Below, one piece after another: positions 1-64,000 of a stretch of DNA of 64,000 nucleotides. The number at the start of each line of letters is the position of its first letter. Positions within the stretch are counted from its first letter, which is position 1. The stretch is from Marsupella aquatica (Eukaryota; Plantae; Marchantiophyta). The stretch lies in assembly GCA_973895155.1 (NCBI GenBank), contig OZ316892.1, positions 15,492,861 through 15,556,860 of the forward strand, given 5' to 3'. A model generated the notes under the pieces. The model was not told the origin of the DNA, made no database searches, and saw only the letters and a program-made list of their open reading frames with translations. The translations under genes and the position numbers were made by a program.

Positions 1-3000
1 TCTCGCCAACTCTCAATGACGCTCGTGCTGGTCCCTCAAATTCATATGGCTCTTCAACTTCATATGAGAGGTCTACTCTTGCAATCGGAAGACATTCTTC
101 TCGTCTTGGTTCATTGATGCGAATAGTTTCCCTTTCATTTATGATAAGGGTAGAATCAACATGCCTAAAAATAAAATAAAAAGTCAAAATTAGATATATA
201 TGATCCATTTTTCAATAGCAAACAAAATTGAATCATACATTTTGCTCATAAAATAGAAAAGAGGAGAGTGATGAAATTAGTAATATCTATATTAATACCT
301 TGGAGAAGAAATGACTTGTCCAATCGTGGTTGACAAATTAGTAATATCATTCAAAACCCTTTGGTTTGACATTGTTGTACACATCTAGATCATTTATATC
401 TACAAAATAGAGGAGAACAAATTCGGGATAAGAAAATGTATCAAGTATAAATGATTGCTCAAATTTATTCATAAAATGATTGTGATCCACCATCACATAC
501 AAAGCCCTGTGTTACATGCCTCAACTATTTTCTATCTCAGATGCCTCTATCTAGGGCCAACATTTATCTCAGATGCCTCTATCTTGGACCAAAATCCATA
601 GTTTTAGGAATCTAAACTCTATCACTAATTTGATATGCTATGTAGATCACTTCACCATGATATGATCTCACTTTGTCTTGGTGAAAGGGATGAAAGGAAA
701 GGCTGGAGCGGAACTGCTTAGCTCACCGCTCTCTTGTGATTGACTACTCTTCTGCCTGCCCTCTAAATGCGCTGTCTACTCTACTGTTGCCGCAACCACC
801 GATGCCAGTGTCTCTGCAACGACCAAAAATCCATTGAGCTAGTACCAGCTTGCTTCCCACAGAGTTCACCAAATATTGATGCTATCTCTGGACCATGAAC
901 TGCAAGCACCAACCTCCTTTCTCCTGAACACAATGGCACCTATTAGCTCCAACACTATCAACCTAGGCACCATTCAAATGAAATGTGGCGACAGTTGATC
1001 ATGAGATATAGTAGTAGGATATGCACAGATTCAAAAGAGCTTAAGAACCTTCACGGTTGAGCAAAGTTGGAGCTTGCTATGGCATAATTGAGGATGCAAC
1101 AGCAGACACCTCGCTCCTGAATTGTTGGCCTAAAGCTCTAGAGTGAACTTTGATTACACAGGAAGCTCTAGGTTGAATCAATTGGACATCTTTTCGAAGA
1201 ACTCCTGGTCTGTAGTCTCAATCACCTGGGGGAAAACTGAGATTACATGAAAATGTCATTCAAAGCATCAAGGGTGAACTATGGTACATTACACAGGAAG
1301 TTCTACATTTTTGCGTTCGCAGGAATGGAAAGAAACTCAGTACAAACTCTGTCAGATGTGCCAGATCTTTGCCTCTCTCCTTTTCTCTTACCTCGGGGAC
1401 ACTGGCACCTCGACTGGTCATGGAGGGCGTCCTGACTTGGTGGGCAATTCCACATTCCAAACCAAACAATAATTTTGGTGATTCAGTGACCGAAAATTGG
1501 TACATCGACGATCAACATCGCCCCCTTGACGTGCGTGCGACCTCGCAGCCCTTGATAGAACGGAGACGGAGTCGGGACTCACTGTTTCGGCCCCTGTGGA
1601 GGAGGAGACGGAGTCGGGACTCATTGTTGTTGACGATGAAGAAGAAGATGGTAGCGGATGACAATCGCCCCAGGATGCATGGATTTTGTCTCGATTCCAA
1701 GGGAAAAAGCAGAGCAAAGCTAGCAATCTTGTCATGCTGCGTGTCGGCTCAGTCGTTGTATTTCCAGAAATCCCGCTCCAATTCGGTCAATGCTTGATTC
1801 CTTCTCGCTGCGCTGCTGTGTTGTTTTGAGTTGTTCAGCACAATGTTCAATTTGCGGCCGCCTCGCCTCCTCCTCCTCCGAAACTGAGGGCCGAGGCAGG
1901 CACTGGTAGGCAGGAAGGAAGGCAGGCATGTCCAAACTTCGAAACTTAGATGAATAGATTCCCTACATGAGCCATCTAGGCTGCAACAGACATTGCTGGA
2001 AAATGGGACCACTCACCTCAATCCGAAGCTGGCGATTGAAGGCAGCAATGACAATGGAAGATGTCCAGCTGTGCTTCTCGACCTTGCAACATCAAATTCC
2101 TGGCATCAGTCTCGCCCCAACATGAAAAAATGGCAACATGGATTCCATCACATTCTAGACGTCTGCTCCCCTGCGCTCAATGATGAATCTCCATGAGAAC
2201 CAAACACAAATTCATGCCGTCTATTCAATTCATGTTGTATCCTTAAACTGAGCCCCCACAATCTTGACCGAAACTGACCAAAATGGTGGGAGGGAAGGGC
2301 TTCAGTTTCAACTCGGATGCGCCTTCCTTCACTTTCAATCCCTTAGCTCTCGCTTTCACTCCTCCTCCAATGACTCCCTCCTTCACCAACTCTGCTATGG
2401 CTTCACCAAATCCTGCACCACAATCGTCCCTACAGCAGCTCAAATCTCAAATGCAGGTCTACAGGCAGGGCGGACCCTCACCGAAGGTGGAATGACAAAC
2501 TTCGTCATTGTAGAGGCGATAGGTAAGATCGGGGGCCAAATCCGAAATGCTCCGTTCGCCAGGCTGCACATCAAATTGGGAGCGAACTGGGTGGAGGGAG
2601 TACAAATTGGGAGCGAACTGGGTGGAGGGAGTAAGCGAAAAGTACCTCAATCCGGTTGTCCCCCTGGCCAATGAAGTCAAACTCCGAACCTTCACCTCCT
2701 TCTTCAAAAATGCCTCAGTCCTGCCATCATCTTCTTCACACAGCTGAAGCCACAGTCCGTTTCAATTGCACTCAACTCCAGGAATGAAAAGAGAAGTCTC
2801 ACCAGGAATGAAAAGCAAAGTTGGCATCCAGGTCCATGGCAATCATCCCAGCCAAGCCTCTCCTCAGTTCTCACTCCCTTGAACACATGACCTTCACCTC
2901 CTTGAATTCATACAACACCTAAACCCAGACTCGCTACCTGCTTCAATGCCTACAGTCTTGGGTTCTTCCTTCACTGAATACCTGCCATACCGAGAATCCT

Positions 3001-4212
3001 TCGCTGCTGCAATTCAAAAAAATTCTCTTGAGGTTTAGGCTTCAGAGGGTGCCAAACCTGTAGCTTTCGAGTTACATCAACACATTCAAGTTGGATCAGA
3101 AATGTTGGTTCAACGTAGCTTCTTATCCAAATTTTCCCGAGTCCTAGTCCCTATTAGTAGCTCCTTGCCAAATTAGTCTTCCGGCCAGCTATCGAGAAGA
3201 AATCTAATCCTGTCCGCCAGTGGGCTAACCTGCACACCCTCCAAATACTTGCTGCCATTCCCCTCCCACTTCTTCCCCACAGCCATCGTAGCAGATGGAA
3301 ATGCGAAATATGGAAGCAGAGCTGGAAGTGGGTTCAGGACCCAATAGTGTGCTCAATAGAAGTGATCAACGATCTTGGCATGGTAGACGGATCGATACTA
3401 TGGGTGAGTAGTTGTACACTTGCACAGCCAAGAGGACATCATCACAGGCCAGAGACATGCAAACAGGACTGATTCGATTTGGCTTGGCAACCAATTCTTC
3501 GATCGAGTGTAAAGATTCAGAAATCACCTGCGGAAAAGTGCGAAGGATCGAAGGAGCATGATGTCAGTGGTGGAGTTGTGCGCAAACCCACACCTAATGC
3601 CTGCCACAACGAGAATACTTTGCAGCTGCAATTCAAAATTATTCTCCTCAGGTTTAGGCTTCAGACCTGAGCGTTACAAAGCGTTGACAAATGGCAGACT
3701 TAGAACATTCTCAAGCTTAATTGCTATGCTAGAAGTAACGTCGCTCACGATAAATCTGCAAAACGTTGATCAATCTTAATCAATCGATAATCAGTCCACT
3801 CACCCAAATTCAAAATTAAAATGGCAAGCGAAATCAAAAGGCAAATCTATCAGGCAGCTGAGCTTCCCTTGCATTCACATTCAGCTCCCTGTTTTTCCAT
3901 GTGCCATCGTCGATGCACTTCCATTCCACACAGCTCCCTTCTGTTCTCCATTGACGGAGCCAGATCGACTTCCATTCACAGCTCCCCGCAGCTCCCTTGT
4001 GTTCCGCAGTGACAGCCACAGTGACAGAGCCCGATAGGTCACGCCGCTTCACTTCCAAACCTATTAGAGTGGCTCACCCTTAATTCACCCTTAATTTACA
4101 CCCGCACCCGTCACCCCCAATTTTCCTACACCCCTAGAGTTACGGTCTAGAGGCTTCACTCTAGACCCTAGGTCGTGAATAGTAGGGTGTAGTTCGCGCT
4201 TTATTAGTAAGA
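1..4212 (-). mobile_element. Probable Helitron (5' end at 4212) carrying captured gene fragments; 3' end not located, so the left coordinate is arbitrary
   Basis: Gypsy pol similarity stops at A|TCTTACTAATAAAG on the minus strand, matching the Helitron 5'-TC-after-A pattern. A subterminal hairpin GGTCTAGAG/CTCTAGACC lies at 4144-4167, and a mosaic of short repeats and gene pieces lies leftward. Confidence 0.4.
2492..2700 (+). pseudogene. Fragment of a flavin amine/polyamine oxidase gene (N-terminal FAD-binding region), frameshifted
   Basis: Translation FVIVEAIGKIGGQIRNAPF..KLGANWVEGV..NPVVPLANEVKLRTF resembles the ExxxxxGGR..GANWVEG..NP segment of polyamine oxidases. A perfect 31-bp tandem duplication (2572-2602/2603-2633) shifts the frame. 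Confidence 0.65.
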
Positions 4213-7200
4213 TGTCCTTCTTGCTCACACATCTCCTCAACCTGTCATCTGGTCCAAGCTTAAATAATATATCTTTGATCAATGTGTATGGTCCTGTCTT
4301 GACCACAAACATTCTTTGCTTCTGAGTATTCCCTGGTGGAATCACTCCCTCCTTTAGGTACCTTCGAATCTCAGCATATTCATCCTCCTCCTCTGAAATT
4401 GTAAACAAATGCTCATCTGGAAAAACAGCAACAATGGAGTTGCTCACCTCTTTTTCCTCCAACCGGGATAGGTAGTCCACATTCTTGTTCCCCATCCCAG
4501 GCTTTACCTTGATCTGGTATTGAAACTCCTGGAGCAACATGACCCACCTAGCAACTCTCCCTGATAAATCAGCTTTGTTCACCAAATGCTTGATGGCATC
4601 ATGATCAGGATGGAAAACCACATCATAGCCAAGTAGGTAGTGCCTGAACTTCTTACATGCAAAGATAATAGGCAAGCATTCTCTCTCAGTAGTGGTGTAG
4701 TTCTTCTCAGCTGGGCTCATCTGCCTACTGGCATAGTAGATGGGCCTTTCCTCCTTGTTCTCCCCATACTGCCAAAGTATCACTCCTATACAAAAACCTG
4801 AAGCATCTCCAGTTACATGGAACTCTTGGTCAAACCTGGGTGCTGCCATCATAGGTGCCTTAACCATCCTGGCCTTGAGCTCCCTAAAAGCTTCCTCTTG
4901 TCGGTCACCCCACTGAAATGGGGCCTCCTTCTTCAACAACTCAGTTAGGGGCAAAGCAATCTTAGCATAGCCTTCTACAAATCTTCGGTAGTAGCCCACC
5001 ATGCCAAGGAATCCCCTCACTTCTTTCACACTAGAAGGTGCTTTAAGAGCTAAGATAGTGGTCACTTTGTCAAGGTCAACAACAATCCCTTCTGCTGAAA
5101 CTCGGTGCCCTAACAAAATTCCATTCTCCATTCCAATGAAGCACTTACCAGGGTTCAACTTCAGATTGGCTTCCCTACATCTCTCAAAGGTAAGCCTCAG
5201 GTGCTGTAGATGATCCTCCCGTTTACTAAAAACAGCAAAGTCATCTATAAACACCTCTAAAAAGTGTCTCAAAAAATCATGAAAGATGTCTCTCATAATC
5301 CTTTGAAATGTACCTGAGGCATTACACAATCCAAAGGGCATCCTTCGAAATGCATAGGTCCCCCAATCAGTAGTGAAGGTAGTATAGATCTGGTCCCCAA
5401 CTCAGATGAAGGTTTGGTAATATCCTAACATCCCATCCAAAAATGTGTAAACTGCATGACCAGCTACATGGTCCAATATAATATCAGTGAAGGGTAGTGG
5501 GTAGAAGTCCTTCTTTGTGGCTTCATTCAACTTCCTATAGTCCTGGCAAACTCTGATTTTGGCCACTCCATCAGCTCCCACCTTCTTTGGCACTATAACA
5601 ATGGGTGATACCCACTCACTATGTTTCACTGGATAGATGAAGCCTGCCTCCAATAGCTTGTCCAACTCTTCCTTCACCTTCAAAGAGTACTTTGGATTGA
5701 GCCTATATTGCCTCTGCCTGATTGGCATTGCATCCTCCTTCAGATCTATTTTGTGCTCTCCATATTGAGGTGCAATCCCTGTCAAGTCATGGTGAGACCA
5801 GGCAAACACATCCTTGAATTCTAGCAAGAGCTCTTTGTAAGTTTCCATCTCCACATCCTGGATGGTCTTTCCTAGATAGAACTCCATTTCAGGTGTGAGA
5901 CTCATCTTCTCATATTGAACTGGCTTAACAGCAGGGGAAAGACTCTCTTCTTGTTCCCTCCCAAAAGTCTCATGGTAGTTCTCCGGGTCTTCCTTCAATT
6001 GCTGTTGCACCCATTCACTAGTGAATGGCACATCAAGTTCTCCCAATGCATGCACATTCTTCTTTTTAGTCTCACCAACATCATTAGTCTTTTCTTGCTG
6101 GTTCTTCAAGGGCAAGGGTAAAGGTGTGACCTCTTTCTCCTCTTCATCTTCCTTGACCTGTACATGCTCCTCCTCAGGCTGGTTGAAACCAAACTCCTCC
6201 TCTGTGGCTGTCTTTAAAGTATTTACCACCATCCAACAATCAGACACCTGGCCTTCTTCATCAGCTTCATCACTCTCAGTTGTATAACCCATAGAAGTGG
6301 CTGTTGTCTCTCCTTGATATGCTGGCAGCCCCCACGGAATTTTGACTGAACCAATTTTGAACTCCTTGTTCTTCCAGTCCTCCAAGACTCCAGCCTTGTA
6401 CAACCAAGGCCTCCCCAACAGAACCTGGAATGTAGCTGGGATGGGCAGCCTGATCACAACAAAATTTAGCTTGTATTCCAACTCTCCTATCCTAGTGACA
6501 ACTTGGGATAGCTTACCCACCGGTACTACCTCCTCCTGGTTAGCCATCCTTAGTATCTTGGGGGTAGGCTCAAATGTTGTGTAGCCTAGGTCGGCAGCAG
6601 TTTGCTCCATCATGACATTCACACCTGAACCTCCATCAACTGGTACCCTTATGACCATGCAACCTTCAATCTCAATGTCAATCTCAGGTGCTCCCCAATC
6701 CTCCACTTCAGTGTATCTCACTTCTGAAATGGTTGGTGGCAGCCTCTTCTTCCTTCTACTCTTCACAACATCCAACACTTGCTTCCGGTACTTTGGGTTG
6801 TCTTTTAACAATTGCCCAATGGTGACTTCAGCTAGCCTCTTCTCAATGTCTTGCATGATGTTATAGTGTAACTCCCTTCTGGCTGTAGGTGATAAGGAAG
6901 GTCTCACCACCACAGTAGTTCTCTTGGTGCTAGTCTCACCCTCCTTGGCATGTAGCTCCTCCAGGTGTGCTAGCACTTCCTCTGTGACATCGGGCAGCTC
7001 AAAAGTTGGTGCTTCGTTCTCCTCTTCACCATCAGATATCTCTTCCTCAACCGCTGGTGCCTTGCCCTTCTCTTCATAGTGTTTCCTCCTGGTAGACACC
7101 TCCCACAAATTCTCCTCTTCAACATCTTGGATCCACCTCACATTTGAAATGGTGGCTTCCTCCCTTTGCTGCTCTGCTGCTGTAGGGTTGGAGTAATTCA

Positions 7201-8500
7201 AGGCGGTCTGTTCCCTTGGTAGAATGGGGACATAGCGGGGTGGCGCTCTCTGTTGTACAGGCTTGGGGCATCTAGAAGCCTTGTGTCCTTCTTCCCTGCA
7301 ATTTCCACACAAGAAAATGTACTCTCCTTGTATCCTCCGATGGGGGCATTCAGGTGAAATATGACCCGCCTCTCCACACTCCCAACAAGTACCAGGTATT
7401 CTAGGCACTGGATAGCCAGTCCTAGCTCTCATCTCAGCACGCATAGTTCCTTGTTGAATGGCATAAACAGACTCCATCTCCCTAAGTTCAACCTCTTGTG
7501 GACTCATCTCAGCCTCCTGAATCATCCTCCAATTAGCTTGGCAATCTTGAGAGAAGTGACCTTATTTCTTGCAACGGGTACACCATACATTGGTGCGGGC
7601 CATAGGTACAGGTTTCCTATTCTTCTTGATGTTGGCCATCTGCACCTTCACCTCTTCAATGGCTGCCCTCAAGGTCTGCATCTCATCCTTCACCACCTTG
7701 GCAAGGGTTGTCTCCTTAGCTGGGCGGGGCTTAGGATTCTCCTCTACTGAATAGTCATCACTATCCTCTGATTCCTTTTCAAATCTCACCTTCTTCTTGA
7801 GCTTCTTATCTGCCCAACGACCGGACAATAGTGCAGACTTCTCATACATCTTGGTCACATCAACAGCAGCTGCCAAGGTTTGAGGATCTGCCTTCCTTAC
7901 CTCAAAATCAAGCAACTCTGGTAGGCCAGAGATGAACCACTCCAACTGAAGGTTAGATGGCGGTGCAGTGGATAACTTCCCAATCAGCTATTGGACCCGT
8001 TGGGTGTAGCTCCGCAAGGAATCAGTTGGTTTCATCTTGATAGAGTTCAGTCGGGACATCACTCTAGAATCAGCTCCAATCTCCCTGAACTCTTCCTCAA
8101 ATGCTGACTTCAGCCTTGGCCAATCAGCTTTCACTCCAGGTGTCAAAGCATTGTACCACCTCATAGCTTCACCATCGATCAATCCACGAAACAGCCTCTT
8201 GGTAGTGGGTTCATCTCCCTCATCATTAGCTGCTAAGGTTGCCAAATATTGTTCCATCCAATCATCCACATCTTGACTACCATCTCCCCTGAATCTAGTG
8301 TACTTGATTAAAAAGGAGGGAGGCATCTTGACTGGAATTACCTGGTCGGGAGTGATCTGAACTGGTACAGCAGCTACAGTCGGTGCAGGTCTGGTCCTCT
8401 TCACCAAAGCGTCCCTCGGTGAAGCTCTCCCTTCCTCCTCCTGATCTGCAACAGTCTTTTTTACACTCCTTGTTGAATATCTCTGCTGTCGTTCACTCAT
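4213..8500 (-). pseudogene. Ty3/Gypsy gag-pol (GAG, 3 CCHC knuckles, protease, RT, RNase H), truncated at the start of integrase; 3 in-frame stops
   Basis: ORFs 7988-8593, 7562-7945, 5402-7525 and 4091-5341 share one frame. Motifs: CWECGEAGHISPEC, VDGGSGVN (PR), WVSPIVIVPKK/DYRKLN/MPFGLCNA/FIDD (RT), DASG..YYASRQ..ERE (RH). Confidence 0.95.
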
Positions 8501-8534
8501 CCAGGTCTTCCACTTCTGGTCTTCACGCCACAAC

Positions 8535-8552
8535 TCCCCGGCAGCGGCGCCA
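8535..8552 (-). other. Primer binding site, tRNA-Asp type
   Basis: Minus strand reads CGACA-TTT-TGGCGCCGCTGCCGGGGA, complementary (1 mismatch, from recall of the tRNA sequence) to the plant tRNA-Asp 3' end TCCCCGGCAACGGCGCCA. Confidence 0.85.
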
Positions 8553-8555
8553 AAA

Positions 8556-11300
8556 TGTCGTGGAGGGTAACTCACGGGTAGCACACAACCCAAGCAAAGA
8601 TATTGCTATCTCTACCAGTTCATTCCCATGGAAGAGCTTAGGGTGGGACCGCAAGCGGAAGACGGATGAACAAACCTTTTAGAAACCAAACAAAACCCCA
8701 CCTCTATCTTCCAAGAGGCTGGAGAGTTTTCTCCATTTCAAAATAATAGACTACAACGACAAAACAACAAGACCTAACTCTCCACAAGGACCCCTCCTCA
8801 TGAGAGTGCCAAATTTACTAAAGTTCTTTACACAAGGTGACCAGGGAAAACCTGTAAGAAATCACCCTGCTAAAAGCTCACTGGAACAAACCATGTTGCT
8901 GGGGTCACATTAGCTCCTCCTACCATCAATTGGTTTGCAGAACAAAACTAGGGGCTGAGCCCATTGTACTTGACTGCCACCCAATCTCAAGCACCCAATT
9001 TTCAGCAGCCCTTGACCAGATCAATACTTCTTGTCACCTCCCAGCTCTGAGGATTCAGATTGTCACTCCTGGGGGTGTCTACTAACTCCGGCCAACAAAA
9101 TAGCCAAATCAGGACAGCAAAACACACATGGTGAGAAGGTTGCACTTTCAGATTTACTAAAGTACTCCAAACACAACGACCAGGGAAAACCTGTAATCGC
9201 TTTGCCAAAAGTCCACAGCTAGAGACACCAAAGCACCATAAGGAATCGCCAATACGCTGCCTAGGTATACTGCCCGAACCAGGGAAAACCTGAAATCATA
9301 ACACAATATTATCTCCTCACTAAACCTCTAGAAAATCAACCAGATTGGGTACAAGGTAACATCCAAGTATTCAATCTCTCTAAAGCTTAGTTCTCATGTC
9401 ACTACAGAATTGGAGTCATAGCAAAGAAGGATGCAAGAAAAAGAGAATTTGTGTAATATCATAAATTTTCCTTGTACAAATGAAACCTCTGTCTAGGGCC
9501 CTTCTCCTCACTTCTCTACAACTATCCAACTCTGGGATCATATGCTTGTTGATCTTAGTTTCCACTCCATGTGGATGAAGTTTCCACTAAGCAACCAGAC
9601 ATTTGTCCCTCCACACAAGAAAATACAGTCCTTAAATACTTTGCAGCCACTCCAATCCAATCCTCACCATGGGCTGAGTGTTCCCCTCTCTTACTAGCTC
9701 ATAATCAAGCTCCTACTTCCATTCAATCCTCATCCATGTGCTTCAAATCATAGAATCGAATTTCGCGCAGAAAAGTTGGAAGCTGCAGACCCCCCTCCGG
9801 CATCTGATTTTTCTCTCACCAACCAGACCTCGGTTGGTGTTCATAATTTGCCAGAAGGTGCACCTACTTCCTTTCTACCTCCACAAAAAATATCAGCCAA
9901 TTTGGTCAAGCGAATGTGGCTCCAGAAAATATTTGGTGTCGCTGATTTTTCCTATCATTCGTTTCCGGGAATTTCAACTTCGGCGACTTGCGAGTGGAAC
10001 TTCTAACTCCATTTCGACCTTCCCTTCCAACCTACCACCTTCTTTCTCATGTGCTTCCCATTCACAACTAATCACCATCACCATCTTCCCACCAATCAAT
10101 TGATTATAATAACATTCGTTTGCTTGAAGGTGCGGAATCAGATTTGTACCAAAAGCTAGAAAGTTGTAGACCCCCCTCCGGCATCCAATTTTTCTCTCAC
10201 CAACAGACCTCGGTTGGTGCTCATAATTTTCCAGAAGGTGCGCCTACTTCCCTTCTACCTCCACAAAAAATATCAGCCAATTTGGTCAAGCGAATGTGGC
10301 TCCAGAAAATATTTGGTGTTGCTGATTTTTCTTACCACGAGTTTTCCGCGATTTTGACTTCGACAACTTGTGATTCGACATTATCTCTCCAATTCGACTT
10401 GTCTTTCCAGGCCACGATTGCTTCACTTCATTTCTTGCAACTGATGATCACCTAATCCATCATATCTAATCAATCAATTGTTGATGGAGTCTTCACTCCT
10501 ACCTAACTCCATATCTCAATCAGTCTTATCACAAACTAAGTAATTTTCTATTTCTTTCTTTACTCCTTTGATTCATCTACCTCTTCTTTCCTCTTCTTTT
10601 GACTACCCTCATACACATGAGAGTACCATCTTTAGGAGTACTCCTCTTTTCACTCATGAGTACCCCCTGGTTAACTTGCAACAAAACGGCCAAACGGCTT
10701 AGCGGCCTAGTGGTTTTGCGGTAAAACTACTAGATGCCTATTCCTTGCGATTTTAAAAAATCTAACCTGAACTCCGTTTGTGCTGAAATTTTGCCAGTGT
10801 GTTTCCTCTACCTATAATCTATTACCTGACTAAAACTCAGACGTTTTGGACTAATGTAAGTCTACCAATAAAATACCTAAAGATGCTAATTTAGTATAAA
10901 GTTGTAAAAACAGAAAACTATTCTAAGTGTCAAAGAACCAAAGTGTTAATATGCGAAACAAAAATGACTCTAACTTCCTAACGACATGTCCATTTTGTTT
11001 TATATTTTCTTGGGTAGATTTCTCTATCTAAAATCTATCTACTCATCAAAATTTGAGAGTTTTTTATGACCTACAAAGATTTGATTAATGACCTACAAAG
11101 ATTTGATTAAAATATCATAAAATGCTACTCTACCTTAAAACTATCACTATTAATTTCTCACTTAATCTTCTAGGTTCAAAGTTGACCAAGGCCTAAAGCC
11201 TTCAACTACACTGAAATTACATAGAAAGAGGTAACTATAAGTCTTAATAAGCTCAAAAATTAATTAACAGCCCTGTGTGACACCTTTAAGGGGGCGCACA
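8556..11300 (-). repeat. 5' LTR (~2.7 kb) of the left Ty3/Gypsy element
   Basis: Ends in CA immediately before the PBS; the probable start is TGTGCGCCCCC at 11300. It contains an internal ~200-250 bp duplication (~9752 and ~10134) and three CCAGGGAAAACCTG copies. No partner LTR is in the window, so the outer end is inferred. Confidence 0.65.
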
Positions 11301-12049
11301 AACCCGCCTCCTACTCTTTACTAGTTGGAATGTGGAAATGAAGGGCTAAACAAATAAGTGTACACATCAAAATTCATTAACGATAGTAAATCATGTTTAT
11401 GGAAAGAAGATTAGCACATTGCTTAGTACCTTAGTGTCCTTGGTTCGCGCCATGATGCCCTGACACCTGCAGAAAAGAATCAGAAAAGTGCAATCATATA
11501 TTGCGTCCTATGTGAGTGAAGCAAACTTAGAGGAGGGGGGAACCACTCATTCACAAACAGACTGCATGCAAAGGTCAACGAATGTCCGAATGAATGAAGG
11601 AGTATGAAAATGCTTCCGTGTTGATTCATTGTCTGGCCATAACACGTAGTACCGCAATAGATGGTCGCAGAGTACTATGAAAATGCGAGGACCCAATCGC
11701 GTAGTCTTTATTGTGTTGCTAGGATGGACTACCAATTACGGCTAGAGTAAGCATTCAATGACAAACTTAAAGCTTCACCTAGACGTCTAACAAGTGATGA
11801 CATTGTGCCCTCATTGAGTGAATCGCCGCCATCTGCATCTCCTTCCGCCTGCACTATAGGTGAGGAATATCCTTCGCTTGATGATACTTTGGTGCAATCA
11901 GGTGCGGTGGTTAGGACGATTGTAGACTCAGTCACCATGTCCAATTGTGTATTGTTTATGGACACAAACGGAGCTGATTCACCGCTTCCACGCGTAGGTG
12001 AATGGTGCGTAAATCGAGTGGAAGGTGTGGAAGTGCGACGAGGAGTACG

Positions 12050-12586
12050 TCACGCAGGCGATTGAGTCTGGGACCATATTATGGATTGCGGCAATATAGT
12101 GTTCGATGAAATGATCTCCAAGTTGTGGACAAATAGGATGCCACGATTGATTTTGAACGTAACATTGCAAAGGGGCGCATTCTTCACAGAATCGTGGACG
12201 ACCTGGAACTGATCAACTGGATCCATTTCAGCCAGGGCAGATGCAGGGAGACCACGTAAGTCTCGGGCCGCTTCCCAAATTTCAGCTCGCAAACCAGGTT
12301 TGCCGGTATTACAATGCAAGCTACCGTCGGTCAGGTGTAGCTCAAATTGGAAGAATTCGGTGAACGTTCCATTCTGGACAGCATCATGCTCGCAATGCTT
12401 CTCTTGGGGACCTTCAATCAAAATCTTACACAACCCTCTAGGGGTTGCCTCAGTACACCCTCGATAGATGAATTTTTTTGGGAATGGGTTTGTTGCTATA
12501 AAATTAACAACATGAACACTACACGGACCCATATAACCAGTCTCCTCTTTCATCACGGCAGTGTGCACATCAAAAAGAGTCGTCAT
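12050..12586 (-). CDS. RPA1 C-terminal-like OB-fold/Zn-ribbon protein, probably TE (Helitron)-borne
   Basis: FIYRGC..CKIL..CEH..FQFELHLTDGS..AEIWEAARDLRGLPASALAEM follows the YxAC..C..C..l.l.D.tg..f..ae.llg.sa.el pattern of RPA70 DBD-C. Confidence 0.5.
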   Translation of the reverse strand: MTTLFDVHTAVMKEETGYMGPCSVHVVNFIATNPFPKKFIYRGCTEATPRGLCKILIEGPQEKHCEHDAVQNGTFTEFFQFELHLTDGSLHCNTGKPGLRAEIWEAARDLRGLPASALAEMDPVDQFQVVHDSVKNAPLCNVTFKINRGILFVHNLEIISSNTILPQSIIWSQTQSPA

Positions 12587-13069
12587 GTCAAGTGAAATTG
12601 CCTTACCGGGAATGTCACAAAACTTGGAATCGTTGTCTGTTTACTGCCCTAAACCCCAGCCCTCTCTGCAAAATACCAAGCGAGAAATGTGTAAGGTCAC
12701 GAGGTTGACAGAAGACAACACGGAAATGCACCACGTTCGATACAGAGAATTTCCAGAGTCACACACTCCTCCGATGCGGCTTGCTTGATCGTCAGAGCTG
12801 TAGAAGTGCGGAATGGCAGGGTATGCGCATTGCTGAACTGCAATAGGGCATTGCTGAACTGCAATAGGGCATCGCAATGAGCGGAAATGGATTCAGTGGG
12901 AATGTCTTAATCATTGTTAGGATCGTTGTATACTAGATACTGGATTGAGTACAACAATCATTCTAGGTCGACTCACGACTCCAGTCGAACTCGTGATAGC
13001 GAGTGACCAAGGTAAACGGGCGATGATGGCCGAGTCTAGGGCCGCGTGGTGCAGAAGGGGACTCGCATC

Positions 13070-13226
13070 CCTATGGCGAAGGGACAGGGCCAGGGATAGG
13101 TTTAGGGCACGGGGGTCAGGGTGCGGGAGGGATAATGGCGAGAGGGACAGGGCCAGGGATAGGGTTTAGGGTGCGGGGTCAGGGCGCGGGAGGGATAAGG
13201 GCTGGTGGCGGGGACAGGGCGAGGGA
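13070..13226 (+). repeat. G-rich tandem duplication (~64-bp unit) containing TTTAGGG
   Basis: AGGGACAGGGCCAGGGATAGG(G)TTTAGGG..GGGTCAGGG.GCGGGAGGGATAA occurs twice, plus a partial copy. Confidence 0.8.
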
Positions 13227-13499
13227 GCCTTTGGTTGCCCGAATGCCCTTGACGCCTGCCCGATTCCGTTACGCCACTATGAACACTGTGAGGGTGTAAT
13301 CACCCCTCTAATGGCGCATTGATTGGCATCGATATTGCCAATCGCGCCTTGACAAGAGCTGCCAAGCTGGACTCTGGCCTGGTAATGAGGGAGTTGTCCT
13401 GCAGCCGTAAAAAATGTTTAAGCACAATCTAGCAGTCCTCTTAAGAAAAGCAAAAGCTCTCATTCATCACTTCAAAACTTGCCAGCCCATCCCTGGTTC

Positions 13500-14260
13500 T
13501 CTTCTCCACCCCCCCCCCCCCCTCCAAACAAATTATTTCTACCCTACGTCGCCTATGCAAGAAATTGGCGAGAATCCCAGCTACCATAAATGTGATGGCA
13601 AACATAAGCCGAAAGGATTGGAATGTCTTCTGCAACCTCTGCCATTTCCACTTCATGGCACAAAATCCCCCACTTCACTGATAGCCAGAGTGCGTCTTGT
13701 TGAATACCTTTGCCATGCCTTCGTCCAGTTGCATATCCCAGATTTCCCATTGGAGATCCATCTCATGACATGATTCTCCATGCTTGTATAACCTTGTGCA
13801 CACACTCATAGTGTGTGCCAATGTTGTCATCTTGATTAACAAACAAGGTTCTCCAATTGTTCTCCACCCAGGAATCCTTTAGATCGTCACATCATGGAAA
13901 CTACCAGGGTAGCAAGGGTCAACATAGAATGATGAAGAGTCCATTGTGATCTACAAGCACTGGAATTAAAGTAATACATCTGTTTCCATCCCCGACCACA
14001 TACTGTGACTAGGGCCTTCCCAAGGCCTGCTAGTTTTGCACAAGGTGCAATTAACAAAGCACATGAAGCCAGGCAAGTGGGTGAATGGCCCTTCCAGCTT
14101 CAATTTCATCCTCAATAGGCCATCTGATCTCATTGGCCAAGGTTTCATTCACACAAGAATCTCTAACAATTGCATTATCACAAACAGAAGATCTGACCCA
14201 ATTCTAGCGGGCTGCATCATATGAAATTGAATAGTCATCCTTCGTGTAAAAGATGAACTT
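13500..14260 (-). pseudogene. Degenerate PIF/Harbinger (DDE_Tnp_4-like) transposase fragment; boundaries approximate
   Basis: VKWGI..MKWKWQRLQKTF..FMVAGILANFLHRRR matches the C-terminal E..G.LK.RW..L....LhNF signature. Many stops and frameshifts upstream. Confidence 0.55.
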
Positions 14261-16139
14261 AAGCAACAGTTATTCTGGTGTCAATTTTCAAGGACAGTCT
14301 TCTGGCCTGTGCCCTATCCTGTGGACCTAGCGTGACAATCCATGGATGGGCAGACCACTGCACAAAGCTCTGTAAATTCTTCAAGAGGGGAATTAAGGAT
14401 GTTTTTTAATAATTGCTGAATCTAGGAGTACTTTAAAGGAGATCATCTACTGGTCTTCTTGATTCACAGACTTGAAAAGGAGACAATCTACCAGCCTTCT
14501 CGATTCAGTCACCTGATGCTTCAGCACAAGCTCAATTCTTCTGGCCATTTTTCAGGCCATTGTGATCTGCACAAAAACTCTTGTTCGTGCACTGACTGAG
14601 GGAAAACTTGCTCGTGTTCAGGCTTCCAAGCAGCGGTTGCATTGTCTACTTTTAAATCTGTAGACGCACTACTTCAAGATCCATAGCGCCGCAGACAATG
14701 GTGTGCAGGAGGGCAGCTGATACATGAGATCAACAAGATTTAAGGACCACTGCAACACAGCAACAAAAGCAAAGCTTGTCCTAGTGATGGTAGCTTCACA
14801 GAGCTCAATTTAGCAAGGGTCTTCCACATTCATCCTTCCAAGCTCCTCAACAGCCATAGCCCATCCATGAACATCGAGTACACTGAGTAGAATGCCTGGC
14901 TAGCGCATATCACTAACATATCATGTAGCACCTCTTCACCTTACTATGAGTAGTGAAAAAACTCAATGGCCTTGACAAACCAGGATGTAGTGGTAAATTT
15001 ACGGTCATCATTTTGAGTTAGCTTGAATCCCTAGTAAAATTCAACATGTACTTCAGAGATATCGTTATTATTTTAAAATGTTTTCAAAGGTTAAAGTTTA
15101 GTTAGCACGCTGTAACATTGGGTGTTTGAGCTTCTAAGCACCATAGGGCTCACTATGGGGCGATTATCCCCGACAAAGGGTGTTAACGTACTTATTGAAG
15201 TAGATTAAGTTGTCATAATTTCCGACTTGTCAACACTTTCTCAGAAGTTGTGGAGTTAAATCGCACTTCCGAGTATGCATTAAATTGACAATCAATTTAC
15301 ATGAGAAGGCCATCATGTATGTGCGAGCGATATCTGGACAATTGCTGGCAGACAATGATAGTTTAGAACAGACACCTCCCCCCTTTCACCAATCAGACTT
15401 TTAGTCAAGGTTTACTAGAGTTCCTATCACACACATCTGAAAAAATGAACGCCATACAAAAGGATCCAAGAGAGGAACGCTTCTTAACCCTGGTGAAATA
15501 TATATATGATGATGATTCCTCACATGCCAATCATTCCCTGCACTGATATGTCACGAGTTAACTGTAACAGCAACCAGGATTGAGACGAGATATGGTTAAC
15601 AAACCCGTCGCACTCATCAATTGACAAATGGTGAGATATCTAGATCCAAAGTGACCATGCTGACAAAGCAATTGAATATACACTGCAAGGATCTTACACT
15701 AAGCCATGATCCGATCTTGACAGAGGCCCCCATATCACTTATTATTATTAGGACGAGCTAATAATAACAGCTCCACTCAATCACAAATCGAACCAGCTTT
15801 TCCAGTTCTCCCTGATTGCTGACTCAGAAATCAATCGATTTGACGTGTTTTCAGAAAGAATTAACCAGATCTGAAAATCCAGTGTAACAGCCATGATCCT
15901 TCCTTCTTCCGATTGCGAGTCGTCCGAAAATTGCGGGTAGAAACATTGCGCAGGTGGGAGACACAAGCAGAATTGGGGAAAATTACACAGCAAATGCATC
16001 ACTCTCGAACAGAAAATATCCTCATCATACCTTCAGTAGCCACATCAAGTAAGGTGACCAGCTGAATGGAGAGAACTGAAACTTCGCCTCTACCAAAAAT
16101 GCTTTTAATTCTGCCTCTGTATAAGATAATGGCAGCCGG

Positions 16140-19100
16140 CTAAGCCAGGTAGTTGTATATTTGTGGATTGCTCTTGTCTCTCTCAAGGTACTCACGGTCA
16201 ATCAAACTTTCAATACGTTTCTTGAGGTCTGCAGGTTTGATAGGAAATTTCAACTGCAGACAGGTTCAACCACAAACATGGAATTATTTAATAACGACCT
16301 ACATAAGTAAGCATCTTTTCAATGAAATCCCGTCATCTCACAAGGGCTCAGGATCTATTCAAAGAGAACACGTTCCATCTGCTCCAGACAACTTTTGCAC
16401 CCACATCGACAATGCCTAACTCTGCTTGAGCTGCACAATAGGGGAACGAAAGTCGTGATGCCACTACCATTCCTCAGTAATACATTACAGTGATAACATT
16501 TAAACTCTATCAAGCATAAAACGAGCTTACAGTTCAAATCTTTGGAAGAAAGTACAAAACAAATACCTGTTGAAAAAGTTCAGTAATCAAGAGCGTGTGA
16601 CTCAGCATCTTGCGAGTTTTCATTATTCGTACAATAGCGGCATCAATCTGCATCCGCCGTCACTTACAACTTTAGAATTCTAATCCATCTTATTGAATTC
16701 CTAATTCACGATATGGTCAACGCAAGTGAGCACCGAAAATATGGTATGCCATTTGACAGCAGCTATATGCCTTGACGACACAAAACACAAATATTGCTTG
16801 ACGTTCATTCCCTCGTACTATGCTCCTTGCTTCACACGGAAACTTGTGCGCTTGTAAACTGCTCATCAATTTCATCACAACTATAACAAACCCCTAACCC
16901 CACAGAAAATCCACTATAAGCTGTTAGGGTGTACTTCCAAAATAAGCTTTCACGGGAAACGGATAATAGACAGTTCACACCACTGCCAATGGAATTGTGA
17001 TGAGCTAGTATACGGTAAGGAGAGCTTTAATGGGAGGCGTGTGGACCTGGTACTGTCTGTCTTGAAAGACTCTTTCAGTTGTACTTGTGTTCTCTTCGAC
17101 AGTTTCTTTCAATTGTATAGCATTCACCTGGATACACCGAATCGTGATAAGGACATGAAACAGAAACCATGCGACAATTTACGGTGTCTTTGGAATGATC
17201 TCTAGCACTGGCACTAAAAGACGAGCAACGACATCTGCCCTAACATCTTACCTTAATACGGAACAGCGGAGCCACAAACTCTTCGTTGAAAATAAAGCTG
17301 TCCTCATCCTCCACTTCCCTTCCTTTAGGTTGCTGCTCAATATACAAATCCAAGATATGAACATAGGAAACCAGCACATATGCATACAGCAACAACATCA
17401 GGTGCACTGTATTCAAGCCACTAGAACAACCCATCGTAAACAGAGCCCAAACTTGACATCTGCGTCCAATAGTGACCGAACAAGTCCATTATGCAGAAAG
17501 TTATCATCCATCGCTTCACTCCATGACATTAACTCTCACCTTGGTAATACTACTAATCCGTCTCAATCAGTACTATCAGAACCAAGAAGCCAATCATTAT
17601 TAAAAAAGTTATCATAACTCATTCGTCTCAACAGAAAGTAGCCTGACCTTGACTAGGACTCTCACTTTCCCGCATGCCAAAGACTGAAGAGTTCTGCGCA
17701 GCTCCTTGTCTTCAATAGCAGTTGTGTCTTTTATTTCTTGAAAACTAAGACTATGAGCATCATTGAACAGCATCAATACCACCGTCTGAAGCATTCAAAT
17801 CGTAGATTTAGAACTTGCAGGAGCAGCGTAATCCATTGAACCAGATGAAATATCTATAGTCGTATAAATTGGAAGAGCAGGGTCAAAATAAGATCAACAA
17901 TGTCAGTTGATACTTCAAACATCACCCACCAACCTGGAAGAGAGACACAGAGAGTTCCTTCTTGCCCTTGGGGAAATTTGCCTTGAGGACACAATGACCC
18001 AATGAATTTTGCCACATTAAACGGCGCCCACTGTGTTTACTCAAATAAAACTCTTTGAAAATATCCTGTATGTTCACCTCAGGAAGTCAGAAACTTTCAT
18101 ACAACCGACAAATGCTGCTTCTAATTTGCTTTGACACATACAACCATTAAAAAATACCTCATAAAATCAACACAAATAACAAACAATCAGATAGAGGCAA
18201 GAGGCAAGGTCACTTGAAGAGATAATCTACTGTCACTAACGATCAGAAGGAGGATTTGCACTGTCAGAAAGTGTCTACTCACAGGAAATAATCTACGCAG
18301 AGACTTACCTGGTAGACATTCAACTCGTGAGGCAGCCTAACCTCCATGGGAGGGTATGTTGGCCAGTATCTGCAACAATGCCGCATTCCTAGGGTCAGGC
18401 AATAACGAGATGACCAATAGTCGTGATGAGAACAGAACAACTTTGCCATATTTCGTTTGTCCATAAACCTGAACTCAAGCTAAAGGACTGTTTGGCTCCA
18501 CATGTTTGTAATGCATGTTCCTTCTACCTGAGATATTTTTAAATTTGAAGCAACTTACTACCCGGCAAACCTGCCAATACAAAGGCACCAACCAGCCAAT
18601 CCAGTCTGGCTTAATGAAGGTATTTCTATAATTCACACAAGGCGGCAAAAGCGCACTTACCCAGTTGTTAGTACATGTACATTCATCTCAATGCCAGATG
18701 GCAACTTCAATCTTGCTTGGGCAGATTGTCTGAATGATTCATTAATCTCCCTTGACAATTCAATATCCTGCAGGTTTAATCATCAGAATCTCTTATTTAT
18801 CTCAGCCAGAATAACACTGCATGGCACTTAAGAACCATGCCCTGAGAGTTTCCCTGGATTGAGGCTAAGACAAAGGAAGACAAAATTCAATATCACTATT
18901 GAAACAATTAGACCACAATCAAAACCACAAAGAGATCAATACCTTGAACATGCCTTCCAATTTGTTTGTGAACTGGCTCCCACACTCTGTTTTGAGCTGG
19001 ATAAATTTCAATTTCACGTTAATTCTAAGATGTTTCATGTTCGGAATTGAGAATATAGAAGCCCATTAACTTAGCACCAAACTTTCCGAAACATTTCATG

Positions 19101-22100
19101 TGCATATTTGCAACCAGAGGCAAGAAAACATTGGTCGAAATCAGAAGGTGAACTACTTTCCTATCGATGAATATATGTCGGAAACAACTTACCTTGGAGA
19201 TCATAGACTTCTCTGCGTCAATTGAGGCACTCTTACCGAGTAACAATCTCTTTGCCAGGTCCTTCTTATAAAAAGCCTCAAAAACGTCTTTACCCTGACC
19301 CAGACATGGAGCAGAACAGATCTTTTTGTTACTTGGACAATTACGCAGGACACCTACAATAAGAGCTGCTATCTTTGGTGAGGAAACAGACAATCAGTAG
19401 TGCCATCGTTGTAGCTAAGGCAGAAGAGTGGTGAGGCTCTGCGACGCTATCTCTAGGGTCAATTAATCCTCTGGTTCAGAAAATCACCCTCACTGTCCCT
19501 AAACTTAGTCCTTTATGACATCATAGAGTAATCCCTTAGCCCATACCTGAATGAACCTAAACAGAACCAACACTTTGTCGAGAATTCCTTCCAGCTCCTC
19601 TTCTGAAGTGCCTTTGTTGCCAGCTCTCAACTTTCCATCAATGAACTTGGCAATCAATTCTGCTGGCCGATTCTACAGATACAAAGCAACCATTATTTGT
19701 CAATTACCCGTTACCACTGAGCAAAATATGCTGATCCCAAACGGCAGGGGAACCAAGAAACGATGTTATGCACACATATAGCCACATCGGACAAGGGTTT
19801 AGATTCGCCAGTTCCAAAGACAAACTTCCACTTGTCCTCTAGTGACCCAGCATCTGGCTCCTGTTTCGGCACCAATTAGCCTAGTTCGACTCGATAAATA
19901 GATAGCAGCCTCAGAAATTCCTTTCAAATATCACTCATTGGGAAATTAAGCCATTTCAACAACCCATGATATATAAGTGCTTTGCGATGTTCCTTGTCGG
20001 AGCGCCCAAACGCATTTTCAGCGGAAGGAACCACTCTTATTCACAGACACAGAATATCCCCAAAGCTCACCTGTCGCAAATTAATTAGGTGTTCACACGC
20101 GTCTTTAATAGTGTTGGCAAAGCTCTCATTCTTGAAGAAACTTTCTTCCCAAATTGTATCAAGCCGTGCTTTGAGATCCAAAAGACAAGAAACCATGTCT
20201 TTATCCTTCTCCTCGTCCATTACAATATCCTGTCCCGTTGCTTTAATGTAGGTGCTCAGCCCTTGTCTCAAAGATTCCAAAGCACTGACTCTCACAAACA
20301 ATGTATACATCCGCTGAAGGTCTCCAACCCGATTGGCATCCATGAGAACACTGAATCCCTGAAACACGCATTGAGTCGACATTCCAAGAATTCAAAGCAT
20401 TATTACAGTTGTTCAATCCCAAGTAAATCTGCGAAAAGGAAGAGAAGGCACATCTATAAACCAAGATGGAAATGGAAATTAGCCAATCAACGAACCAAGA
20501 CGGGAGCCATAGTTTGCAACTCATATCTAACCACAATGCTGTTACATATTCTGCAGCTAGAACGGGGAAGATAAGTCAAAGGCCTTCCACATTACTTTCT
20601 CAAGAATTGCATTTGTATGTCGATCTAAAAGCTGTTTTTCTGCAGTGGCCACCAGTGACTTCCTGGTACCGGCATCCAGGTACAACAGACATCGATCATT
20701 CTCCTCGTGCAGTCGTGCCTACAGAAAATTATTCCAGAACAAAATAAGAGTTTACAGAAAGCTCTGACTCAGCAACCGCATACACAGTTTCGATAATATA
20801 AGACTGAATTGATTAACGTTCTCAACAAAAACTTCAATAAACGAAAATCCTTGTGAACGAGCGGACATCAGGATGATTAGGAACAACCACTCTAAGAAAT
20901 AAAATTATGCACTCAATTAGCGTACGGTACCCTTTCAGAATAAAAAGCCAGATACAAAGATGAGCAAAGGCCTATAAGGATGCACTTTACTGTGTTTGCG
21001 CCAATATAAATCTTATGCATTCCCACACTACGGGTAGGCGTACCTCAACATGCTTTAGATAGTCTGGAACATCAGTTTGCTGCATGAACCTAGTACCCTC
21101 TGCAGCATAAAAGTCAGCTGTGCATTCCAAGAAAGGTCTCTCGAAGCTCTCTCCATAAATGGTAAGTGCACTAAACATTCGCAGCAGGTGCTTGAGGAGC
21201 GTTCGATCAACTGTTTCTCCCATTCTGAACATGAAATTTACACTAGGTTTAGTGATCTAATTTTTACTCAAAATCTACATTACACCCAAACATAACTCCA
21301 AACTATGCGGATGGGAACCCCGCTACGCATGCAGTTCTACCTCTCAAGAAAGTAAGCGAGTTAGGAGAAATCCACTTATCAAGAGGCAAAGGCAGGTGCT
21401 TACCGTTCCTTCTCAATCAGTTTTAATAAACCAGACACTGTCTTGTTCTCAACCTCAGGGCAAGAGGATAGGTGCTTGCGAAATAGCTGCAAACCCATGT
21501 CCCACAACGATCGAACATTTGCATTTTGAATGACATAGGTTCGATCCAGATACAGAGCAATACTTCTGATCATGAGCATCTGATTGCAGTGGTCTTGCCA
21601 GCAGTTTTCCACATGCGACAAGAATACCACTGGGTCTGGGCTCTGACCCACAAGTGATTGTAGCTTTTCCTGTATGTGGCCCTCACATTCTTGTTGGAGC
21701 CTCTGGTACAGATTTCCTGACATCTTGTGCAGACATAGATCTTCTACGGCCTGCATAAAGATACCATGATACATTTATCCTTAGCGTGCACTTCCATTGT
21801 GCATACAGGATCAGTGGCCGTACACTAGCTCCTTTGCGTAACTTAAGATTCTTCTGTTACAAATAATCCACTGAGCTCACTACTGTCAACAAATTCGAGG
21901 AGTGCACACGTTTCCCTGACCAATTTATTGAGATATCAATTATATCAACAGGCACAAGATTAACTCTGCTTCTGCCAATAGCCGAAAACAATAGATTCCC
22001 ACCTCAATCTTTTTTTTCCCCCAGAGAGGAACAAGTTTCTAGCAAAACGACACAAAACTCAACCTTCTCATATTTCAAATTTGGTTTGTTCAAAAACAGC

Positions 22101-23806
22101 ACATTGCCCTTAGTAATCAAGCTAAATGCCCCATTTTGTCCTATTTATTACGCTCTCAGCTAGTGTAGAAGATCTACAAAATCAGCACAGTAACTAATAA
22201 TCAATCATCCCACAGCAACGTTGCGCACTTACTACATCTTGGTCACTAATACAGGCCGCCCAGATATTATACAGGCTCTCCTTAGTCTATCATCCACTTA
22301 CAAGACCTCACCAAGGTGATGCATACAAACCCGATAGAGCTCTTCTAAGCTGCAAGATACAGGTTGCTTCAGGTGAATAGCCATAACAGCCTTTTTGATT
22401 TTGGCCCATGTTACTTCTTCAAAATTGGTCGGGAGCTTAGGTTTGTCTGCAGGACGGAGAAATGCGACTGTTCAGTATCGTCACCAGGTCTTAAAGTTCT
22501 TTCAATGCAACCAGCGGCCGGTGCCCAAGATCAAATGATCAGCGCCTCGCATAAAAATTGTTTGCCTGAACGAAGTGTTAGTGCAAGAAAGGAGAACGCA
22601 ACACAGCTGTAGAAAGCTCAGTTCAAGAAATCTTACAATCCAAAACATTTCCATCTCGAAAAATTATTGCTCTAGACTTGGTACAAAACTAAGACAAGTA
22701 CCGAAAGTGCAACTTGGCCAATCTGTCAATCAACTGCTCAATGAGGAAACCCCCAGACCTCAAAGAAAACTAGCCTTGCACTCCACCTGTAAACGCAAAA
22801 ACACTTCCCTGCAACTAACTTTCTCGGATAATTACTCTGTCACTGTAACCTACTACCCATATATTGTGGCTTCCAACCCGTGCATTGGCAGAAACATTGT
22901 TCAAATACGTGGCGTGAAAGAAGACAACGAATGGTGAGTAAATCAGGCAAACCCACGCAAAAATTGACTTCCTTCGACAACTATCCATTTTGATGCTCGT
23001 CAGTGCGGAGAATGGTCAGGAGATAAGACCAAATTCCACCAACCGCTCGACAGAGAAGGGGCAAGGAACTGAAAACAACGGCCTCAGAAAATAATCAGAA
23101 CAAGAGCGGTTACAGTGGAAATAAACCTAACACCGTTAGCAGGTGTGGAGCTACTCAACCACATTATTCAGCCAAGACCTTCAGACAGGATCAAGTAAGG
23201 CTCACTATTTGAACTCTTCTGTTTGAGCTATCGATGGGACGAGTCAAGCAGGAGAAAGATGCGGGCCTAGGCAATGGCTTTCAGCCTACAAATACTCCAT
23301 TCACACATGCTTTGATAGGACAACATGGCGATCGGGTAGAAATTGTGCTCGCCAGCTGGAAGAATCCTCAGACAACCACAAAACATACTTGTTCAACACC
23401 ACAACAGCCTATATATGATTTTCAAGGTTACAATCTCCCATCAATCGTAGTTTAACATCTTGCCATTCAAACTCCTCCAATAAGACACGATAGTTTGGCG
23501 TGTAGACATACCTTTGAAAGGTTTGATAACTAATTTTCTTGCGGGCTGCGGGGGTGTAGCCTTCTTCCGAGACAAGTTTGCTGTGGTACCACCACCCATC
23601 ACCATGCCAGGGGTTGGGCCCGACAAATCATCTGCTTTTAGGTCTATCGTCATCAAATCACTTGCACTATCTTCTTCGCTAGTTAGTTGTTGGACACCAT
23701 GCTTCTCGAATGATTCCAGTCCAGACTGGGGCTTCGGCTTCTTTGAGGCGGAAAGCATAGTCGACCCGCCAGTTCCACCAATGCTTAGTCTCTTCTTTTG
23801 CGACAT
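16140..23806 (-). CDS. CUL4: Cullin-4, 17 coding exons, 808 aa
   Basis: GT-AG exons with compatible phases: 23512-23806, 22331-22446, 21404-21750, 21044-21224, 20596-20718, 20071-20358, 19547-19672, 19193-19294, 18943-18996, 18661-18767, 18309-18369, 17934-18065, 17648-17785, 17252-17332, 17047-17127, 16567-16647, 16140-16253 (sum 2427 nt). Motifs: [18 protein letters not shown], neddylation site [10 protein letters not shown]-terminus YNYLA*. Confidence 0.97.
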
Positions 23807-23845
23807 TAAACTCTCAAACAAGGTAGCAAACCGTGCCACCTCCAC

Positions 23846-24960
23846 CTGTTATCCAGCACATCTCTGCTTGCTATGCACTTAGCTGTTTCCCCTTCTTCGC
23901 TCTCTCCCTATACTTCCCGGGACGGCGCCGTCGAGTAAAGTGACGTCATCTGCTTCTTCTCCCAGATTCAATAGAGCCAAACCCCTACTCTCACATCCAA
24001 CAACCTATTATCCTTCGGGTGGCTCATAGATAACATTGACACATACAATTGCAATAGAAAACGGAGTTACGTCAATCACTTCTGAGCGCAGGCCAGCTCC
24101 ACATCTGTAATTGAGAAAGTCCCGTTAAATCACACCCACGTCTTCCATCCAACTCAATGCCACACCTGTCTCCGGGGCAAGTAGGACAACTCTTCTTCCT
24201 GCACGCTGCCAACCCGCTTCCACCTACACCGACCCGACGAGCCCTAACGATCCAAAATAAAAAACGAGGAACAATCAACGTGAAAAGCACGTCCTGTCCT
24301 CAATCCCTAAGAAAACTTAGACTAAAACAAGTCTTGCAGAAAAGTAGATTTGATCAAATCCCAAACCCCAGCTCTACACCGCCAGCACCCCCTAACGACG
24401 ACATGTCACAATTCTGGCAACACAAACAATGGAAGAACCTACGAACTCGGTTTCTCTTTGATCAACTTCCGCTGTTCGTTCAGATTGAGTCCCAGCAACA
24501 AGATGTTCGCTCTCAATGCGCGCTGCCTGTACGCATCGAGCCCGAGCCCGACGCAATCAACAATAGCCGTGCAGATCGCTCCATGGATCACAACGCTAGC
24601 AGGCAGGTAAAGAGTTCACAGAAAGATAGAAAGAAGACAATCGCCTGACCTTGCGCAAAGCACCGCCACCCTCGTCCTCCGCTTCTTCCACGGATTTCGA
24701 ATTTTCGCCCGTGCCCAGTTCGCGTAACCTGTTCCCTCCTGTTCCTCCTGTTCCTCCTCGTCCTCCTCGTCAGCTATCTCTGCTGCTAGTGAAGCTCTCC
24801 ACCAACAAGACAGTAAGTGTGTGCGCTCGTCTCAGAGGGAGCCAGAGGATCAAAAGCCGACGTCCGACCGACCGACCGTCTACTGTTGCTCCCGACCACG
24901 GGGCTAAACACGTCCATCGCTATGGCAGTACTACTACTACTACTGCCTCAAACTGAGAGG
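23846..24960 (-). promoter_or_regulatory. Probable CUL4 5'-UTR intron, non-coding first exon and promoter
   Basis: Acceptor CAG at 23846 upstream of the ATG and a donor-like AAG|GTCAGG near 24649. A GA-rich leader-like sequence lies at ~24650-24800. Confidence 0.45.
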
Positions 24961-25319
24961 CACGGACGCACCATTGATCAGACGAAACGACGCACCATTG
25001 ATCAGGTGAGACGAGCATCATCAGTATGGGGAGAGAAAAAAGAGAAACCAAACCAAGCTGAGCCGGGAACTACGGTAGGGTACGAAGCGCCCACATTGTC
25101 GAAAGGAGGACGGGCAACGAGGACCTACTGGACCGGACTGTAAAGTAGATGAAGTTTCAGGGAAGTTGACGGTGGTCTACCCCGTCGACGGTCGACTTGG
25201 TGAACTAAAAGTGAAATAATGTTATAAAGACGATCAGGTTTGAATAGAAAATAAACTAGGCCCAAGACCAAAACTATATACACCCTAAGCAACCTTGGTT
25301 GTCCCATTATGAGGTACTA

Positions 25320-26368
25320 CCGTTTTCCCCTGAACACAAGGCCCGGGCACTATATTAGAATAGTGAGCCAAGGGGCGCTCTATTCGAATATAGCGCCAAG
25401 GGCGCTGTGTTTGAGTTTGAAGTCAACATTTTCATTTTTTGGACTTGTGGCGTTGTGTTCAAATTGTGGCGTTGTGTTCAAATTTAAGGTAATGTGCTTG
25501 AATTTTGGCTTTGTGAGATGCATATAGGGTGTAAGTAGGAATGATAGACATAGAAGTTATGTGTATTAGAGAGGAGTGTGTTCAAGTTTAGGTTTTTTGA
25601 CTTCCCAACAATATTTGCTCACGTCAAAGGATGTGTAGCTAAATAATTGAACCACTGAAATTACACAAGGGGAGAAATCAAATTTCAATAGAAAACAAAA
25701 CCTGACAAACCATACGTACCAAGTGTACTATTATCACTTAGTAAAACATATTCGTCCACTTTTCACAGTTGTTTGGTTTACTATGACCAATTTGCTCATT
25801 TCTATTATTTAATCTTTTTTCATGTAGCCTGGAATGTTCGTGAGACTGCTGTGTTTCTAGTGGAGTGCCTTGATCTCGAGGGCAATGGAAATTGAAAATA
25901 GAGAAAGTGAGTCATCAGACCTAATTATGCACATAGGCACTATGGGTTTTATTGACAAGACGTCGTGGCATCAGTCAGAGGTTGATGTGAAAGTCCGTTG
26001 AAAGTTCACACAACAAAAGAATATATTGATACTTCCGGATTGCTGCTTAACATTTTGGAAAGAGCACACACTTCTCCGAGAATGAAGTATTTTGAAATTA
26101 GCTTACATTTCTCAAAGGACGATGGATTTCGTAAGTTGAAAGTGCAGATATGTCGGATGATTTTAAGTAACGTATTGTAGTTGCAACCAGTTACCTTTCT
26201 CCTATAGTCACTTGTGCATTTTTGAACACAAAGTCAATTTTGAACACAACGCCCGGGCGCTGTGTTAATATGGCGTTGTGTTTGAGTGAAAACATCTTTT
26301 TTGCCTAAAGTCCCTGTTTTGACCATATTTGAACACAACGCCCGACCGCTGTGTTTGAGGGAAGACAG
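25320..26368. mobile_element. Non-autonomous Tc1/mariner/pogo-type MITE with TA TSD
   Basis: Left TA|CCGTTTTCCCCTGAACACAAGGCCCGGGC and right (reverse complement) TA|CTGTCTTCCCTCAAACACAGCGGTCGGGC. Subterminal GGCG(C/T)TGTGTT repeats occur at both ends; no coding capacity. Confidence 0.7.
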
Positions 26369-26392
26369 TAGCCCAATGTATCTGCCTTGTAC

Positions 26393-27115
26393 AAAGATGT
26401 CAAGGTGAGAAAAGTATGTAAAGGAAAGAAAAGAAAAGAAAAATATGTAAAAATGAGGAAAAGGTTTCAAGGAGAGAAAAGATGTCAAGGGTGAAGGAAA
26501 GATGTCGTTGTAAGATAAAGATGTAGTGATGAGAAAAAGATACAGAGATGAGAAAAATAAAAGATGTTGAGAAGAGAGAAAAATGTCAAGGTGAGAAATA
26601 AAATAGAGGAAAGGAAAAAATGTCGAGGAGAGAAAAGATCTCGAGGGTGAGAAAAACATGTCATGGTGAGATAAAGATATCAATGTGAAAAAAAGATGAT
26701 GATATGAGAAAGAAAAAAATGTAAAATGAAAGAAAGGTGTCAAGGACAGAAAAAAATGTAAAAATGAGGAAAAGGTTTCAAGTAGATAAAAGATGTCAAG
26801 GGTGAAGGAAAGATGTTGTTGTAAGATAAAGATGTAGTGGTGAGAAAAAGATACCGAGATGAGAAAAATAAAAGATGTTGAGAAGAGAGAAAGATGTCAA
26901 GGTGAAAAAAGATATAGAAGAAAGGAAAAAATGTCGAGGAGAGAAAAGATCTCGAGGGTGAGAAAAACATGTCATGATGAGATAAAGATATCAATGTGAG
27001 AAAAAGATGATGATATGAGAAAGAAATGCCAATGCAAGGAGAAGATGTTGAGGGGGAATGGATATGTAAAGATTAGAAAAAGATGTCAATGGGAGAAAAG
27101 ATGTCAAAGCAAGTC
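26393..27115 (+). repeat. Purine-rich tandem array (AAAGATGTCAAGG-like subunits; ~310-bp higher-order duplication)
   Basis: 26442-26725 is repeated at ~26752-27025. The Phe/Ser-rich minus-strand ORFs here are an artefact of composition. Confidence 0.85.
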
Positions 27116-27689
27116 AACAAATTAGGTCGAGTACCCCTTGTATATGTAAGCTTGTTTTATTGAACTATTTGGAGCCATCAAGAGTTTCACATTGGAGTAG
27201 ATAGATGAGAGGCCAAAGATTAAATGGAGGATTCCAAATGAAAGTGAATTTTAAAGGTAGTTAGGACAATTTCATTGAAGACATTCATGGTAATAGGAGT
27301 TCATGGTAATACGGAGGGTAATTCTCCATGCAAAAAGTTTCCCTTAGTAGCTCTATGTCTATAGAATACATGTAACATTTCATATAGTTCATGCAAAATA
27401 TTATTTTGTCCATAGTAGTTGAAAGGTTTTAGAGTACTTTGGTATTCCTTTACCCATGAAAATTATGGTGTTTCTTCCCTTTGCATGTTACTCCTCTATC
27501 CATAGTAGCCAATTGAAGGGTTTTTTAAATTACCTTGGTAAATGTTAGTGAAGTGGAAAAGTTTCTTGAGTTTCTTAATATGTTACCTTGGTAAATGTTA
27601 GAGAAGCTAAAGAGTTTCTTTCTATTTGTCCTTATTTCAAAAATGTGTAAATTAAATAGAAAATTCCTTTAAACATTTTTTCTTTTTAT

Positions 27690-30085
27690 TTATAATATTG
27701 GGCCATGAAAACCCCATGGTGGGGGGACCAGCAGACACAACCCTGAACCAACCAAAGGCAAACCCAACCAACTAACCTCTAAGCCCAGGCAAAAGTACCA
27801 ATGCAAGCCATTCACCATAGTCATTCATCCTAAGCAGCATTTAAACACCTGGCTGCCCATCTCATTTTAGCGTTACCCTTGGCAGAACCAAAAAAATGCA
27901 CCTGAGCTATTGGAGGCCTCAGCAGCACTACCCCAATGTAATCCAACAATCTCTATGTCGTATCCATACAATCCTCTCCCTATTTATTATTTCTTTCACT
28001 CTCAGCAGTCTAGTCCTTCTATTCCATTGGCAATGTAAGCACAACCGTAGCGACATGGTCAGCTGCCTTTGATAAAATGAAACAAATGTCAAATTTGCAA
28101 ACCCCTTTCGTTTTGAAACATGTGCTTGTTACGGCCCAACCATAGGGCCCACAGAATCTGGTACAATACAAACATCTTTAATATCTTCAGATACTCCTTC
28201 CCACACGCTGAGTCAATCATCCCCATCAGCCTCGCATTAGAGTCAACAAAGATACCTCCAAAGCACTGAACACAGAGTAACCAGCATTTATGTGCATGCA
28301 AACATCCCACAAACAGGTGTGGAATGGACTCAGAGGTACCAAGGCACAGCTTACACTCCCCATACCCTTGCCAATCTTCATCGCTTTCACCCCAGTGAAA
28401 AGCCCAGACGCCACAACCCTCCAAAGAAAGGTCTTAGCTTGCATTGATATGTTTGAGCCTTAGATCCCAACCCAACCCACTCTCCATTCATCCTTTGTCT
28501 TCACAATCCCGCACATCCTGTTCAGTCAGAGTTGATCCCTCACTTCTGGCCTGAGAAGCATATATGCTCTCTTATTCAGAATTTTGAATATTCTCAGCGG
28601 TGTTTTGTTGTCAATCCAGCACCAACATCCAGGTCCCGGTTCAAACCCCCATTTGCATTGTGTAATACTTGTCAGCATCACCATAAATCTTTGACCCAGT
28701 GTTAGATGTTTGCTTGTAAAGCCCCTTAGATCAATGTGTCCATCTCTCCATCATCGCTCTCCATCCACTTCCCCCGCTCCAACCATAGGTCCTGGATTCT
28801 CTTGAGGCCTAAGCGGCCACAAAGCACAGTCACAGCTACCATCTCATCTCTGCTCCACGACTGGGATCCTTTTGTACAGCGAAGCAAATCTCCAATCAAC
28901 CATCTGCCTGGTACTGTATCAGTTGGATAGAATATCAGATGTGCTCTCAACAATTTCCACACTTTCCAAAGCCCCCTATATATGCCACTCCATGCCATGC
29001 ACCTGGGCTGCATAGCAACATCTTGTCCCAAAATGTGTAACCATTTCTTGTAACCACTTTATAATTGGCCCATCCAATCAGATTTAGATTTTTAGCAAAC
29101 ATCTTGGCCCATTCTGAGTCAGGGTGGTCCATAGCACTGGTAAACCATTTTGAAAGTAACGCATCCGAGTGACTTTGGAAGTCCTTAAAACCCAGTCCCC
29201 CATCCACCTTGGGTCTCGAGATACGAGCCCAAGAGACCAGGGGCACCCTTCAACCCCCTTCATTGTTGTGTCCCCACGTACAGAAAGTCTTGACACAAAG
29301 TTGTCATCTTCCATGCCAGACTCATTGACGCTTTCATGAACATAGTATGGTTTATTGGTATTGTTAGTAAGATGTGCCTAACCAGAAGCGATCGCCCCAT
29401 AAAAGTTAGCATCTTATTGGACCAAGAAGACAATCTCTTGCCAATCTTATCTGAGCAGAAGCTAGGAAGCTATTTCGTCTTCAGATCAACACCCAATGGT
29501 GCCCCTAGATATTTTTGGAGCTCACCCCTAGCACTAATCACAGACCTTGTGTTATTCAGCCACTCAGATATAACCAACATTGCCAGCGGTATCACTATAG
29601 ATTTACGCAAATTTAGCCTAGCCCCAGTGGCCGCCTCATAGCACTAAATCACCGCCATTGCCCTCTAAAAGCTTCTTTCTATCATAGGGATGAACATCCC
29701 CAGATCATCCGCAAAGAATCTATAGCAAATAGTAAGTTGTTGGGATACATGAATCCCATCTAACCGTCCTACCCCAATTTCAGCATCCATATAACCCATT
29801 ACTTAAGGGTTGCATTGAAATGACAAAAAGGAGCGGCAATAGTGGGCAGCCTTGCTTTACCCCAGGTGCAAACCAATTTTCGTAGAGATCATCCGGTTCA
29901 CATAAACCCTCAAAGTTGCTTGCCTCGGTAACGCCAACACTAATTTGATGAATTCCCCACTTATTCCCAATAGATGCATAGTTTCCCATATATAGCTTTG
30001 ATCTACCCTATCAAAAGCCTTCTCAAAATCTAGTTTAACAAATAACACTTTGACTCTACGATTCTTCGCCCAATCAAACATTAAT
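27690..30085 (-). mobile_element. 5'-truncated, degenerate LINE (L1-like RT plus zf-RVT)
   Basis: KLDFEKAFDRV, GVKQGCPL.PLLF, FFADDLG, KYLGAP, VSWARISRPKVDGGLG, KTFLWR, C..C...ESIPHLFVGC. A T-rich tract near 27676-27690 is a possible poly(A) remnant. Confidence 0.9.
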
Positions 30086-30937
30086 TAGGCCACTTTCAAG
30101 AAATTTGGCTTGCTTTACCTCTGCGAGCCACTCTGAAAATCTTCTCTCCAGTTTGAGATTGCAAACCAACTTCAATGAGAGGAACAGGGCACGGCCTCTA
30201 CTGAAGGACGTACAAAACTTCACTTTTCAGATGCCATATCCTTTCCTCTCCACTCTCCTCTGAGTCTGCGTCAATCAATGGTAAGACATTGCTGGCCTCA
30301 AAGAGTGCCCACTCCCCAATCTCAACATCAAACCGACGAGCTAATTCATTGTCTGGTGTATGCCAAACAACACCATCAGTCGCAAGCACAACAACGTCTC
30401 CATTGTCTGGAAACGTGATCCTCACACGGCCAGCCATGATAAACACTTCAAGAAAGACTAATGTTGAGCACCACAAGAGTTCAAGTGGCATCTACCGACA
30501 GATTCCTTGTTCATGTAAGGGATTTAATTGCCTTTCCACGAGCATCAATTCCTCTTTGTTTCTCAAGAGTAGAGGAATTTTACGGTGCGAGCAAACATGA
30601 GTTTTTGCTAGCAAGGCAGCATTGTTAGCGAGGCACATTTTATGGTCAAACTCACAACACATTAATGGAAAAAACGACCAAATTTCACTGTTTTCCCTCT
30701 CTCAAAGTAATGAAAGTGTTATAACTATGGAAATTCATGCATGATTGTCATATGCATTCCATACTTGACTCTGCGCACAACGATATTGGAAAACAATAAC
30801 CGAATAGCAGGCACTTTCATGAGAACATGGTCATTCTTTATACATTGAAAGTATGGATATCCAAAAACCGGCACACAGAAAAAACTATAAGAGTCGATGG
30901 TAAGCAGTACAGCCAGTTTAACACTGAAGCTATTGCA

Positions 30938-33900
30938 TTAGTCATAAACCTCATCTTCTGAATCATCAGATATTGAACTTCTACTAGGATTGCTACTGGT
31001 CTCCCTCTCAGTAGACTCGGTAGACTCATCTAAATACTGGCTAACTATCCCTGCTTCATTGTCAATAAACCTTGAACAATCCAGATATCTACGAGCTCCT
31101 CTGATTGAGCGAAGCCCTTTCGCCTCCCAGGTCAAGACCACAGGAGCGTCATCAACCTCCTTCGCCGACTTCTCAGCATAGCACGGAAGAGTGAAAGGCT
31201 TCTCTGGAGTAACCACGATGGATTCCTCCACTTCCTTTCGAAGACAAAATCTCTCCTCATAAAACCAATCCACCCTCCTATCACTGAAGCAACCACCGGC
31301 ATCAGTTGAGGAAGAGCAACAAAATGAGTAAAACAAAAGAAACCAAATTGGGAGTCCGACACCAGAAGAGGCCAAGTACTTTACTCCAGGTCAAATTTGT
31401 CTTTCTCGCTTGAAGGTCCAGCCTGTTCATCTCCTGGTGTCGTGAACTCATCATCCGACCCAGCATCCTGATTACCCTTCTTTTCCTAATCTTTAATCAT
31501 CTTGGACTTGCTGGAGTGCCTCTCCAGAACGCTTGTTAAACCTTTCTGAGCACAAAAATGGAGAATGTCCCTGTCCTCAACACCAACAACAAACCGACTG
31601 GAGTATTCCCCTGCGGAAAATGAGCTTCCATCGCACACAGTCCAGTCAAGGACAATATCTCTCGGCTTCGTGAGGAACTCCATCACGGCTTGCATGAAGC
31701 CAATTGATAGCCTTTTTGATCCAGCAACGGCCGCTATTGGATAGGGGTCAATCTTTGGGTAACAAACGCTCAACATTGATTTATGCCTGGTATCTTCCAA
31801 AAACATCAAAGGAACATAGGCCCCTCTTTGGGAATTTTTGCATTAAATTCCACTCAACAGCAGATGTCCAAAATGAGAGTGCACACCTGAAGGAAGAATG
31901 ACATTCTATTAGAAAAGCCCAGAAACTTTGTTAGCGAGATCGCTCGCATTAATTTGAAGATGGAAATGAACCTTTTTTGAATTGAAAATGATAAGATGTT
32001 TGTTAGCGACATCGATCGCTAGCATAAACCCCATCAAAAATAGCTCAGTAATATGTACCTCAATATCCATATCGGCTCTCCATAAAGGAGTGGATAATAA
32101 AACTGTATATTGTTGTACGTGTTTGAATTTGTTTTATTGCTTGACCGCAGTAAATATTTGCCGCATGTGATTGAAATCCAAGCTATGAAGCACAGCCACA
32201 TATCCTTCGTCCGAAAGCATGGGTCTCATGACTCCAAAAAAGTAATAAGGCAACTTCTCGCTCCACACATTCCAGGGCGGGACCTCTTTGTCTGTAACGC
32301 GTGTTCTATGCCCTGTTGGAAGAGAAATGAATCCCAAATGTGCTCCAATCCCAGCATATGGCTTGCCGTTAATGATGACAGGGTTTGGGCATTCAACGCT
32401 CTTGGACATCCCAGCAATCCATCGATCTCCATCTCCCATCCAAGATGGCCTTACTTTACGCTGATAGAATTCGCAGTGTTGGTTAAATTACTGCGAGCAA
32501 GGAAATGTCTCTGGCCATCCATCTTCAACCCACACATCCAAGCGACGCCTTGAGCAACTGAAACTTCATCATCAAAATCCGACGGAATCTGGACATTCCT
32601 CTTTTGTTTCAGACGCTTTATACTTCCCAAATCCACTACGCTCTTTGTTGTTACTTCGACATCTGGGGACTGAGGTTCCTCTCCATCATCTGCCCCACTC
32701 TTCAAACTCTCAGAAGCAATACCCTTCCTCCTCTCTGTCAAAAAATAGCTATTAGAATTTGTCTCTTCATAAACACATAAGATCGTGAAAGGAAAATGAA
32801 ACGAAACATTGACACACTTACTTGGCTTTCCTGATATTTGGGACCCATCTTTAGATGTGTCTTTCACTGCACCTTTCCTTGGCTTTCGAGACCGACTCCT
32901 ATCCACTATTGCAGCTACACCAAGACAAGCCTTTTCCATAGCCTCGCAACCACCAACTTCAGCGTTAGTGGGTGCCAATTTGAACTCCGAGATGTAAGAC
33001 TCCGGAAGGAATCCACGATTGATCATATGAAGAGCGGCTTTCTCTGCAGTGTCGAAGGTGACAGACCACTTGTCTGAGTCCAAATACCATGGACAGTGAA
33101 GAATCTCCCACTTGCTCATTCTCCTCAGAGCCTCACATCCCTCGCAAGAAAACATAGAATAATCCCCAAATTTGTCACCTGTAGGATCCTCTTTAACTCC
33201 TGCAATCCATGGGGAGAAGCAAGTTGGGTAGGACCACCAGTAGAATTTGTCTGCTACTTCTCTGTCTACAAAAAATTGATACGTGTATCTCTTTGCTCTC
33301 CTTCGGAACAATGCAATCTCGATCTTCTCTCGTGTCTTGGGAGGCCAAATCTGCTTGAAGAAACGAGTCTTCACATGAGTTTGAAAATCCTCAAAATCCT
33401 CCTCAATGTCAAGGATGAGCGAAGCTTTGGTCTTTTCTGAAGAACTAAGGATCCGGGACTCTAGGATAGTAGACATAACCTCAGACACAATTTCAGACAT
33501 GAGGGAAGACGCAATTGACTCGACTTGCTCCCGCACTGCCCAACGGTGAAGCCAAAGCTTCGTTTCACTATCTAAAAATTGACTAGGATGAAAGAACTTC
33601 TTTTGAAGCTTTGGACGACACTGCACTTCCAGGAGTGTACATCGGAGTTCTGGGGATAAGGATGTCACCCCTGTGAACAACCAAGCTCAATCAAGACCAC
33701 AAGAAACATTTCCTCGTCCTTTGTCATCAGTTCTCTGGGCCTCCTTTCTCTCATTCTCGTAGTAGTTATGCATTTCTACACATTTCTTGAAAAAGTCTCC
33801 AAATTCTGGATTCATTAATGGACCGATCTTAGGAACTTTCACATTCCAATCAGCCAATTGCTCCTTCATCATCTCCCGCATTGCTGAGTCCTGTGAGGCC

Positions 33901-34977
33901 TTCGACAGGGGCTCCCCTTGAGCTTCCTTCAAAGCAAAGTTTTTCTTGAGGTCTTCCTTCTGAGATGCAATGTTAGCAGCGGATAGAATATAAGTGCAGG
34001 CATCCAGCATCATGTTCTTGGAATACCAAGCTGCCTTCCGCACGTTTGCCATCTTCTATTGGAAAAGTTTGTAATTCTCAGCATCGATGATATCCTTGTA
34101 AACTGACAAGTCGTTGTTCAGAATCTTCTGGACCCGTTCGGCCTCCAAAACCCAGGAGTTTTCAACATGACATTGTGTCAACCTGCCAGAGAATTTTCAT
34201 GTTAGCGAGATCGCTATTAGAAAGTGATTAACTGAAACACAAATTTCAGGAAAATGTTATACTTAGAAATTGCACCTATTCAATGCGTGCATTGCTGACT
34301 CGATCTGAACAAATGAGTTTTTATCACCCTTAAAAATCTTGCAAACAACTCATGGATGGTACTTAATATCTTCCGGATGCTCTTCTGCAAGTTGAGTACA
34401 AGAATACAGTCGATGGTTTCCATCAAAAACAAAGAACATCTTGTCTTTGAGGACGTGGAAAGATACATGGGAATCACAGTCGCGTTCGAACTCCTCGTTC
34501 TGCAGCACCCAAATGTCATCCCAAGTTTTGCGGATCGCATCAGTACACAATTGGAGCTCTCCATCCTTGTTGGTCATCTGTACGTAAAACCGAGGCGCAT
34601 CTTCAATGTAACCCTGGGTCCTGAACTCGGACTTCAGTGTGTCTATTGCAGTTGAATCCTTTTGCAGAGATCGAACAATTTGCATGTTCCTTATCCTGCA
34701 GAGAGGAATTCGAGGGGGAGCCAAAGAAAAACCAAACTCATTCACTCCGAAAGAGTAAAGATGACGGTTTATAACAACAGTATAAGATTCTGAAGCGCTC
34801 GGATCGAACACCGGTGCCACAACATCTACTGCTGTCACCATCTTGGGTCATGGAGTCTTCAATCTCGATGCTAGCACCTTCTTGTTCGCTATAGACCTTG
34901 TTTCTCTTCTAGTCGACTCCCTAGACTGGAACAATCCTCTGGAAGAAATACTCTTTGGAGACAACAATGACTCCATG
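30938..34977 (-). pseudogene. Multi-exon gene: N-terminal ParB/Srx-like domain and C-terminal beta-class N4C/N6A DNA methyltransferase-like domain; several stops and frameshifts
   Basis: FFVFDGNHRL (ParB-type DGxHR); AHLGFISLPTG..MRPMLSDEGYVAV (degenerate motif IV and R.L.pgG); MEFLTKPRDIVLDWTVCDGSSFSAGEYSSRFVVGVE (resembles T.pGD.VLDPF.GSGTT..AA...R..iG.E). Apparent introns at ~34184-34275, ~32737-32816 and ~31888-32057. Confidence 0.6.
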
Positions 34978-35558
34978 AAATAAAACCCTTTGCCAAAGAG
35001 TGTACTTTGCTGAAGAGTGTTCCTGTCCAGAGGATGCAACCCCAGCACGAGTGACAAATGTCAACAACAATCAGTACCGGACAGTCGTACAGACTGTTAC
35101 AAAGACCAGTTGAAGCCTAAAGAGGTACAGTCATGAATACAAAAGACGATGTTGAGTCCGAGGAAGGAATTACAGAAATCTCTTGGCAGAGATCACTAGT
35201 TGTACTTTTGGGAAAATGCAAAGAACAACTCTCACGGCCGGGAGTATGTAATCCATACAAAATAGGACAGGTGTCGGTCGTAGTTTGTACCGTTGACATT
35301 TTGGTACCCGTTGACTATTATCAACGAAATTCCAACGGTAAAATTGGAGACTATTGAAATTACTTTTTGGCTAGCGAGATCCCTGGCCTGAAATCCGTAG
35401 TCTATATCTACATAAAATCTAGGAAAATCTTTATAAATATATCCATAAAGCGTGTCATTATATGCTAGCGATCTTGCTAGCATGAGGACTTCGACGATAC
35501 AAGTAGTAAAAGACAAAACAATGATGACATCAACGGAAACTCTCTGACAATTTGGTCG

Positions 35559-38500
35559 ATGGGTTGTTTCCGTTGGGATGAAATGAGATTAAAGCTTCAT
35601 CATAAGGGTCATGTTGACGATCCTAAGCATAGTCATCTTCTTTTGTTGTCATCTAAAATTTTGTTTGGGATGATTGAGATGGCTTGCAAAGTCGTTTTGG
35701 AGCGTAGAATGATGAGAGATGTAGTTGTGCTTCCTAGCACACCAGGTTCATCGGAGGTGACAGTGATAGAGTCATTCCTTACAACTCGGTTTGGACTTCT
35801 AGATGGTGATATCATTTGCAAGTTGTTTGAGTTGTATTGTCAAAATGGAACACGTAGGACTCACGAGTTGAGAGAAGAGAGTAGTACTTCCAACAGGGTT
35901 TGGAAATTGAAGGTTGGATCTCATGTAGAGGTTGTGTCGAGTAAAGATGACATTCCTGAAATCATTCTGGACCATGTGGATTCTCCTCCTGAAGAAGAGA
36001 CTACTCGTGTGATCGATCTGGAAACGCCTACAAAAGAAATGGCCCCAGATATCATTGAAATATCTCTCGATAGTCTAAGGGAGGACACATCTTGTGGATC
36101 AGCCAAGTCAGGAGGTGTTTCGGAACCCGGAAGATTGGTCAAGAAAATGGATGTGCTTACCATGCCAATAGTGTATCGGATGAGTGCTTATGACGCTTTC
36201 CTCAATATAAGTGGCGCGAGTGAACTTGCATAATTTTGAAGAGGGAATCAGTGGAAGGAATGCCAGGTTCCTAGTCTGTCATCGACATACAATGGTAACG
36301 TTGTTTTTGAACTTCCTCCCATCGAAGGGTCCGAACGCGGAGGAGGTCTTCAAGATATGGATCGAGAGAACGACGGCTATCCGTGGACTCGACTTGTCAC
36401 TACATCTGCAAACCTGAAGCCAAGGTTCCATTGGTCTGTCTCGAAAGTCTGATGTGCTGGAATACTTGAATGCCAGAATTTGGGATGTCGGAAGTTCAAG
36501 CATACGAATGAGAAAAATGCTTGCTCGTTTAGAGGGAAAGGGTTACTGACTGACATCTTCCATCTTGGGGAGCACGTGAGTGAGGGTGGCATAGTCTTTG
36601 GATTTTGTGAAGAGCGACCGCTTTGTATTCAAAATTGTCCGGCAAAACTATTGTACGTGTACCATAAGCCAGGTTTGGAGAGTCACATTTCAATTCATAT
36701 GTCCAGGTTGGCTGTGCATATGGGATTCCATGACCATCCGATTTGGAAGGGGAAATCTCGTTCAGCGAGAAAGACTGCGGAAGATGTCATTTTAGGGGTC
36801 CATAGATTGAATCCAGTATCAACTTCAACACGTGTGAGATACCAATCCATTGGCAGCCTTGTCTCACTTTTGCATCCAGAATCATCATCTCAGTTGTCAA
36901 GAGAAGAACAGATGGAAATCTGGAGTTCCATAGGTGTGGTTTCCACTGCTCCCAAGTTCCAAGCTATACTCCGGAGTATCAAGATGGATAATCCCAAAAA
37001 AGGAGAACTTGATGCCCTTCGTGAAATGCAGTCAAGGAATATTTTCCTTTTGTGCAAAGGTACCTTTTTTCTGGTCAAGGGAATAAGAATGATCAAGCGC
37101 ATGTATTCAAAATGAGTACAAATGGACCTGGATCTGGTGTGGACATTTTGAGGAGCATGGAGTCTGGAGGAGTTTTGGAAGGTGCTTGGGTCAATTTTGA
37201 CGTGATGCATCGCATCACTACTAGATGGTTGACATTCAGTGCACATGTTTATGACCACAATTACCGGGCTCTGTGTACAATTTTTACTTGTGAGTTGAGA
37301 GCCGAAGACACCGAGTCCCTTGAAACTGCATGGCGATTGATGGTAGATGTGGCATCGGAGAATGGAGGATTCATAGCTGACAATGCAGAGGCTGGTTGGA
37401 TTGTTGTACGACGAGTTTTTTGGTGGTGTTCGAAATCCTATGAAAGAGCACAACGATGCTTTCCATTTTTCTCAGTCCCTAAGGAGACACACATTGGATG
37501 GCATCAAGGAGGGGTGTCATGCAGAGCATTATAAGATGTGGGAGAAGTTAAGGATTGCCCCAACTTACGTCGAAGCGTATAGAATTGCAAACGACATTCA
37601 AAATGGTGGAAAGAAGGGAATTGTCATCCTTCAAAGCTCAAATCCCTTCAAGGTTGGATTTCATGGTGGGTTGTGCGATGGAGACAATGGGGCAATTTTA
37701 TTTGAGTGGTAAGTTTTATCCATCATTTATGATCCATTTAAGCCAGCGAGATCGCTAGCCTAAATATCATTGTTTAACCCTGGCTAGTCTGTAACTAGTG
37801 TGCTTTCTGCTAGCGAGGTCGCTAGCCTAAATACATTGACTAACATTGATTCTGTGGCAAACACAAACTGCAAAAGAGTATGCCTTGATGCCAAACTGCG
37901 CGGGATCTAAATCTTCTCATGCTTCAATGCGATCCTGCCAACCAAAGAAGAGATTTGGTTTGATGGAAGCATGTGAAGTTGATCAAAATCGAGCAGTTGG
38001 ACAGATTGCCGCGTTCACTGCGTATATGGAAGGATGTCATCGTGGTAATGGTCCTACAATATTTGAGCTGGCCTATCGCAATGCAGATACTATGGGATCA
38101 TTGGATGCCTACGAGAAGGCATCCAATCTACTATTTGAATCCTCTGGAAAGTATGAGTTCTATAGAACAGAGCCTTTACATGGGGATATTCGGACAATGT
38201 CAGGAAAACGGAAGGGTAATGCTTCCGCGTCTATTCATGAGAATGATTCTCATCAACATGATAAAATATTGCGTATAGTGACATCTCCGTCAAGCTTGAA
38301 AAGAAGGAATCTGTACGCTGAATTCAGTAGTTTCAGAAGTGGTTCTGACCTTGGGGGACCGTCGTGTATTCCTGATAATGAAAACAGTCCCACTCGCAAG
38401 ACAGATGCTCTCCCTCGTGAAGTTACCAATATCTCAGATGATGGTGAAGAACAAAGCCTTGGAACAGATGTAGAAGGGACACTGATTACAAATGATGTTG

Positions 38501-39453
38501 GAGAAATACCATCTCCTCAAAATAGTCAGGATTGAATTCGGGATGCCCCCCGAAGGATCCCTTTTATTGAAGAGGTTGATATTTCGTACGGGACCTGGCA
38601 TTTAAGATGAAGTGGGAAAGGGAGTGGACCTGTGTGCAACGGACTAGTGGATCGGAGTGTCTTTGGTAGAGAAGAATGTCGTAATCTGATCAAGGAAACT
38701 GGATATAAAGCGTTACGGACTGGAGTTGTTGGTGTGGCCATTCACGGATTGAGGTTATCCTCCCCACATCGTCAGCTTCTATATTTCTGTCCAAATAATA
38801 AGTGCCATAAAACAGGTGGAAGAAGGACTCTTGCCCAGCTCCCGCAACCACCTGAGGCACTACAAGTCCAACGAGGAACTAGGCTGACCCTTGAAGAGAT
38901 TGATTTTCTCCTTCAAAATGGCTTTCAAATGATAGGGTTGTCATACTTTGATGCGACGCCAATCAGGTCATTCTCTCCTGCAAGTCGTCTTGACCTCCGA
39001 ATTGATGTGAACGCCTTCCCCGAAAGGGTTGACATTGCTTATTCAAATCGTCGATTGAAGACTCAGAATGGGAAAGGCGTTCGACAACATTTCCAGAACA
39101 CCCCTGAGCTTCTTAAATGCATTCGATCTGCAATTGTCGAACAGATGAGAGTCATTGGAAGTGACAAGATTTGCACAAGAAATGGATGGGGATGGCAATA
39201 TTTCATCGCTACTCACGAGAGTGACTCTAGAATTGCACACAACTACTGGGTTCAAGTGTGCTGCTTCCCTTGTTGCTCTTGTGATGACTTCTACAAGAGG
39301 CACACGCGAGGAAGACCCTACATGTCTTGTAAACATCTCCTCTGGGTGTACTTAAATAAGCTTTCGCTTAATCTAGAGAGAGACGATCTTGTGAAACAAC
39401 CAATTCTGACTGTTGGTGAACTGAGGAGTTTGATTCTGTTACACAGTAGTTGA
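35559..39453 (+). pseudogene. Mutator-like transposase with GCM/WRKY-like Zn domain, MULE DDE core and C-terminal SWIM finger; disrupted
   Basis: DGYPW..CAGILECQNLGC..CPAK..GFHDHP; NFDVMHR..GFIADNAEA..VF..DAFHFSQS; PCCSCDDF..SCKHLLWVY (CxCxnCxH). Intron donor GTAAGT at 37709. Confidence 0.75.
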
Positions 39454-40653
39454 GTCCATCACTTACATCCGTTAAGGTGGACGTTTAAGAGTACCTGTTT
39501 TTGTCGCATTCCAGGTTTCAAAACCTGAACAATGGACACTTTCCGAGTAATAAGAATGCTGATGGTATGTTAGCAAGGATCTTGTATATTAAGTGTGGGT
39601 CCTAAATGTTGCCTATTTTAACTAGCAATGTTGCTAACAATTAACAACACATATAAAGATGTAATTCGACCAAACTTCTGTGAAAGTTTAACATACACGG
39701 AGTGATTGCATGCCATCCACAACAAAAATCACTCAAGTACCGGTAGGCAATATTTACTAGCGATCTCGCTAGCAAGGTATGCACTCATGATATTGAAAAA
39801 ACTTTCAAAGCTTTATTCAGATATGCGTCCAATCTTTATCAAAACATCTGTAACTGACAAAATGTCCGTGTCCTACCGATCATTTCATTGAAAGGTCACG
39901 GACTTGACAGAGACTAACTGTAAAACTACGGGGGTTTGCAATGCGGAGTGATTGTCTAGGGTACTATTCATGGAGATGTTGCCTTGTAGGCGTCTAAACC
40001 TGTGTCCGAATCCGTATCATAATTGGACAAAGCTAGGATGTCGGATGTCCAGTAGTTGTGTATGTCGATGTCCCTCTAGTAAGACTCCTCCTCCTCTCTC
40101 TTCAGCTTCTCTGAAACTCCCTTAGAAATGGATACGTTTGTGCGAGAAGACATTGGTGCTCTAGAAACAACGCTTGAAGTTGTTTCCTTCGACGGTGCAG
40201 GTCGTTGAGTTGAAGCACAGACAACAGGCGGGACCCGACTGGATGATGATCCAGTCTTGAGCGGAGGGGGTATACTCTTCCTTGCCGGAGGAGAGCTTGG
40301 TGGCGAGTCCACTGGGCCATCAGTTTTGGCGTTGTAGCGGCGGACCTCCAGAACCCATTTGGCTTTTGGAGCGGAAGAGTCATCGTTCTTTGCCATTTCT
40401 GTCTGTAACAAACGCTACTGTGTATCAGATTACTTTCTCAACATGTGTTTACCAAATAGAAACAGTCACCTTCAAAACATCCAAGCTCATCGAGTCAAAA
40501 CGTGCAAAACTACGAGAAGGAAAATAGAACTGGGAAAACCAAACTTTCTCATTAACAATAACGCTACTTGCTGTGAAGAGGTCTCCCGGTGTCAAACTTA
40601 CATCTCCTTGTGCGACAAAAACTTTGCGAGAATGCGACACTCTCAAGAATACC

Positions 40654-43600
40654 TGTGACGCCGCCGGTACGACAAGTAATGAGCAATTTGGTCTAAACCG
40701 TGCCTAGCATGCGCGTTAGGGGTATCTTAGGCCGCTATGATTAGCATAACGACAGTACTTAGGTAGCCATTATGAGTAGGAAATCATTAGTCAATAAGGG
40801 GAATTCATGTTCGGGCTGGCGGCGCGTCGCCATTCGCACGTCCGGGTTACGAGCGTGGAGGGGCCCCTCCCTCGGGTCCATATAACAAACTTTGGGAGGC
40901 GTCCACTGACACGTGGTGACTCAGACCGGCGGAGTGGCCGGTACACTACAAGCGTGAACGGTTCAGCCTATAGGCAGTGAGGAGATGTTGGGGGATCGGC
41001 AAGCCCTCAAGGTATAAAAAGGGAGCCGACCCTTTGGAGTGCACCAGTCCATCAGTCCACGCGCCAGCTTCGACTCCAGCTCTCTCGTTCGCTCTAAGTC
41101 GCCACTACTATCTACTCTGAATGTCGCACACGATCCTCTCCAGCTCGGCCATTCGATTCTGGACGCAGTTCCTATCTACCGGAAGGCACTTGGCCGACTC
41201 ATTGAAACACGCCAACCCGCGCCGATACGAAATCGAACGCGAGTATGAGAGAGCCATCCGCCTAGCAGGACGACACCACTACATCCTTAACTTTGACTAC
41301 CCATCTCAGAGCGAGCTTTACCGACCAGCAGAGGTATCTGGGTACTTCTTCAACGGAGACAAATATATTGGTTTCTGGGAAGCATTGCTTCGGCTTCCGG
41401 ATGAGGTCTTCAATATCCCGGGTACGATCGACTTGCAACGACATCACTTTGACCACATCCCTGCTCAGGTTCGGGCTATCATCAACAGCGAGTCCAGCCC
41501 TACCCGTTCGACAAGGTCGTTCGCACTTGCTTCGGAGAACTTCTACCAGCACCTGTAGAGCTTCATGGAAACTAGACCCGCAACCACCAGCGCCAGCCCA
41601 GTGGACCCCATACCCGTACCCGTACCAACGCAGACTCAGGCTCAGGGTCAGCTTCAGTCTCAGCCTCAGCCTAGCCAACCCCCACCGCCAATCGCCCCAC
41701 CAGCAGTACAAGTACGCTCCGTCATCAACGCTGTGGACCTTAGCGATGATGACGAGGCTACCCCACCCTTGCTCAGGCGGCCCAGAGGAGTAAACACTCA
41801 GGGGGCCGACACTACATCGTCCCCTCCCCATGCTCGGACCCAAGGAGCGGCTCCAGCAGACAACACGGTGACCGTGGCCGCCCCGGGACCAATACTAACG
41901 GCGGTAGCACTACCTATGCCCGATCAAGAGGATGGGGAGGTGTCACCTTCCCCGAGCCAGTCACGGGGGAAGAAGAGGAAGGAACCCACCACTGCATCCG
42001 GGTTACCATTGGCCATGGTAGCCGTGGCCAAGGTAACAATGCACCGCATGGGGGAAAACGTGCATAAGAACATCCTCCATCCCAAGCATGCGGTGTACCT
42101 GAATACTCAGGGATTCGAGCACCTCGCCGCTCTGCCCTAGAACACTTGCAGGTACTACGGGGAGGACATGACAGAATTCGTCAAGAATTATGATGACACA
42201 CGTCAGCATACTCGGCTGCGGGGAAGGAATATGTCCCTCACGGAAGAACGGCTCAAGATGATCTTCGGATTACCCGAAGGTGACCATCGAGTCGAATCAT
42301 GGGCTCCCGGGGGCAAGGGAGCCAAGTACCAATCCTTGAGTTTTCCCTCTGAAGGAGCAGTGGACAACGGGTTCGTGATGAGGACCTGCCTCATCCCCGA
42401 GATAGCTGAGCGACTGGAGTTCCAGAGGTACGCCCTCCACATGATGGAACCCCGGGGGGAGATCTCCGCCGCCCAGGTTATCCAGGTCGAGAACTCTCGA
42501 CCTAGGAAGTGGGCATCGTACTTCGCTAAGAAATTCCATGAAGAGATGGAGCGGCGAAGGAAGATGCTGTACATTGGCAGGAAGGCGTATTTCGCTAGCC
42601 ACATCGAGATCATTCTTGAGTGGTACGCTCGGTTTGATCAACGAACCCTTCCCCGTGTCAATGTTACAAAGCTGGTCCCAGCTAGGTGGGTTTTCCCGGC
42701 CTTGGAGAGACGGCCCCAACCCGAGGCCCGAAGTCCAGCGGACACGCCAGCTTCACCCACCCCACCTCCACAAGTAGTTGTAGTCATAACCGAGGAGGTA
42801 CCGGATGGGTCGGTTATCGCAACCGTTGATGTGATCCAACAGGCCGAGCTAAGTACAGAAGTCGGTACGGCGGAGGTCTTACTCGAGCCCGGGTCTCCCA
42901 AAGACCCACCGGTGGCTATTTTGGAGAACCGGACATTGCTGCAGGAGGACACTCCAGCCCCTTCCAACATTACGTCCCCAAGGCTGGATGTCACTCCCCC
43001 AGCCCCCGCGCGTGTTGACGTCTGCCCGTGCCCAACTCCGGACAGGCACAACCTGGACCACCCGAAACTCTTCGTACCGGATACATTTCTGAACGGGCTT
43101 CTGGGAGATTTCTCTCATCAAATTGCCCGGGATACCGGGGAGTTCATGGCCCGGAAGGTAGTCTGTTTCTTCAATTAGGAGTTAGTTGCCGCAGTAAAGG
43201 CAGGTCAGGCCCAGTCAGAGGCCCTTCAGAGGATAGAGCGGTACCGGGTGGAGTCCGTATACTTAAAGAACGAAGTTGCGGCTCAAGAGGCTGAGCTTCT
43301 GCAACTACGACCCAAAGTTGCAACTGCTGATGATTTGTTAGCAAAGGCGCACGCCCTTACCGCCCTAGCCGAGTAGGCCAAAGCTGGGAACGAGGCCGAG
43401 ATTGCACGACTCCGGAACCAGATTGACAGTTTGAAGAATCAAACTGTCATCTGGCAGAAGGACCTGGAGGAGGCCAAAGAACGGGCCCAGCGGGACACTG
43501 CGGAGATAGCCACGCTACAGGCTGAAGTGGCACGGCTCCAAACTGAAGCCAAGAAGCAGGACCAGCTGGCGGGCAAGCTGACGAGCGACGCCCAGCAGCT

Positions 43601-44555
43601 AGAGGAGGCATGCCAGGAGGCCGCGGAGGAGACAGACGCGGCGAAGCGAGAGAACGAATCTTTGCTGGACCAGGTCCAGCTCCTCAAGGCAGACAACGAC
43701 AGACTTCGTAAGCAGCGGGATGGCCGCTCCCACTCGGGCAGCTCTGGCAAGCGTACCAGGCATTAGCGGCGGAGTAGAAATAGAATAGGGTTAGGAGTAG
43801 CTAGGTCAGGCTATTGGGATAGGCACCTGCCTTAGTTACAGCAGTACTGCCATGCTGTCCAGCCTACGTAGATTAGGATCTTCTAATAAGACACAACCGT
43901 TTTTCGGCTTGACAGTCAGATTAGTTAGGACCTAAGTCAGCGAATCTTTGGGTGGGAGGACACTCCGTTCCCCGGCCCTTAGTATTTAGTGCACCCCTCG
44001 GTAGAGGCAGGGGGGGTTTTTAGTCTCAGAGTTGGACATCCGTGATATGTGCGGGGAGTCCCGACCTCTAGGAGTGAAAGAGTACCAAGGGGAGGAGGTA
44101 GGACTAAGCTCGTCGGGCGAGTGCGGAGCCGGGCTCCGTTGTAGTATACTCTCTCGGCCTTGAACCTGTTCATTCCGGAGCTATCGAGTCAACCAAGTGT
44201 ACGCACATGTCCCCTATGTAGTAAAATCCTTTCCCATTATTTCCTTCATGTAAATCGAGATTGTATGCTCGTGCGCGTGTATGTGTGTATGAATCTCGTG
44301 TATAGGTGACAACGCCGGGCTGAACGCACTACCCGAGTCGTGCACGGGGTGCAGCTTGCGGGGATGTGGTTGCAAGCACGGGTTGAGGACCTGTATCATA
44401 GAATCCGGATCGAAGGCGGACAACACGAAGGCTTAGAAGTCCTTAAGCCGAGGTCGATCCTGTTATCGACTAAGGTACATTCCGGCAGCGGAACACAAAC
44501 CATACCTAGGAGATGTCCGTATCTAACAGTAGGCGCACTTAGCGGCGGCGTCACA
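40654..44555 (+). repeat. Left arm (position of the 3' LTR), bounded by a perfect 12-bp inverted repeat TGTGACGCCGCC..GGCGGCGTCACA
   Basis: Read directly from the sequence; TATAAAA at 41013-41019 points inward. Confidence 0.9.
41121..43766 (+). pseudogene. 882-codon arm-encoded ORF (Pro/Gln linker, plant-transposon extra-ORF-like domain, C-terminal coiled coil); 4 in-frame TAG stops
   Basis: ORFs at 41121, 41565, 42168 and 43431 share one frame, with stops at 41556, 42138, 43176 and 43374. EFVKNYD..LRGRNMSLTEERLKMIFGLP resembles the EFY.N..VRG..I.F....I...LGLP motif of plant retrotransposon accessory ORFs. Confidence 0.8.
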
Positions 44556-47500
44556 TAGCTCCCTGCTTAATTGTGAAGCGTCCTCGCGAACATCACTCTC
44601 GGCGTCATCGTCGTCTTGATGGTGGTACTTCCTTACACGATCGTAACTAACTCGCGTGGGGAGTAAATCGCCGGCGTACGTCGCAAGCTCCAACGATCCG
44701 TTAGGGTAGATCTGATTGACTAGGAAGGGCCCTAACCAACGGGTATGAAGCTTCCCTAGAAACTGCATGTACCTATTGTCGTACAGAAGGACTAGATCGC
44801 CTGTCACGACGTCGACCTTTCGTAGTCCTTTGTCATGCTATTTCTTGGAAGTTGTCTGCTTCATTACGGCGTGTCGAGCTGCTAGTAGCCGTGCCTCTTC
44901 CAAGGTTTCAATTTGATAAGCTCGGTCTGACGAACTTTCAGATTCAAGTAAGCGATCCCGAATGCTGACCCGTGGAGTGTGTACTTCAAACTCAACGGGC
45001 ACCAACGAATGTTGGCCGAACACGAGAAAGTACGGGCTATGACTCGTATTAGTTTTGTAAGCTAGATTATACGAGTACACCGCTGCGTACAACTTATCAT
45101 CCCAATCCGTTTTGTGCACAACTATAGTTTTGTTGAGGATCTTCCCAATGATACCATTTGCTCTCTCTGCCATCCTGTTGGCTTTAGGATGATACAGGGT
45201 AGTCTTGCGGTGCTTGACTAGGTAACGCTCCGTAAGTTGGGCTACAGTGTCATTGAGGAAGTGTGTTCCACGGTCGCTTACCAACTCTAAGGGTGGTCCA
45301 AACCGGGTGAAAATCTGTTCATATAAGAACCTGGCGCTGGTTGCGGCATCGTCCTTCATCGTAGCCCGTGCTTTGACCCACTTGGTGGAGTAATCAATAG
45401 CTAGCAGGATGTACTTGCATCTTCGTCTTCGGGTAACAGGAGTAAATGGCCCGATATAATCAATACCCCACTTTTCGAATGGTGCTAATGGAAGTACGGA
45501 CGTGAGAGGGTGATGATGAGCTCGTCTCGGGGCCCCAGCCCGCTGACACAGGTCACAGCCCTTGATGAAGCGTTGTACATCCCGATGCAACGTAGGCCAC
45601 CAATATCCGGAGTCCAGAATCTTTTCGGTTGTTGTGATAGCCGCGAAATGGCCTCCAGCTTCTTCTTCATGCAAGGCCCGCATCACGATAAGCGTCTCCA
45701 GCCTTATACTCCAAGCAGCGTCGTAACTTCCCATTAACTCCTTCCTTATGTAGGTGACCCTGTACCATGACGTAAGGCCCGGCTTTCCGTAGAAACACAA
45801 CGGTGGCTTCCTGATTAATGCCGTCAGGGATGCGGTCTGTCAAGAGGAAGGTGATTATTGAGCCGTACCACGTTGGCGTCCCCGCCCCTACGTGGAACAA
45901 CTCCTCATCCGGAAAAATATCATCAATTGGCTGATCGACTGGTACGCCGTCCAGCCTTGAAAAGAAGTCGGCATTGAGGTGTGCCTTTCCGGGCCGAACC
46001 CGAACTTTGTAGTTAAATTCCTGGAGAAGTAGCACCCACCGGGCTATCCGTCCCGTCCGCTTTGTTGACCATGTACTTAAGGCTATCATGATCCGTGTGG
46101 AATATGACCTTGTAGCCTAGCAGATAGTGTTGGAACTTTTTACACGAGTAGATTATTCCCAGAGCTTCTCGATCAGTGGGGGAATAATTCTTTTCGGCTG
46201 TGAATAATTGACGGCTAGCGAAGTAGATGGGGTGGTCGCGTCCGTTCTCATCAAGCTGACTGAGCACGGATCCAATACAGAACCCTAACACATCGACATA
46301 CACGTGGAACTCCTTATTCCAGTCCGGAGTGACCATGATAGGTGCGGTGGTGAGTCTTTTACGGAGTTCTTCGAAAGCAATCCGTCTCCTGGGTGTCTCC
46401 TTGATCACCGCGTCCTTTTTCATCATCTCAGTCAAGGGCAACGCTATTTTAGCAAAGTCTTTAATAAACCGACGGTAATACCCTACACAGCCCAAGAAGG
46501 ATCGTACCGCTTTTTGATCTATGGGAAACACCACCGCCATCCAGGCCGCGACCTTCTCTTGGTCCACCTCGATACCCCGTTTGGACATACGATGCCCGAG
46601 TAATACTCCCTCCTCTACCCCGAAAAAACATTTAGCGGGATGTAGTTTGAGTTTAACCTCTCGGCATCGTTGGAACGTACATCTTAGGTGTTCGGGGTGC
46701 ATGGCGACAGTTCCAAAGATGGCAAAGTCGTCGATAAATATCTCCAGAAATTCCCGTAGGAAATCATGGAAGATATTATCATGAGTCGCTGAAACATGGC
46801 CGGAGCGTTACACAATCCGAACGGCATTCTCCGAAATGCGAAAGTCCCCCATTCCGTAGTGAACGTTGTTTTGAGCTGATCCGAGAGGCGAATCCAGATT
46901 TGGTTATAACCCGAATACCCGTCAAGAAATGTATAAATTTCATTTCGGGCTACCATATCTAGAACCATATCCGTGAATGGTAACGGGTAATGGTCTTTTC
47001 GGGTCGCATTCAGCTTACGGTAGTCCTGACAAATCCGGATCTTAGGTTTTCTGTCCGTTCCTCCCTTTTTTGGTACAATGACGATGGGAGAGACCCAGTC
47101 GCTGGCCATTACCGGGTAGATGATATCTGCGGCGAGGAGACGATCAATTTCCTCCTTCACTAAGATGGAGTACCTTGGGTTCATGCGACGTTGTCGCTGC
47201 CGTACTGCATGGGCCCCCAGATTCAAATCGATCATGTGTTCTCCTAACTCGGGGGAGACTCCTGTTAAATCGTGATGGCTCCATGCAAACACATCTTCAT
47301 ATTCCTTGAGCAGAGCTTGGATAGATTTTTCCGCCTCCCTTGTCAGAGCGTGGCCTAGGTTAAACGATTTATCCATCCCAATGGTGTACTTCCGGTAGTG
47401 CTCCTTCCTGATGACTTCAACCTGGTTCCGCAAGCTTGGGTCTAGGCTCACATCAAGTTCAGCTAACCAAAATCCTCCGTACATGGGTGGAACCAGGATT

Positions 47501-50017
47501 GGTCTCGGGATTGGAGTTACTTCCTCCAACTGCGGGATGGACGGATCCCAGGAGACTCGTTTCTTATGTCTTGGTCTCGGGGTTTCAGCCCCGGCCGGTT
47601 GTTTGGCTGGTTCATGGTCATGAGGCTCTGCACTGGTAGAAGCAACATCGGCTTCCTGCTTAGCTGGAGCCGGGTCCTCCGTATCGATGAGTTGTTTTTG
47701 CGTTTCCTCATCCCGGGCAGTAGAGGTGCTTGGGGTGGGCTCAATAGCAGCCTTCGGGTAATTCAGGAGATGTGTTTCGCGGGTTGCCTCAATTCCGAAG
47801 ACATCTTCCTTGGACAGGGACGAGATGAGTTCAATCATGTTGAGTTCCTCTTCCTCCAAGGTCTCCAAATCATATTCCTTGGGTCCCTGTGGGGTTTCGC
47901 CCTGATAATCATCCATTGCCCATGATACCCGTATTGTGGGTGTCCCGAACCGTAGCTCCTTCTTTCCCCAATCCGTGACCACACGGCCACCGTACAGCCA
48001 CGGCCTGCCTAGGAGGACCGGATAAGAGGAGGGCCGAACCGGCCTCATGACTAGGAAGTTGAGATAGAACTCCACCCCTCCTACCAGAGTGAGTACCCGT
48101 GTAAGCGTGCCCAATGGAAGTACCCTTGCCCCGTTTGCTAATCTGATAGCTCGGGCTGTGGGTTGATACGTGAGGTATCCTAACTTGATTGACGTTTCTT
48201 CCGTCATGATGTTGACTCCCGCTCCTCCGTCTACGAGAACCATCCTGATGGTACAATTATTAATTTCAATCGAGATGTCCGGCGCTCCCAGGTCCTCGCA
48301 TATCATGTTGCGCCACGTCCACCAGATTCACCCACTCGGTGTTGTCATCTTGCCATTCCACCGCAATCATTTGGATGACCGCATCACTCGTGGCCGATCC
48401 GCCCTGGGCTGGTCTTGCTGCATTTGTTCGAGCGGCCATTACCAATGGACAGTTGGCCGTGGAATGAGCTTCCGTTTTGCAGACTTGACAAAGTGGCGTG
48501 CCACGGCCATCCCCCTGGCGTCTTGGTTCTGTGCATTCCCTCGCAAAATGGCCTGGCTTCTCACAGTTGTAACAAACCGGGGATCACCAAATCCCTGGTT
48601 TAGGAGGAATGCTAGGGTTACTGATAACTTGGAAGCCTTGGCCATTGTTTGGGTAGGGGTATGCAGTTCTACCTGCTAAGTTACGCGGACCCACCATTGA
48701 AATCTGATACACCGAATCAGGAGGGTCTTCAAAGAAATACTCCGTGGACTCCGCTTCAGGTCCCGGGTTGTCGACATCATCTAAGTCCACCTGGTGAACT
48801 CGGTTCTTCCATCTTGGGCATTCTTGCACGACATGCCCGGATTGGAAGCACGTTGAACACCACGCATGGGCTTGAATCTCAGATGGTTTCTTCTTCTCCA
48901 CCGGCTTTTCTGCGAGATGTACTGATAGTGCTTTGAGGCGATCCGTGATTTTGTTAAGCTTATCTGCTTCGGCAGCCTTTGGATCGGGTATTGCTCTGCG
49001 AGTACGAGATTTGATTTTCCCCTCCTTCTTAACCCGCCTTTTCTTCTTCTTGCTCCGACTCTCACTCTCCGAATCACTTCCTGATGAGCTGGAGGTGGAG
49101 GACCCACTGTTCGAAGTTGAATCCGAACTAGATTCAGTCTCCGAACTGGACGAGGTCGAACGATGTTTCTTCTTCTTCTTGCGTTTCTTCTTCTTCTCGT
49201 CGTCTGATTCGGAGTCATTGTCACTGAAGATCTCGTACTTGCCCTTCTTGCGGCGTGCCCGCTGGCTTCGCCGGGAGTTATAGGTGGACTCCCGGTAGGT
49301 TTTGGCGCACGCTATGGCTGCTTGCATTGAAATTGGATTATTCTGGCGCACCCAGAATTGCATATTCGTGGGCAAACCATGGAGGAACCATGTAAGCTGG
49401 AGTGCGTCACCAGGCCTGGGCCGTATTTTGGCAGCAAGTTTCTGAAACTTCTGAATGAACTTTTGTAGGGACTCCTTTTTTCCCATGCGAAGCTGGCCGA
49501 TCTTTAATAGAGAGCGCTGCTTGGATCCAATAGCATGAATTTCTTGCAACAACGCAGCTTGGAATTGTGCCCATGTAGTCCCGGGTGGCAACGAGTTGTA
49601 CCATGGACGAGCTTCTCCCCGCATCACTCCGGGGAGGATGGTTAACTTAATGGCGTCTTCCCCGTTAGCCTTAGCAGTGGCTTCAAACTCATCCAACCAT
49701 TCATCCGGGTCATCCCCATGACGCCCTTTGAAAGGTCGATAATGAAACCACGATCGTTGCGATATTTGTGGAGGAGCTTGGGCAGCGCGGGCCATCGGTG
49801 GGGCGGCTACCATAGGTGGTGGCGGTGGTGGCGGTGGTGGCACAGGAACCGCAGTAGGACCGGTCAAACCGGACCCCGAAGGTCCCGGTGGTATGTTCAT
49901 TCGTCGGGGAGATTGTGAGTCCTCCGAGCCCGAAGAATCGGAGCTTGTTGTGGTTGCACCTTCTCGTTCGCTGGTCAATCTCCTCAAGTAAGCTGCTTGA
50001 GAACGAGTGACGGGCAT
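44523..50017 (-). pseudogene. gag-pol (GAG-PR-RT-RH-INT order, no chromodomain seen) with frameshifts and stops
   Basis: WCSTCFQSGHVVQEC, VDGGAGVN, WVSPIVIVPKK, FLDGYSGYNQI, MPFGLCNAP, YFASRQ, HEEEAGGH..CDLC, WGIDYIG/SDRGTHF/AERAN, WLGPF. Confidence 0.95.
44556..44570 (-). other. Polypurine-tract-like sequence
   Basis: Minus strand AAGCAGGGAGCTA directly precedes TGTGACG at 44555, just after the integrase GPF region. Confidence 0.55.
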
Positions 50018-50110
50018 TTACTCGTGTAAATGCGATGGTTAGTACTAGGGCCTGGTGTATTCTGCCCAGGCGAATACACACATGTCTCCCCTCTACGATA
50101 TGTAGAGTGC

Positions 50111-50128
50111 CCCTTCCATCTAGCGCCA
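50111..50128 (-). other. Primer binding site, tRNA-Asn type
   Basis: Minus TGGCGCTAGATGGAAGGG, about 2 mismatches to the recalled plant tRNA-Asn 3' end CCCCTCCTTCTAGCGCCA; ~95 nt upstream of the gag ATG. Confidence 0.75.
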
Positions 50129-50141
50129 AAAACAAAGGCTA

Positions 50142-53100
50142 TGTCACGTCATCAGCCTTGGCCTAAACTCAGGCTTCAACTTTAAACGGGCACCTCCTTC
50201 GTAAATATGAGGGTTCGGGCAGGGAGGGAAGCGCGTAATGCACCTAATTCACGTAAACTAGTGCTAAGTGCGCCTACTGTTAGATACGGACATCTCCTAG
50301 GTATGGTTTGTGTTCCGCCGCCAGAACGTACCTTAGTCGATAATAGGATCAACCTCGGCTTAAGGACTTCTAAGCCTTCGTGTTGTCCGCCTTCGATCCG
50401 GATTCTATGATACAGGTCCTCAACCCGTGCTCGCAACCACATCCCCACAAGCTGCACCCCGTGCACGACTCGGGTAGTGCATTCGGCCCGACGTTGTCAC
50501 CTATACACGAGATTCACACACACATACACGCGCACGAGCATACAATCTCAATTTACATGAAGGAAATAATGGGAAAGGATTTTACTACATAGGGGACATG
50601 TGCGTACACTTGGTTGACCTGATAGCTCCGGAATGAACAGGTTCAAGGCCGAGAGAGTATACTACAACGGAGCCCGGGTCCGCACTCGCCCGACGAGCTT
50701 AGTCCTACCCCCTCCCTTGGTACTCTTTCACTCCCAGAGGTCGGGACTCCCTGCACATACCACGGATGTCCAACTCTGAGACTAAAAACCCCCCTGCCTC
50801 TACCGAGGGGTGCACTAAATACTAAGGGCCGGGGAACGGAGTGTCCTCCCACCCAAAGATTCGCTGACTTAGGTCCTAACTAATCTGACTGTCAGGCCAA
50901 AAAACGGCTGTGTCTTATTAGAAGATCCTAATCTACGCAGGCTGGACAGCATGGCAGTACTGCTGTAACTAAGGCAGGTGCCTGTCCCAATAGCCTGACC
51001 TAGCTACTCTTAACCCTATTCTATTCCTACTCCGCCGCTAATGCCTGATACGCTTGCCAGAGCCGCCCGAGTGGGAGCGGCCATCCCGCTGCTTACGAAG
51101 TCTATCGTTGTCTGCCTTGAGGAGCTGGACCTGGTCCAGCAAAGATTCGTTCTCTTGCTTCGCCGCGTCTGTCTCCTCCTGGCATGCCTCCTCCAGTTGC
51201 TGGGCGTCGCTCGTCAGCTTGCCCGCCAGCTGGTCCTACTTCTCGGCTTCAATTTGGAGCCGTGCCACTTCGGCCTGTAGCGTGGCTATCTCCGCAGTGT
51301 CCCGTTGGGCCCGTTCTTCGGCCTCCTCCAGGTCCTTCTGCCAGATGACAGTTTGATTCTTCAAACTGTCAATCTGGTTCTGGAGTCGTGCAATCTCGGC
51401 CTCGTTCCCAGCTTTGGCCTGCTTGGCTAGGGCGGTAAGGGCGTGCGCCTTTGCTAACAAATCATCGGCGGCTGCAACTTTGGGTCGTAGTTGCAGAAGC
51501 TCAGCCTCTTGAGCCGCAACTTCGTTCTTTAAGTATACGGACTCCACCCGGTACCGCTCTATCCTCTGAAGGGCCTCTGACTGGGCCTGACCTGCCTTTA
51601 CTGCGGCAACTAACTCTTGATTGAAGAAATAGGCTACCTTCCGGGCCCAACGGGAAGCCCGTTCAAAAATGTACCCGGTATGAAGAGTTCCGGGTGGTCC
51701 AGGTTGTGCCTGTCCAGAGTTGGGCACGGGCAGACGTCAACACGCGCGGGGGCCAGGGCAGTGACATCCAGCCCTGGGGACGTAATGTTGGAAGGGGTTG
51801 GAGTGTCCTCCTGCAGCAATGTCCGGTTCTCCGAAATAGCCACCGGTGCTTTGGGAGACCCGGGCTCGGGTAAGACCTCCGCCGTACCAACTTCTGTACT
51901 TAGCCCGGCCTGTTGGGTTGCATCAACGGTTGCGATAACCGACCCATCCGGTACCTCCTCGGTTACGACTACAGCTACTTGTGGAGGTGGGGTGGGTGAA
52001 GCTGGCGTGTCTGCTGGACTTCGGGCCTCGGGTTGGGGCCGTCTCTCCAAGGCCGGGAAAACCCACCTAGCTAGGACCAGCTTTGTAATGTTGACACGGG
52101 GAAGGGTTCGTCGATCAAACCGAGTGTACCACTCAAGAATGATCTCGATGTGGCTAGCAAAATACGCCTTCCCGCCAATGTACAGCGTCTTCCTTCGCCG
52201 CTCCATCTCTTCATGGAATTTCTTAGCGAAGTACGACGCCCACTTCCTAGGTCGATAGTTCTCGACCTGGATAACCTGGGCGGCGGAGATCTCCCCCCGG
52301 GGTTCCATCATTTGTAGGGCGTACCTCTAGAACTCCAGTCGCTCAGCTATCTCGGGGATGAGGCAGGTCCTCATCACGAACCCGTTGTCCACTGCTCCTT
52401 CTGAGGGAAAACTCGAGGATTGGTACTTGGCTCCCTTGCCCCCGGGAGCCCGTGATTTGACTCGATGGTCACCTTCGGGTAATCCGAAGATCATCTTGAG
52501 CCGTTCTTCCGTGAGGGACATATTCCTTCCCCGCAGCCGAGTATGCTGACGTGTGTCATCATAATTCTTGACGAATTCTGTCATGTTCTCCCCATAGTAC
52601 CTGCAAGTGTTCCAGGGCAGAGCGGCGAGGTGCTCGAATCCCTGAGTCTTCAGGTACACCGCATGCTTGGGATGGAGGATGTTCTTATGCACGTTTTCCC
52701 CCATGCGGTGCATTGTTACCTTGGCCATGGCTACCGTGGCCAATGGTAACCCGGATGCAGTGGTGGTTCCTTCCTCTTCTTCCCCCGTGACTGGCTTGGG
52801 GAAGGTGACACCTCCCCATCCTCTCGATCGGGCATAGGTAGTGCTACCGCCGTTAGTATTGGTCCCGGGGCGGCCACGGTCACCGTGTTGTCTGCTGGAG
52901 CCGCTCCTTGGGTCCGAGCATGGGGAGGGGACGATGTAGTGTTAGCCCCCTAAGTGTTTAGTCCTCTGGGCCGCCTGAGCAAGGGTGGGGTAGCCTCGTC
53001 GTCGTTGCTAAGGTCCACAACATTGATGACGGAGCATACTTGTACTGCTGGCAGGGCGATCGGCGGTGGGGGTTGGCTAGGCTGAGGCTGAGACTGAAGC

Positions 53101-54097
53101 TGACCCTGAGCCTGAGTCTGCGTTGGTACGGGTACGGGTATGGGGTCCACTGGGCTGGCGCTGGTGGTTGCGGGTCTAGTTCCCATGAAGCTCTGCAGGT
53201 GCTGGTAGAAGTTCTTCGAAGCAAGTGCGGATGACCTTGTCGAACGGGTAGTGCTGGACTCGCTGTTGATGATAGCCCGAACCTAAGCAGGGATGTGGTC
53301 AAAGTGATGTCGTTGCAAGTCGATCGTACCCGGGATATTGAAGACCTCGTCCGGAAGCCGAAGCAATGCTTCCCAGAAACCGATATATTTGTCTCCGTTG
53401 AAGAAGTACCCAGATACCTCTGCTGGTCGGTAAAGCTCACTCTAAGATGGGTAGTCAAAGTTAAGGATGTAGTGGTGTCGTCCTGCTAGGCGGATGGCTC
53501 TGTCGTACTCGCGTTCGATTTCGTATCGGCGCGGGTTGGCGTGTTTCAATGAGTCGGCCAAGTGCCTTCCGGTAGATAGGAACTGCGTCCAGAATTGAAT
53601 GGCCAAGCTGGAGAGGATCGTGTGCGACATTCAGAGAAGATAGTAGTGGCGACTTAGAGCAAACGAGAGAGCTGGGGTCGAAGCTGGCGCGTGGACTGAT
53701 GGACTGGTGCACTCCAAAGGGTCGGCTCCCTTTTTATACCTTGAGGGCTTGTCGATCCCCCAACATCTCCTCGCTGCCTATAGGCTGAACCGTTCACGCT
53801 TGTAGTGTACCGGCCACTCCGCCGGTCTGAGTCACCGCGTGTCAGTGGACGCCTCCCGAAGTTCGTTATACGGACCCGAGGGAGGGGCCCCTCCACGCTC
53901 GTAACCCGGGCATGCGAATGGCGACGCGCTGCCAGCCCGAATATGAATTCCCCTTATTGACTAATGATTTCCTACTCATAATGGCTACCTAAATACTGTC
54001 GCTATGCTAATCATAGCGGCCTAAGATACCCCTTACGCGCGTGCTAGGCATGGTTTAGACCGAATTGCTCATTACTCGCCGTACCGGCAGCGTCACA
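50142..54097 (-). repeat. Right arm (position of the 5' LTR); homologous to the left arm over 50263-54097, with ~120 bp of unique inner sequence ending GACGTGACA
   Basis: Reverse complement of 40654-44543; TATAAAA on the minus strand at 53738-53732. Confidence 0.88.
51038..53630 (-). pseudogene. Second copy of the arm-encoded ORF, with different stops and small deletions
   Basis: Same peptide as 41121-43766; TAG stops at 53442, 53283, 52950 and 52327, where the left copy has CAG. Confidence 0.8.
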
Positions 54098-54789
54098 ATA
54101 CCAAATCCCCTCCTCGCCCGCGGATATGACAACACAAACTCAATTGAAGTTACTCTGCGATGCGAAGACGATCGCGAAAGAGTGAGGAGATGATGAAAGT
54201 CAAATAATGAGAACACTGTTAGGAATGGAGATGAGTTGAGAGGTCCGAATGACATATAGTGCATTTTGGGAGCCTCAGATCTTTTGAAACGGTTTTGCGT
54301 TTCACGCTTCACTCATGAGGAAGGGGACATTGGATTTTGTCATGATATGATCTGGTGTAGTGCTGTTGCTGCAACCGTTAACACCCGTGCTTTCTAATGA
54401 GTGCTTTTTGTGTGGGTCATGACCGCACAAAGTATTTCGTGCAAGAATGATGGGCAGAGTTATGGCTAGCAACTTTGCTGGCTTGATGTACATTGGAATT
54501 ATATATTGAATTATGGTGCCATCGACGACCGTTTGTATCTGGGGAATACGTAATATGTACCAATCCATCGTCGGGATCGCTTTTTAAACCTAACGGGAGT
54601 TAAATAAATAGGTGGAATAGAAGGTTCCTTTTAGGCTAGCAAGAGTCACTTTATGCTAGCGAGGTTGTTTTTGTGCCAAATTTTGGGTATTCCAAGGAGA
54701 AAATGATCCCATGCGAGGAATTTTTGTACTATTTCCTCGCAAGCTACAATGACCCTCAAGAGCATAACTTAATCAACAAACAATATGTG

Positions 54790-55060
54790 AAAACTATTAT
54801 TGATTCTTATGACTTTGTTTTGGCAGAGTACCTTATCGCCCAGACAAAGCATAAAACTGTTATCGACACTTCTTTCTTTGTTGAATATGTGAAGATTGTT
54901 TTGTCAGAGTACCTTACCGCCCAGACAGAGCGGAAAAACTATTAAGAGTTGCTTCTTTCTTTGTTGAATATGTGAAGATTGTTTTGTCAGAGTACCTTAT
55001 CGCCCAGACTGAGCGTAAAACTTGTTACAAATATTTTTCCCCCGTTGAATATGTAACAAT
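54790..55060 (+). repeat. Short degenerate tandem repeat (TTGTTGAATATGTGAAGATTGTTTTGTCAGAGTACCTTA.CGCCCAGAC)
   Basis: 2-3 copies visible at ~54815, ~54878 and ~54961. Confidence 0.8.
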
Positions 55061-55169
55061 CCTTCTTGACAACATACCCTTGTGAGCGTGAAAACTGTTA
55101 TTGACTATTCTTTATCCAATGACTAAGTTTATTGGACCAACATCCAAGAACCTTTGACAGCAAGTTTAG

Positions 55170-56060
55170 GGTGCTCTCTGAGATGCCATCTTGCGGAGGT
55201 ATGAAGCCTAGAGCCATGTTAGAGAGGCTCTCCAAGATTAGATCTTGCACCAAATCTCACCAAGGACCATGTTAGAGAGGCTCTCCAAGATGCCATCTTG
55301 CGAAGGTATGAAGCCTCAAGCCCTCTCTGACATGGTCCTTGGTGAGATCCGGTGCAAGATGGCATCTCTCGACCTGACATATCACCATCTCTTGACCTGA
55401 CATGTCATCTCGGAGAGCCTCTCCGACTTAAGTCCCGACCTTACATGTCATCTCAGAGAGCCTCTCTAACATGGATCTTGCCCTGATATGTCGTCTCGGA
55501 GAGCCTCTCTGACATGGGTCCTCACCTGACATGTCATCTCAAAGACGCTCTCTGACATGAGTCTCGCCATGACATGTCATCTTGGAGAGCCTCTCTAACA
55601 TGGGTCCTCACCTGACATGTCATGTCAGAGACACTCTTTGATAGGTCTCGTCATTACATGTCATCTCGGAGAGTCTCTCTGACATGGGTCCTCACCTGAC
55701 ATGTCATCTCGGAGACGCTCTCTGACATGGGTCTCGCCATGACATGTCATCTTGGAGAGCCTCTCTGACATGGTTCCTGACCTGACATGTCATCTTGGAG
55801 ACCCTCTCCAACTTAAGTCCCAACCTTACATGTCATCCTGGAGAGCCTCTCTGACATGGGTCTCGCCCTGACATGTCATCTCGAAGAGCCTCTCCAACTT
55901 AAGTCCCGACCTTACATGTCATCTTGGAGAGCCTCTCTAACATGGGTTGCGCCCTGATATGTCATCTCGGAGAGCCTCTCTGACATGGGTCCTCACTTGA
56001 CATGTCATCTCGGAGACAATCAGGAACATGTCCCAACTTGAGACTGGCCTCACATGTCAT
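55170..56060. repeat. ~43-bp minisatellite (GACATGTCATCTCGGAGAGCCTCTCTGACATGGGTCCTCACCT) with an orientation switch near 55300
   Basis: More than 12 degenerate units; units at 55214 and 55268 are in the reverse orientation. Confidence 0.9.
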
Positions 56061-56489
56061 GCGAGTACTGTATATTTTTTGCAATTAAAGCCGATCGTTG
56101 AATGATTGTACTCATTAATACCAAGTAATGATAGGAAATCTTATCTGGTCAGGAATCAATTGTACCAAGGATATTATGGCGTGAAGGGGTAATGATAATG
56201 AAAGCATTTGTACAGGTAGTTCAGTGTTGCAACTCTGACATGAGTTAAATCCAGGCATTCATCATTATCAGAGTACAGCTACATATAAGCCAATAAACTA
56301 CTAACATGTCAACCTCCTCCTGTGGCCCCTACCACCTATAATCAATGAGTGGCCCCATAGATCTCTCATTTCTTGGATGGGACTCGACCTGCGTGACGGC
56401 GGTAGTGAATTCAGTTGTGATGCCCCTAGATCTTCCGTTGCCTAATGATGATGATGACTACATCCATCTCTTGCCTTTCCTCATTTGAA

Positions 56490-57185
56490 TTGCAATTGAG
56501 GTGGAGCAAGTGCAAGTACGGATGCGATTGTGGATTGAGTGTCTGTGTGCCTTAGTTGCTGTGTGATCTTTCCCTCTCCGTGCGCTGTAGATTGAGCTCA
56601 GGTGCAGTGCAAGTGCGAGTGCGAGTGCGCTGTAGATACCTCCCAAATACCTCCCAAATAATCAATGAGGCGGTGCGGGTGCAAGTGCGGGTGTGTTTGT
56701 GGATTGAGTTCTTGGTGCAATTGAGTGCTGTGAGTTGTGACAGTGCGAGTGCAAGTGCTGTGTGAGTGGTGGAAGTGGTGCGATTGAGTGATGTGAGCTG
56801 TGGGCGATGCAAGTTGAAGTGCTCTTGGAGACTGCTATTGTTTGAGCTGTGGGCGATGCAAGTTGAAGTGCTCTTGGAGATTGCTAGTGTTTGAGTTGTG
56901 GGCAATGCAAGTGTTGTGGCTGGTGCAAGTGTCGTGCGAGTGCCAGTGATTGTGCTTGCTGCAATTGAGTTATGGGCGGTGCAAGTGCTATGCGATTGAC
57001 AGTGATTGAGGTGTGGACGGTGCAAGTGTCCTGCAAGTGCCAATGATTGAGCTTGCTGCGATTGAGCTATGGGTAGTGCAAGTGTTGTGCGGCTGGCAAT
57101 GATTGAGGTGTGGACGGTGCAAGTGTTGTGCGAGTGCCAGTGATTGAGCTTGTTGCGATTGAGCTATGTGCTATGCAAGTGAAGC
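56490..57185 (+). repeat. Low-complexity GTGCAAGT/GATTGAG degenerate repeat
   Basis: Recurrent GTGCAAGTG and GATTGAG motifs. Confidence 0.8.
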
Positions 57186-57273
57186 AAAGTGAAAAGCGTT
57201 TTGAAAATGACAGGGAAGAGGAAGCAATCCGCTCCCTCTCCTTCATCGTCTGGTTGGCAGACCAGATTAAAGA

Positions 57274-57876
57274 TGTCGTGCGCATACATATCGCTACACA
57301 ACATACATTGCTTGTCACATACATCCAAACATAGTCACACTGCCACATCACAAACACAAGAGAATGGAATACAAGTGGAACTCATGTCCACACATGTCCA
57401 AAACCCACAATAATCTCCATACAATCGGCACAACGATCCTGGTCAACAATACCCCATTGATCCCGCACCGATCCGATCACACACGTATGTCAAGCCAACG
57501 CACCTTGCACTACTCAAGGAATCCACGTTACACAAGCGGAGCTCACAGCCACCATAGCCACTCAAGCTCCTCTCTCTCCAAGGCTCAACATTGAAAGATG
57601 ACCTTTCAATGCCTCACAAGTGAGAAGTACCCTCTCACACAAACCTGACGGAACCTTATCGGCTCCAATAATACTCATACCAAACGTACATACTCTAATA
57701 GCACGATATACTACTACACTACTCAGAATGGTGTGACAGTTGTCGTGCGCATACATATCGCTACACAACATACATTGCTTGTCACATACATCCAAACATA
57801 GTCACACTGCCACATCACAAACACAAGAGAATGGAATACAAGTGGAACTCATGTCCACACATGTCCAAAACCCACA
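57274..57876 (-). repeat. 3' LTR region of the PHD-integrase element, with identical 138-bp direct repeats at both ends
   Basis: PPT-like AAGGGGGCGAT precedes TGTGGG at 57876; ends CGACA at 57274; 57274-57411 equals 57741-57878. Confidence 0.7.
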
Positions 57877-58051
57877 ATCGCCCCCTTAGTTGAGAGTAAG
57901 GTCCCCTAACTCTAGCTAGCTATGAGTTCTACAAGGTTGATATACACCTTTTTAGGTGTGAAGATCAGGAGGTCGGGTGCAAGTGAGCCCCATCGATCAC
58001 CTACCTGCAATCCATATCTGCCAAGATAACACAAATGATAACTAGTCGGCT

Positions 58052-59172
58052 TCACCGACACTGAGGACACAACCATGATCCACTAGGAATCACCTGCAAT
58101 GGTGGTGTCAAACATGACATGTGCCATCCTCTAGAACACTTATCACAAATCAACATAGTAGTTGCTCCCTGAGCAGATCCACACAACATATATTTCAAGC
58201 CAGCACGAACATGTGCCAAGCTTGGATCTATTGTACCATCAATGTTGGGAAGGTGACATGGTGCACAGTTGCGCACATGATCCTTCCAAACCATACCATC
58301 GCGTTCCTCCAACATCAGGACACCAGAAGGCAACACTTCACGCACACGTAAGATTGTCCGGCCTGTGGTCACATCAAGTATTGTGGGTGCTGTCTGCTGC
58401 AAATAAACATAATCACCAGGATGAAATCGTCGAATGCTTGCACGGTAACCTCCTCCACGAATAGTGGCATACCTCAAAGTATCACGATGTTGGGCAATGG
58501 CAAGGTTGTCAAAAGCCATGGGCATCACTCTCTGAAATACCCGTGCTCTCTCTAAACACACCTTGATCCAAACATCAGGATCATCCAAGTTCACAACTGG
58601 TGCAACATCATGACGAATAGCTGCTGGCAAATCTGGCTCTCTACCATAGAGCAAAAAGTAAGGTGAGAAGGATGCAAGTGATGCTTGCCGACTGAAACGG
58701 TAGCCCATAGCTAACCAAGGTAGCTGGAGATCCCAATCTCCCAGATGACCAACCTGCAAGCCATACTTAGCAATTCTCTCTTCACAGTTTGCACAACTCT
58801 CTCAGCTAATCCATCTGCCTCAGGATGATCACGAGAGGTAGTACGATGATCAATCAAAACTTGTTCACACAAACTCTCAAACTCTCCACGGAACTCAGTT
58901 CCCTGATCAGTCAACACCTCAGCTGGTGCTCCAAAATGACTGAGTACGCGATCCAAAAATGTAGCAGCAACTCCTCCACTGGCTTTATCTGGCAATGCCA
59001 CTAGCTCAATCCACTTGGAGAAGTGCTCCACCATGACCAAAACATACTGATTATGGCGTTGGGTAAGAGGTAATGGATCAGCAAAATCCAAACTCCAACG
59101 ATATCCCAAACCCATGATCGGTAACGGGTGCAACTGGGGAGTGGGAGCATTAAATGATGCTCTCACTCTATC
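58052..59172 (-). pseudogene. Ty3/Gypsy integrase with a C-terminal PHD finger; frameshifted and 5'-truncated by a CACTA insertion
   Basis: WSLDFA, EHFSKW, TDQGTEF, DGLAER, SPYFLLYGR; then (Y)MLC..MLICDKCSRGWHMSCLTPPL..IPSGSWLCPQC (C4HC3 with the first Cys changed to Tyr). Confidence 0.92.
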
Positions 59173-60469
59173 CACTAGAAGAAAACGTCCCCTTTTGAGA
59201 CCCTATGCTTTGTGACTTTAGGGAGACTTTCAAAAATACATGACTCCAAGTTTAGGGGAGTCATTGTTGTTACATTTTATCAACTGATTTTTGGGGGATA
59301 TTTGTGAAAGTCATTCCTACAACTTCTGATAAAGTAGCAATTGTAACACTAGTAGGGCAGTCATATGTAAGTTGAATAAGCTACTCTCCATTACGGCATT
59401 CTGAAATAGAGTGCAAGAAGGATTACATGCACTCTAGACATCACGGAATGTTCCATTTACAACCCTTGACTTGCAACTTGCGGAGTCGGGAGCACTAGGT
59501 GCACATAGAAGGAATGGGGGTTTAGGGTTGCAAAACTAGTTAAATGTCTTCATGTCAAGAGCATTGTAGCTAGTTATCCTAGCTAGCCTAATTAAACGTG
59601 CATGGGAGTACTTGCCTCTATAATAGTAAGTATGCTGCTCAATGGATTCCTTAGAGTTCATGGGCAACTTTGACAAGAATATTGGGGTGATATCATTTTC
59701 AATTCAGGGCTAAAGTAGTGTTTGGCCCCCATTCTTTGTCCACCCTCCCTAAGTGGCATGTGTAAGGGTTAATTTACAGTTGCGTTCTAAGAGGTTACAG
59801 TTGCGTTCATTTAATCTTTGCTCACAAAGTGTCGTGTCCAATTTGCTTTAGGGTACTAACATGTGTATCAACGGCTCATGTCAACGCAAAGTGGTCGAGG
59901 CTCATTGGGTTTGGTTCACTAAGTGTCACTAAGTGTTAAGGTATGCTTTGTGCGTGAGTGTGCCTTTGGACACGAGTTTAGGGTGCGCGGGTTTTGTTTA
60001 GGGTTTAAACACGCCAGCAGAGTGCAAAGTTCAGTTCAATGTGCGTGGGAACTCGGAGGGTTTTGTTTCAAAAAAACTCACTTGTCCATTACGGGGACAT
60101 TCGTCGTGCCTGAAGGTCGTCACATTGTGCGCGGTCTCACAAAGTGGGGAGTGTGCTTCGCGATCGGGGCAATTCCTTCGCGTAGGGGAGTTTTGCGCTT
60201 GGAGCTTGAAGGTTTACCTTCAAAGCTCTAGAGCATTCAAGCTGAGAGGGCGACCGGCTTGCGGAGTGGAGAGGTGAGCTGCAGTGGACGACGAGCTCTA
60301 GGACTGGGAGGAGCTGTGGGCGGGCAGGAGCTACAATTTGGGAGCTGCTCTGGCCGCCGGTCTGGCCGAGGAGCTACGAGCGGAGAGCAGCTGGAGTGGA
60401 GCTCGAGCGGAGTGGAGCTGGAGTGGAGTGCTTCTGTCACACACTGCTGAGGATTGCTACGTAGCTTCA

Positions 60470-60812
60470 GTTTGGGCGGCGGTGCGAGCAGAGGTGCTAA
60501 GAGCGGCTCAGGTGCCAAAGGAGGTGGTGCGAGCGGAGGTGCGAGCGGAGGTGCTGAGAGCGGCTCAGGTGCCAAAGGAGGTGGTGCAAGCGGAGGTGCG
60601 AGCGGAGGTGCTGAGAGCGGCTCAGGTGCCAAAGGAGGTGCTGAGAGCGGAGGTGCGAGCGGAGGTGCTGAGAGTGGCTCAGGTGCCAAAGGAGGTGCTG
60701 AGAGCGGAGGTGCGAGCGGAGGTGCTGAGAGCGGCTCAGGTGCCAAAGGAGGTGCTGAGAGCGGAGGTGCGAGCGGATGTGCTAAGAGCGGAGGTGGTAA
60801 GAGAGGTGCTAT
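60470..60812. repeat. GC-rich tandem repeat with 57-60-bp units built from GGAGGTGC/GAGCGG
   Basis: About 5.5 units; reads APPLAPEPLS on minus and GGASGGAESGSGAK or VLRAEVRAE on plus. Confidence 0.9.
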
Positions 60813-62514
60813 TGGATCACTGAGAAGGTTGCAACCTCTCTATCTTATTCCTACTATCTGGCGGTTGCAGTTGGAAGGAGGGTCGAGTGGCGAACATTTT
60901 GTCAGTTGAGGACTCAGCTGCGGGTTTGTCATTTCCTGGAGCTCAATCGCTTGCTACTAAGACTACTGTTGCTGCAATTGCAAGTTGCTTGATCATGAGC
61001 TACCTAGCTCCATTGTGAGTTGCCTCCCTATTCTCCTTGTTCTCCCTGTCTCCCCCTTGCTTGCAGTTACTATCACCAGGAAGAATGTGTTTGGCCAAGA
61101 TGCTAGATTGCGACTTGTCTTCTTGCTTCTAGCTCGTGTATATGCTGGCATCCGTGGGGGTTCCTCGAGTTTGAGTCTGCAGAGGAAGAGTCTATCATAG
61201 TCTAATTAAATGTGGGCCATATTACTCTGGTCAATGAATGAGTTCCCTGGAAATAGAACCTCTCTGATTATAGAGGTGCGATTTGGTCAGAATTTTTTCC
61301 CCTCTCATTGTATCCACTGATGCCAACTCACTTTCATCACCTCAATTCTGAACAATGAGCGTAGTCTCAGGCTCCATACTGCCTATACTGAATGGTCTAG
61401 CTGCGATGTCCACCTCGGCTGAAGTGAGCTCTGACTTGGAGCCTTAACATTTGTGTTCTGTGGGGCTGATTAGAGTTGGTTCCGTCCAGAAGCTGCTCTA
61501 CTGAAGTGATAGAGCTCCGGCTTGGAGGTGGATCTTCACTTTTTTGTGGGTCTGAGTGACTTCTGTCTAGCTGGGCTTAGCTGAGTCAGTAATACATTCA
61601 AAAGAGGTGAGTATCCCTGACCAACATTTATTTACTCTTGACCACGCCAAACTAATGGCGCTTCAATTTGAACTTTCTAAGTCTGACTGCTGACTCCGCT
61701 CCTTAAAACCTACCTTAATTATATTCATGTCTTTCTTTTGTGCATGCGCATAATGTCTTTCATTCAGTTTAACATTAAATGTGAGACAGGGCTGCATCCA
61801 GCTCTTCTAGATGACAAGAAGGCATTGATCAGTTGCTTTTTTATCTTTCCTCACCAAACAAGAAATCTTTCTTACAAGAAACCTATCTTACAAGAAATCC
61901 AGCCTGGCCGAGAAGCTGCAAGTGGGGAGGATGTCTGTAGAAATTTGTAAGGAGTGGTTTGTCTCACAATGCCATTGTTGACGAAACCTTGCTTCTGCTG
62001 ATGAAACCTTGCTTCTTCTTAATCCAATGCTTGCTGCCTTGTTACAACGTTTGTCTAGTTGACCACTTCAGTGCCTATTCTTCATTTCCTGTTGTTCCAT
62101 TTTTGGAAATTTATGCTTAAGGAACCTGCATTTCCTTCCCTGTCCCCATGCTATCTCCACTGCACCTTCCACTGCTAGCTATGTTGATTCCTTCCATTGC
62201 TAGCTCTAGACAATGATGCAGTCCAAATGCTGATCAGTCTCACTGGGGGTGCCGGTGCAGACACAACTCGCACTGTGTGATTGTAGTTTTGCTTTGTCGG
62301 GACGAATGTGTTTGGCTAAGATGCTAGATTATGGCTTATCTTCTTGCTTCCATCTCGTGTATATTCAATTAGTAGAAGCTGGGAACGAAGTGAAAATTGA
62401 ATTTCCTTATATTAAGCATCCTGACCTAGAAACTCAATACATAAACTCCTGGAGTCCCTCGGGACATAAAATGAGCCAAATTGTTTCAAAATTGGGAACC
62501 TGCACCCGCACTAC

Positions 62515-62856
62515 TCAAACAAATGTGTTGGGCTTGGTGGCCTTGTAAGTCGTCTTTAGCTTTCGCGATGGAGGTTGAATCTTGCGGTACGTCAAGGGGA
62601 ACTTGATCTTTGAATCATGGAACTGCTTGGTACTTTCTCGCTTGCACAGAGAGACAGGGACTGTCGTAGTCTTGATGATCTGGATGCAAGGGAACCAAAC
62701 TCTATGACAAGAAGCCATCTCATCATACATCTGCTCTACAGCGATGTTCAATGTGGTATCACGATATTTCTTGTACATGTTGGGATAACCTGTACGACTC
62801 TGATACCTCACCCAAATACCGAAGTTCTTAATTGTGGTGGGCTTCTTTTCGAAGAT
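62515..62856 (-). pseudogene. RPL18A: Last exon of 60S ribosomal protein L18a (eL20), isolated and diverged
   Basis: CAG|[57 protein letters not shown]. Substitutions at normally conserved sites (HN->PN, SRHRVR->SCHRVW); no upstream RPL18a exons seen in the window. Confidence 0.85.
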
Positions 62857-64000
62857 CTGGTAGACACATTATTCAGCATTTGCTAACTTCAAAACTAGAA
62901 GGGTAACACATTAAACAACAGAGAAACTCACAACATCCTCCTTTGGTCCTTCAGAGTCTGTACTTTGATTATGAAGTTTGACTGAGTTTCTGTTTACTGA
63001 AAGAATGTGACTGTGTAAGAGTTCCGTTTGGCAGTGGATTGGTTGAAGCACTTCATGCTAGTGTGTTGTCTACAGCTCTTCAACCAGCTTTCGTCTTCCT
63101 TGTCTTTCACCACTTACGATGACATCAATTCAGCTAAGACCATAGAAGGTTCCAAAGCATCTAACTTGTAAAATTGCATTCTGTTACATCAAGGACTAAG
63201 GTGTTGGGTGCCAAAGGAGACAACACAACAAACACGCTGAAAAGACTTCAGGACTGGGTTCAACAAGGTAGTGAAGGTGCTTAGAGCCTAGTAAGTATGC
63301 ATTCTGTATCTTTCTCTGTTGATGTGAGCTTGTGCATAATGGGAGTTGTAGTTGGCAAGAGTTCCAAATATGAATAGATCCAGAAGTATGTGATCATGTA
63401 CTTGCTCTATAAAGTTCTGAAGATATAAGCATTTTCTGTTAGACCAGGCAACTTGGGAGTTGGTAAGTGTCACCTGCATCTGAGGGGCTACACCGGGGGC
63501 ATCAGTGGAGGTTCACTTGCACAACACGACAACCAGTGAATTTTCTCTCTGCTGCAACCTGCAAGGTGAGACTTTCGGTCTTTCTGGATGAAAAAACAGG
63601 ATTTTAATACGATTGATATACATGTCCGTCGAGAATATGGGTTTATCACCAAGCTCTTTGTCTTAGGAAACTCATAAACTCAGAATCAAATATGTACTAT
63701 GCACGTTTCATGCTATGTGTATACTATGACCTGTAGTTGGAACCAAGACAATGAGTGAGAACTGATTAGTTTAGGTGGTTGCTGTTGGCGAGGCAAGTCG
63801 ACCTCCTGCTCACCTTGCTCATCAAAGGACGTGAACAGAGGACATCACAACGAAAGCAACACTTATGGTGAGGACCCGCAACGCTGAACATGTGCGACTT
63901 GCACGCAAGGCAGACATGTTGCACCTTGAGTATGTCAGACTTGGGATCCTTCCAGCCCAGTCTGCATGGTACTTTGAGTACCCTGTTGTTTCCAGGAACA

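Follow-up and report, generated by a model that had tools for sequence, protein, structure and literature searches.

The window considered here, namely, the whole 64,000-nucleotide stretch of Marsupella aquatica DNA, contains a Mutator-like transposon into which a Gypsy retrotransposon has inserted. The following features were assigned:

30572 to 30581, forward strand: left copy (GAGGAATTTT) of a candidate target-site duplication, a 10-bp direct repeat
30582 to 54714: Mutator-like DNA transposon, ~10.7 kb without the insertion, with inferred ends flanked by the 10-bp direct repeat
30938 to 34976, reverse strand: accessory gene, pseudogenised, with a predicted ParB-fold domain (DGNHR), a helical region and a degenerate beta-class N6/N4 methylase (tblastn with Riccia sorocarpa proteins)
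34186 to 34275, about 32727 to 32820, and 31890 to 32058, reverse strand: three inferred introns of the accessory gene
35679 to 39453, forward strand: predicted MULE-type transposase gene, pseudogenised, with a C-terminal SWIM-like Cys/His motif (homologs, tblastn)
37709 to 37860, forward strand: transposase intron, its acceptor AG lost in this copy and present in most related contigs
40079 to 40402, reverse strand: short Ser/Pro-rich ORF, a possible third gene, in a region covered by related contigs
40654 to 54097, reverse strand: nested Gypsy LTR retrotransposon, 13.4 kb, with one LTR inverted and a 5-bp target-site duplication (ATACC)
54715 to 54724, forward strand: right copy of the candidate target-site duplication

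This copy of the Mutator-like element is dead, with stops and frameshifts being found in both genes. The element is multi-copy in all four sequence runs examined, and no relatives were detected in viral contigs or in GTDB. The 10-bp direct repeat sits just outside both terminal pairs of the half-sites described below and is the sole 10-mer common to the two flanks searched, a match that could be due to chance. Target-site duplications of the Mutator/MULE superfamily measure 9-11 bp. Comparison of the element's two ends revealed no inverted similarity that would point to a terminal inverted repeat (TIR); long TIRs are absent in non-TIR MULEs. Because the segment from 40654 to 54097 is inserted sequence, marked by a 5-bp target duplication, the sites found at 54465-54655 belong to the same Mutator-like element. 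The Gypsy insertion itself is not part of the palindrome system.

Homologs of the transposase were found in Calypogeia fissa, Riccia sorocarpa and metagenomes. In the ESM Atlas, the protein fell with MULE clusters (0.88), nine of the 10 best matches being consistent, a result to be taken solely as a lead, and no Pfam match was returned for four long transposase homologs. The SWIM-like motif was read by eye. Reading through the intron in 23 transposase homologs revealed no motif-derived peptide, with most of these tails being too short to tell. No family was found for the Ser/Pro-rich ORF.

As proposed in the first-pass annotation, the accessory gene is predicted to encode a ParB-fold, methylase-like protein. 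The Riccia homologs of this protein are about 1200 aa long, and the structural model of one of these, P0054, aligned with ParB-CTP (7bm8) over 99 residues (Z 8.8; rmsd 2.4 Å). In a wide structure search with the same model, KorB was the top match among 48,161 chains (Z 7.8). Foldseek alone returned E values above 0.08 for the ParB fold, and profile comparison with three ParBs gave no signal, not even for the ParB domain itself. The GxxR motif reads GNHR in the window, with the glycine being present in 52 and the arginine in 51 of 54 aligned relatives. The search for a helix-turn-helix behind the ParB domain gave no match (the helical region, folded alone, gave a pLDDT of 72), nor was a ParA-like ORF found among those ORFs of the element that were scanned. 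As for the methylase region, PF01555 was detected in three of five Riccia homologs (E 9e-6 to 5e-5), just under the curated cut-off, the best PDB match was DpnA (E 0.037), and motif IV precedes motif I, as in beta-class N6A/N4C methylases. The catalytic (D/N/S)PP(Y/F/W) sequence is replaced by SLPTG in the window, leaving motif IV without an aromatic residue, and by DLPTG, DMPSG or DMPTG in all four Riccia homologs that hold the methylase motif; the methylase domain is probably inactive. Homologs of the accessory gene were recovered by HMMER search, and word-based searches with two pieces of the gene gave no match.

An 18-bp palindrome had previously been assigned to 13 coordinates within the non-coding parts of the element, each of which indeed holds a site or half-site. 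No exact copy of the 18-mer GCTAGCGAGATCGCTAGC is present in the window. When up to three mismatches were allowed, seven distinct sites were found across the 64 kb, as compared with 0.03 expected (100 shuffles: mean 0.03, maximum 2). A looser scan of the window yielded 10 two-armed sites and five half-sites, every one of which lies in non-coding DNA of the Mutator-like element, and motif words came first in a de novo k-mer ranking. These sites are:

30607 to 30631, forward strand: left terminal pair of half-sites (30607 and 30624); relatives read G at 30613
31930 to 31947: site in accessory-gene intron 3, within three mismatches
32002 to 32023: site with an 8-bp spacer in accessory-gene intron 3, from the looser scan
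34201 to 34218: site in accessory-gene intron 1, within three mismatches
35370 to 35387: site in the divergent intergenic region, within three mismatches
35464 to 35481: site in the divergent intergenic region, within three mismatches
37742 to 37759: site in the transposase intron, within three mismatches
37809 to 37826: site with perfect arms in the transposase intron, within three mismatches
39569 to 39576, forward strand: half-site missed in the first-pass annotation, from the half-site scan
39621 to 39638: decayed site 3' of the transposase gene, with consensus letters in relatives
39756 to 39773: site 3' of the transposase gene, within three mismatches
54465 to 54482: site in the right non-coding end, likewise missed earlier, from the looser scan
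54635 to 54662, forward strand: right terminal pair of half-sites (54635 and 54655), from the half-site scan

The description of the two-armed sites as near-complete 18-bp copies holds for most of these, the exceptions being that at 32002, where the spacer is 8 bp rather than 4 bp long, and that at 39621, which is more decayed and whose consensus letters at 39627 and 39632 are present in related copies in public contigs. The consensus letter at 30613 is likewise carried by such copies.

The half-site pattern RYTAGCRA, derived post hoc from these same sites, occurs 22 times in the element's 3,061 non-coding bases and not once in its 7,636 exon bases, with exon boundaries having been inferred from homology and GT-AG signals. 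In the 53,303 bases of the window outside the element, the pattern occurs 11 times. Within the window, the sites are thus specific to the element, excluded from exons and not equally frequent elsewhere, as had been surmised. Likewise, no full site was detected upon scanning the CUL4 region or the window's other repeats; the best look-alikes outside the element (cost 2.5) come from a 57-bp tandem repeat, two units of which resemble the site at 60529 and 60586. The palindromic sites occupy seven separate non-coding stretches and, once the insertion is removed, clusters of sites recur every 1.2-2.3 kb throughout the element and not just at its ends. Indeed, it is in introns and the promoter, 5-9 kb into the element, that the most perfect two-armed sites are found, with the ends containing half-sites only. 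Across related contigs, variation was lower in the sites (2/28) than in the rest of the intron, although not significantly so (18/106; p 0.16, or p 0.06 when the one change towards the consensus was left out).

A divergent relative of 2,078 bp, termed L001, was fetched through its transposase protein and not through the motif, as one locus from 86 pattern matches in one metagenome scan. The transposase is the only gene seen in these 2,078 bp. The homologous 316-bp transposase intron of L001 contains three sites and its exons none, with none of 1000 shuffles yielding even one, and the sites show positional conservation in this relative. By contrast, when the sites were removed, the alignment of the L001 and window introns was no better than that of shuffled sequences (344 of 500 scored as high or higher). 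Sites in L001 and in the window have the 7-bp arms and 4-bp spacing in common and differ in the spacer itself. The central GATC, earlier considered to be part of the site, is found in six of the nine window sites with a 4-bp spacer, as opposed to none of the three L001 sites, and was rejected as a component of the palindrome on that basis. The conserved unit is GCTAGCG-N4-CGCTAGC, with the GATC centre not being conserved. All 25 window arms have an A at arm position 8, partly by virtue of how the arms were selected, and all six L001 arms have a C there. This change may reflect a concerted, family-specific shift, judged from one relative and by analogy with what the accessible portion of one report describes for VANC motifs (PMC5735166). 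Because a distant relative keeps the palindrome in the same intron, it is likely a docking site of the element's predicted ParB-like protein.

The CpGs of the sites have decayed in 8 of 25 arms in this copy, and also in relatives, so that the sites must have spent part of their history in a methylated state. Decay affected seven inner and no outer CpGs in the window sites, and four inner and no outer positions in the contigs. This asymmetry was considered as a sign of selection and rejected, given that TCG decays at 25/116 and GCG at 5/94 positions in the window's LTR pair and that one outer change is seen in L001. The CpG decay pattern of the sites is explained by neutral methylation.

Other readings of the palindromes were also considered. 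That the transposase itself binds the sites, be it in synapsis of an element without TIRs or in activating the transcription of its own family, is unlikely. Such binding would be in line with the lack of a detected TIR, with the half-site pairs lying 25 bp and about 50 bp in from the inferred ends, with the L001 sites co-occurring with a transposase as the sole gene seen, and with the AtMu1c transposase binding cognate motifs and activating its family, as related in the available part of a preprint (bioRxiv 2026.08.24.746577). In the same source, however, AtMu1 binding peaked at TIRs, whereas here the best sites are internal and the ends bear half-sites. It is distinctly unlikely that the palindromes act by recruiting a transcription factor of the host or the protein encoded by the short third ORF (40079-40402), to which no function is assigned. 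The divergent promoter region does contain two good sites, conservation without the spacer suits any dimeric DNA-binding protein, and bacterial ribbon-helix-helix genes have the same geometry upstream. However, the family-specific change at arm position 8 is less likely to be followed by a host factor, and the CUL4 region and other repeats of the window are devoid of full sites. A bacterial origin of the motif was separately rejected, as the 12 GTDB loci with paired sites are dissimilar to the element and its proteins.

A role for the palindromes as hairpins or cruciforms in RNA or single-stranded DNA (7-bp stem, 4-nt loop), for instance in splicing or transposition, is very unlikely, even though the 4-base centre is of constant length and free sequence, changes on both arms preserve pairing at two window sites, and perfect arms of 13-29 bp are reached when the L001 sites are extended, one of these sites lying within a perfect 29-bp inverted repeat that fits a structural role. 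Window sites, however, extend the palindrome by 0-2 pairs only, and folding z values are -1.4 to -1.9 for three window introns, as compared to -10 for the L001 intron. Moreover, a hairpin would not preserve arm sequence while the surroundings turned over, half-sites are unable to fold, and two sites lie between genes. Finally, it is highly improbable that a tiny repeat or local duplications left the sites behind as neutral relics, since elements whose introns cannot be aligned still have the arms and spacing in common, and since the sites occupy separate non-coding stretches, with none in exons or neighbours. This is so despite some pairs sharing flanks (37737-37766 and 37804-37833, 87%; 1193 and 1283 in L001, 29 of 70 letters alike) and despite the site CpG decay following neutral context bias.

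ParB and its relatives load at palindromes. It is moderately probable that the palindromes are cognate sites for the element's predicted ParB-fold protein, serving in VANC- or VirB-style marking or de-silencing, and the earlier interpretation of a self-recognition system is partly supported. GCTAGCG-N4-CGCTAGC would then be the sequence recognised by the predicted ParB-fold protein, whose fused methylase is probably inactive, with the two symmetric arms being read by a protein dimer. By analogy with ParB, KorB and VirB, a clamp would close upon nucleotide binding and spread outwards from every cluster; with clusters spaced as they are, the whole element would be covered. In what is the least certain step, the family's copies would thereby stay transcribed or carry less methylation, which is the effect of VANC on VANDAL. 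According to the available text, VirB is a CTP-dependent anti-silencer of the ParB type (PMC10770331). A CTP clamp cannot be assumed, however, since the nucleotide bound by this fold may be ATP, CTP or GTP, and 17 of the 28 ParB-fold proteins purified in one study bound none of the three (bioRxiv 2025.10.10.680097).

It is more doubtful that a widespread land-plant transposon lineage, spanning liverworts and ferns, relies on a ParB sliding clamp of bacterial type that loads at parS-like palindromes dispersed in the element's introns and promoter and spreads from there to shield the element from host silencing, with the dead methylase acting as a DNA reader. If true, GCTAGCG-N4-CGCTAGC would constitute a parS-like site defined in a eukaryote, with inner bases co-evolving with the protein, and a prokaryotic nucleotide-switched clamp on plant chromatin would represent a second, independent anti-silencing design beside VANC. 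ParB accessory genes with proposed self-binding have already been published for algal transposons, as far as the accessible parts of those reports convey. In the mainly open-access literature searched, the two algal cases were the only ParB-bearing plant or eukaryotic transposons found. What is added here is a specific candidate site of 18 bp, its arms conserved and its centre particular to the family, in a lineage for which Riccia sorocarpa supplies annotated homologs. This makes the self-binding proposal testable by one binding assay.

The parS and OB sites are palindromes of similar size to the 18-mer. The predicted protein shares a nucleotide-binding fold with GxxR with the ParB-parS, KorB-OB and VirB-virS systems, and differs in that a helix-turn-helix and ParA were not found, in its long insertion and helical region, in its C-terminal methylase fold and in the setting of eukaryotic chromatin. 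In Shigella, VirB employs the ParB fold in anti-silencing, according to the part of the report available (PMC10770331).

In Sola1-1_Ec32 of Ectocarpus, according to the accessible portion of its description (PMC12477816), a ParB-like domain is followed by an N4C/N6A methylase on the strand opposite to the transposase, in an accessory protein of 1104 aa, as compared to about 1200 aa in the Riccia homologs, that is also proposed to bind its own element. That element, however, belongs to the Sola superfamily and to a brown alga, rather than to Mutator and a land plant, its methylase is predicted to be active, unlike that here, where motif IV lacks the aromatic residue, and no binding site is named in that portion. 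From what is available on the Plavaka transposons of Bostrychia (bioRxiv 10.1101/2025.02.11.637652), PAG3/PAG2 are similar in offering a ParB-domain accessory protein and inverted repeats as proposed binding sites. There, however, the ParB domain is joined to a 2OG oxygenase, the methylase has a gene of its own, the repeats form tandem arrays beside PAG3 rather than being dispersed in introns, and the element is of the EnSpm/CACTA type.

No similarity to VANC was found in Pfam scans of the element's proteins. In the available text on VANC21 and VANC6 of Arabidopsis VANDAL elements (PMC5735166), binding and demethylation are demonstrated, whereas the present palindromes are candidate binding sites, and the VANC motifs are 8-9 bp long, asymmetric and within tandem repeats. 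At the same time, VANDAL similarly pairs a Mutator-like element with an accessory gene, and its motifs, like the sites described here, are short, family-specific and located in introns, intergenic and terminal non-coding DNA.

Scanning the window with the 18-bp palindrome that the first-pass annotation had described as repeated through the element yielded seven distinct matches at three or fewer mismatches, as compared to 0.03 expected (100 shuffles), and no exact match; the claimed repetition was thus upheld. When GCTAGCG-N4-CGCTAGC (two 7-bp arms, 4-bp spacer) was scanned for instead, with CpG decay counted as half a mismatch, nine sites were found in the element. Eight of these had been listed earlier as near-complete copies, while the full site at 54465 had been missed; similarly, the four half-sites listed previously were recovered, together with another at 39569.

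Palindromes and associated features of the element
31930, 34201, 35370, 35464, 37742, 37809, 39621, 39756 and 54465: N4 palindrome sites (GCTAGCG-N4-CGCTAGC scan)
32002: tenth palindrome site, with an 8-bp spacer (arm scan)
30607, 30624, 39569, 54635 and 54655: half-sites
40654-54097: Gypsy retrotransposon inserted in the element, flanked by a 5-bp target duplication
30572 and 54715: 10-bp direct repeat, candidate target duplication, immediately outside the terminal half-site pairs

At a cost of 2.5 or less, a spacer of 4 gave nine matches in the window, namely, seven in the element and two at 60.5 kb, in a tandem repeat with 57-bp units, versus none for spacers of 0-3, 6 and 11 and one to three for each of the rest. 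Across the element's 3,061 non-coding bases there were 22 occurrences of the half-site RYTAGCRA, a pattern defined post hoc; the element's 7,636 exon bases (exons inferred) had none, and the remaining 53,303 bases of the window had 11. When k-mers of the element's non-coding part were ranked without supervision, words of the motif also came out first.

Removing the Gypsy insertion in silico left an element of about 10.7 kb in which site clusters recur every 1.2-2.3 kb, end to end. Comparison of the ends revealed no TIR, and both genes contain stops and frameshifts. Because 295-2,664 contigs of mixed identity per run aligned along 29.5-40.7 kb in four public runs (three studies, three organism codes), the element belongs to a multi-copy family; one of the runs may be where the window comes from. 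For the right gene (35679-39453), 23 homologs with 53-72% identity across a 103-aa piece were retrieved; those with names come from two liverworts, Calypogeia fissa and Riccia sorocarpa, and the homologs point to a bryophyte as the host. Since one homolog, of 678 aa, is similar to MULE clusters of the ESM Atlas (0.88) but gave no match in a Pfam scan, the element is likely, although not proven to be, Mutator-like.

Conservation of the sites was considered using L001, the one metagenome locus that a search with the transposase alignment retrieved, which shares 37-69% identity with the window in translated segments. The homologous intron of L001 contains three sites, GCTAG(C/T)G-C(C/T)GG-CGCTAGC (none of 1000 shuffles yielded one), and its exons contain none. 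With sites removed, the two introns aligned no better than did shuffles (344/500 scored at least as high). As the sites persist where the rest of the intron fails to align, the 7-bp arms and 4-bp spacing are conserved, with the centre having changed concertedly, A-NN-T becoming C-NN-G, judging from this one relative; the comparison concerns the transposase intron only, the contig being too short to include the accessory gene. Among contigs aligned to the window's transposase intron, 2 of 28 non-CpG motif positions were variable, versus 18 of the 106 remaining ones (p 0.16, not significant). The second L001 site lies at the centre of a perfect 29-bp inverted repeat (1172-1231), the outer part of which holds GTTTCAC...GTGAAAC. 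This resembles a parS half-site, probably by coincidence or because template switching lengthened the symmetry.

At E <= 0.001, 195 relatives were retrieved for the first exon of the left, accessory gene; 11 of 20 looked up carried an organism name (six Riccia sorocarpa, five Adiantum). The intron positions are supported by spliced Riccia models (about 1,200 aa), whose alignment runs along 34.8-31.5 kb. The AlphaFold model of one Riccia homolog (P0054; mean pLDDT 73.6) superposed on Caulobacter ParB-CTP with Z 8.8 and an rmsd of 2.4 A over 99 residues. In an unbiased structure search, KorB ranked first among 48,161 chains (Z 7.8), followed by PadC, pNOB8 ParB, sulfiredoxin, SerK and SbnI, interspersed with unrelated helical rows. 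Foldseek likewise ranked ParB and Noc on top, yet with E > 0.08. The GxxR motif reads GNHR; of the 54 aligned sequences, 52 have the G and 51 the R. The helical region after the ParB domain, folded alone, gave no HTH match. At its C-terminus, the protein is similar to beta-class N6/N4 methylases (PF01555, E 9e-6 for one Riccia homolog; DpnA, E 0.037). Whereas motif IV of the active Marchantia MpDN4MT1 is TSPPY (bioRxiv 2021.02.12.428880), here it is SLPTG or D(L/M)P(T/S)G, lacking the aromatic residue, and the domain is probably inactive. An Adiantum capillus-veneris homolog with the ParB-like domain (P0094) is annotated as fused to an FCP1/NIF phosphatase (PF03031, E 2.4e-12), which may be a gene-model artefact.

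Symmetric sites with fixed spacing and a free centre are usually read by a dimer. It is somewhat more likely than not that the palindromes are where the element's own predicted ParB-fold accessory protein loads and spreads: a dimer would read the two arms, loading at many points along the element before spreading. That the transposase binds the palindromes is unlikely, given that the clusters span the whole element, whereas in AtMu1 transposase binding was highest at the TIRs (bioRxiv 2026.08.24.746577); with clusters recurring every 1.2-2.3 kb throughout, a loading-and-spreading protein fits better. The accessory protein is the candidate loader because its predicted fold loads and spreads in bacteria, including in VirB, an anti-silencer of ParB fold (PMC10770331). 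Binding, nucleotide use, sliding and anti-silencing by the accessory protein are all presumptive; proteins of the ParB fold differ in the nucleotide they prefer, and many of them failed to bind any (bioRxiv 2025.10.10.680097).

Binding by a host factor or by the product of the third ORF is quite improbable. So, too, hairpin or cruciform formation is very unlikely; at the window sites, palindromy extends outward by only 0-2 pairs. A neutral relic is the most improbable reading.

G-to-A decay at CpG affected 8 of 25 window arms, always at the inner cytosine. The asymmetry initially suggested selection, but in the Gypsy LTR pair (40654-44543 vs. 50263-54097) decay by 5' base was T 25/116, A 19/104, C 14/149 and G 5/94, a fourfold neutral bias of TCG over GCG in the same context. 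The 5' base thus has a strong influence on CpG decay in the source genome, and the pattern at the sites indicates no more than that they carried CpG methylation during part of their past. This weighs mildly against lasting protection, though the window copy is dead. The two 3.9-kb LTRs (145 differences in 3,835 aligned bases) are inverted rather than direct, with the 5-bp duplication intact; that adjoining gag appears flipped, without its 12-bp inner terminal repeat, and long ORFs inside the LTRs had no Pfam match. Aberrant cDNA, later inversion or assembly error could account for this arrangement.

CUL4 exons in the window were identified by eye, and further features were noted.

Other features of the window
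58055-59202 (-): retrotransposon integrase, then PHD finger (PF00628, E 8.5e-11)
55170-56110: tandem array, period about 43, inverted copies at left end
56790-57210: tandem array, period about 97
60419-60848: tandem array, period about 57
26395-27107: 311-bp duplicated A-rich array
11729-12640 (-): ORFs of 196 and 106 aa in succession, one stop between them, with Cys/His residues, OB-fold-like by eye; no match in a Pfam scan of the 196-aa ORF

Paired sites were also seen at 12 GTDB loci, nine from Solirubrobacterales. In four (L002, L005, L010 and L011, at about 4900-5400), YGCTAGCR runs with a 12-bp pitch immediately precede a conserved gene for an 85-aa ribbon-helix-helix protein (RHH_1 above cut-off in 4/4 scanned). 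These runs are likely an autoregulatory operator, unrelated to the transposon though of equal geometry.

For red-algal Plavaka elements, Petroll et al. (bioRxiv 2025.02.11.637652) proposed that an accessory protein with a ParB domain binds inverted repeats arranged in tandem, and an Ectocarpus Sola element carries a ParB-methylase gene opposite the transposase (Dinatale et al., PMC12477816). The available portion of Iyer et al. (PMC4738411) offered no description of the accessory-protein family. VANC binding was shown at motifs located between the genes and in the introns of VANDAL elements (Hosaka et al., PMC5735166), a layout like that seen here, and the mechanism may be like that of ParB/VirB; by membership tests, the element belongs to neither system. 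The contribution of the present case is the land-plant Mutator-like lineage, the defined dispersed site and the cross-family check of site conservation.

Follow-up and report, generated by a model that had tools for sequence, protein, structure and literature searches.

A decayed liverwort transposon, likely of Mutator type, pairs a ParB-fold, methyltransferase-like cargo gene with its own 16-bp palindromes

Introduction

Several DNA transposons encode accessory proteins that act, or are proposed to act, on the element that carries them. For the brown alga Ectocarpus, the available text on Sola1-1_Ec32 (Dinatale et al. 2025, PMC12477816) proposes that the accessory protein binds the element that carries it and modifies that element. 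In the red alga Bostrychia, the available preprint text likewise proposes that the ParB accessory protein of the Plavaka elements PAG2/PAG3 binds its own transposon (Petroll et al., bioRxiv 10.1101/2025.02.11.637652). VANC is described as binding motifs specific to its family, which lie in introns and between genes and often form tandem repeats (Hosaka et al. 2017, PMC5735166).

Transposon cargo of the kind reported here has already been described in algae (Ectocarpus Sola1 and red-algal Plavaka), and the Ectocarpus precedent lowers the novelty of the cargo reported here. Our literature search found no land-plant report; plant members may already be recorded in Repbase or in Iyer et al. 2011. 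What is new is the occurrence of element-specific 16-bp palindromes in non-coding DNA beside a land-plant ParB-methyltransferase cargo. The locus lies in a window of 64,000 nucleotides of the liverwort Marsupella aquatica (contig OZ316892.1, positions 15,492,861 to 15,556,860).

Results

In the window, a decayed minus-strand gene, hereafter the cargo, stands opposite a decayed plus-strand transposase gene (Table 1), with a head-to-head gap of about 580 bp between the cargo ATG (34976) and the first transposase ATG (35556). A preliminary description of this DNA had proposed divergent, pseudogenised genes about 600 bp apart, with introns. All of this holds: putative introns could be placed from GT-AG sites and homology breaks, the cargo has seven stops and two frameshifts, and the transposase has five stops and two frameshifts. 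The minus-strand motifs that it quoted are all present in the order given, namely FVFDGNHRL near 34430, HLGFISLPTG..RPMLSDEG at 32340-32200 and LTKPRDIVLDWTVCDGSS..SRFVVGVE at 31675-31575.

Table 1. Features of the element in window coordinates (strand. where none applies).
Feature	Position	Strand	Evidence or remark
Decayed ORF, no family assigned	30201..30701	-	same runs cover this ORF and both genes; no Pfam match
Palindrome half-sites inside this ORF	30607, 30624		
Cargo pseudogene: ParB-fold domain, middle region, degenerate beta-class amino-methyltransferase, acidic tail	30938..34976	-	
Cargo introns (inferred)	34275-34183, 32821-32735, 32058-31887, ~31384-31284 (last uncertain)	-	GT-AG sites and homology breaks
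Cargo in-frame stops (7)	34850, 34352, 34058, 33689, 32136, 31856, 31488	-	
Cargo frameshifts (2)	near 32453 and 31815	-	
ParB/sulfiredoxin-fold domain (IPLCR..VR, DGNHR, AMHxLN)	34277..34730	-	model pLDDT 90; VIA matches; conservation
Middle exon, ~450 aa, kept in relatives	32822..34182	-	43% identity to P0004
Methyltransferase N-terminal half, motif IV (FISLPTG)	32059..32450	-	homology to Riccia protein; window-free profiles
Methyltransferase C-terminal half, motif I (DIVLDWTVCDG)	31489..31886	-	profile homology
Palindrome copy, cargo intron 3	31931..31946	.	weaker copy at 32003
Palindrome copy, cargo intron 1	34202..34217	.	
Two palindrome copies, intergenic gap of the divergent genes	35371, 35465 (35371..35480)	.	
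Transposase pseudogene	35556..39453	+	homologues in L063/L066 and L065
Transposase intron (inferred)	37709-37876	+	
Transposase stops (5)	36231, 36237, 36450, 38533, 38608	+	
Transposase frameshifts (2)	near 37040 and 37415	+	
Two palindrome copies, transposase intron	37743, 37810 (37743..37825)	.	
Palindrome copy 3' of transposase	39757 (region 39622..39772)	.	weaker copy at 39622
Ser/Pro-rich ORF, no family assigned	39700..40414	-	no Pfam match
Stretch past nested retrotransposon	54098..54700	.	half-sites 54635, 54655

The cargo is predicted to encode a single protein, its relatives holding one reading frame. A phmmer search gave 300 relatives at E<=1e-3, more than chance would give. Liverworts, ferns and intron-containing metagenome contigs have relatives, and the alignment of relatives begins at the ATG at 34976; one natural relative, P0117, crosses the frame break at 32453. 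The three cargo parts align in the same order along one full-length Riccia protein (E 1e-53, 7e-4 and 0.024). None of the 295 pattern matches in a first metagenome scan was confirmed, nor were any of 38 in viral contigs, and the PDB held no relevant sequence match to the ParB ORF, ParB profile, Riccia protein, methyltransferase profile or zinc region.

Thousands of diverged contigs cover the cargo and transposase genes, alike in two runs, as expected of a multi-copy family; among the contigs listed, none spans both genes. We read the element as one decayed member of a seedless-plant DNA transposon family, likely of Mutator type, that is present in many copies. The two further minus-strand ORFs in Table 1 likely belong to it, and it likely resumes in the stretch beyond a nested retrotransposon (40654-54097) that has ATACC duplicated on both flanks. 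A LINE and this retrotransposon obscure the element's ends, and neither terminal repeats nor a target duplication of the element were found, where Mutator elements would have long terminal inverted repeats and a target duplication of 9-11 bp. An Rfam search of 29.5-57 kb gave no matches.

The Mutator/MULE pattern is a DDE transposase with a CxxH-type motif, an N-terminal zinc domain and a SWIM finger. We provisionally take the transposase to be Mutator-like from motifs visible by eye: a GCM/WRKY-like Cys-His region, D at 37196, D near 37380, xFH and a SWIM-type CxC..CKH at the end. Transposase pieces matched nothing in Pfam, NCBIfam or PDB sequence searches, and a plasmid tblastn with the DDE piece gave no match. 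A Sola1 identity was also considered and, on motifs only, set aside.

The N-terminal part of the cargo is modelled (pLDDT 90) with a ParB/Srx alpha-beta core. VIA structure matches of this domain comprise ParB, Noc, KorB, Srx and SerK, and in an unbiased search against 48,161 chains, 12 rows reach Z>=2, of which 9, the top nine of the list, are ParB/Srx-fold proteins. Sulfiredoxin and SerK head that ranking, and in direct alignment ParB chains score above Srx; the best ParB match has Z 6.5 and rmsd 2.0 over 70 residues, all Z-scores being below 8. Atlas leads toward the ParB fold scored 0.90-0.91. Foldseek with the domain gave no match at E<=0.001 and a Pfam search no ParBc match. The model and its best ParB match bear out the fold first read from the letters. 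Srx and SerK are enzymes with the same fold as ParB.

Conserved in relatives are R59 (37/39), G143 (38/41), R146 (37/41) and a terminal N. Mapped by motif onto the CTP-binding residues of ParB, namely the box I Arg, the GxxR patch and the distal Asn (available text of PMC8367383), these would occupy the corresponding positions, and the cargo motif is GNHR as against GERR of ParB. Neither the helix-turn-helix that follows the N-domain in ParB clamps nor any other DNA-binding domain could be located in the cargo, and its middle region lacks a family match: the middle exon matches nothing in Pfam and no known family, a word-based search among longer proteins found nothing, and the best Atlas score, 0.85, was a lead only and was disregarded. 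This exon is our candidate for DNA binding and dimerisation.

The homology to N6_N4 methyltransferases proposed earlier stands up. Of 24 Riccia paralogues, 15 match PF01555, with scores under the curated cut-off in every case shown. Profiles from which all window sequence was left out recovered the exon of motif IV at E 2.9e-9, against a best reversed-sequence null of 2.4, and that of motif I at E 5e-7. Motif IV precedes motif I, the beta-class arrangement. The canonical catalytic motif IV is (D/N/S)PP(Y/F/W), and the window has SLPT. The preliminary description had called this motif degenerate, and the degeneracy proves to be family-wide, beyond decay of the window copy: all 22 aligned Riccia rows have D[LM][PS][ST], with an aromatic fourth residue in none, and other loci have DYPE or DIPE, a close relative FLPT, and only one, a fern, DVPF. 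Riccia has a near-canonical motif I (DFAGGWG), which elsewhere drifts to DWTVCDG, DWNASTG and DCHAMTG. The structure model of the domain (pLDDT 38) was too poor for comparison with the Rossmann fold.

The best clue to mechanism is a repeated palindrome that had been overlooked. Seven copies of a 16-bp palindrome of the CTAGCGAGATCGCTAG type, with a central GATC and two CG, occur at <=2 mismatches within 30.2-40.65 kb (shuffle mean 0.01) and none in the rest of the window; all are confined to the element's introns and gaps. Among 24 non-redundant related loci, 11 repeat a different palindrome of their own, as against 2 of 25 control tiles, and 13 have fewer than three copies. Only 1 of 95 sites falls in coding matches (about 27 expected); many sites form part of tandem arrays and are not independent of one another. 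Palindromes in cis, as expected of ParB-type candidate sites, are thereby present, which speaks to presence only. The window has, in addition, a palindromic 43-bp array between 55.4 and 56.0 kb.

Palindrome types differ between ParB clades. On a tree of 31 rows, hand-picked from 61 and with 24 labelled, six types require five changes, the minimum possible; this evidence is weak because three of the six types are singletons. The repeat of one locus, L015, differs from that of its close kin.

Discussion

On balance we lean slightly towards a reading in which the ParB-fold, methyltransferase-like cargo recognises its element's own 16-bp palindromes and would thereby shield or regulate the element's chromatin. 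The protein would quite probably bind the palindrome as a dimer, and it may show nucleotide-dependent loading and spreading of the kind seen with ParB at parS. Each transposon family would have a site of its own, which would confine the cargo's action to its own copies. By analogy with VANC, the cargo might counter host silencing, a proposal we regard as nearly evenly poised. The transposase instead of the cargo could be the palindrome binder.

Because the whole family departs from the canonical motif IV, catalysis by the cargo is doubtful, and it is somewhat more probable that the methyltransferase domain would bind SAM or DNA than that it would methylate. That the cargo is a working DNA amino-methyltransferase, one that marks the element by placing 4mC or 6mA close to the palindromes, is unlikely. 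It would account for the near-canonical motif I and the invariant motif-IV D (22/22) of Riccia, the DVPF of the fern, the retention of the domain in liverworts, ferns and metagenome loci, and the GATC and CG of the window palindrome. The missing aromatic residue, the other motif-IV variants (DYPE, DIPE, SLPT, FLPT) and the drift of motif I argue against it, and an inactive transposon-borne methyltransferase domain has a precedent in DIRS1, as described in the available text of PMC4738411. We consider it rather improbable that the palindromes are transposase sites or by-products of tandem amplification while the ParB-fold cargo does other work, such as a nucleotide-using enzymatic step. The transposase does have a Cys/His DNA-binding region of its own, judged by motif, a preprint in its available text has the AtMu1 transposase activating cognate copies sequence-specifically, sulfiredoxin and SerK came first in the unbiased fold search, and the 43-bp repeat is another palindromic array. 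Sites nevertheless occur in introns of the cargo gene and around that gene at loci where no transposase was seen, the twofold symmetry of 16 bp suits a ParB-type dimer, ParB outscores Srx in direct alignment, and the inverted-repeat arrays described in red algae adjoin a ParB gene on a different transposase superfamily.

The linkage of cargo and transposase, also claimed earlier, stood in part: a transposase lies 5-9 kb upstream of the cargo in 2 of 6 non-redundant long related loci, and none was found within 5-10 kb upstream in the other four. Together with the missing element ends and the carrier changes described for algal accessory genes, these four loci would fit a cargo that belongs to a separate or non-autonomous element, or that switches transposon superfamilies, the pairing being local. 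We regard this as very improbable, given that introns of both genes contain the same palindrome, that two runs cover both genes alike, and that the same transposase family recurs head-to-head in loci that share no more than 34-37% identity in the ParB domain.

Returning to palindrome recognition by the cargo, its fullest form would be a working ParB-parS clamp on liverwort and fern DNA transposons, with CTP loading at the family's palindrome, sliding along the element, and a repurposed methyltransferase domain blocking or rewriting host methylation; as a whole this is doubtful. If this is true, parts of the bacterial chromosome-partition machinery would make up an anti-silencing system in eukaryotes, with a ParB-type clamp acting on eukaryotic chromatin and a source of sequence-specific epigenome tools. 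The cargo family extends the question to liverworts and ferns, and a tractable model lineage is close at hand. With six palindrome types, the family offers proteins matched to their candidate sites, on which binding, specificity and dependence on CTP can be tested directly.

Among known systems, Marchantia MpDN4MT1 (bioRxiv 10.1101/2021.02.12.428880) is also a prokaryote-type beta-class amino-methyltransferase in a liverwort, but the comparison made here is one of class: the Marchantia genes belong to the host, have a canonical TSPPY and are of demonstrated activity, and the available text does not mention ParB. With the ParB/parS CTPase clamps Noc and KorB (available text of PMC8367383) the cargo shares the N-terminal fold, conserved Arg/Gly/Asn positions as mapped by motif, and 16-bp palindromic candidate sites; it differs in GNHR versus GERR, an insertion in the fold, introns and a fused methyltransferase-like domain, with no helix-turn-helix identified and no ParA.

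The accessory gene of Sola1-1_Ec32, compared here by architecture, is the closest precedent. As far as its description is available, it encodes about 1100-1200 aa with ParB-like and N4C/N6A methyltransferase domains on the strand opposite the transposase, and neither a palindromic site nor a degenerate motif IV is mentioned; its setting is a brown alga and a Sola1 carrier, whereas our cargo occurs in land plants, on a carrier that is likely Mutator. In PAG2/PAG3, as described, a ParB-domain gene similarly adjoins inverted-repeat arrays and has homologues on Chondrus Mutator elements, but the ParB domain is joined there to a 2OG oxygenase, a second gene encodes the adenine methylase as a fusion with SET, and the setting is red algae with a CACTA/Plavaka carrier. 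To our knowledge, VANC is unrelated to ParB, and no VANC-type match appeared in the Pfam searches. The VANDAL system as described nevertheless resembles ours in combining a Mutator-like element, an accessory protein and family-specific motifs in introns and intergenic DNA; there a VANC-domain accessory protein demethylates cognate elements and its function is proven, whereas here the element offers a ParB-methyltransferase fusion and 16-bp palindromic candidate sites.

The cargo gene and its protein

The cargo-transposon feature is real. All motifs quoted in the preliminary description were found in place, and alignments of relatives to the cargo start from the ATG at 34976, with the start of the plus-strand transposase gene near 35556. 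This copy had been described as pseudogenised, which holds for both genes: the cargo reading frame contains 7 stops and is shifted twice, and the transposase has 5 stops and 2 frameshifts. Two of the cargo stops are TGA at positions where relatives carry Arg, a pattern that CpG decay would give. Thousands of contigs from two public runs of near relatives cover both genes at 80-100% identity, and small indels are present in some of them at 3 of the 4 frameshift sites. Summed depth across 30.2-39.4 kb in one run is 1200-6650 vs. 84 for a flank-identical contig; since this is not a copy number, we take it only as many diverged copies.

The natural relative P0117 spans the frame break at 32453, and P0157, a Riccia protein of 1207 aa, is collinear with all three cargo parts. 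Thus, judging from these sequences, the cargo is one protein. Its named relatives are from the liverworts Riccia sorocarpa and Calypogeia fissa and from ferns (Adiantum), from which we take the host to be probably a land plant without seeds. At its end the cargo has FIDNEAG followed by an acidic tail (YLDLEA, YVDDIA and FIDDEAE in relatives), which we take to resemble the short acidic motifs bound by TFIIS-N-type domains in elongation factors.

Features of the window, with names marked "presumed" assigned from translations
Feature	Position	Strand	Remarks
Presumed cullin-4-like host gene	15500-24000	minus	Intron-rich
Palindrome-like repeats (GAACACAACGCCCGGGCGCTGTGTT type) and purine-rich 19-bp array	25329-27120		Upstream of cullin-like gene; possibly another non-autonomous element
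Decayed LINE	27950-30200	minus	RVT_1 match, E 7e-4; truncated at the end of the element's leftmost ORF
Cargo end	30960-31060	minus
Nested retrotransposon	40654-54097		13.4 kb; ATACC on both sides
Short terminal inverted repeat of left long repeat	40654 and about 44555
83-bp repeats	54815-55027		Adjoin 43-bp array
43-bp tandem array	55394-56016		14.5 copies; internal palindromes
Gypsy integrase fragment with PHD-like finger (presumed)	58055-59202
Ribosomal-protein-L18a-like processed fragment (presumed)	62518-62868

ParB-fold domain and middle region

With this part of the cargo, phmmer returned 300 matches at E≤1e-3 among 1.84 billion representatives; a Pfam search did not recognise the ParB-fold domain. 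Structure prediction points to the ParB fold originally proposed. The domain model, built from 41 sequences, has a pLDDT of 90. Foldseek with this model gave nothing at E≤0.001, Noc and sulfiredoxin heading its list, and in an unbiased VIA structure search the top 9 among 12 rows are ParB/Srx-fold chains (Z 5.5 to 2.5). Upon realignment of Foldseek's 85 chains, Myxococcus ParB ranks first (Z 6.5, rmsd 2.0, 70 residues). These scores are middling, and their weight rests on their consistency.

Conservation in the domain is seen at R59, G143, N144, H145, R146 and a terminal Asn. By motif position, R59, G143, R146 and the terminal Asn would map to the CTP-binding residues of Caulobacter ParB, for which the available text of PMC8367383 gives R60, R103/R104 and N136 as required. 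No family match was found for the 450-aa middle region, nor was the DNA-binding part of the cargo located. The ParB exon also has an Atlas cluster-similarity score of 0.90 with clusters of fungal DUF3723 and of bacterial DUF6551, which hints that these may be ParB-fold too; a literature search linking DUF3723 with ParB found nothing.

Methyltransferase domain

Several sequence comparisons bear out the proposed methyltransferase homology. The only two PDB matches of the window motif-I ORF are to one adenine DNA methyltransferase (E 0.039), and the ORF also matches NF010253 (E 0.0028). A search started from Riccia sequences gave 26 proteins, all from R. sorocarpa, and 15 of 24 aligned Riccia members match PF01555 (best 1.9e-7). 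In addition, profiles made without window sequence recovered both window methyltransferase exons.

The aromatic residue of motif IV normally stacks on the flipped base. It is missing in nearly all family members: motif IV reads D[LM][PS][ST] in all 22 Riccia rows that cover it (31 aligned) and SLPT in the window; two metagenome loci have DYPE and DIPE, one fern protein has DVPF, and a close relative has FLPT. The degenerate catalytic motif first seen in the window is matched by a non-canonical motif IV throughout the family.

Transposase, element extent and linkage

The window is eukaryotic DNA rich in repeats, including what we take to be LINE and Ty3/Gypsy remains. The transposase has a Cys/His region ending in GFHDHP, the motifs FDVMH, GFIADNAEAGW and FHFSQSL, and a terminal CSC..CKH finger, features that we presume to be Mutator-like; no profile or sequence library searched supported a Mutator identity.

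No element ends were found in the window. Because ATACC lies on both sides of the nested retrotransposon and palindrome half-sites reappear beyond it, the element likely extends past 54098. The 43-bp array may be its right end or belong to another element. The retrotransposon is of Ty3/Gypsy type, with TG...CA ends and a long ORF in each arm. Its two ~3.9-kb long repeats are mutually inverted, not direct (96% complementary); either one LTR is inverted or the assembly is in error.

Of 540 candidate stretches in a metagenome scan, 161 were confirmed, and 80 loci were kept. Three of them (L020, L027 and L004) have the ParB-middle-methyltransferase order of the window, with introns. The suggested cargo-transposase linkage was examined in six non-redundant, heavily decayed loci with at least 5 kb of upstream sequence. 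It was seen in two (L063/L066 and L065), where an opposite-strand transposase of the same family lies 5-9 kb away; in the other four none was found. L011 has at its end an ORF on the opposite strand, which looks like the transposase start only on visual inspection.

Family-specific palindromes

In an unbiased word count, GCTAGCGA is the element's most frequent 8-mer. The 16-mer CTAGCGAGATCGCTAG has 7 copies at ≤2 mismatches within 30.2-40.65 kb (mean 0.01 in 100 shuffles; 0 in the window's other 53 kb), all non-coding: in introns of both genes, 3′ of the transposase or in the intergenic gap. When the same blind test was applied to 24 related loci (non-redundant, 2-7 kb), 11 had a near-palindromic 16-mer in at least 3 copies, vs. 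2 of 25 control tiles, both of which overlap one array at 55.4-56.0 kb. The sequences vary between families, namely: GTGCCGGTAAAGGCAC in L011; (C/G)TCTCGG-nn-CCGAGAG in L030, L031 and L054, with variants in L050; TGGGTCG-nn-CGACCCA in L014; and a longer CTCCAACTTT type in L056 and L063. Of the 95 sites in ten loci, 1 falls on a coding match vs. about 27 expected, tandem-array sites not being independent. Palindrome types track ParB clades with the minimum possible changes; this is a weak test, and the L015 palindrome is unlike that of its kin.

Proposed role and alternatives

Because the ParB fold, the twofold 16-bp cis sites, the family specificity and the non-coding placement fit together, we predict that the cargo recognises its own element, binding the 16-bp palindromes. 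Palindrome binding, CTP use and any chromatin effect are predictions by analogy. In the available text of PMC5735166, the VANDAL anti-silencing protein VANC binds introns and intergenic regions at family-specific motifs in tandem repeats, and methylation loss spreads; a model taken from VANC would have methylation loss spreading from the element's own sites. Bacterial ParB, in the sources available, loads at 16-bp parS and then slides, and similar loading and sliding could be the spreading route.

Alternatively, the cargo could be an active 4mC/6mA writer, a reading in keeping with its methyltransferase homology and opposed by its motif IV. The palindromes could instead be sites bound by the transposase. 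Finally, cargo and transposase could be paired by chance, in line with the four loci where no transposase was found and against the two with one.

Comparison with known systems

In the parts available to us, Petroll et al. place the ParB-domain protein PAG3 beside inverted-repeat arrays in red-algal Plavaka elements, and Iyer et al. 2016 list chlorophyte and chytrid Dam-type enzymes that are fused to ParB-HTH, with few Dam-type enzymes in land plants. The word ParB is absent from the available text of the Marchantia 4mC preprint. Within literature other than subscription papers, Repbase and bioRxiv supplements, we found no land-plant report of a ParB-methyltransferase cargo. For algae, both this architecture and the idea of self-binding are already published: Dinatale et al. 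describe an accessory gene of the Ectocarpus element Sola1-1_Ec32 whose product combines a ParB-like with an N4C/N6A methyltransferase domain and is suggested to bind and modify the element that carries it. What appears new is the land-plant family, an active site that is degenerate throughout it and the series of palindromes that differ from family to family, which together make the self-binding idea testable.

Follow-up and report, generated by a model that had tools for sequence, protein, structure and literature searches.

A Ty3/Gypsy retroelement of Marsupella aquatica with a flipped 3′ LTR, probably made by a template switch during reverse transcription

The window, a 64,000-nucleotide stretch of the Marsupella aquatica assembly GCA_973895155.1 (contig OZ316892.1, positions 15,492,861 to 15,556,860), contains one integrated copy of a Ty3/Gypsy element of non-chromovirus type, in which the 5′ LTR is complete and the 3′ LTR is both flipped and shortened. 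Its gag-pol lies on the minus strand, and in that direction the order is 5′ LTR (nt 1-3956), spacer, PBS, gag-pol, PPT, LTR nt 1-13 and, in reverse orientation, LTR nt ~3835 to 1. The 5′ LTR (50142..54097, minus strand) is 3,956 bp long and in normal orientation, giving a family LTR of ~3.96 kb (54097-50142). Its last 121 nt (50142..50262, minus strand) are U5-like, end in GTGACA and occur on the 5′ side of this copy only. A 13-nt spacer (50129..50141, minus strand), similar to an 11-nt spacer in the relative L005, leads to the PBS (50111..50128, minus strand), which begins TGGCGCTAG. With its start TGGCGCTAGA, the PBS is a candidate for the tRNA-Asn type; a PBS for tRNA-Asp, Asn or Ala is characteristic of Athila. 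The polypurine tract (44556..44568, minus strand) adjoins the LTR start; the same tract stands before the outer-end sequence in organism C, and L005 and L009 have a similar PPT followed by TGT. Next come the first 13 nt of a normal 3′ LTR (44543..44555, minus strand), identical to the left outer end of the element. At the inversion junction, 44543/44544, the orientation changes, and the inverted 3′ arm (40654..44543, plus strand) is LTR nt 1 to ~3835, reversed relative to gag-pol and without the last 121 nt.

The preliminary description had proposed a complete gag-PR-RT-RH-INT with PBS and PPT. Pfam matches and ORF inspection confirmed gag, zinc knuckle, protease, RT, RNase H and integrase in Gypsy order (44523..50017, minus strand), as well as the PBS and PPT, but the polyprotein is broken into seven pieces by four frame changes and two in-frame stops, of which one is possibly natural. 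The protease match was below the curated Pfam cut-off (E 5e-4). No chromodomain, second RNase H or tyrosine recombinase was found in the 14 element ORFs scanned for domains. The copy has a PBS after the 5′ LTR, a PPT before the 3′ LTR, TG...CA ends and a TSD as in Ty3/Gypsy elements, but not two direct LTRs, since its 3′ LTR is inverted after nt 13 and lacks 121 nt.

The reverse-complement arms first reported at 40654-44543 and 50263-54097 were recovered by self-BLAST with 94.9% identity over 3,890 columns (144 mismatches, 8 gap openings). They are not whole repeats as then supposed, because the 5′ LTR continues for another 121 nt as far as 50142, and the 13-nt LTR start at 44555-44543 has to be added on the 3′ side. 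The left and right outer ends of the element are alike (TGTGACGC), and the left one is the U3 tip of the inverted 3′ arm, so that both integrated ends are U3 tips. Both are adjoined by ATACC (40649..40653 and 54098..54102), a 5-bp TSD whose two copies would match by chance about once in 1,000.

Runs from three organisms (A, B and C) contained the family. In X2, X3 and X4, loose contig ends behind 40653 continue as the right flank of the window, which reveals an empty site with a single ATACC; in X4, 29 of 30 letters agreed with the window's right flank when compared by eye. The filled left junction was spanned in the same three runs, from two studies, with no other letters, and all three runs, from organisms A and B, contain both the empty and the filled form. 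In X2-X4 the outer ends also adjoin varied flanks (6-7 contigs each, agreement 0.46-0.49), as expected of U3 tips from many insertions. The TSD and the empty site bear out the earlier claim that two equivalent ends were joined by a DDE integrase, and that this happened in a single event. The inverted layout at 40649-54102 is confirmed, as an integrated unit with one TSD.

The arms differ by 131 transitions and 14 transversions over 3,835 columns (K2P 0.039), with 13 mismatches in the first 200 columns. The transitions are evenly split between the left (68) and right (63) arms, and 108 of the 131 are in a CG or CHG context. Since the two arms carry differing methylation-type changes, a mirror artefact of assembly is unlikely, as had been argued before. 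Five of the 15 listed sites at which the left arm deviates from the family are common to both arms. Together with the symmetric decay and with stop codons private to each arm, this suggests that the arms came from one template.

These stops are in an extra ORF that lies within the LTR. In the left arm (41121..43766, plus strand) it has 881 codons, four in-frame stops private to that arm, a folded domain at ~42141-42650 and a coiled-coil-like tail. The second copy, in the 5′ LTR (~53630-51038, minus strand), has five private stops and indels. The right arm reads open at all four left-arm stops, as does the left arm at all five right-arm stops. A TATA-like box at LTR nt 360 (41013..41018, plus strand; mirror at ~53738) lies upstream of the ORF and is a putative promoter. 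Among the changed codons, 25 of 90 are synonymous versus 37% expected (p=0.06), which is consistent with no selection on the LTR gene since insertion. A profile of the ORF gave four matches (E 2e-9 to 0.003) among 1,018 ORFs of 80 related loci, namely in L012, L005, L004 and L006 (hhalign 93.4% for L005), all downstream of and in sense with pol; the extra ORF of L076 turned out to be unrelated. Because the relatives' ORF is sense to pol, the antisense 3′ arm is the flipped one. In this homology to the sense 3′ extra ORFs of relatives, the LTR gene resembles the additional ORFs of plant LTR elements (PMC7264820), and the phrases "within/in/inside the LTR" were absent from a text search of that paper's main text. 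No Pfam family passed the cut-off for the LTR gene, and neither Foldseek on PDB and viral libraries nor a PDB sequence search found a match. There are weak leads to Transposase_32/Athila ORF1 (0.86-0.87) and, for the predicted domain, to VANC21 (Z 5.8, rmsd 3.8, 168 aligned; next match Z 3.7). They hint that the product may be a PMD/VANC-type protein, related to the VANC/MAIN plant-mobile-domain proteins (PMC13547354), with the difference that its gene sits inside the LTR.

Normal copies of the family likely carry direct 3.96-kb LTRs. This rests on a direct PPT-LTR junction in organism C and probably in organism A. In organism C (X5), four contigs pass from the PPT directly into the outer-end sequence, that is, in direct orientation; by eye, the loose consensus agreed with the PPT side of the window in the last 14 of 14 letters and in 23 of 30 overall. 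In organism A, one contig each in X1 and X3 (depth 181 and 47.5) joins 40696 to 44543. Both coordinates are the expected clip points of a direct PPT-LTR contig, and thus this joint is probably the direct form, though it could also come from another inverted event that kept more of the LTR start. No high-depth direct joint was among the 15 of 111 joints listed, although contigs of that kind would be short, and in organism B the direct junction was not among the joints listed. The deepest listed joint in all four runs is the arm continuous with the last 121 nt of the LTR. A deep opposite-strand joint, 44544 to 50261 (depth 1000, 4570, 4451 and 6220), was considered as a family-wide inversion and rejected, as here the LTR simply runs on into its last 121 nt in the ordinary way. 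The depth of the arm-U5 joint relative to the median internal depth was 2.4 in X3, 2.7 in X4 and 0.22 in X2, a weak indication of direct LTRs that came out as predicted in X3 and X4 and not in X2. The family is abundant: soft depth ratios in X3 and X4 put it at about 60-100 equivalents of the internal region and 170-250 of the LTR. None of the 80 related loci, which are distant (≤64% integrase identity) and mostly too short to include both ends, had long inverted arms around pol, while about eight had direct repeats there. No relatives were found in viral contig or genome contig searches.

Among known lineages, the element is most readily compared with Athila/OTA, as described by Neumann et al. 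2019 (PMC6317226), where LTRs of OTA/Athila-type elements reach ~5 kb. The likeness to that account extends to GAG-PR-RT-RH-INT with no extra domain, a 5-bp TSD, a size of ~13.4 kb, a TGGCGC-type PBS, an extra ORF and LTRs of several kb. It differs in that its 3′ LTR is inverted and shortened and in that its extra ORF is inside the LTR rather than between pol and PPT. Like Athila, the copy has a 5-bp TSD, no aRH and no chromodomain. In a quick tree, however, its integrase grouped with Riccia and environmental sequences (SH-aLRT 99), apart from the angiosperm matches. Phygy and Selgy are short, have a 4-bp TSD (NCGN for Phygy) and no extra ORF, and the 5-bp ATACC and 881-codon ORF place the element outside both.

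Inverted ends are also known from other mobile elements. Ginger and other integrase-type DNA transposons have a Gypsy-type integrase, TG-starting inverted ends and a short TSD, without RT or RNase H. The element here differs from them in carrying gag, protease, RT, RNase H, PBS and PPT, and in that copies of the LTR form its inverted ends. DIRS-1 (PMC7192593, PMC3950715) likewise has inverted terminal repeats around RT and RNase H, which in both could drive convergent transcripts, but it uses a tyrosine recombinase, has no protease and needs an internal complementary region. The present element has a DDE (rve) integrase, protease, PBS, PPT and TSD, with no recombinase and no such region: the longest exact match of either outer 60 nt within 44544-50262 is the 12-nt LTR start, and the others are 8 nt. 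KnitGypsy-Dnmt3 of the streptophyte Klebsormidium nitens (PMC5890265) is also reported to combine the Gypsy domain set with non-standard, DIRS-like repeats. There, however, the odd repeats are described as the structure of the family and a methyltransferase domain is present, while here they are found in one copy that lacks this domain and belongs to a family with a direct LTR junction. In literature searches on inverted LTRs in integrase-type elements and on ORFs within LTRs, where subscription journals were thinly covered, no account of the present layout was found.

We consider that the inverted 3′ LTR probably goes back to an erroneous template switch while the element was being reverse-transcribed, the LTRs of its family being likely direct. 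Of the explanations offered in the preliminary description, a rare aberrant cDNA thus fits best. A PPT-primed plus strand would have copied the LTR and halted 121 nt before its end. Helped by 1-2 nt of microhomology, its 3′ end would then have primed anew at LTR nt 12-13, either on the 5′ end of the same strand or on another RNA molecule, and its extension back across the PPT and gag-pol would have formed a minus strand. The normal 5′ LTR would stem from another plus strong-stop DNA, this one complete, that was transferred at the PBS. The product would have a PPT-defined U3 tip at each end, and integrase would insert it with a 5-bp duplication, after which both arms would decay by methylation-type transitions. 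The switch site showed no more extended complementarity than background (rank 127-2279 of ~3,850 positions), and the scheme gives no reason for the stop at LTR nt 3835. In a copy without a direct R repeat the first strand transfer would fail, and thus the inverted-LTR copy is likely a replicative dead end.

Concerted joining of two separate donor ends occurs in in-vitro retroviral work, and two cDNAs might each have lent a U3 end to one integrase complex, with the inner ends trimmed and joined by microhomology repair of the host. Such an event would yield the two U3 tips, the clean TSD, near-identical arms and 1-2 nt of junction microhomology. We regard it as unlikely, since it leaves the break 13 nt from the PPT, the start of the plus strand, unaccounted for, and requires two cDNAs with the same rare alleles (the 5 of 15 shared family-deviant sites). 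It is very unlikely that insertion of a direct-LTR copy came first and that repair synthesis or gene conversion later put an inverted copy in place of its 3′ LTR. The LTR ends do share a short imperfect inverted repeat (TGT.ACG), and such copying could homogenise the arms, but the outer end is of pure U3 type from base 4 and exactly adjoins the TSD. Moreover, the duplication of LTR nt 1-13 and the loss of the last 121 nt demand at least two switches, one of them no more than 3 nt from the end. A simple post-insertion inversion, also proposed earlier, cannot produce this duplication and deletion.

The direct PPT-LTR junction of the family, seen in organism C and probably in A, also weakens the earlier suggestions of an undescribed architecture, non-canonical replication or composite-transposon-like mobility. 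There is only a slim chance that the inverted layout marks a propagating subfamily, which would replicate by panhandle repair or by a 13-nt jump between PPT and outer end, or would move like a composite transposon driven by integrase. In its favour, the 13 nt that follow the PPT are a perfect repeat of the outer end, the family is abundant, and the direct junction was of low depth in organism A and absent among the organism B joints listed. We give as little credence to the version in which an inverted-LTR subfamily, derived from a direct-LTR ancestor, propagates in A and B with these 13 nt as a short direct repeat for jumps. The 13-nt repeat is, however, the normal LTR start, and a direct PPT-LTR junction exists in the family; in addition, both pol and the LTR gene of this copy decay neutrally, and there is no internal complementary region besides those 12-13 nt. 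No palindromic R-like segment usable as a direct repeat was found in the arms. If that version were true, a DDE-integrase Gypsy element would replicate with two U3 tips and no direct LTRs. An assembly error joining parts of different copies is extremely improbable: the inversion junction 44543/44544 and the right host junction were not seen spanned in reads or contigs and the target itself is a multi-copy repeat, but both arms carry methylation-type changes, the empty site links both flanks around one ATACC, the left junction with arm-private letters is bridged in three runs of two studies, and an assembler would not invent the 13-nt junction.

The flipped-LTR copy is therefore probably a rare scar, rather than the sign of a new mode of mobility. 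As a product of a template switch, it would be an unusually legible record of a reverse-transcription error, with both breakpoints readable to 1-2 nt. The copy also indicates that two U3 ends can be used in vivo by the integrase of a plant Gypsy element. Such copies would escape LTR finders that demand direct repeats, and if many inverted copies with the same junction exist, the rule of direct LTRs for integrase-type retroelements would no longer stand. Inside its 3.96-kb LTR the family keeps an accessory gene of 881 codons, for which there are weak leads to PMD/VANC anti-silencing proteins. The inverted copy resembles Mu killer of maize (PMC8224964) in being rearranged in such a way that its transcript could fold into a long hairpin directed at its own family. 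Muk arose from a DNA transposon and its silencing was demonstrated in that source, while the hairpin here is predicted and could reach ~3.5 kb if transcription starts near LTR nt 360. By way of such a hairpin, the inverted copy could give rise to small RNAs that act against an abundant family.

The element at 40649–54102 carries one long inverted repeat: self-BLAST of the window aligned 40654–44543 with 54097–50263 at 94.9% identity. Both outer ends start with TGTGACGC, and ATACC lies next to each. On the minus strand, Pfam domains were matched in Gypsy order (gag, zinc knuckle, protease, RT, RNase H, and integrase). The preliminary description had called this set complete, which holds for the domains and their order but not for the reading frame, as gag-pol is in seven pieces with four frame changes and two stops. 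On the element strand, the right arm extends beyond 50263 to 50142 by the last 121 nt of the LTR, ending in ...GTGACA, and a 13-nt spacer separates this end from a PBS that begins TGGCGCTAGA at 50128. The related locus L005 has the same order of LTR end, spacer, and PBS, with a spacer of 11 nt. On the 3′ side, the purine tract (PPT, 44568–44556) is followed by a 13-mer (44555–44543) that is identical to the left outer end and precedes the reversed arm. This side reads PPT, LTR nt 1–13, and LTR nt ~3835 to 1 in reversed orientation; nt 1–13 are present twice, the last 121 nt are missing, and the U3 tip is directly at the TSD.

Three public sequencing runs (X2, X3, and X4, from two organism labels and two studies) contained contigs of an empty site, running from the left flank past 40653 into the right flank of the window with a single ATACC. 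Other contigs of the same runs spanned the filled left junction with no mismatches (depth 198.6, 17.7, and 37.1, respectively). Together with the self-BLAST, these contigs bear out the inverted arms with matching outer ends and an ATACC TSD that were initially described. Among the contigs listed, none was seen across the inversion junction or the right host junction. The insertion target (40400–40653 and 54098–54200) is a multi-copy repeat, with flank depth ~6–9x the single-locus depth.

The deepest joint listed in all four runs compared with 40400–50262 connected 44544 and 50261 on opposite strands. A family-wide inversion was rejected as its explanation: four contigs from X5 (organism C) pass directly from the PPT into outer-end sequence, which makes the joint ordinary LTR continuity. 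By eye, the loose part of these contigs matches the PPT side of the window in its last 14 letters and in 23/30 overall. Therefore, the LTR of the family runs from the outer end, through the arm, to the 121-nt segment, a length of 3,956 bp. A second joint (40696 to 44543) was found in one contig each of X1 and X3. The first base of the 13-mer is 44543, and at 40696 family contigs cease to follow the left arm; both coordinates fit clipping of a direct PPT–LTR contig, and a further inverted event is an alternative reading of the joint. Independent confirmation of orientation came from the domain profile of the LTR-borne gene, which matched ORFs downstream of pol, and in the same sense, in four related loci (L012, L005, L004, and L006); thus, in the Marsupella copy it is the 3′ LTR that is flipped and the 5′ LTR that has the normal orientation. 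The ratio of arm–U5 joint depth to median internal depth favors direct LTRs in X3 (2.4) and X4 (2.7), but not in X2 (0.22). Among the 15 of 111 joints listed, there was no high-depth direct joint for organisms A or B. Depth at site 44632 was far greater in organism B (135,873 in X2 vs. a median of ~20,600 at internal sites), and 44555–44640 and 49941–50262 may represent an abundant non-autonomous derivative retaining the PPT and PBS sides. One of 80 related loci, the distant Gypsy locus L070, has an inverted LTR piece upstream of gag (2–295 vs. 4858–4613, 82% alike); the piece is truncated at the contig start and may be either a nested copy or another inverted product.

Inside the 3.96-kb LTR is an extra ORF of 881 codons, one per arm (41121–43766 and 53630–51038). 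A total of 26 distant homologues were found for this ORF, and no Pfam family passed the cut-off. Its domain has a predicted fold (mean pLDDT 79.6), and the best structural match was VANC21 (Z 5.8, rmsd 3.8, 168 residues; next match 3.7), under the confidence level of the tool and a weak lead toward VANC21/PMD. Atlas leads (0.86–0.87) were Transposase_32 and Athila ORF1 clusters. VANC is linked to MAIN in one paper (PMC13547354). A candidate role in anti-silencing or DNA binding is at most a lead. The L005 PPT that best resembles that of the Marsupella element comes after the extra ORF, whereas in the Marsupella element the PPT comes before it, which suggests that the LTR may have grown by absorbing the gene. 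The L005 homologue of the gene is seemingly before the PPT. Directly past the stop of the LTR gene is a purine-rich run ending in AGCTA (43766–43810), which might, speculatively, derive from a second PPT.

The element fails the DIRS tests and also falls outside the definition of Ginger. Its integrase is 69% identical to the closest protein (P0002) and 50–61% to most environmental matches; for Riccia proteins, identity reaches 54%. In a quick, unfinished tree, the integrase grouped with environmental and Riccia sequences in a clade of 53/83 rows (SH-aLRT 99), apart from angiosperm matches, a position that suggests a host of bryophyte type. By the criteria of Neumann et al. (PMC6317226), the element resembles Athila: the 5-bp TSD, the lack of an extra pol domain, the size, and the putative PBS type agree with the Athila row, and the same criteria exclude Phygy and Selgy. 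Literature searches found no published account of such a layout; among the published Gypsy elements with odd repeats that were found, the nearest was KnitGypsy-Dnmt3 (PMC5890265).

Elsewhere in the window, a second related Gypsy lies at ~3940–8800 (minus strand; RT/RH 58% amino-acid identity, PPT-like site at 3942), with no paired LTR between 1–4100 and 8600–20000. Broken ORFs at 35481–39450 end in a CxC-CxH motif that by eye resembles a SWIM finger; two ORF pieces had no Pfam match, and the region is probably a decayed Mutator-like element. An integrase remnant of another Gypsy lineage (58055–59202, minus strand) has, by eye, a terminal PHD-like cysteine motif. A 196-codon ORF (12053–12640, minus strand) has a putative likeness to an RPA1-type OB-fold C-terminal region. 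Tandem repeat arrays are at 54815–56037, 26408–27107, and 60476–60810, one of them with internal inverted segments.

The inverted layout most likely arose once, as an aberrant cDNA in a family with direct LTRs. Among the origins first proposed, a rare aberrant cDNA fits best; a post-insertion inversion in its simple form yields neither the nt 1–13 duplication, the 121-nt loss, nor the TSD at the U3 tip, and thus the rearrangement most likely preceded integration. The PPT-primed plus strand would have halted at LTR nt ~3835 and re-primed at nt 12–13, with microhomology of 1 nt in the Marsupella copy, or 2 nt with the family letter implied by joint coordinate 44544; no special complementarity was found at the switch site. 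The re-primed strand would then have acted as the minus strand, the 5′ LTR would have come from another plus strong-stop DNA that was complete, and integrase would have joined the two U3 tips.

Judging from their sequences, both arms seem to derive from a single template. The stops of each arm are open in the other (4/4 and 5/5), 5 of the 15 family-deviant sites listed are common to both arms, and bimolecular integration seems unlikely. Later changes are without synonymous enrichment (25/90 vs. 37% expected). Later repair is harder still to credit, and a propagating inverted subfamily is marginally less probable again. Long inverted arms were found in 0/80 related loci and direct repeats around pol in ~8, the loci being distant and mostly short. 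Between the arms there are 131 transitions and 14 transversions; transitions are evenly distributed (68 left, 63 right), and 108 are in a CG or CHG context. This pattern reflects decay of two formerly identical copies rather than a mirror artefact, as had been argued from the arm differences. An assembly error is the least plausible explanation, given this decay and the filled left junction spanned in three runs. Because an aberrant cDNA of this form has no direct R repeat, the copy should, under the standard LTR replication scheme, be unable to retrotranspose again.
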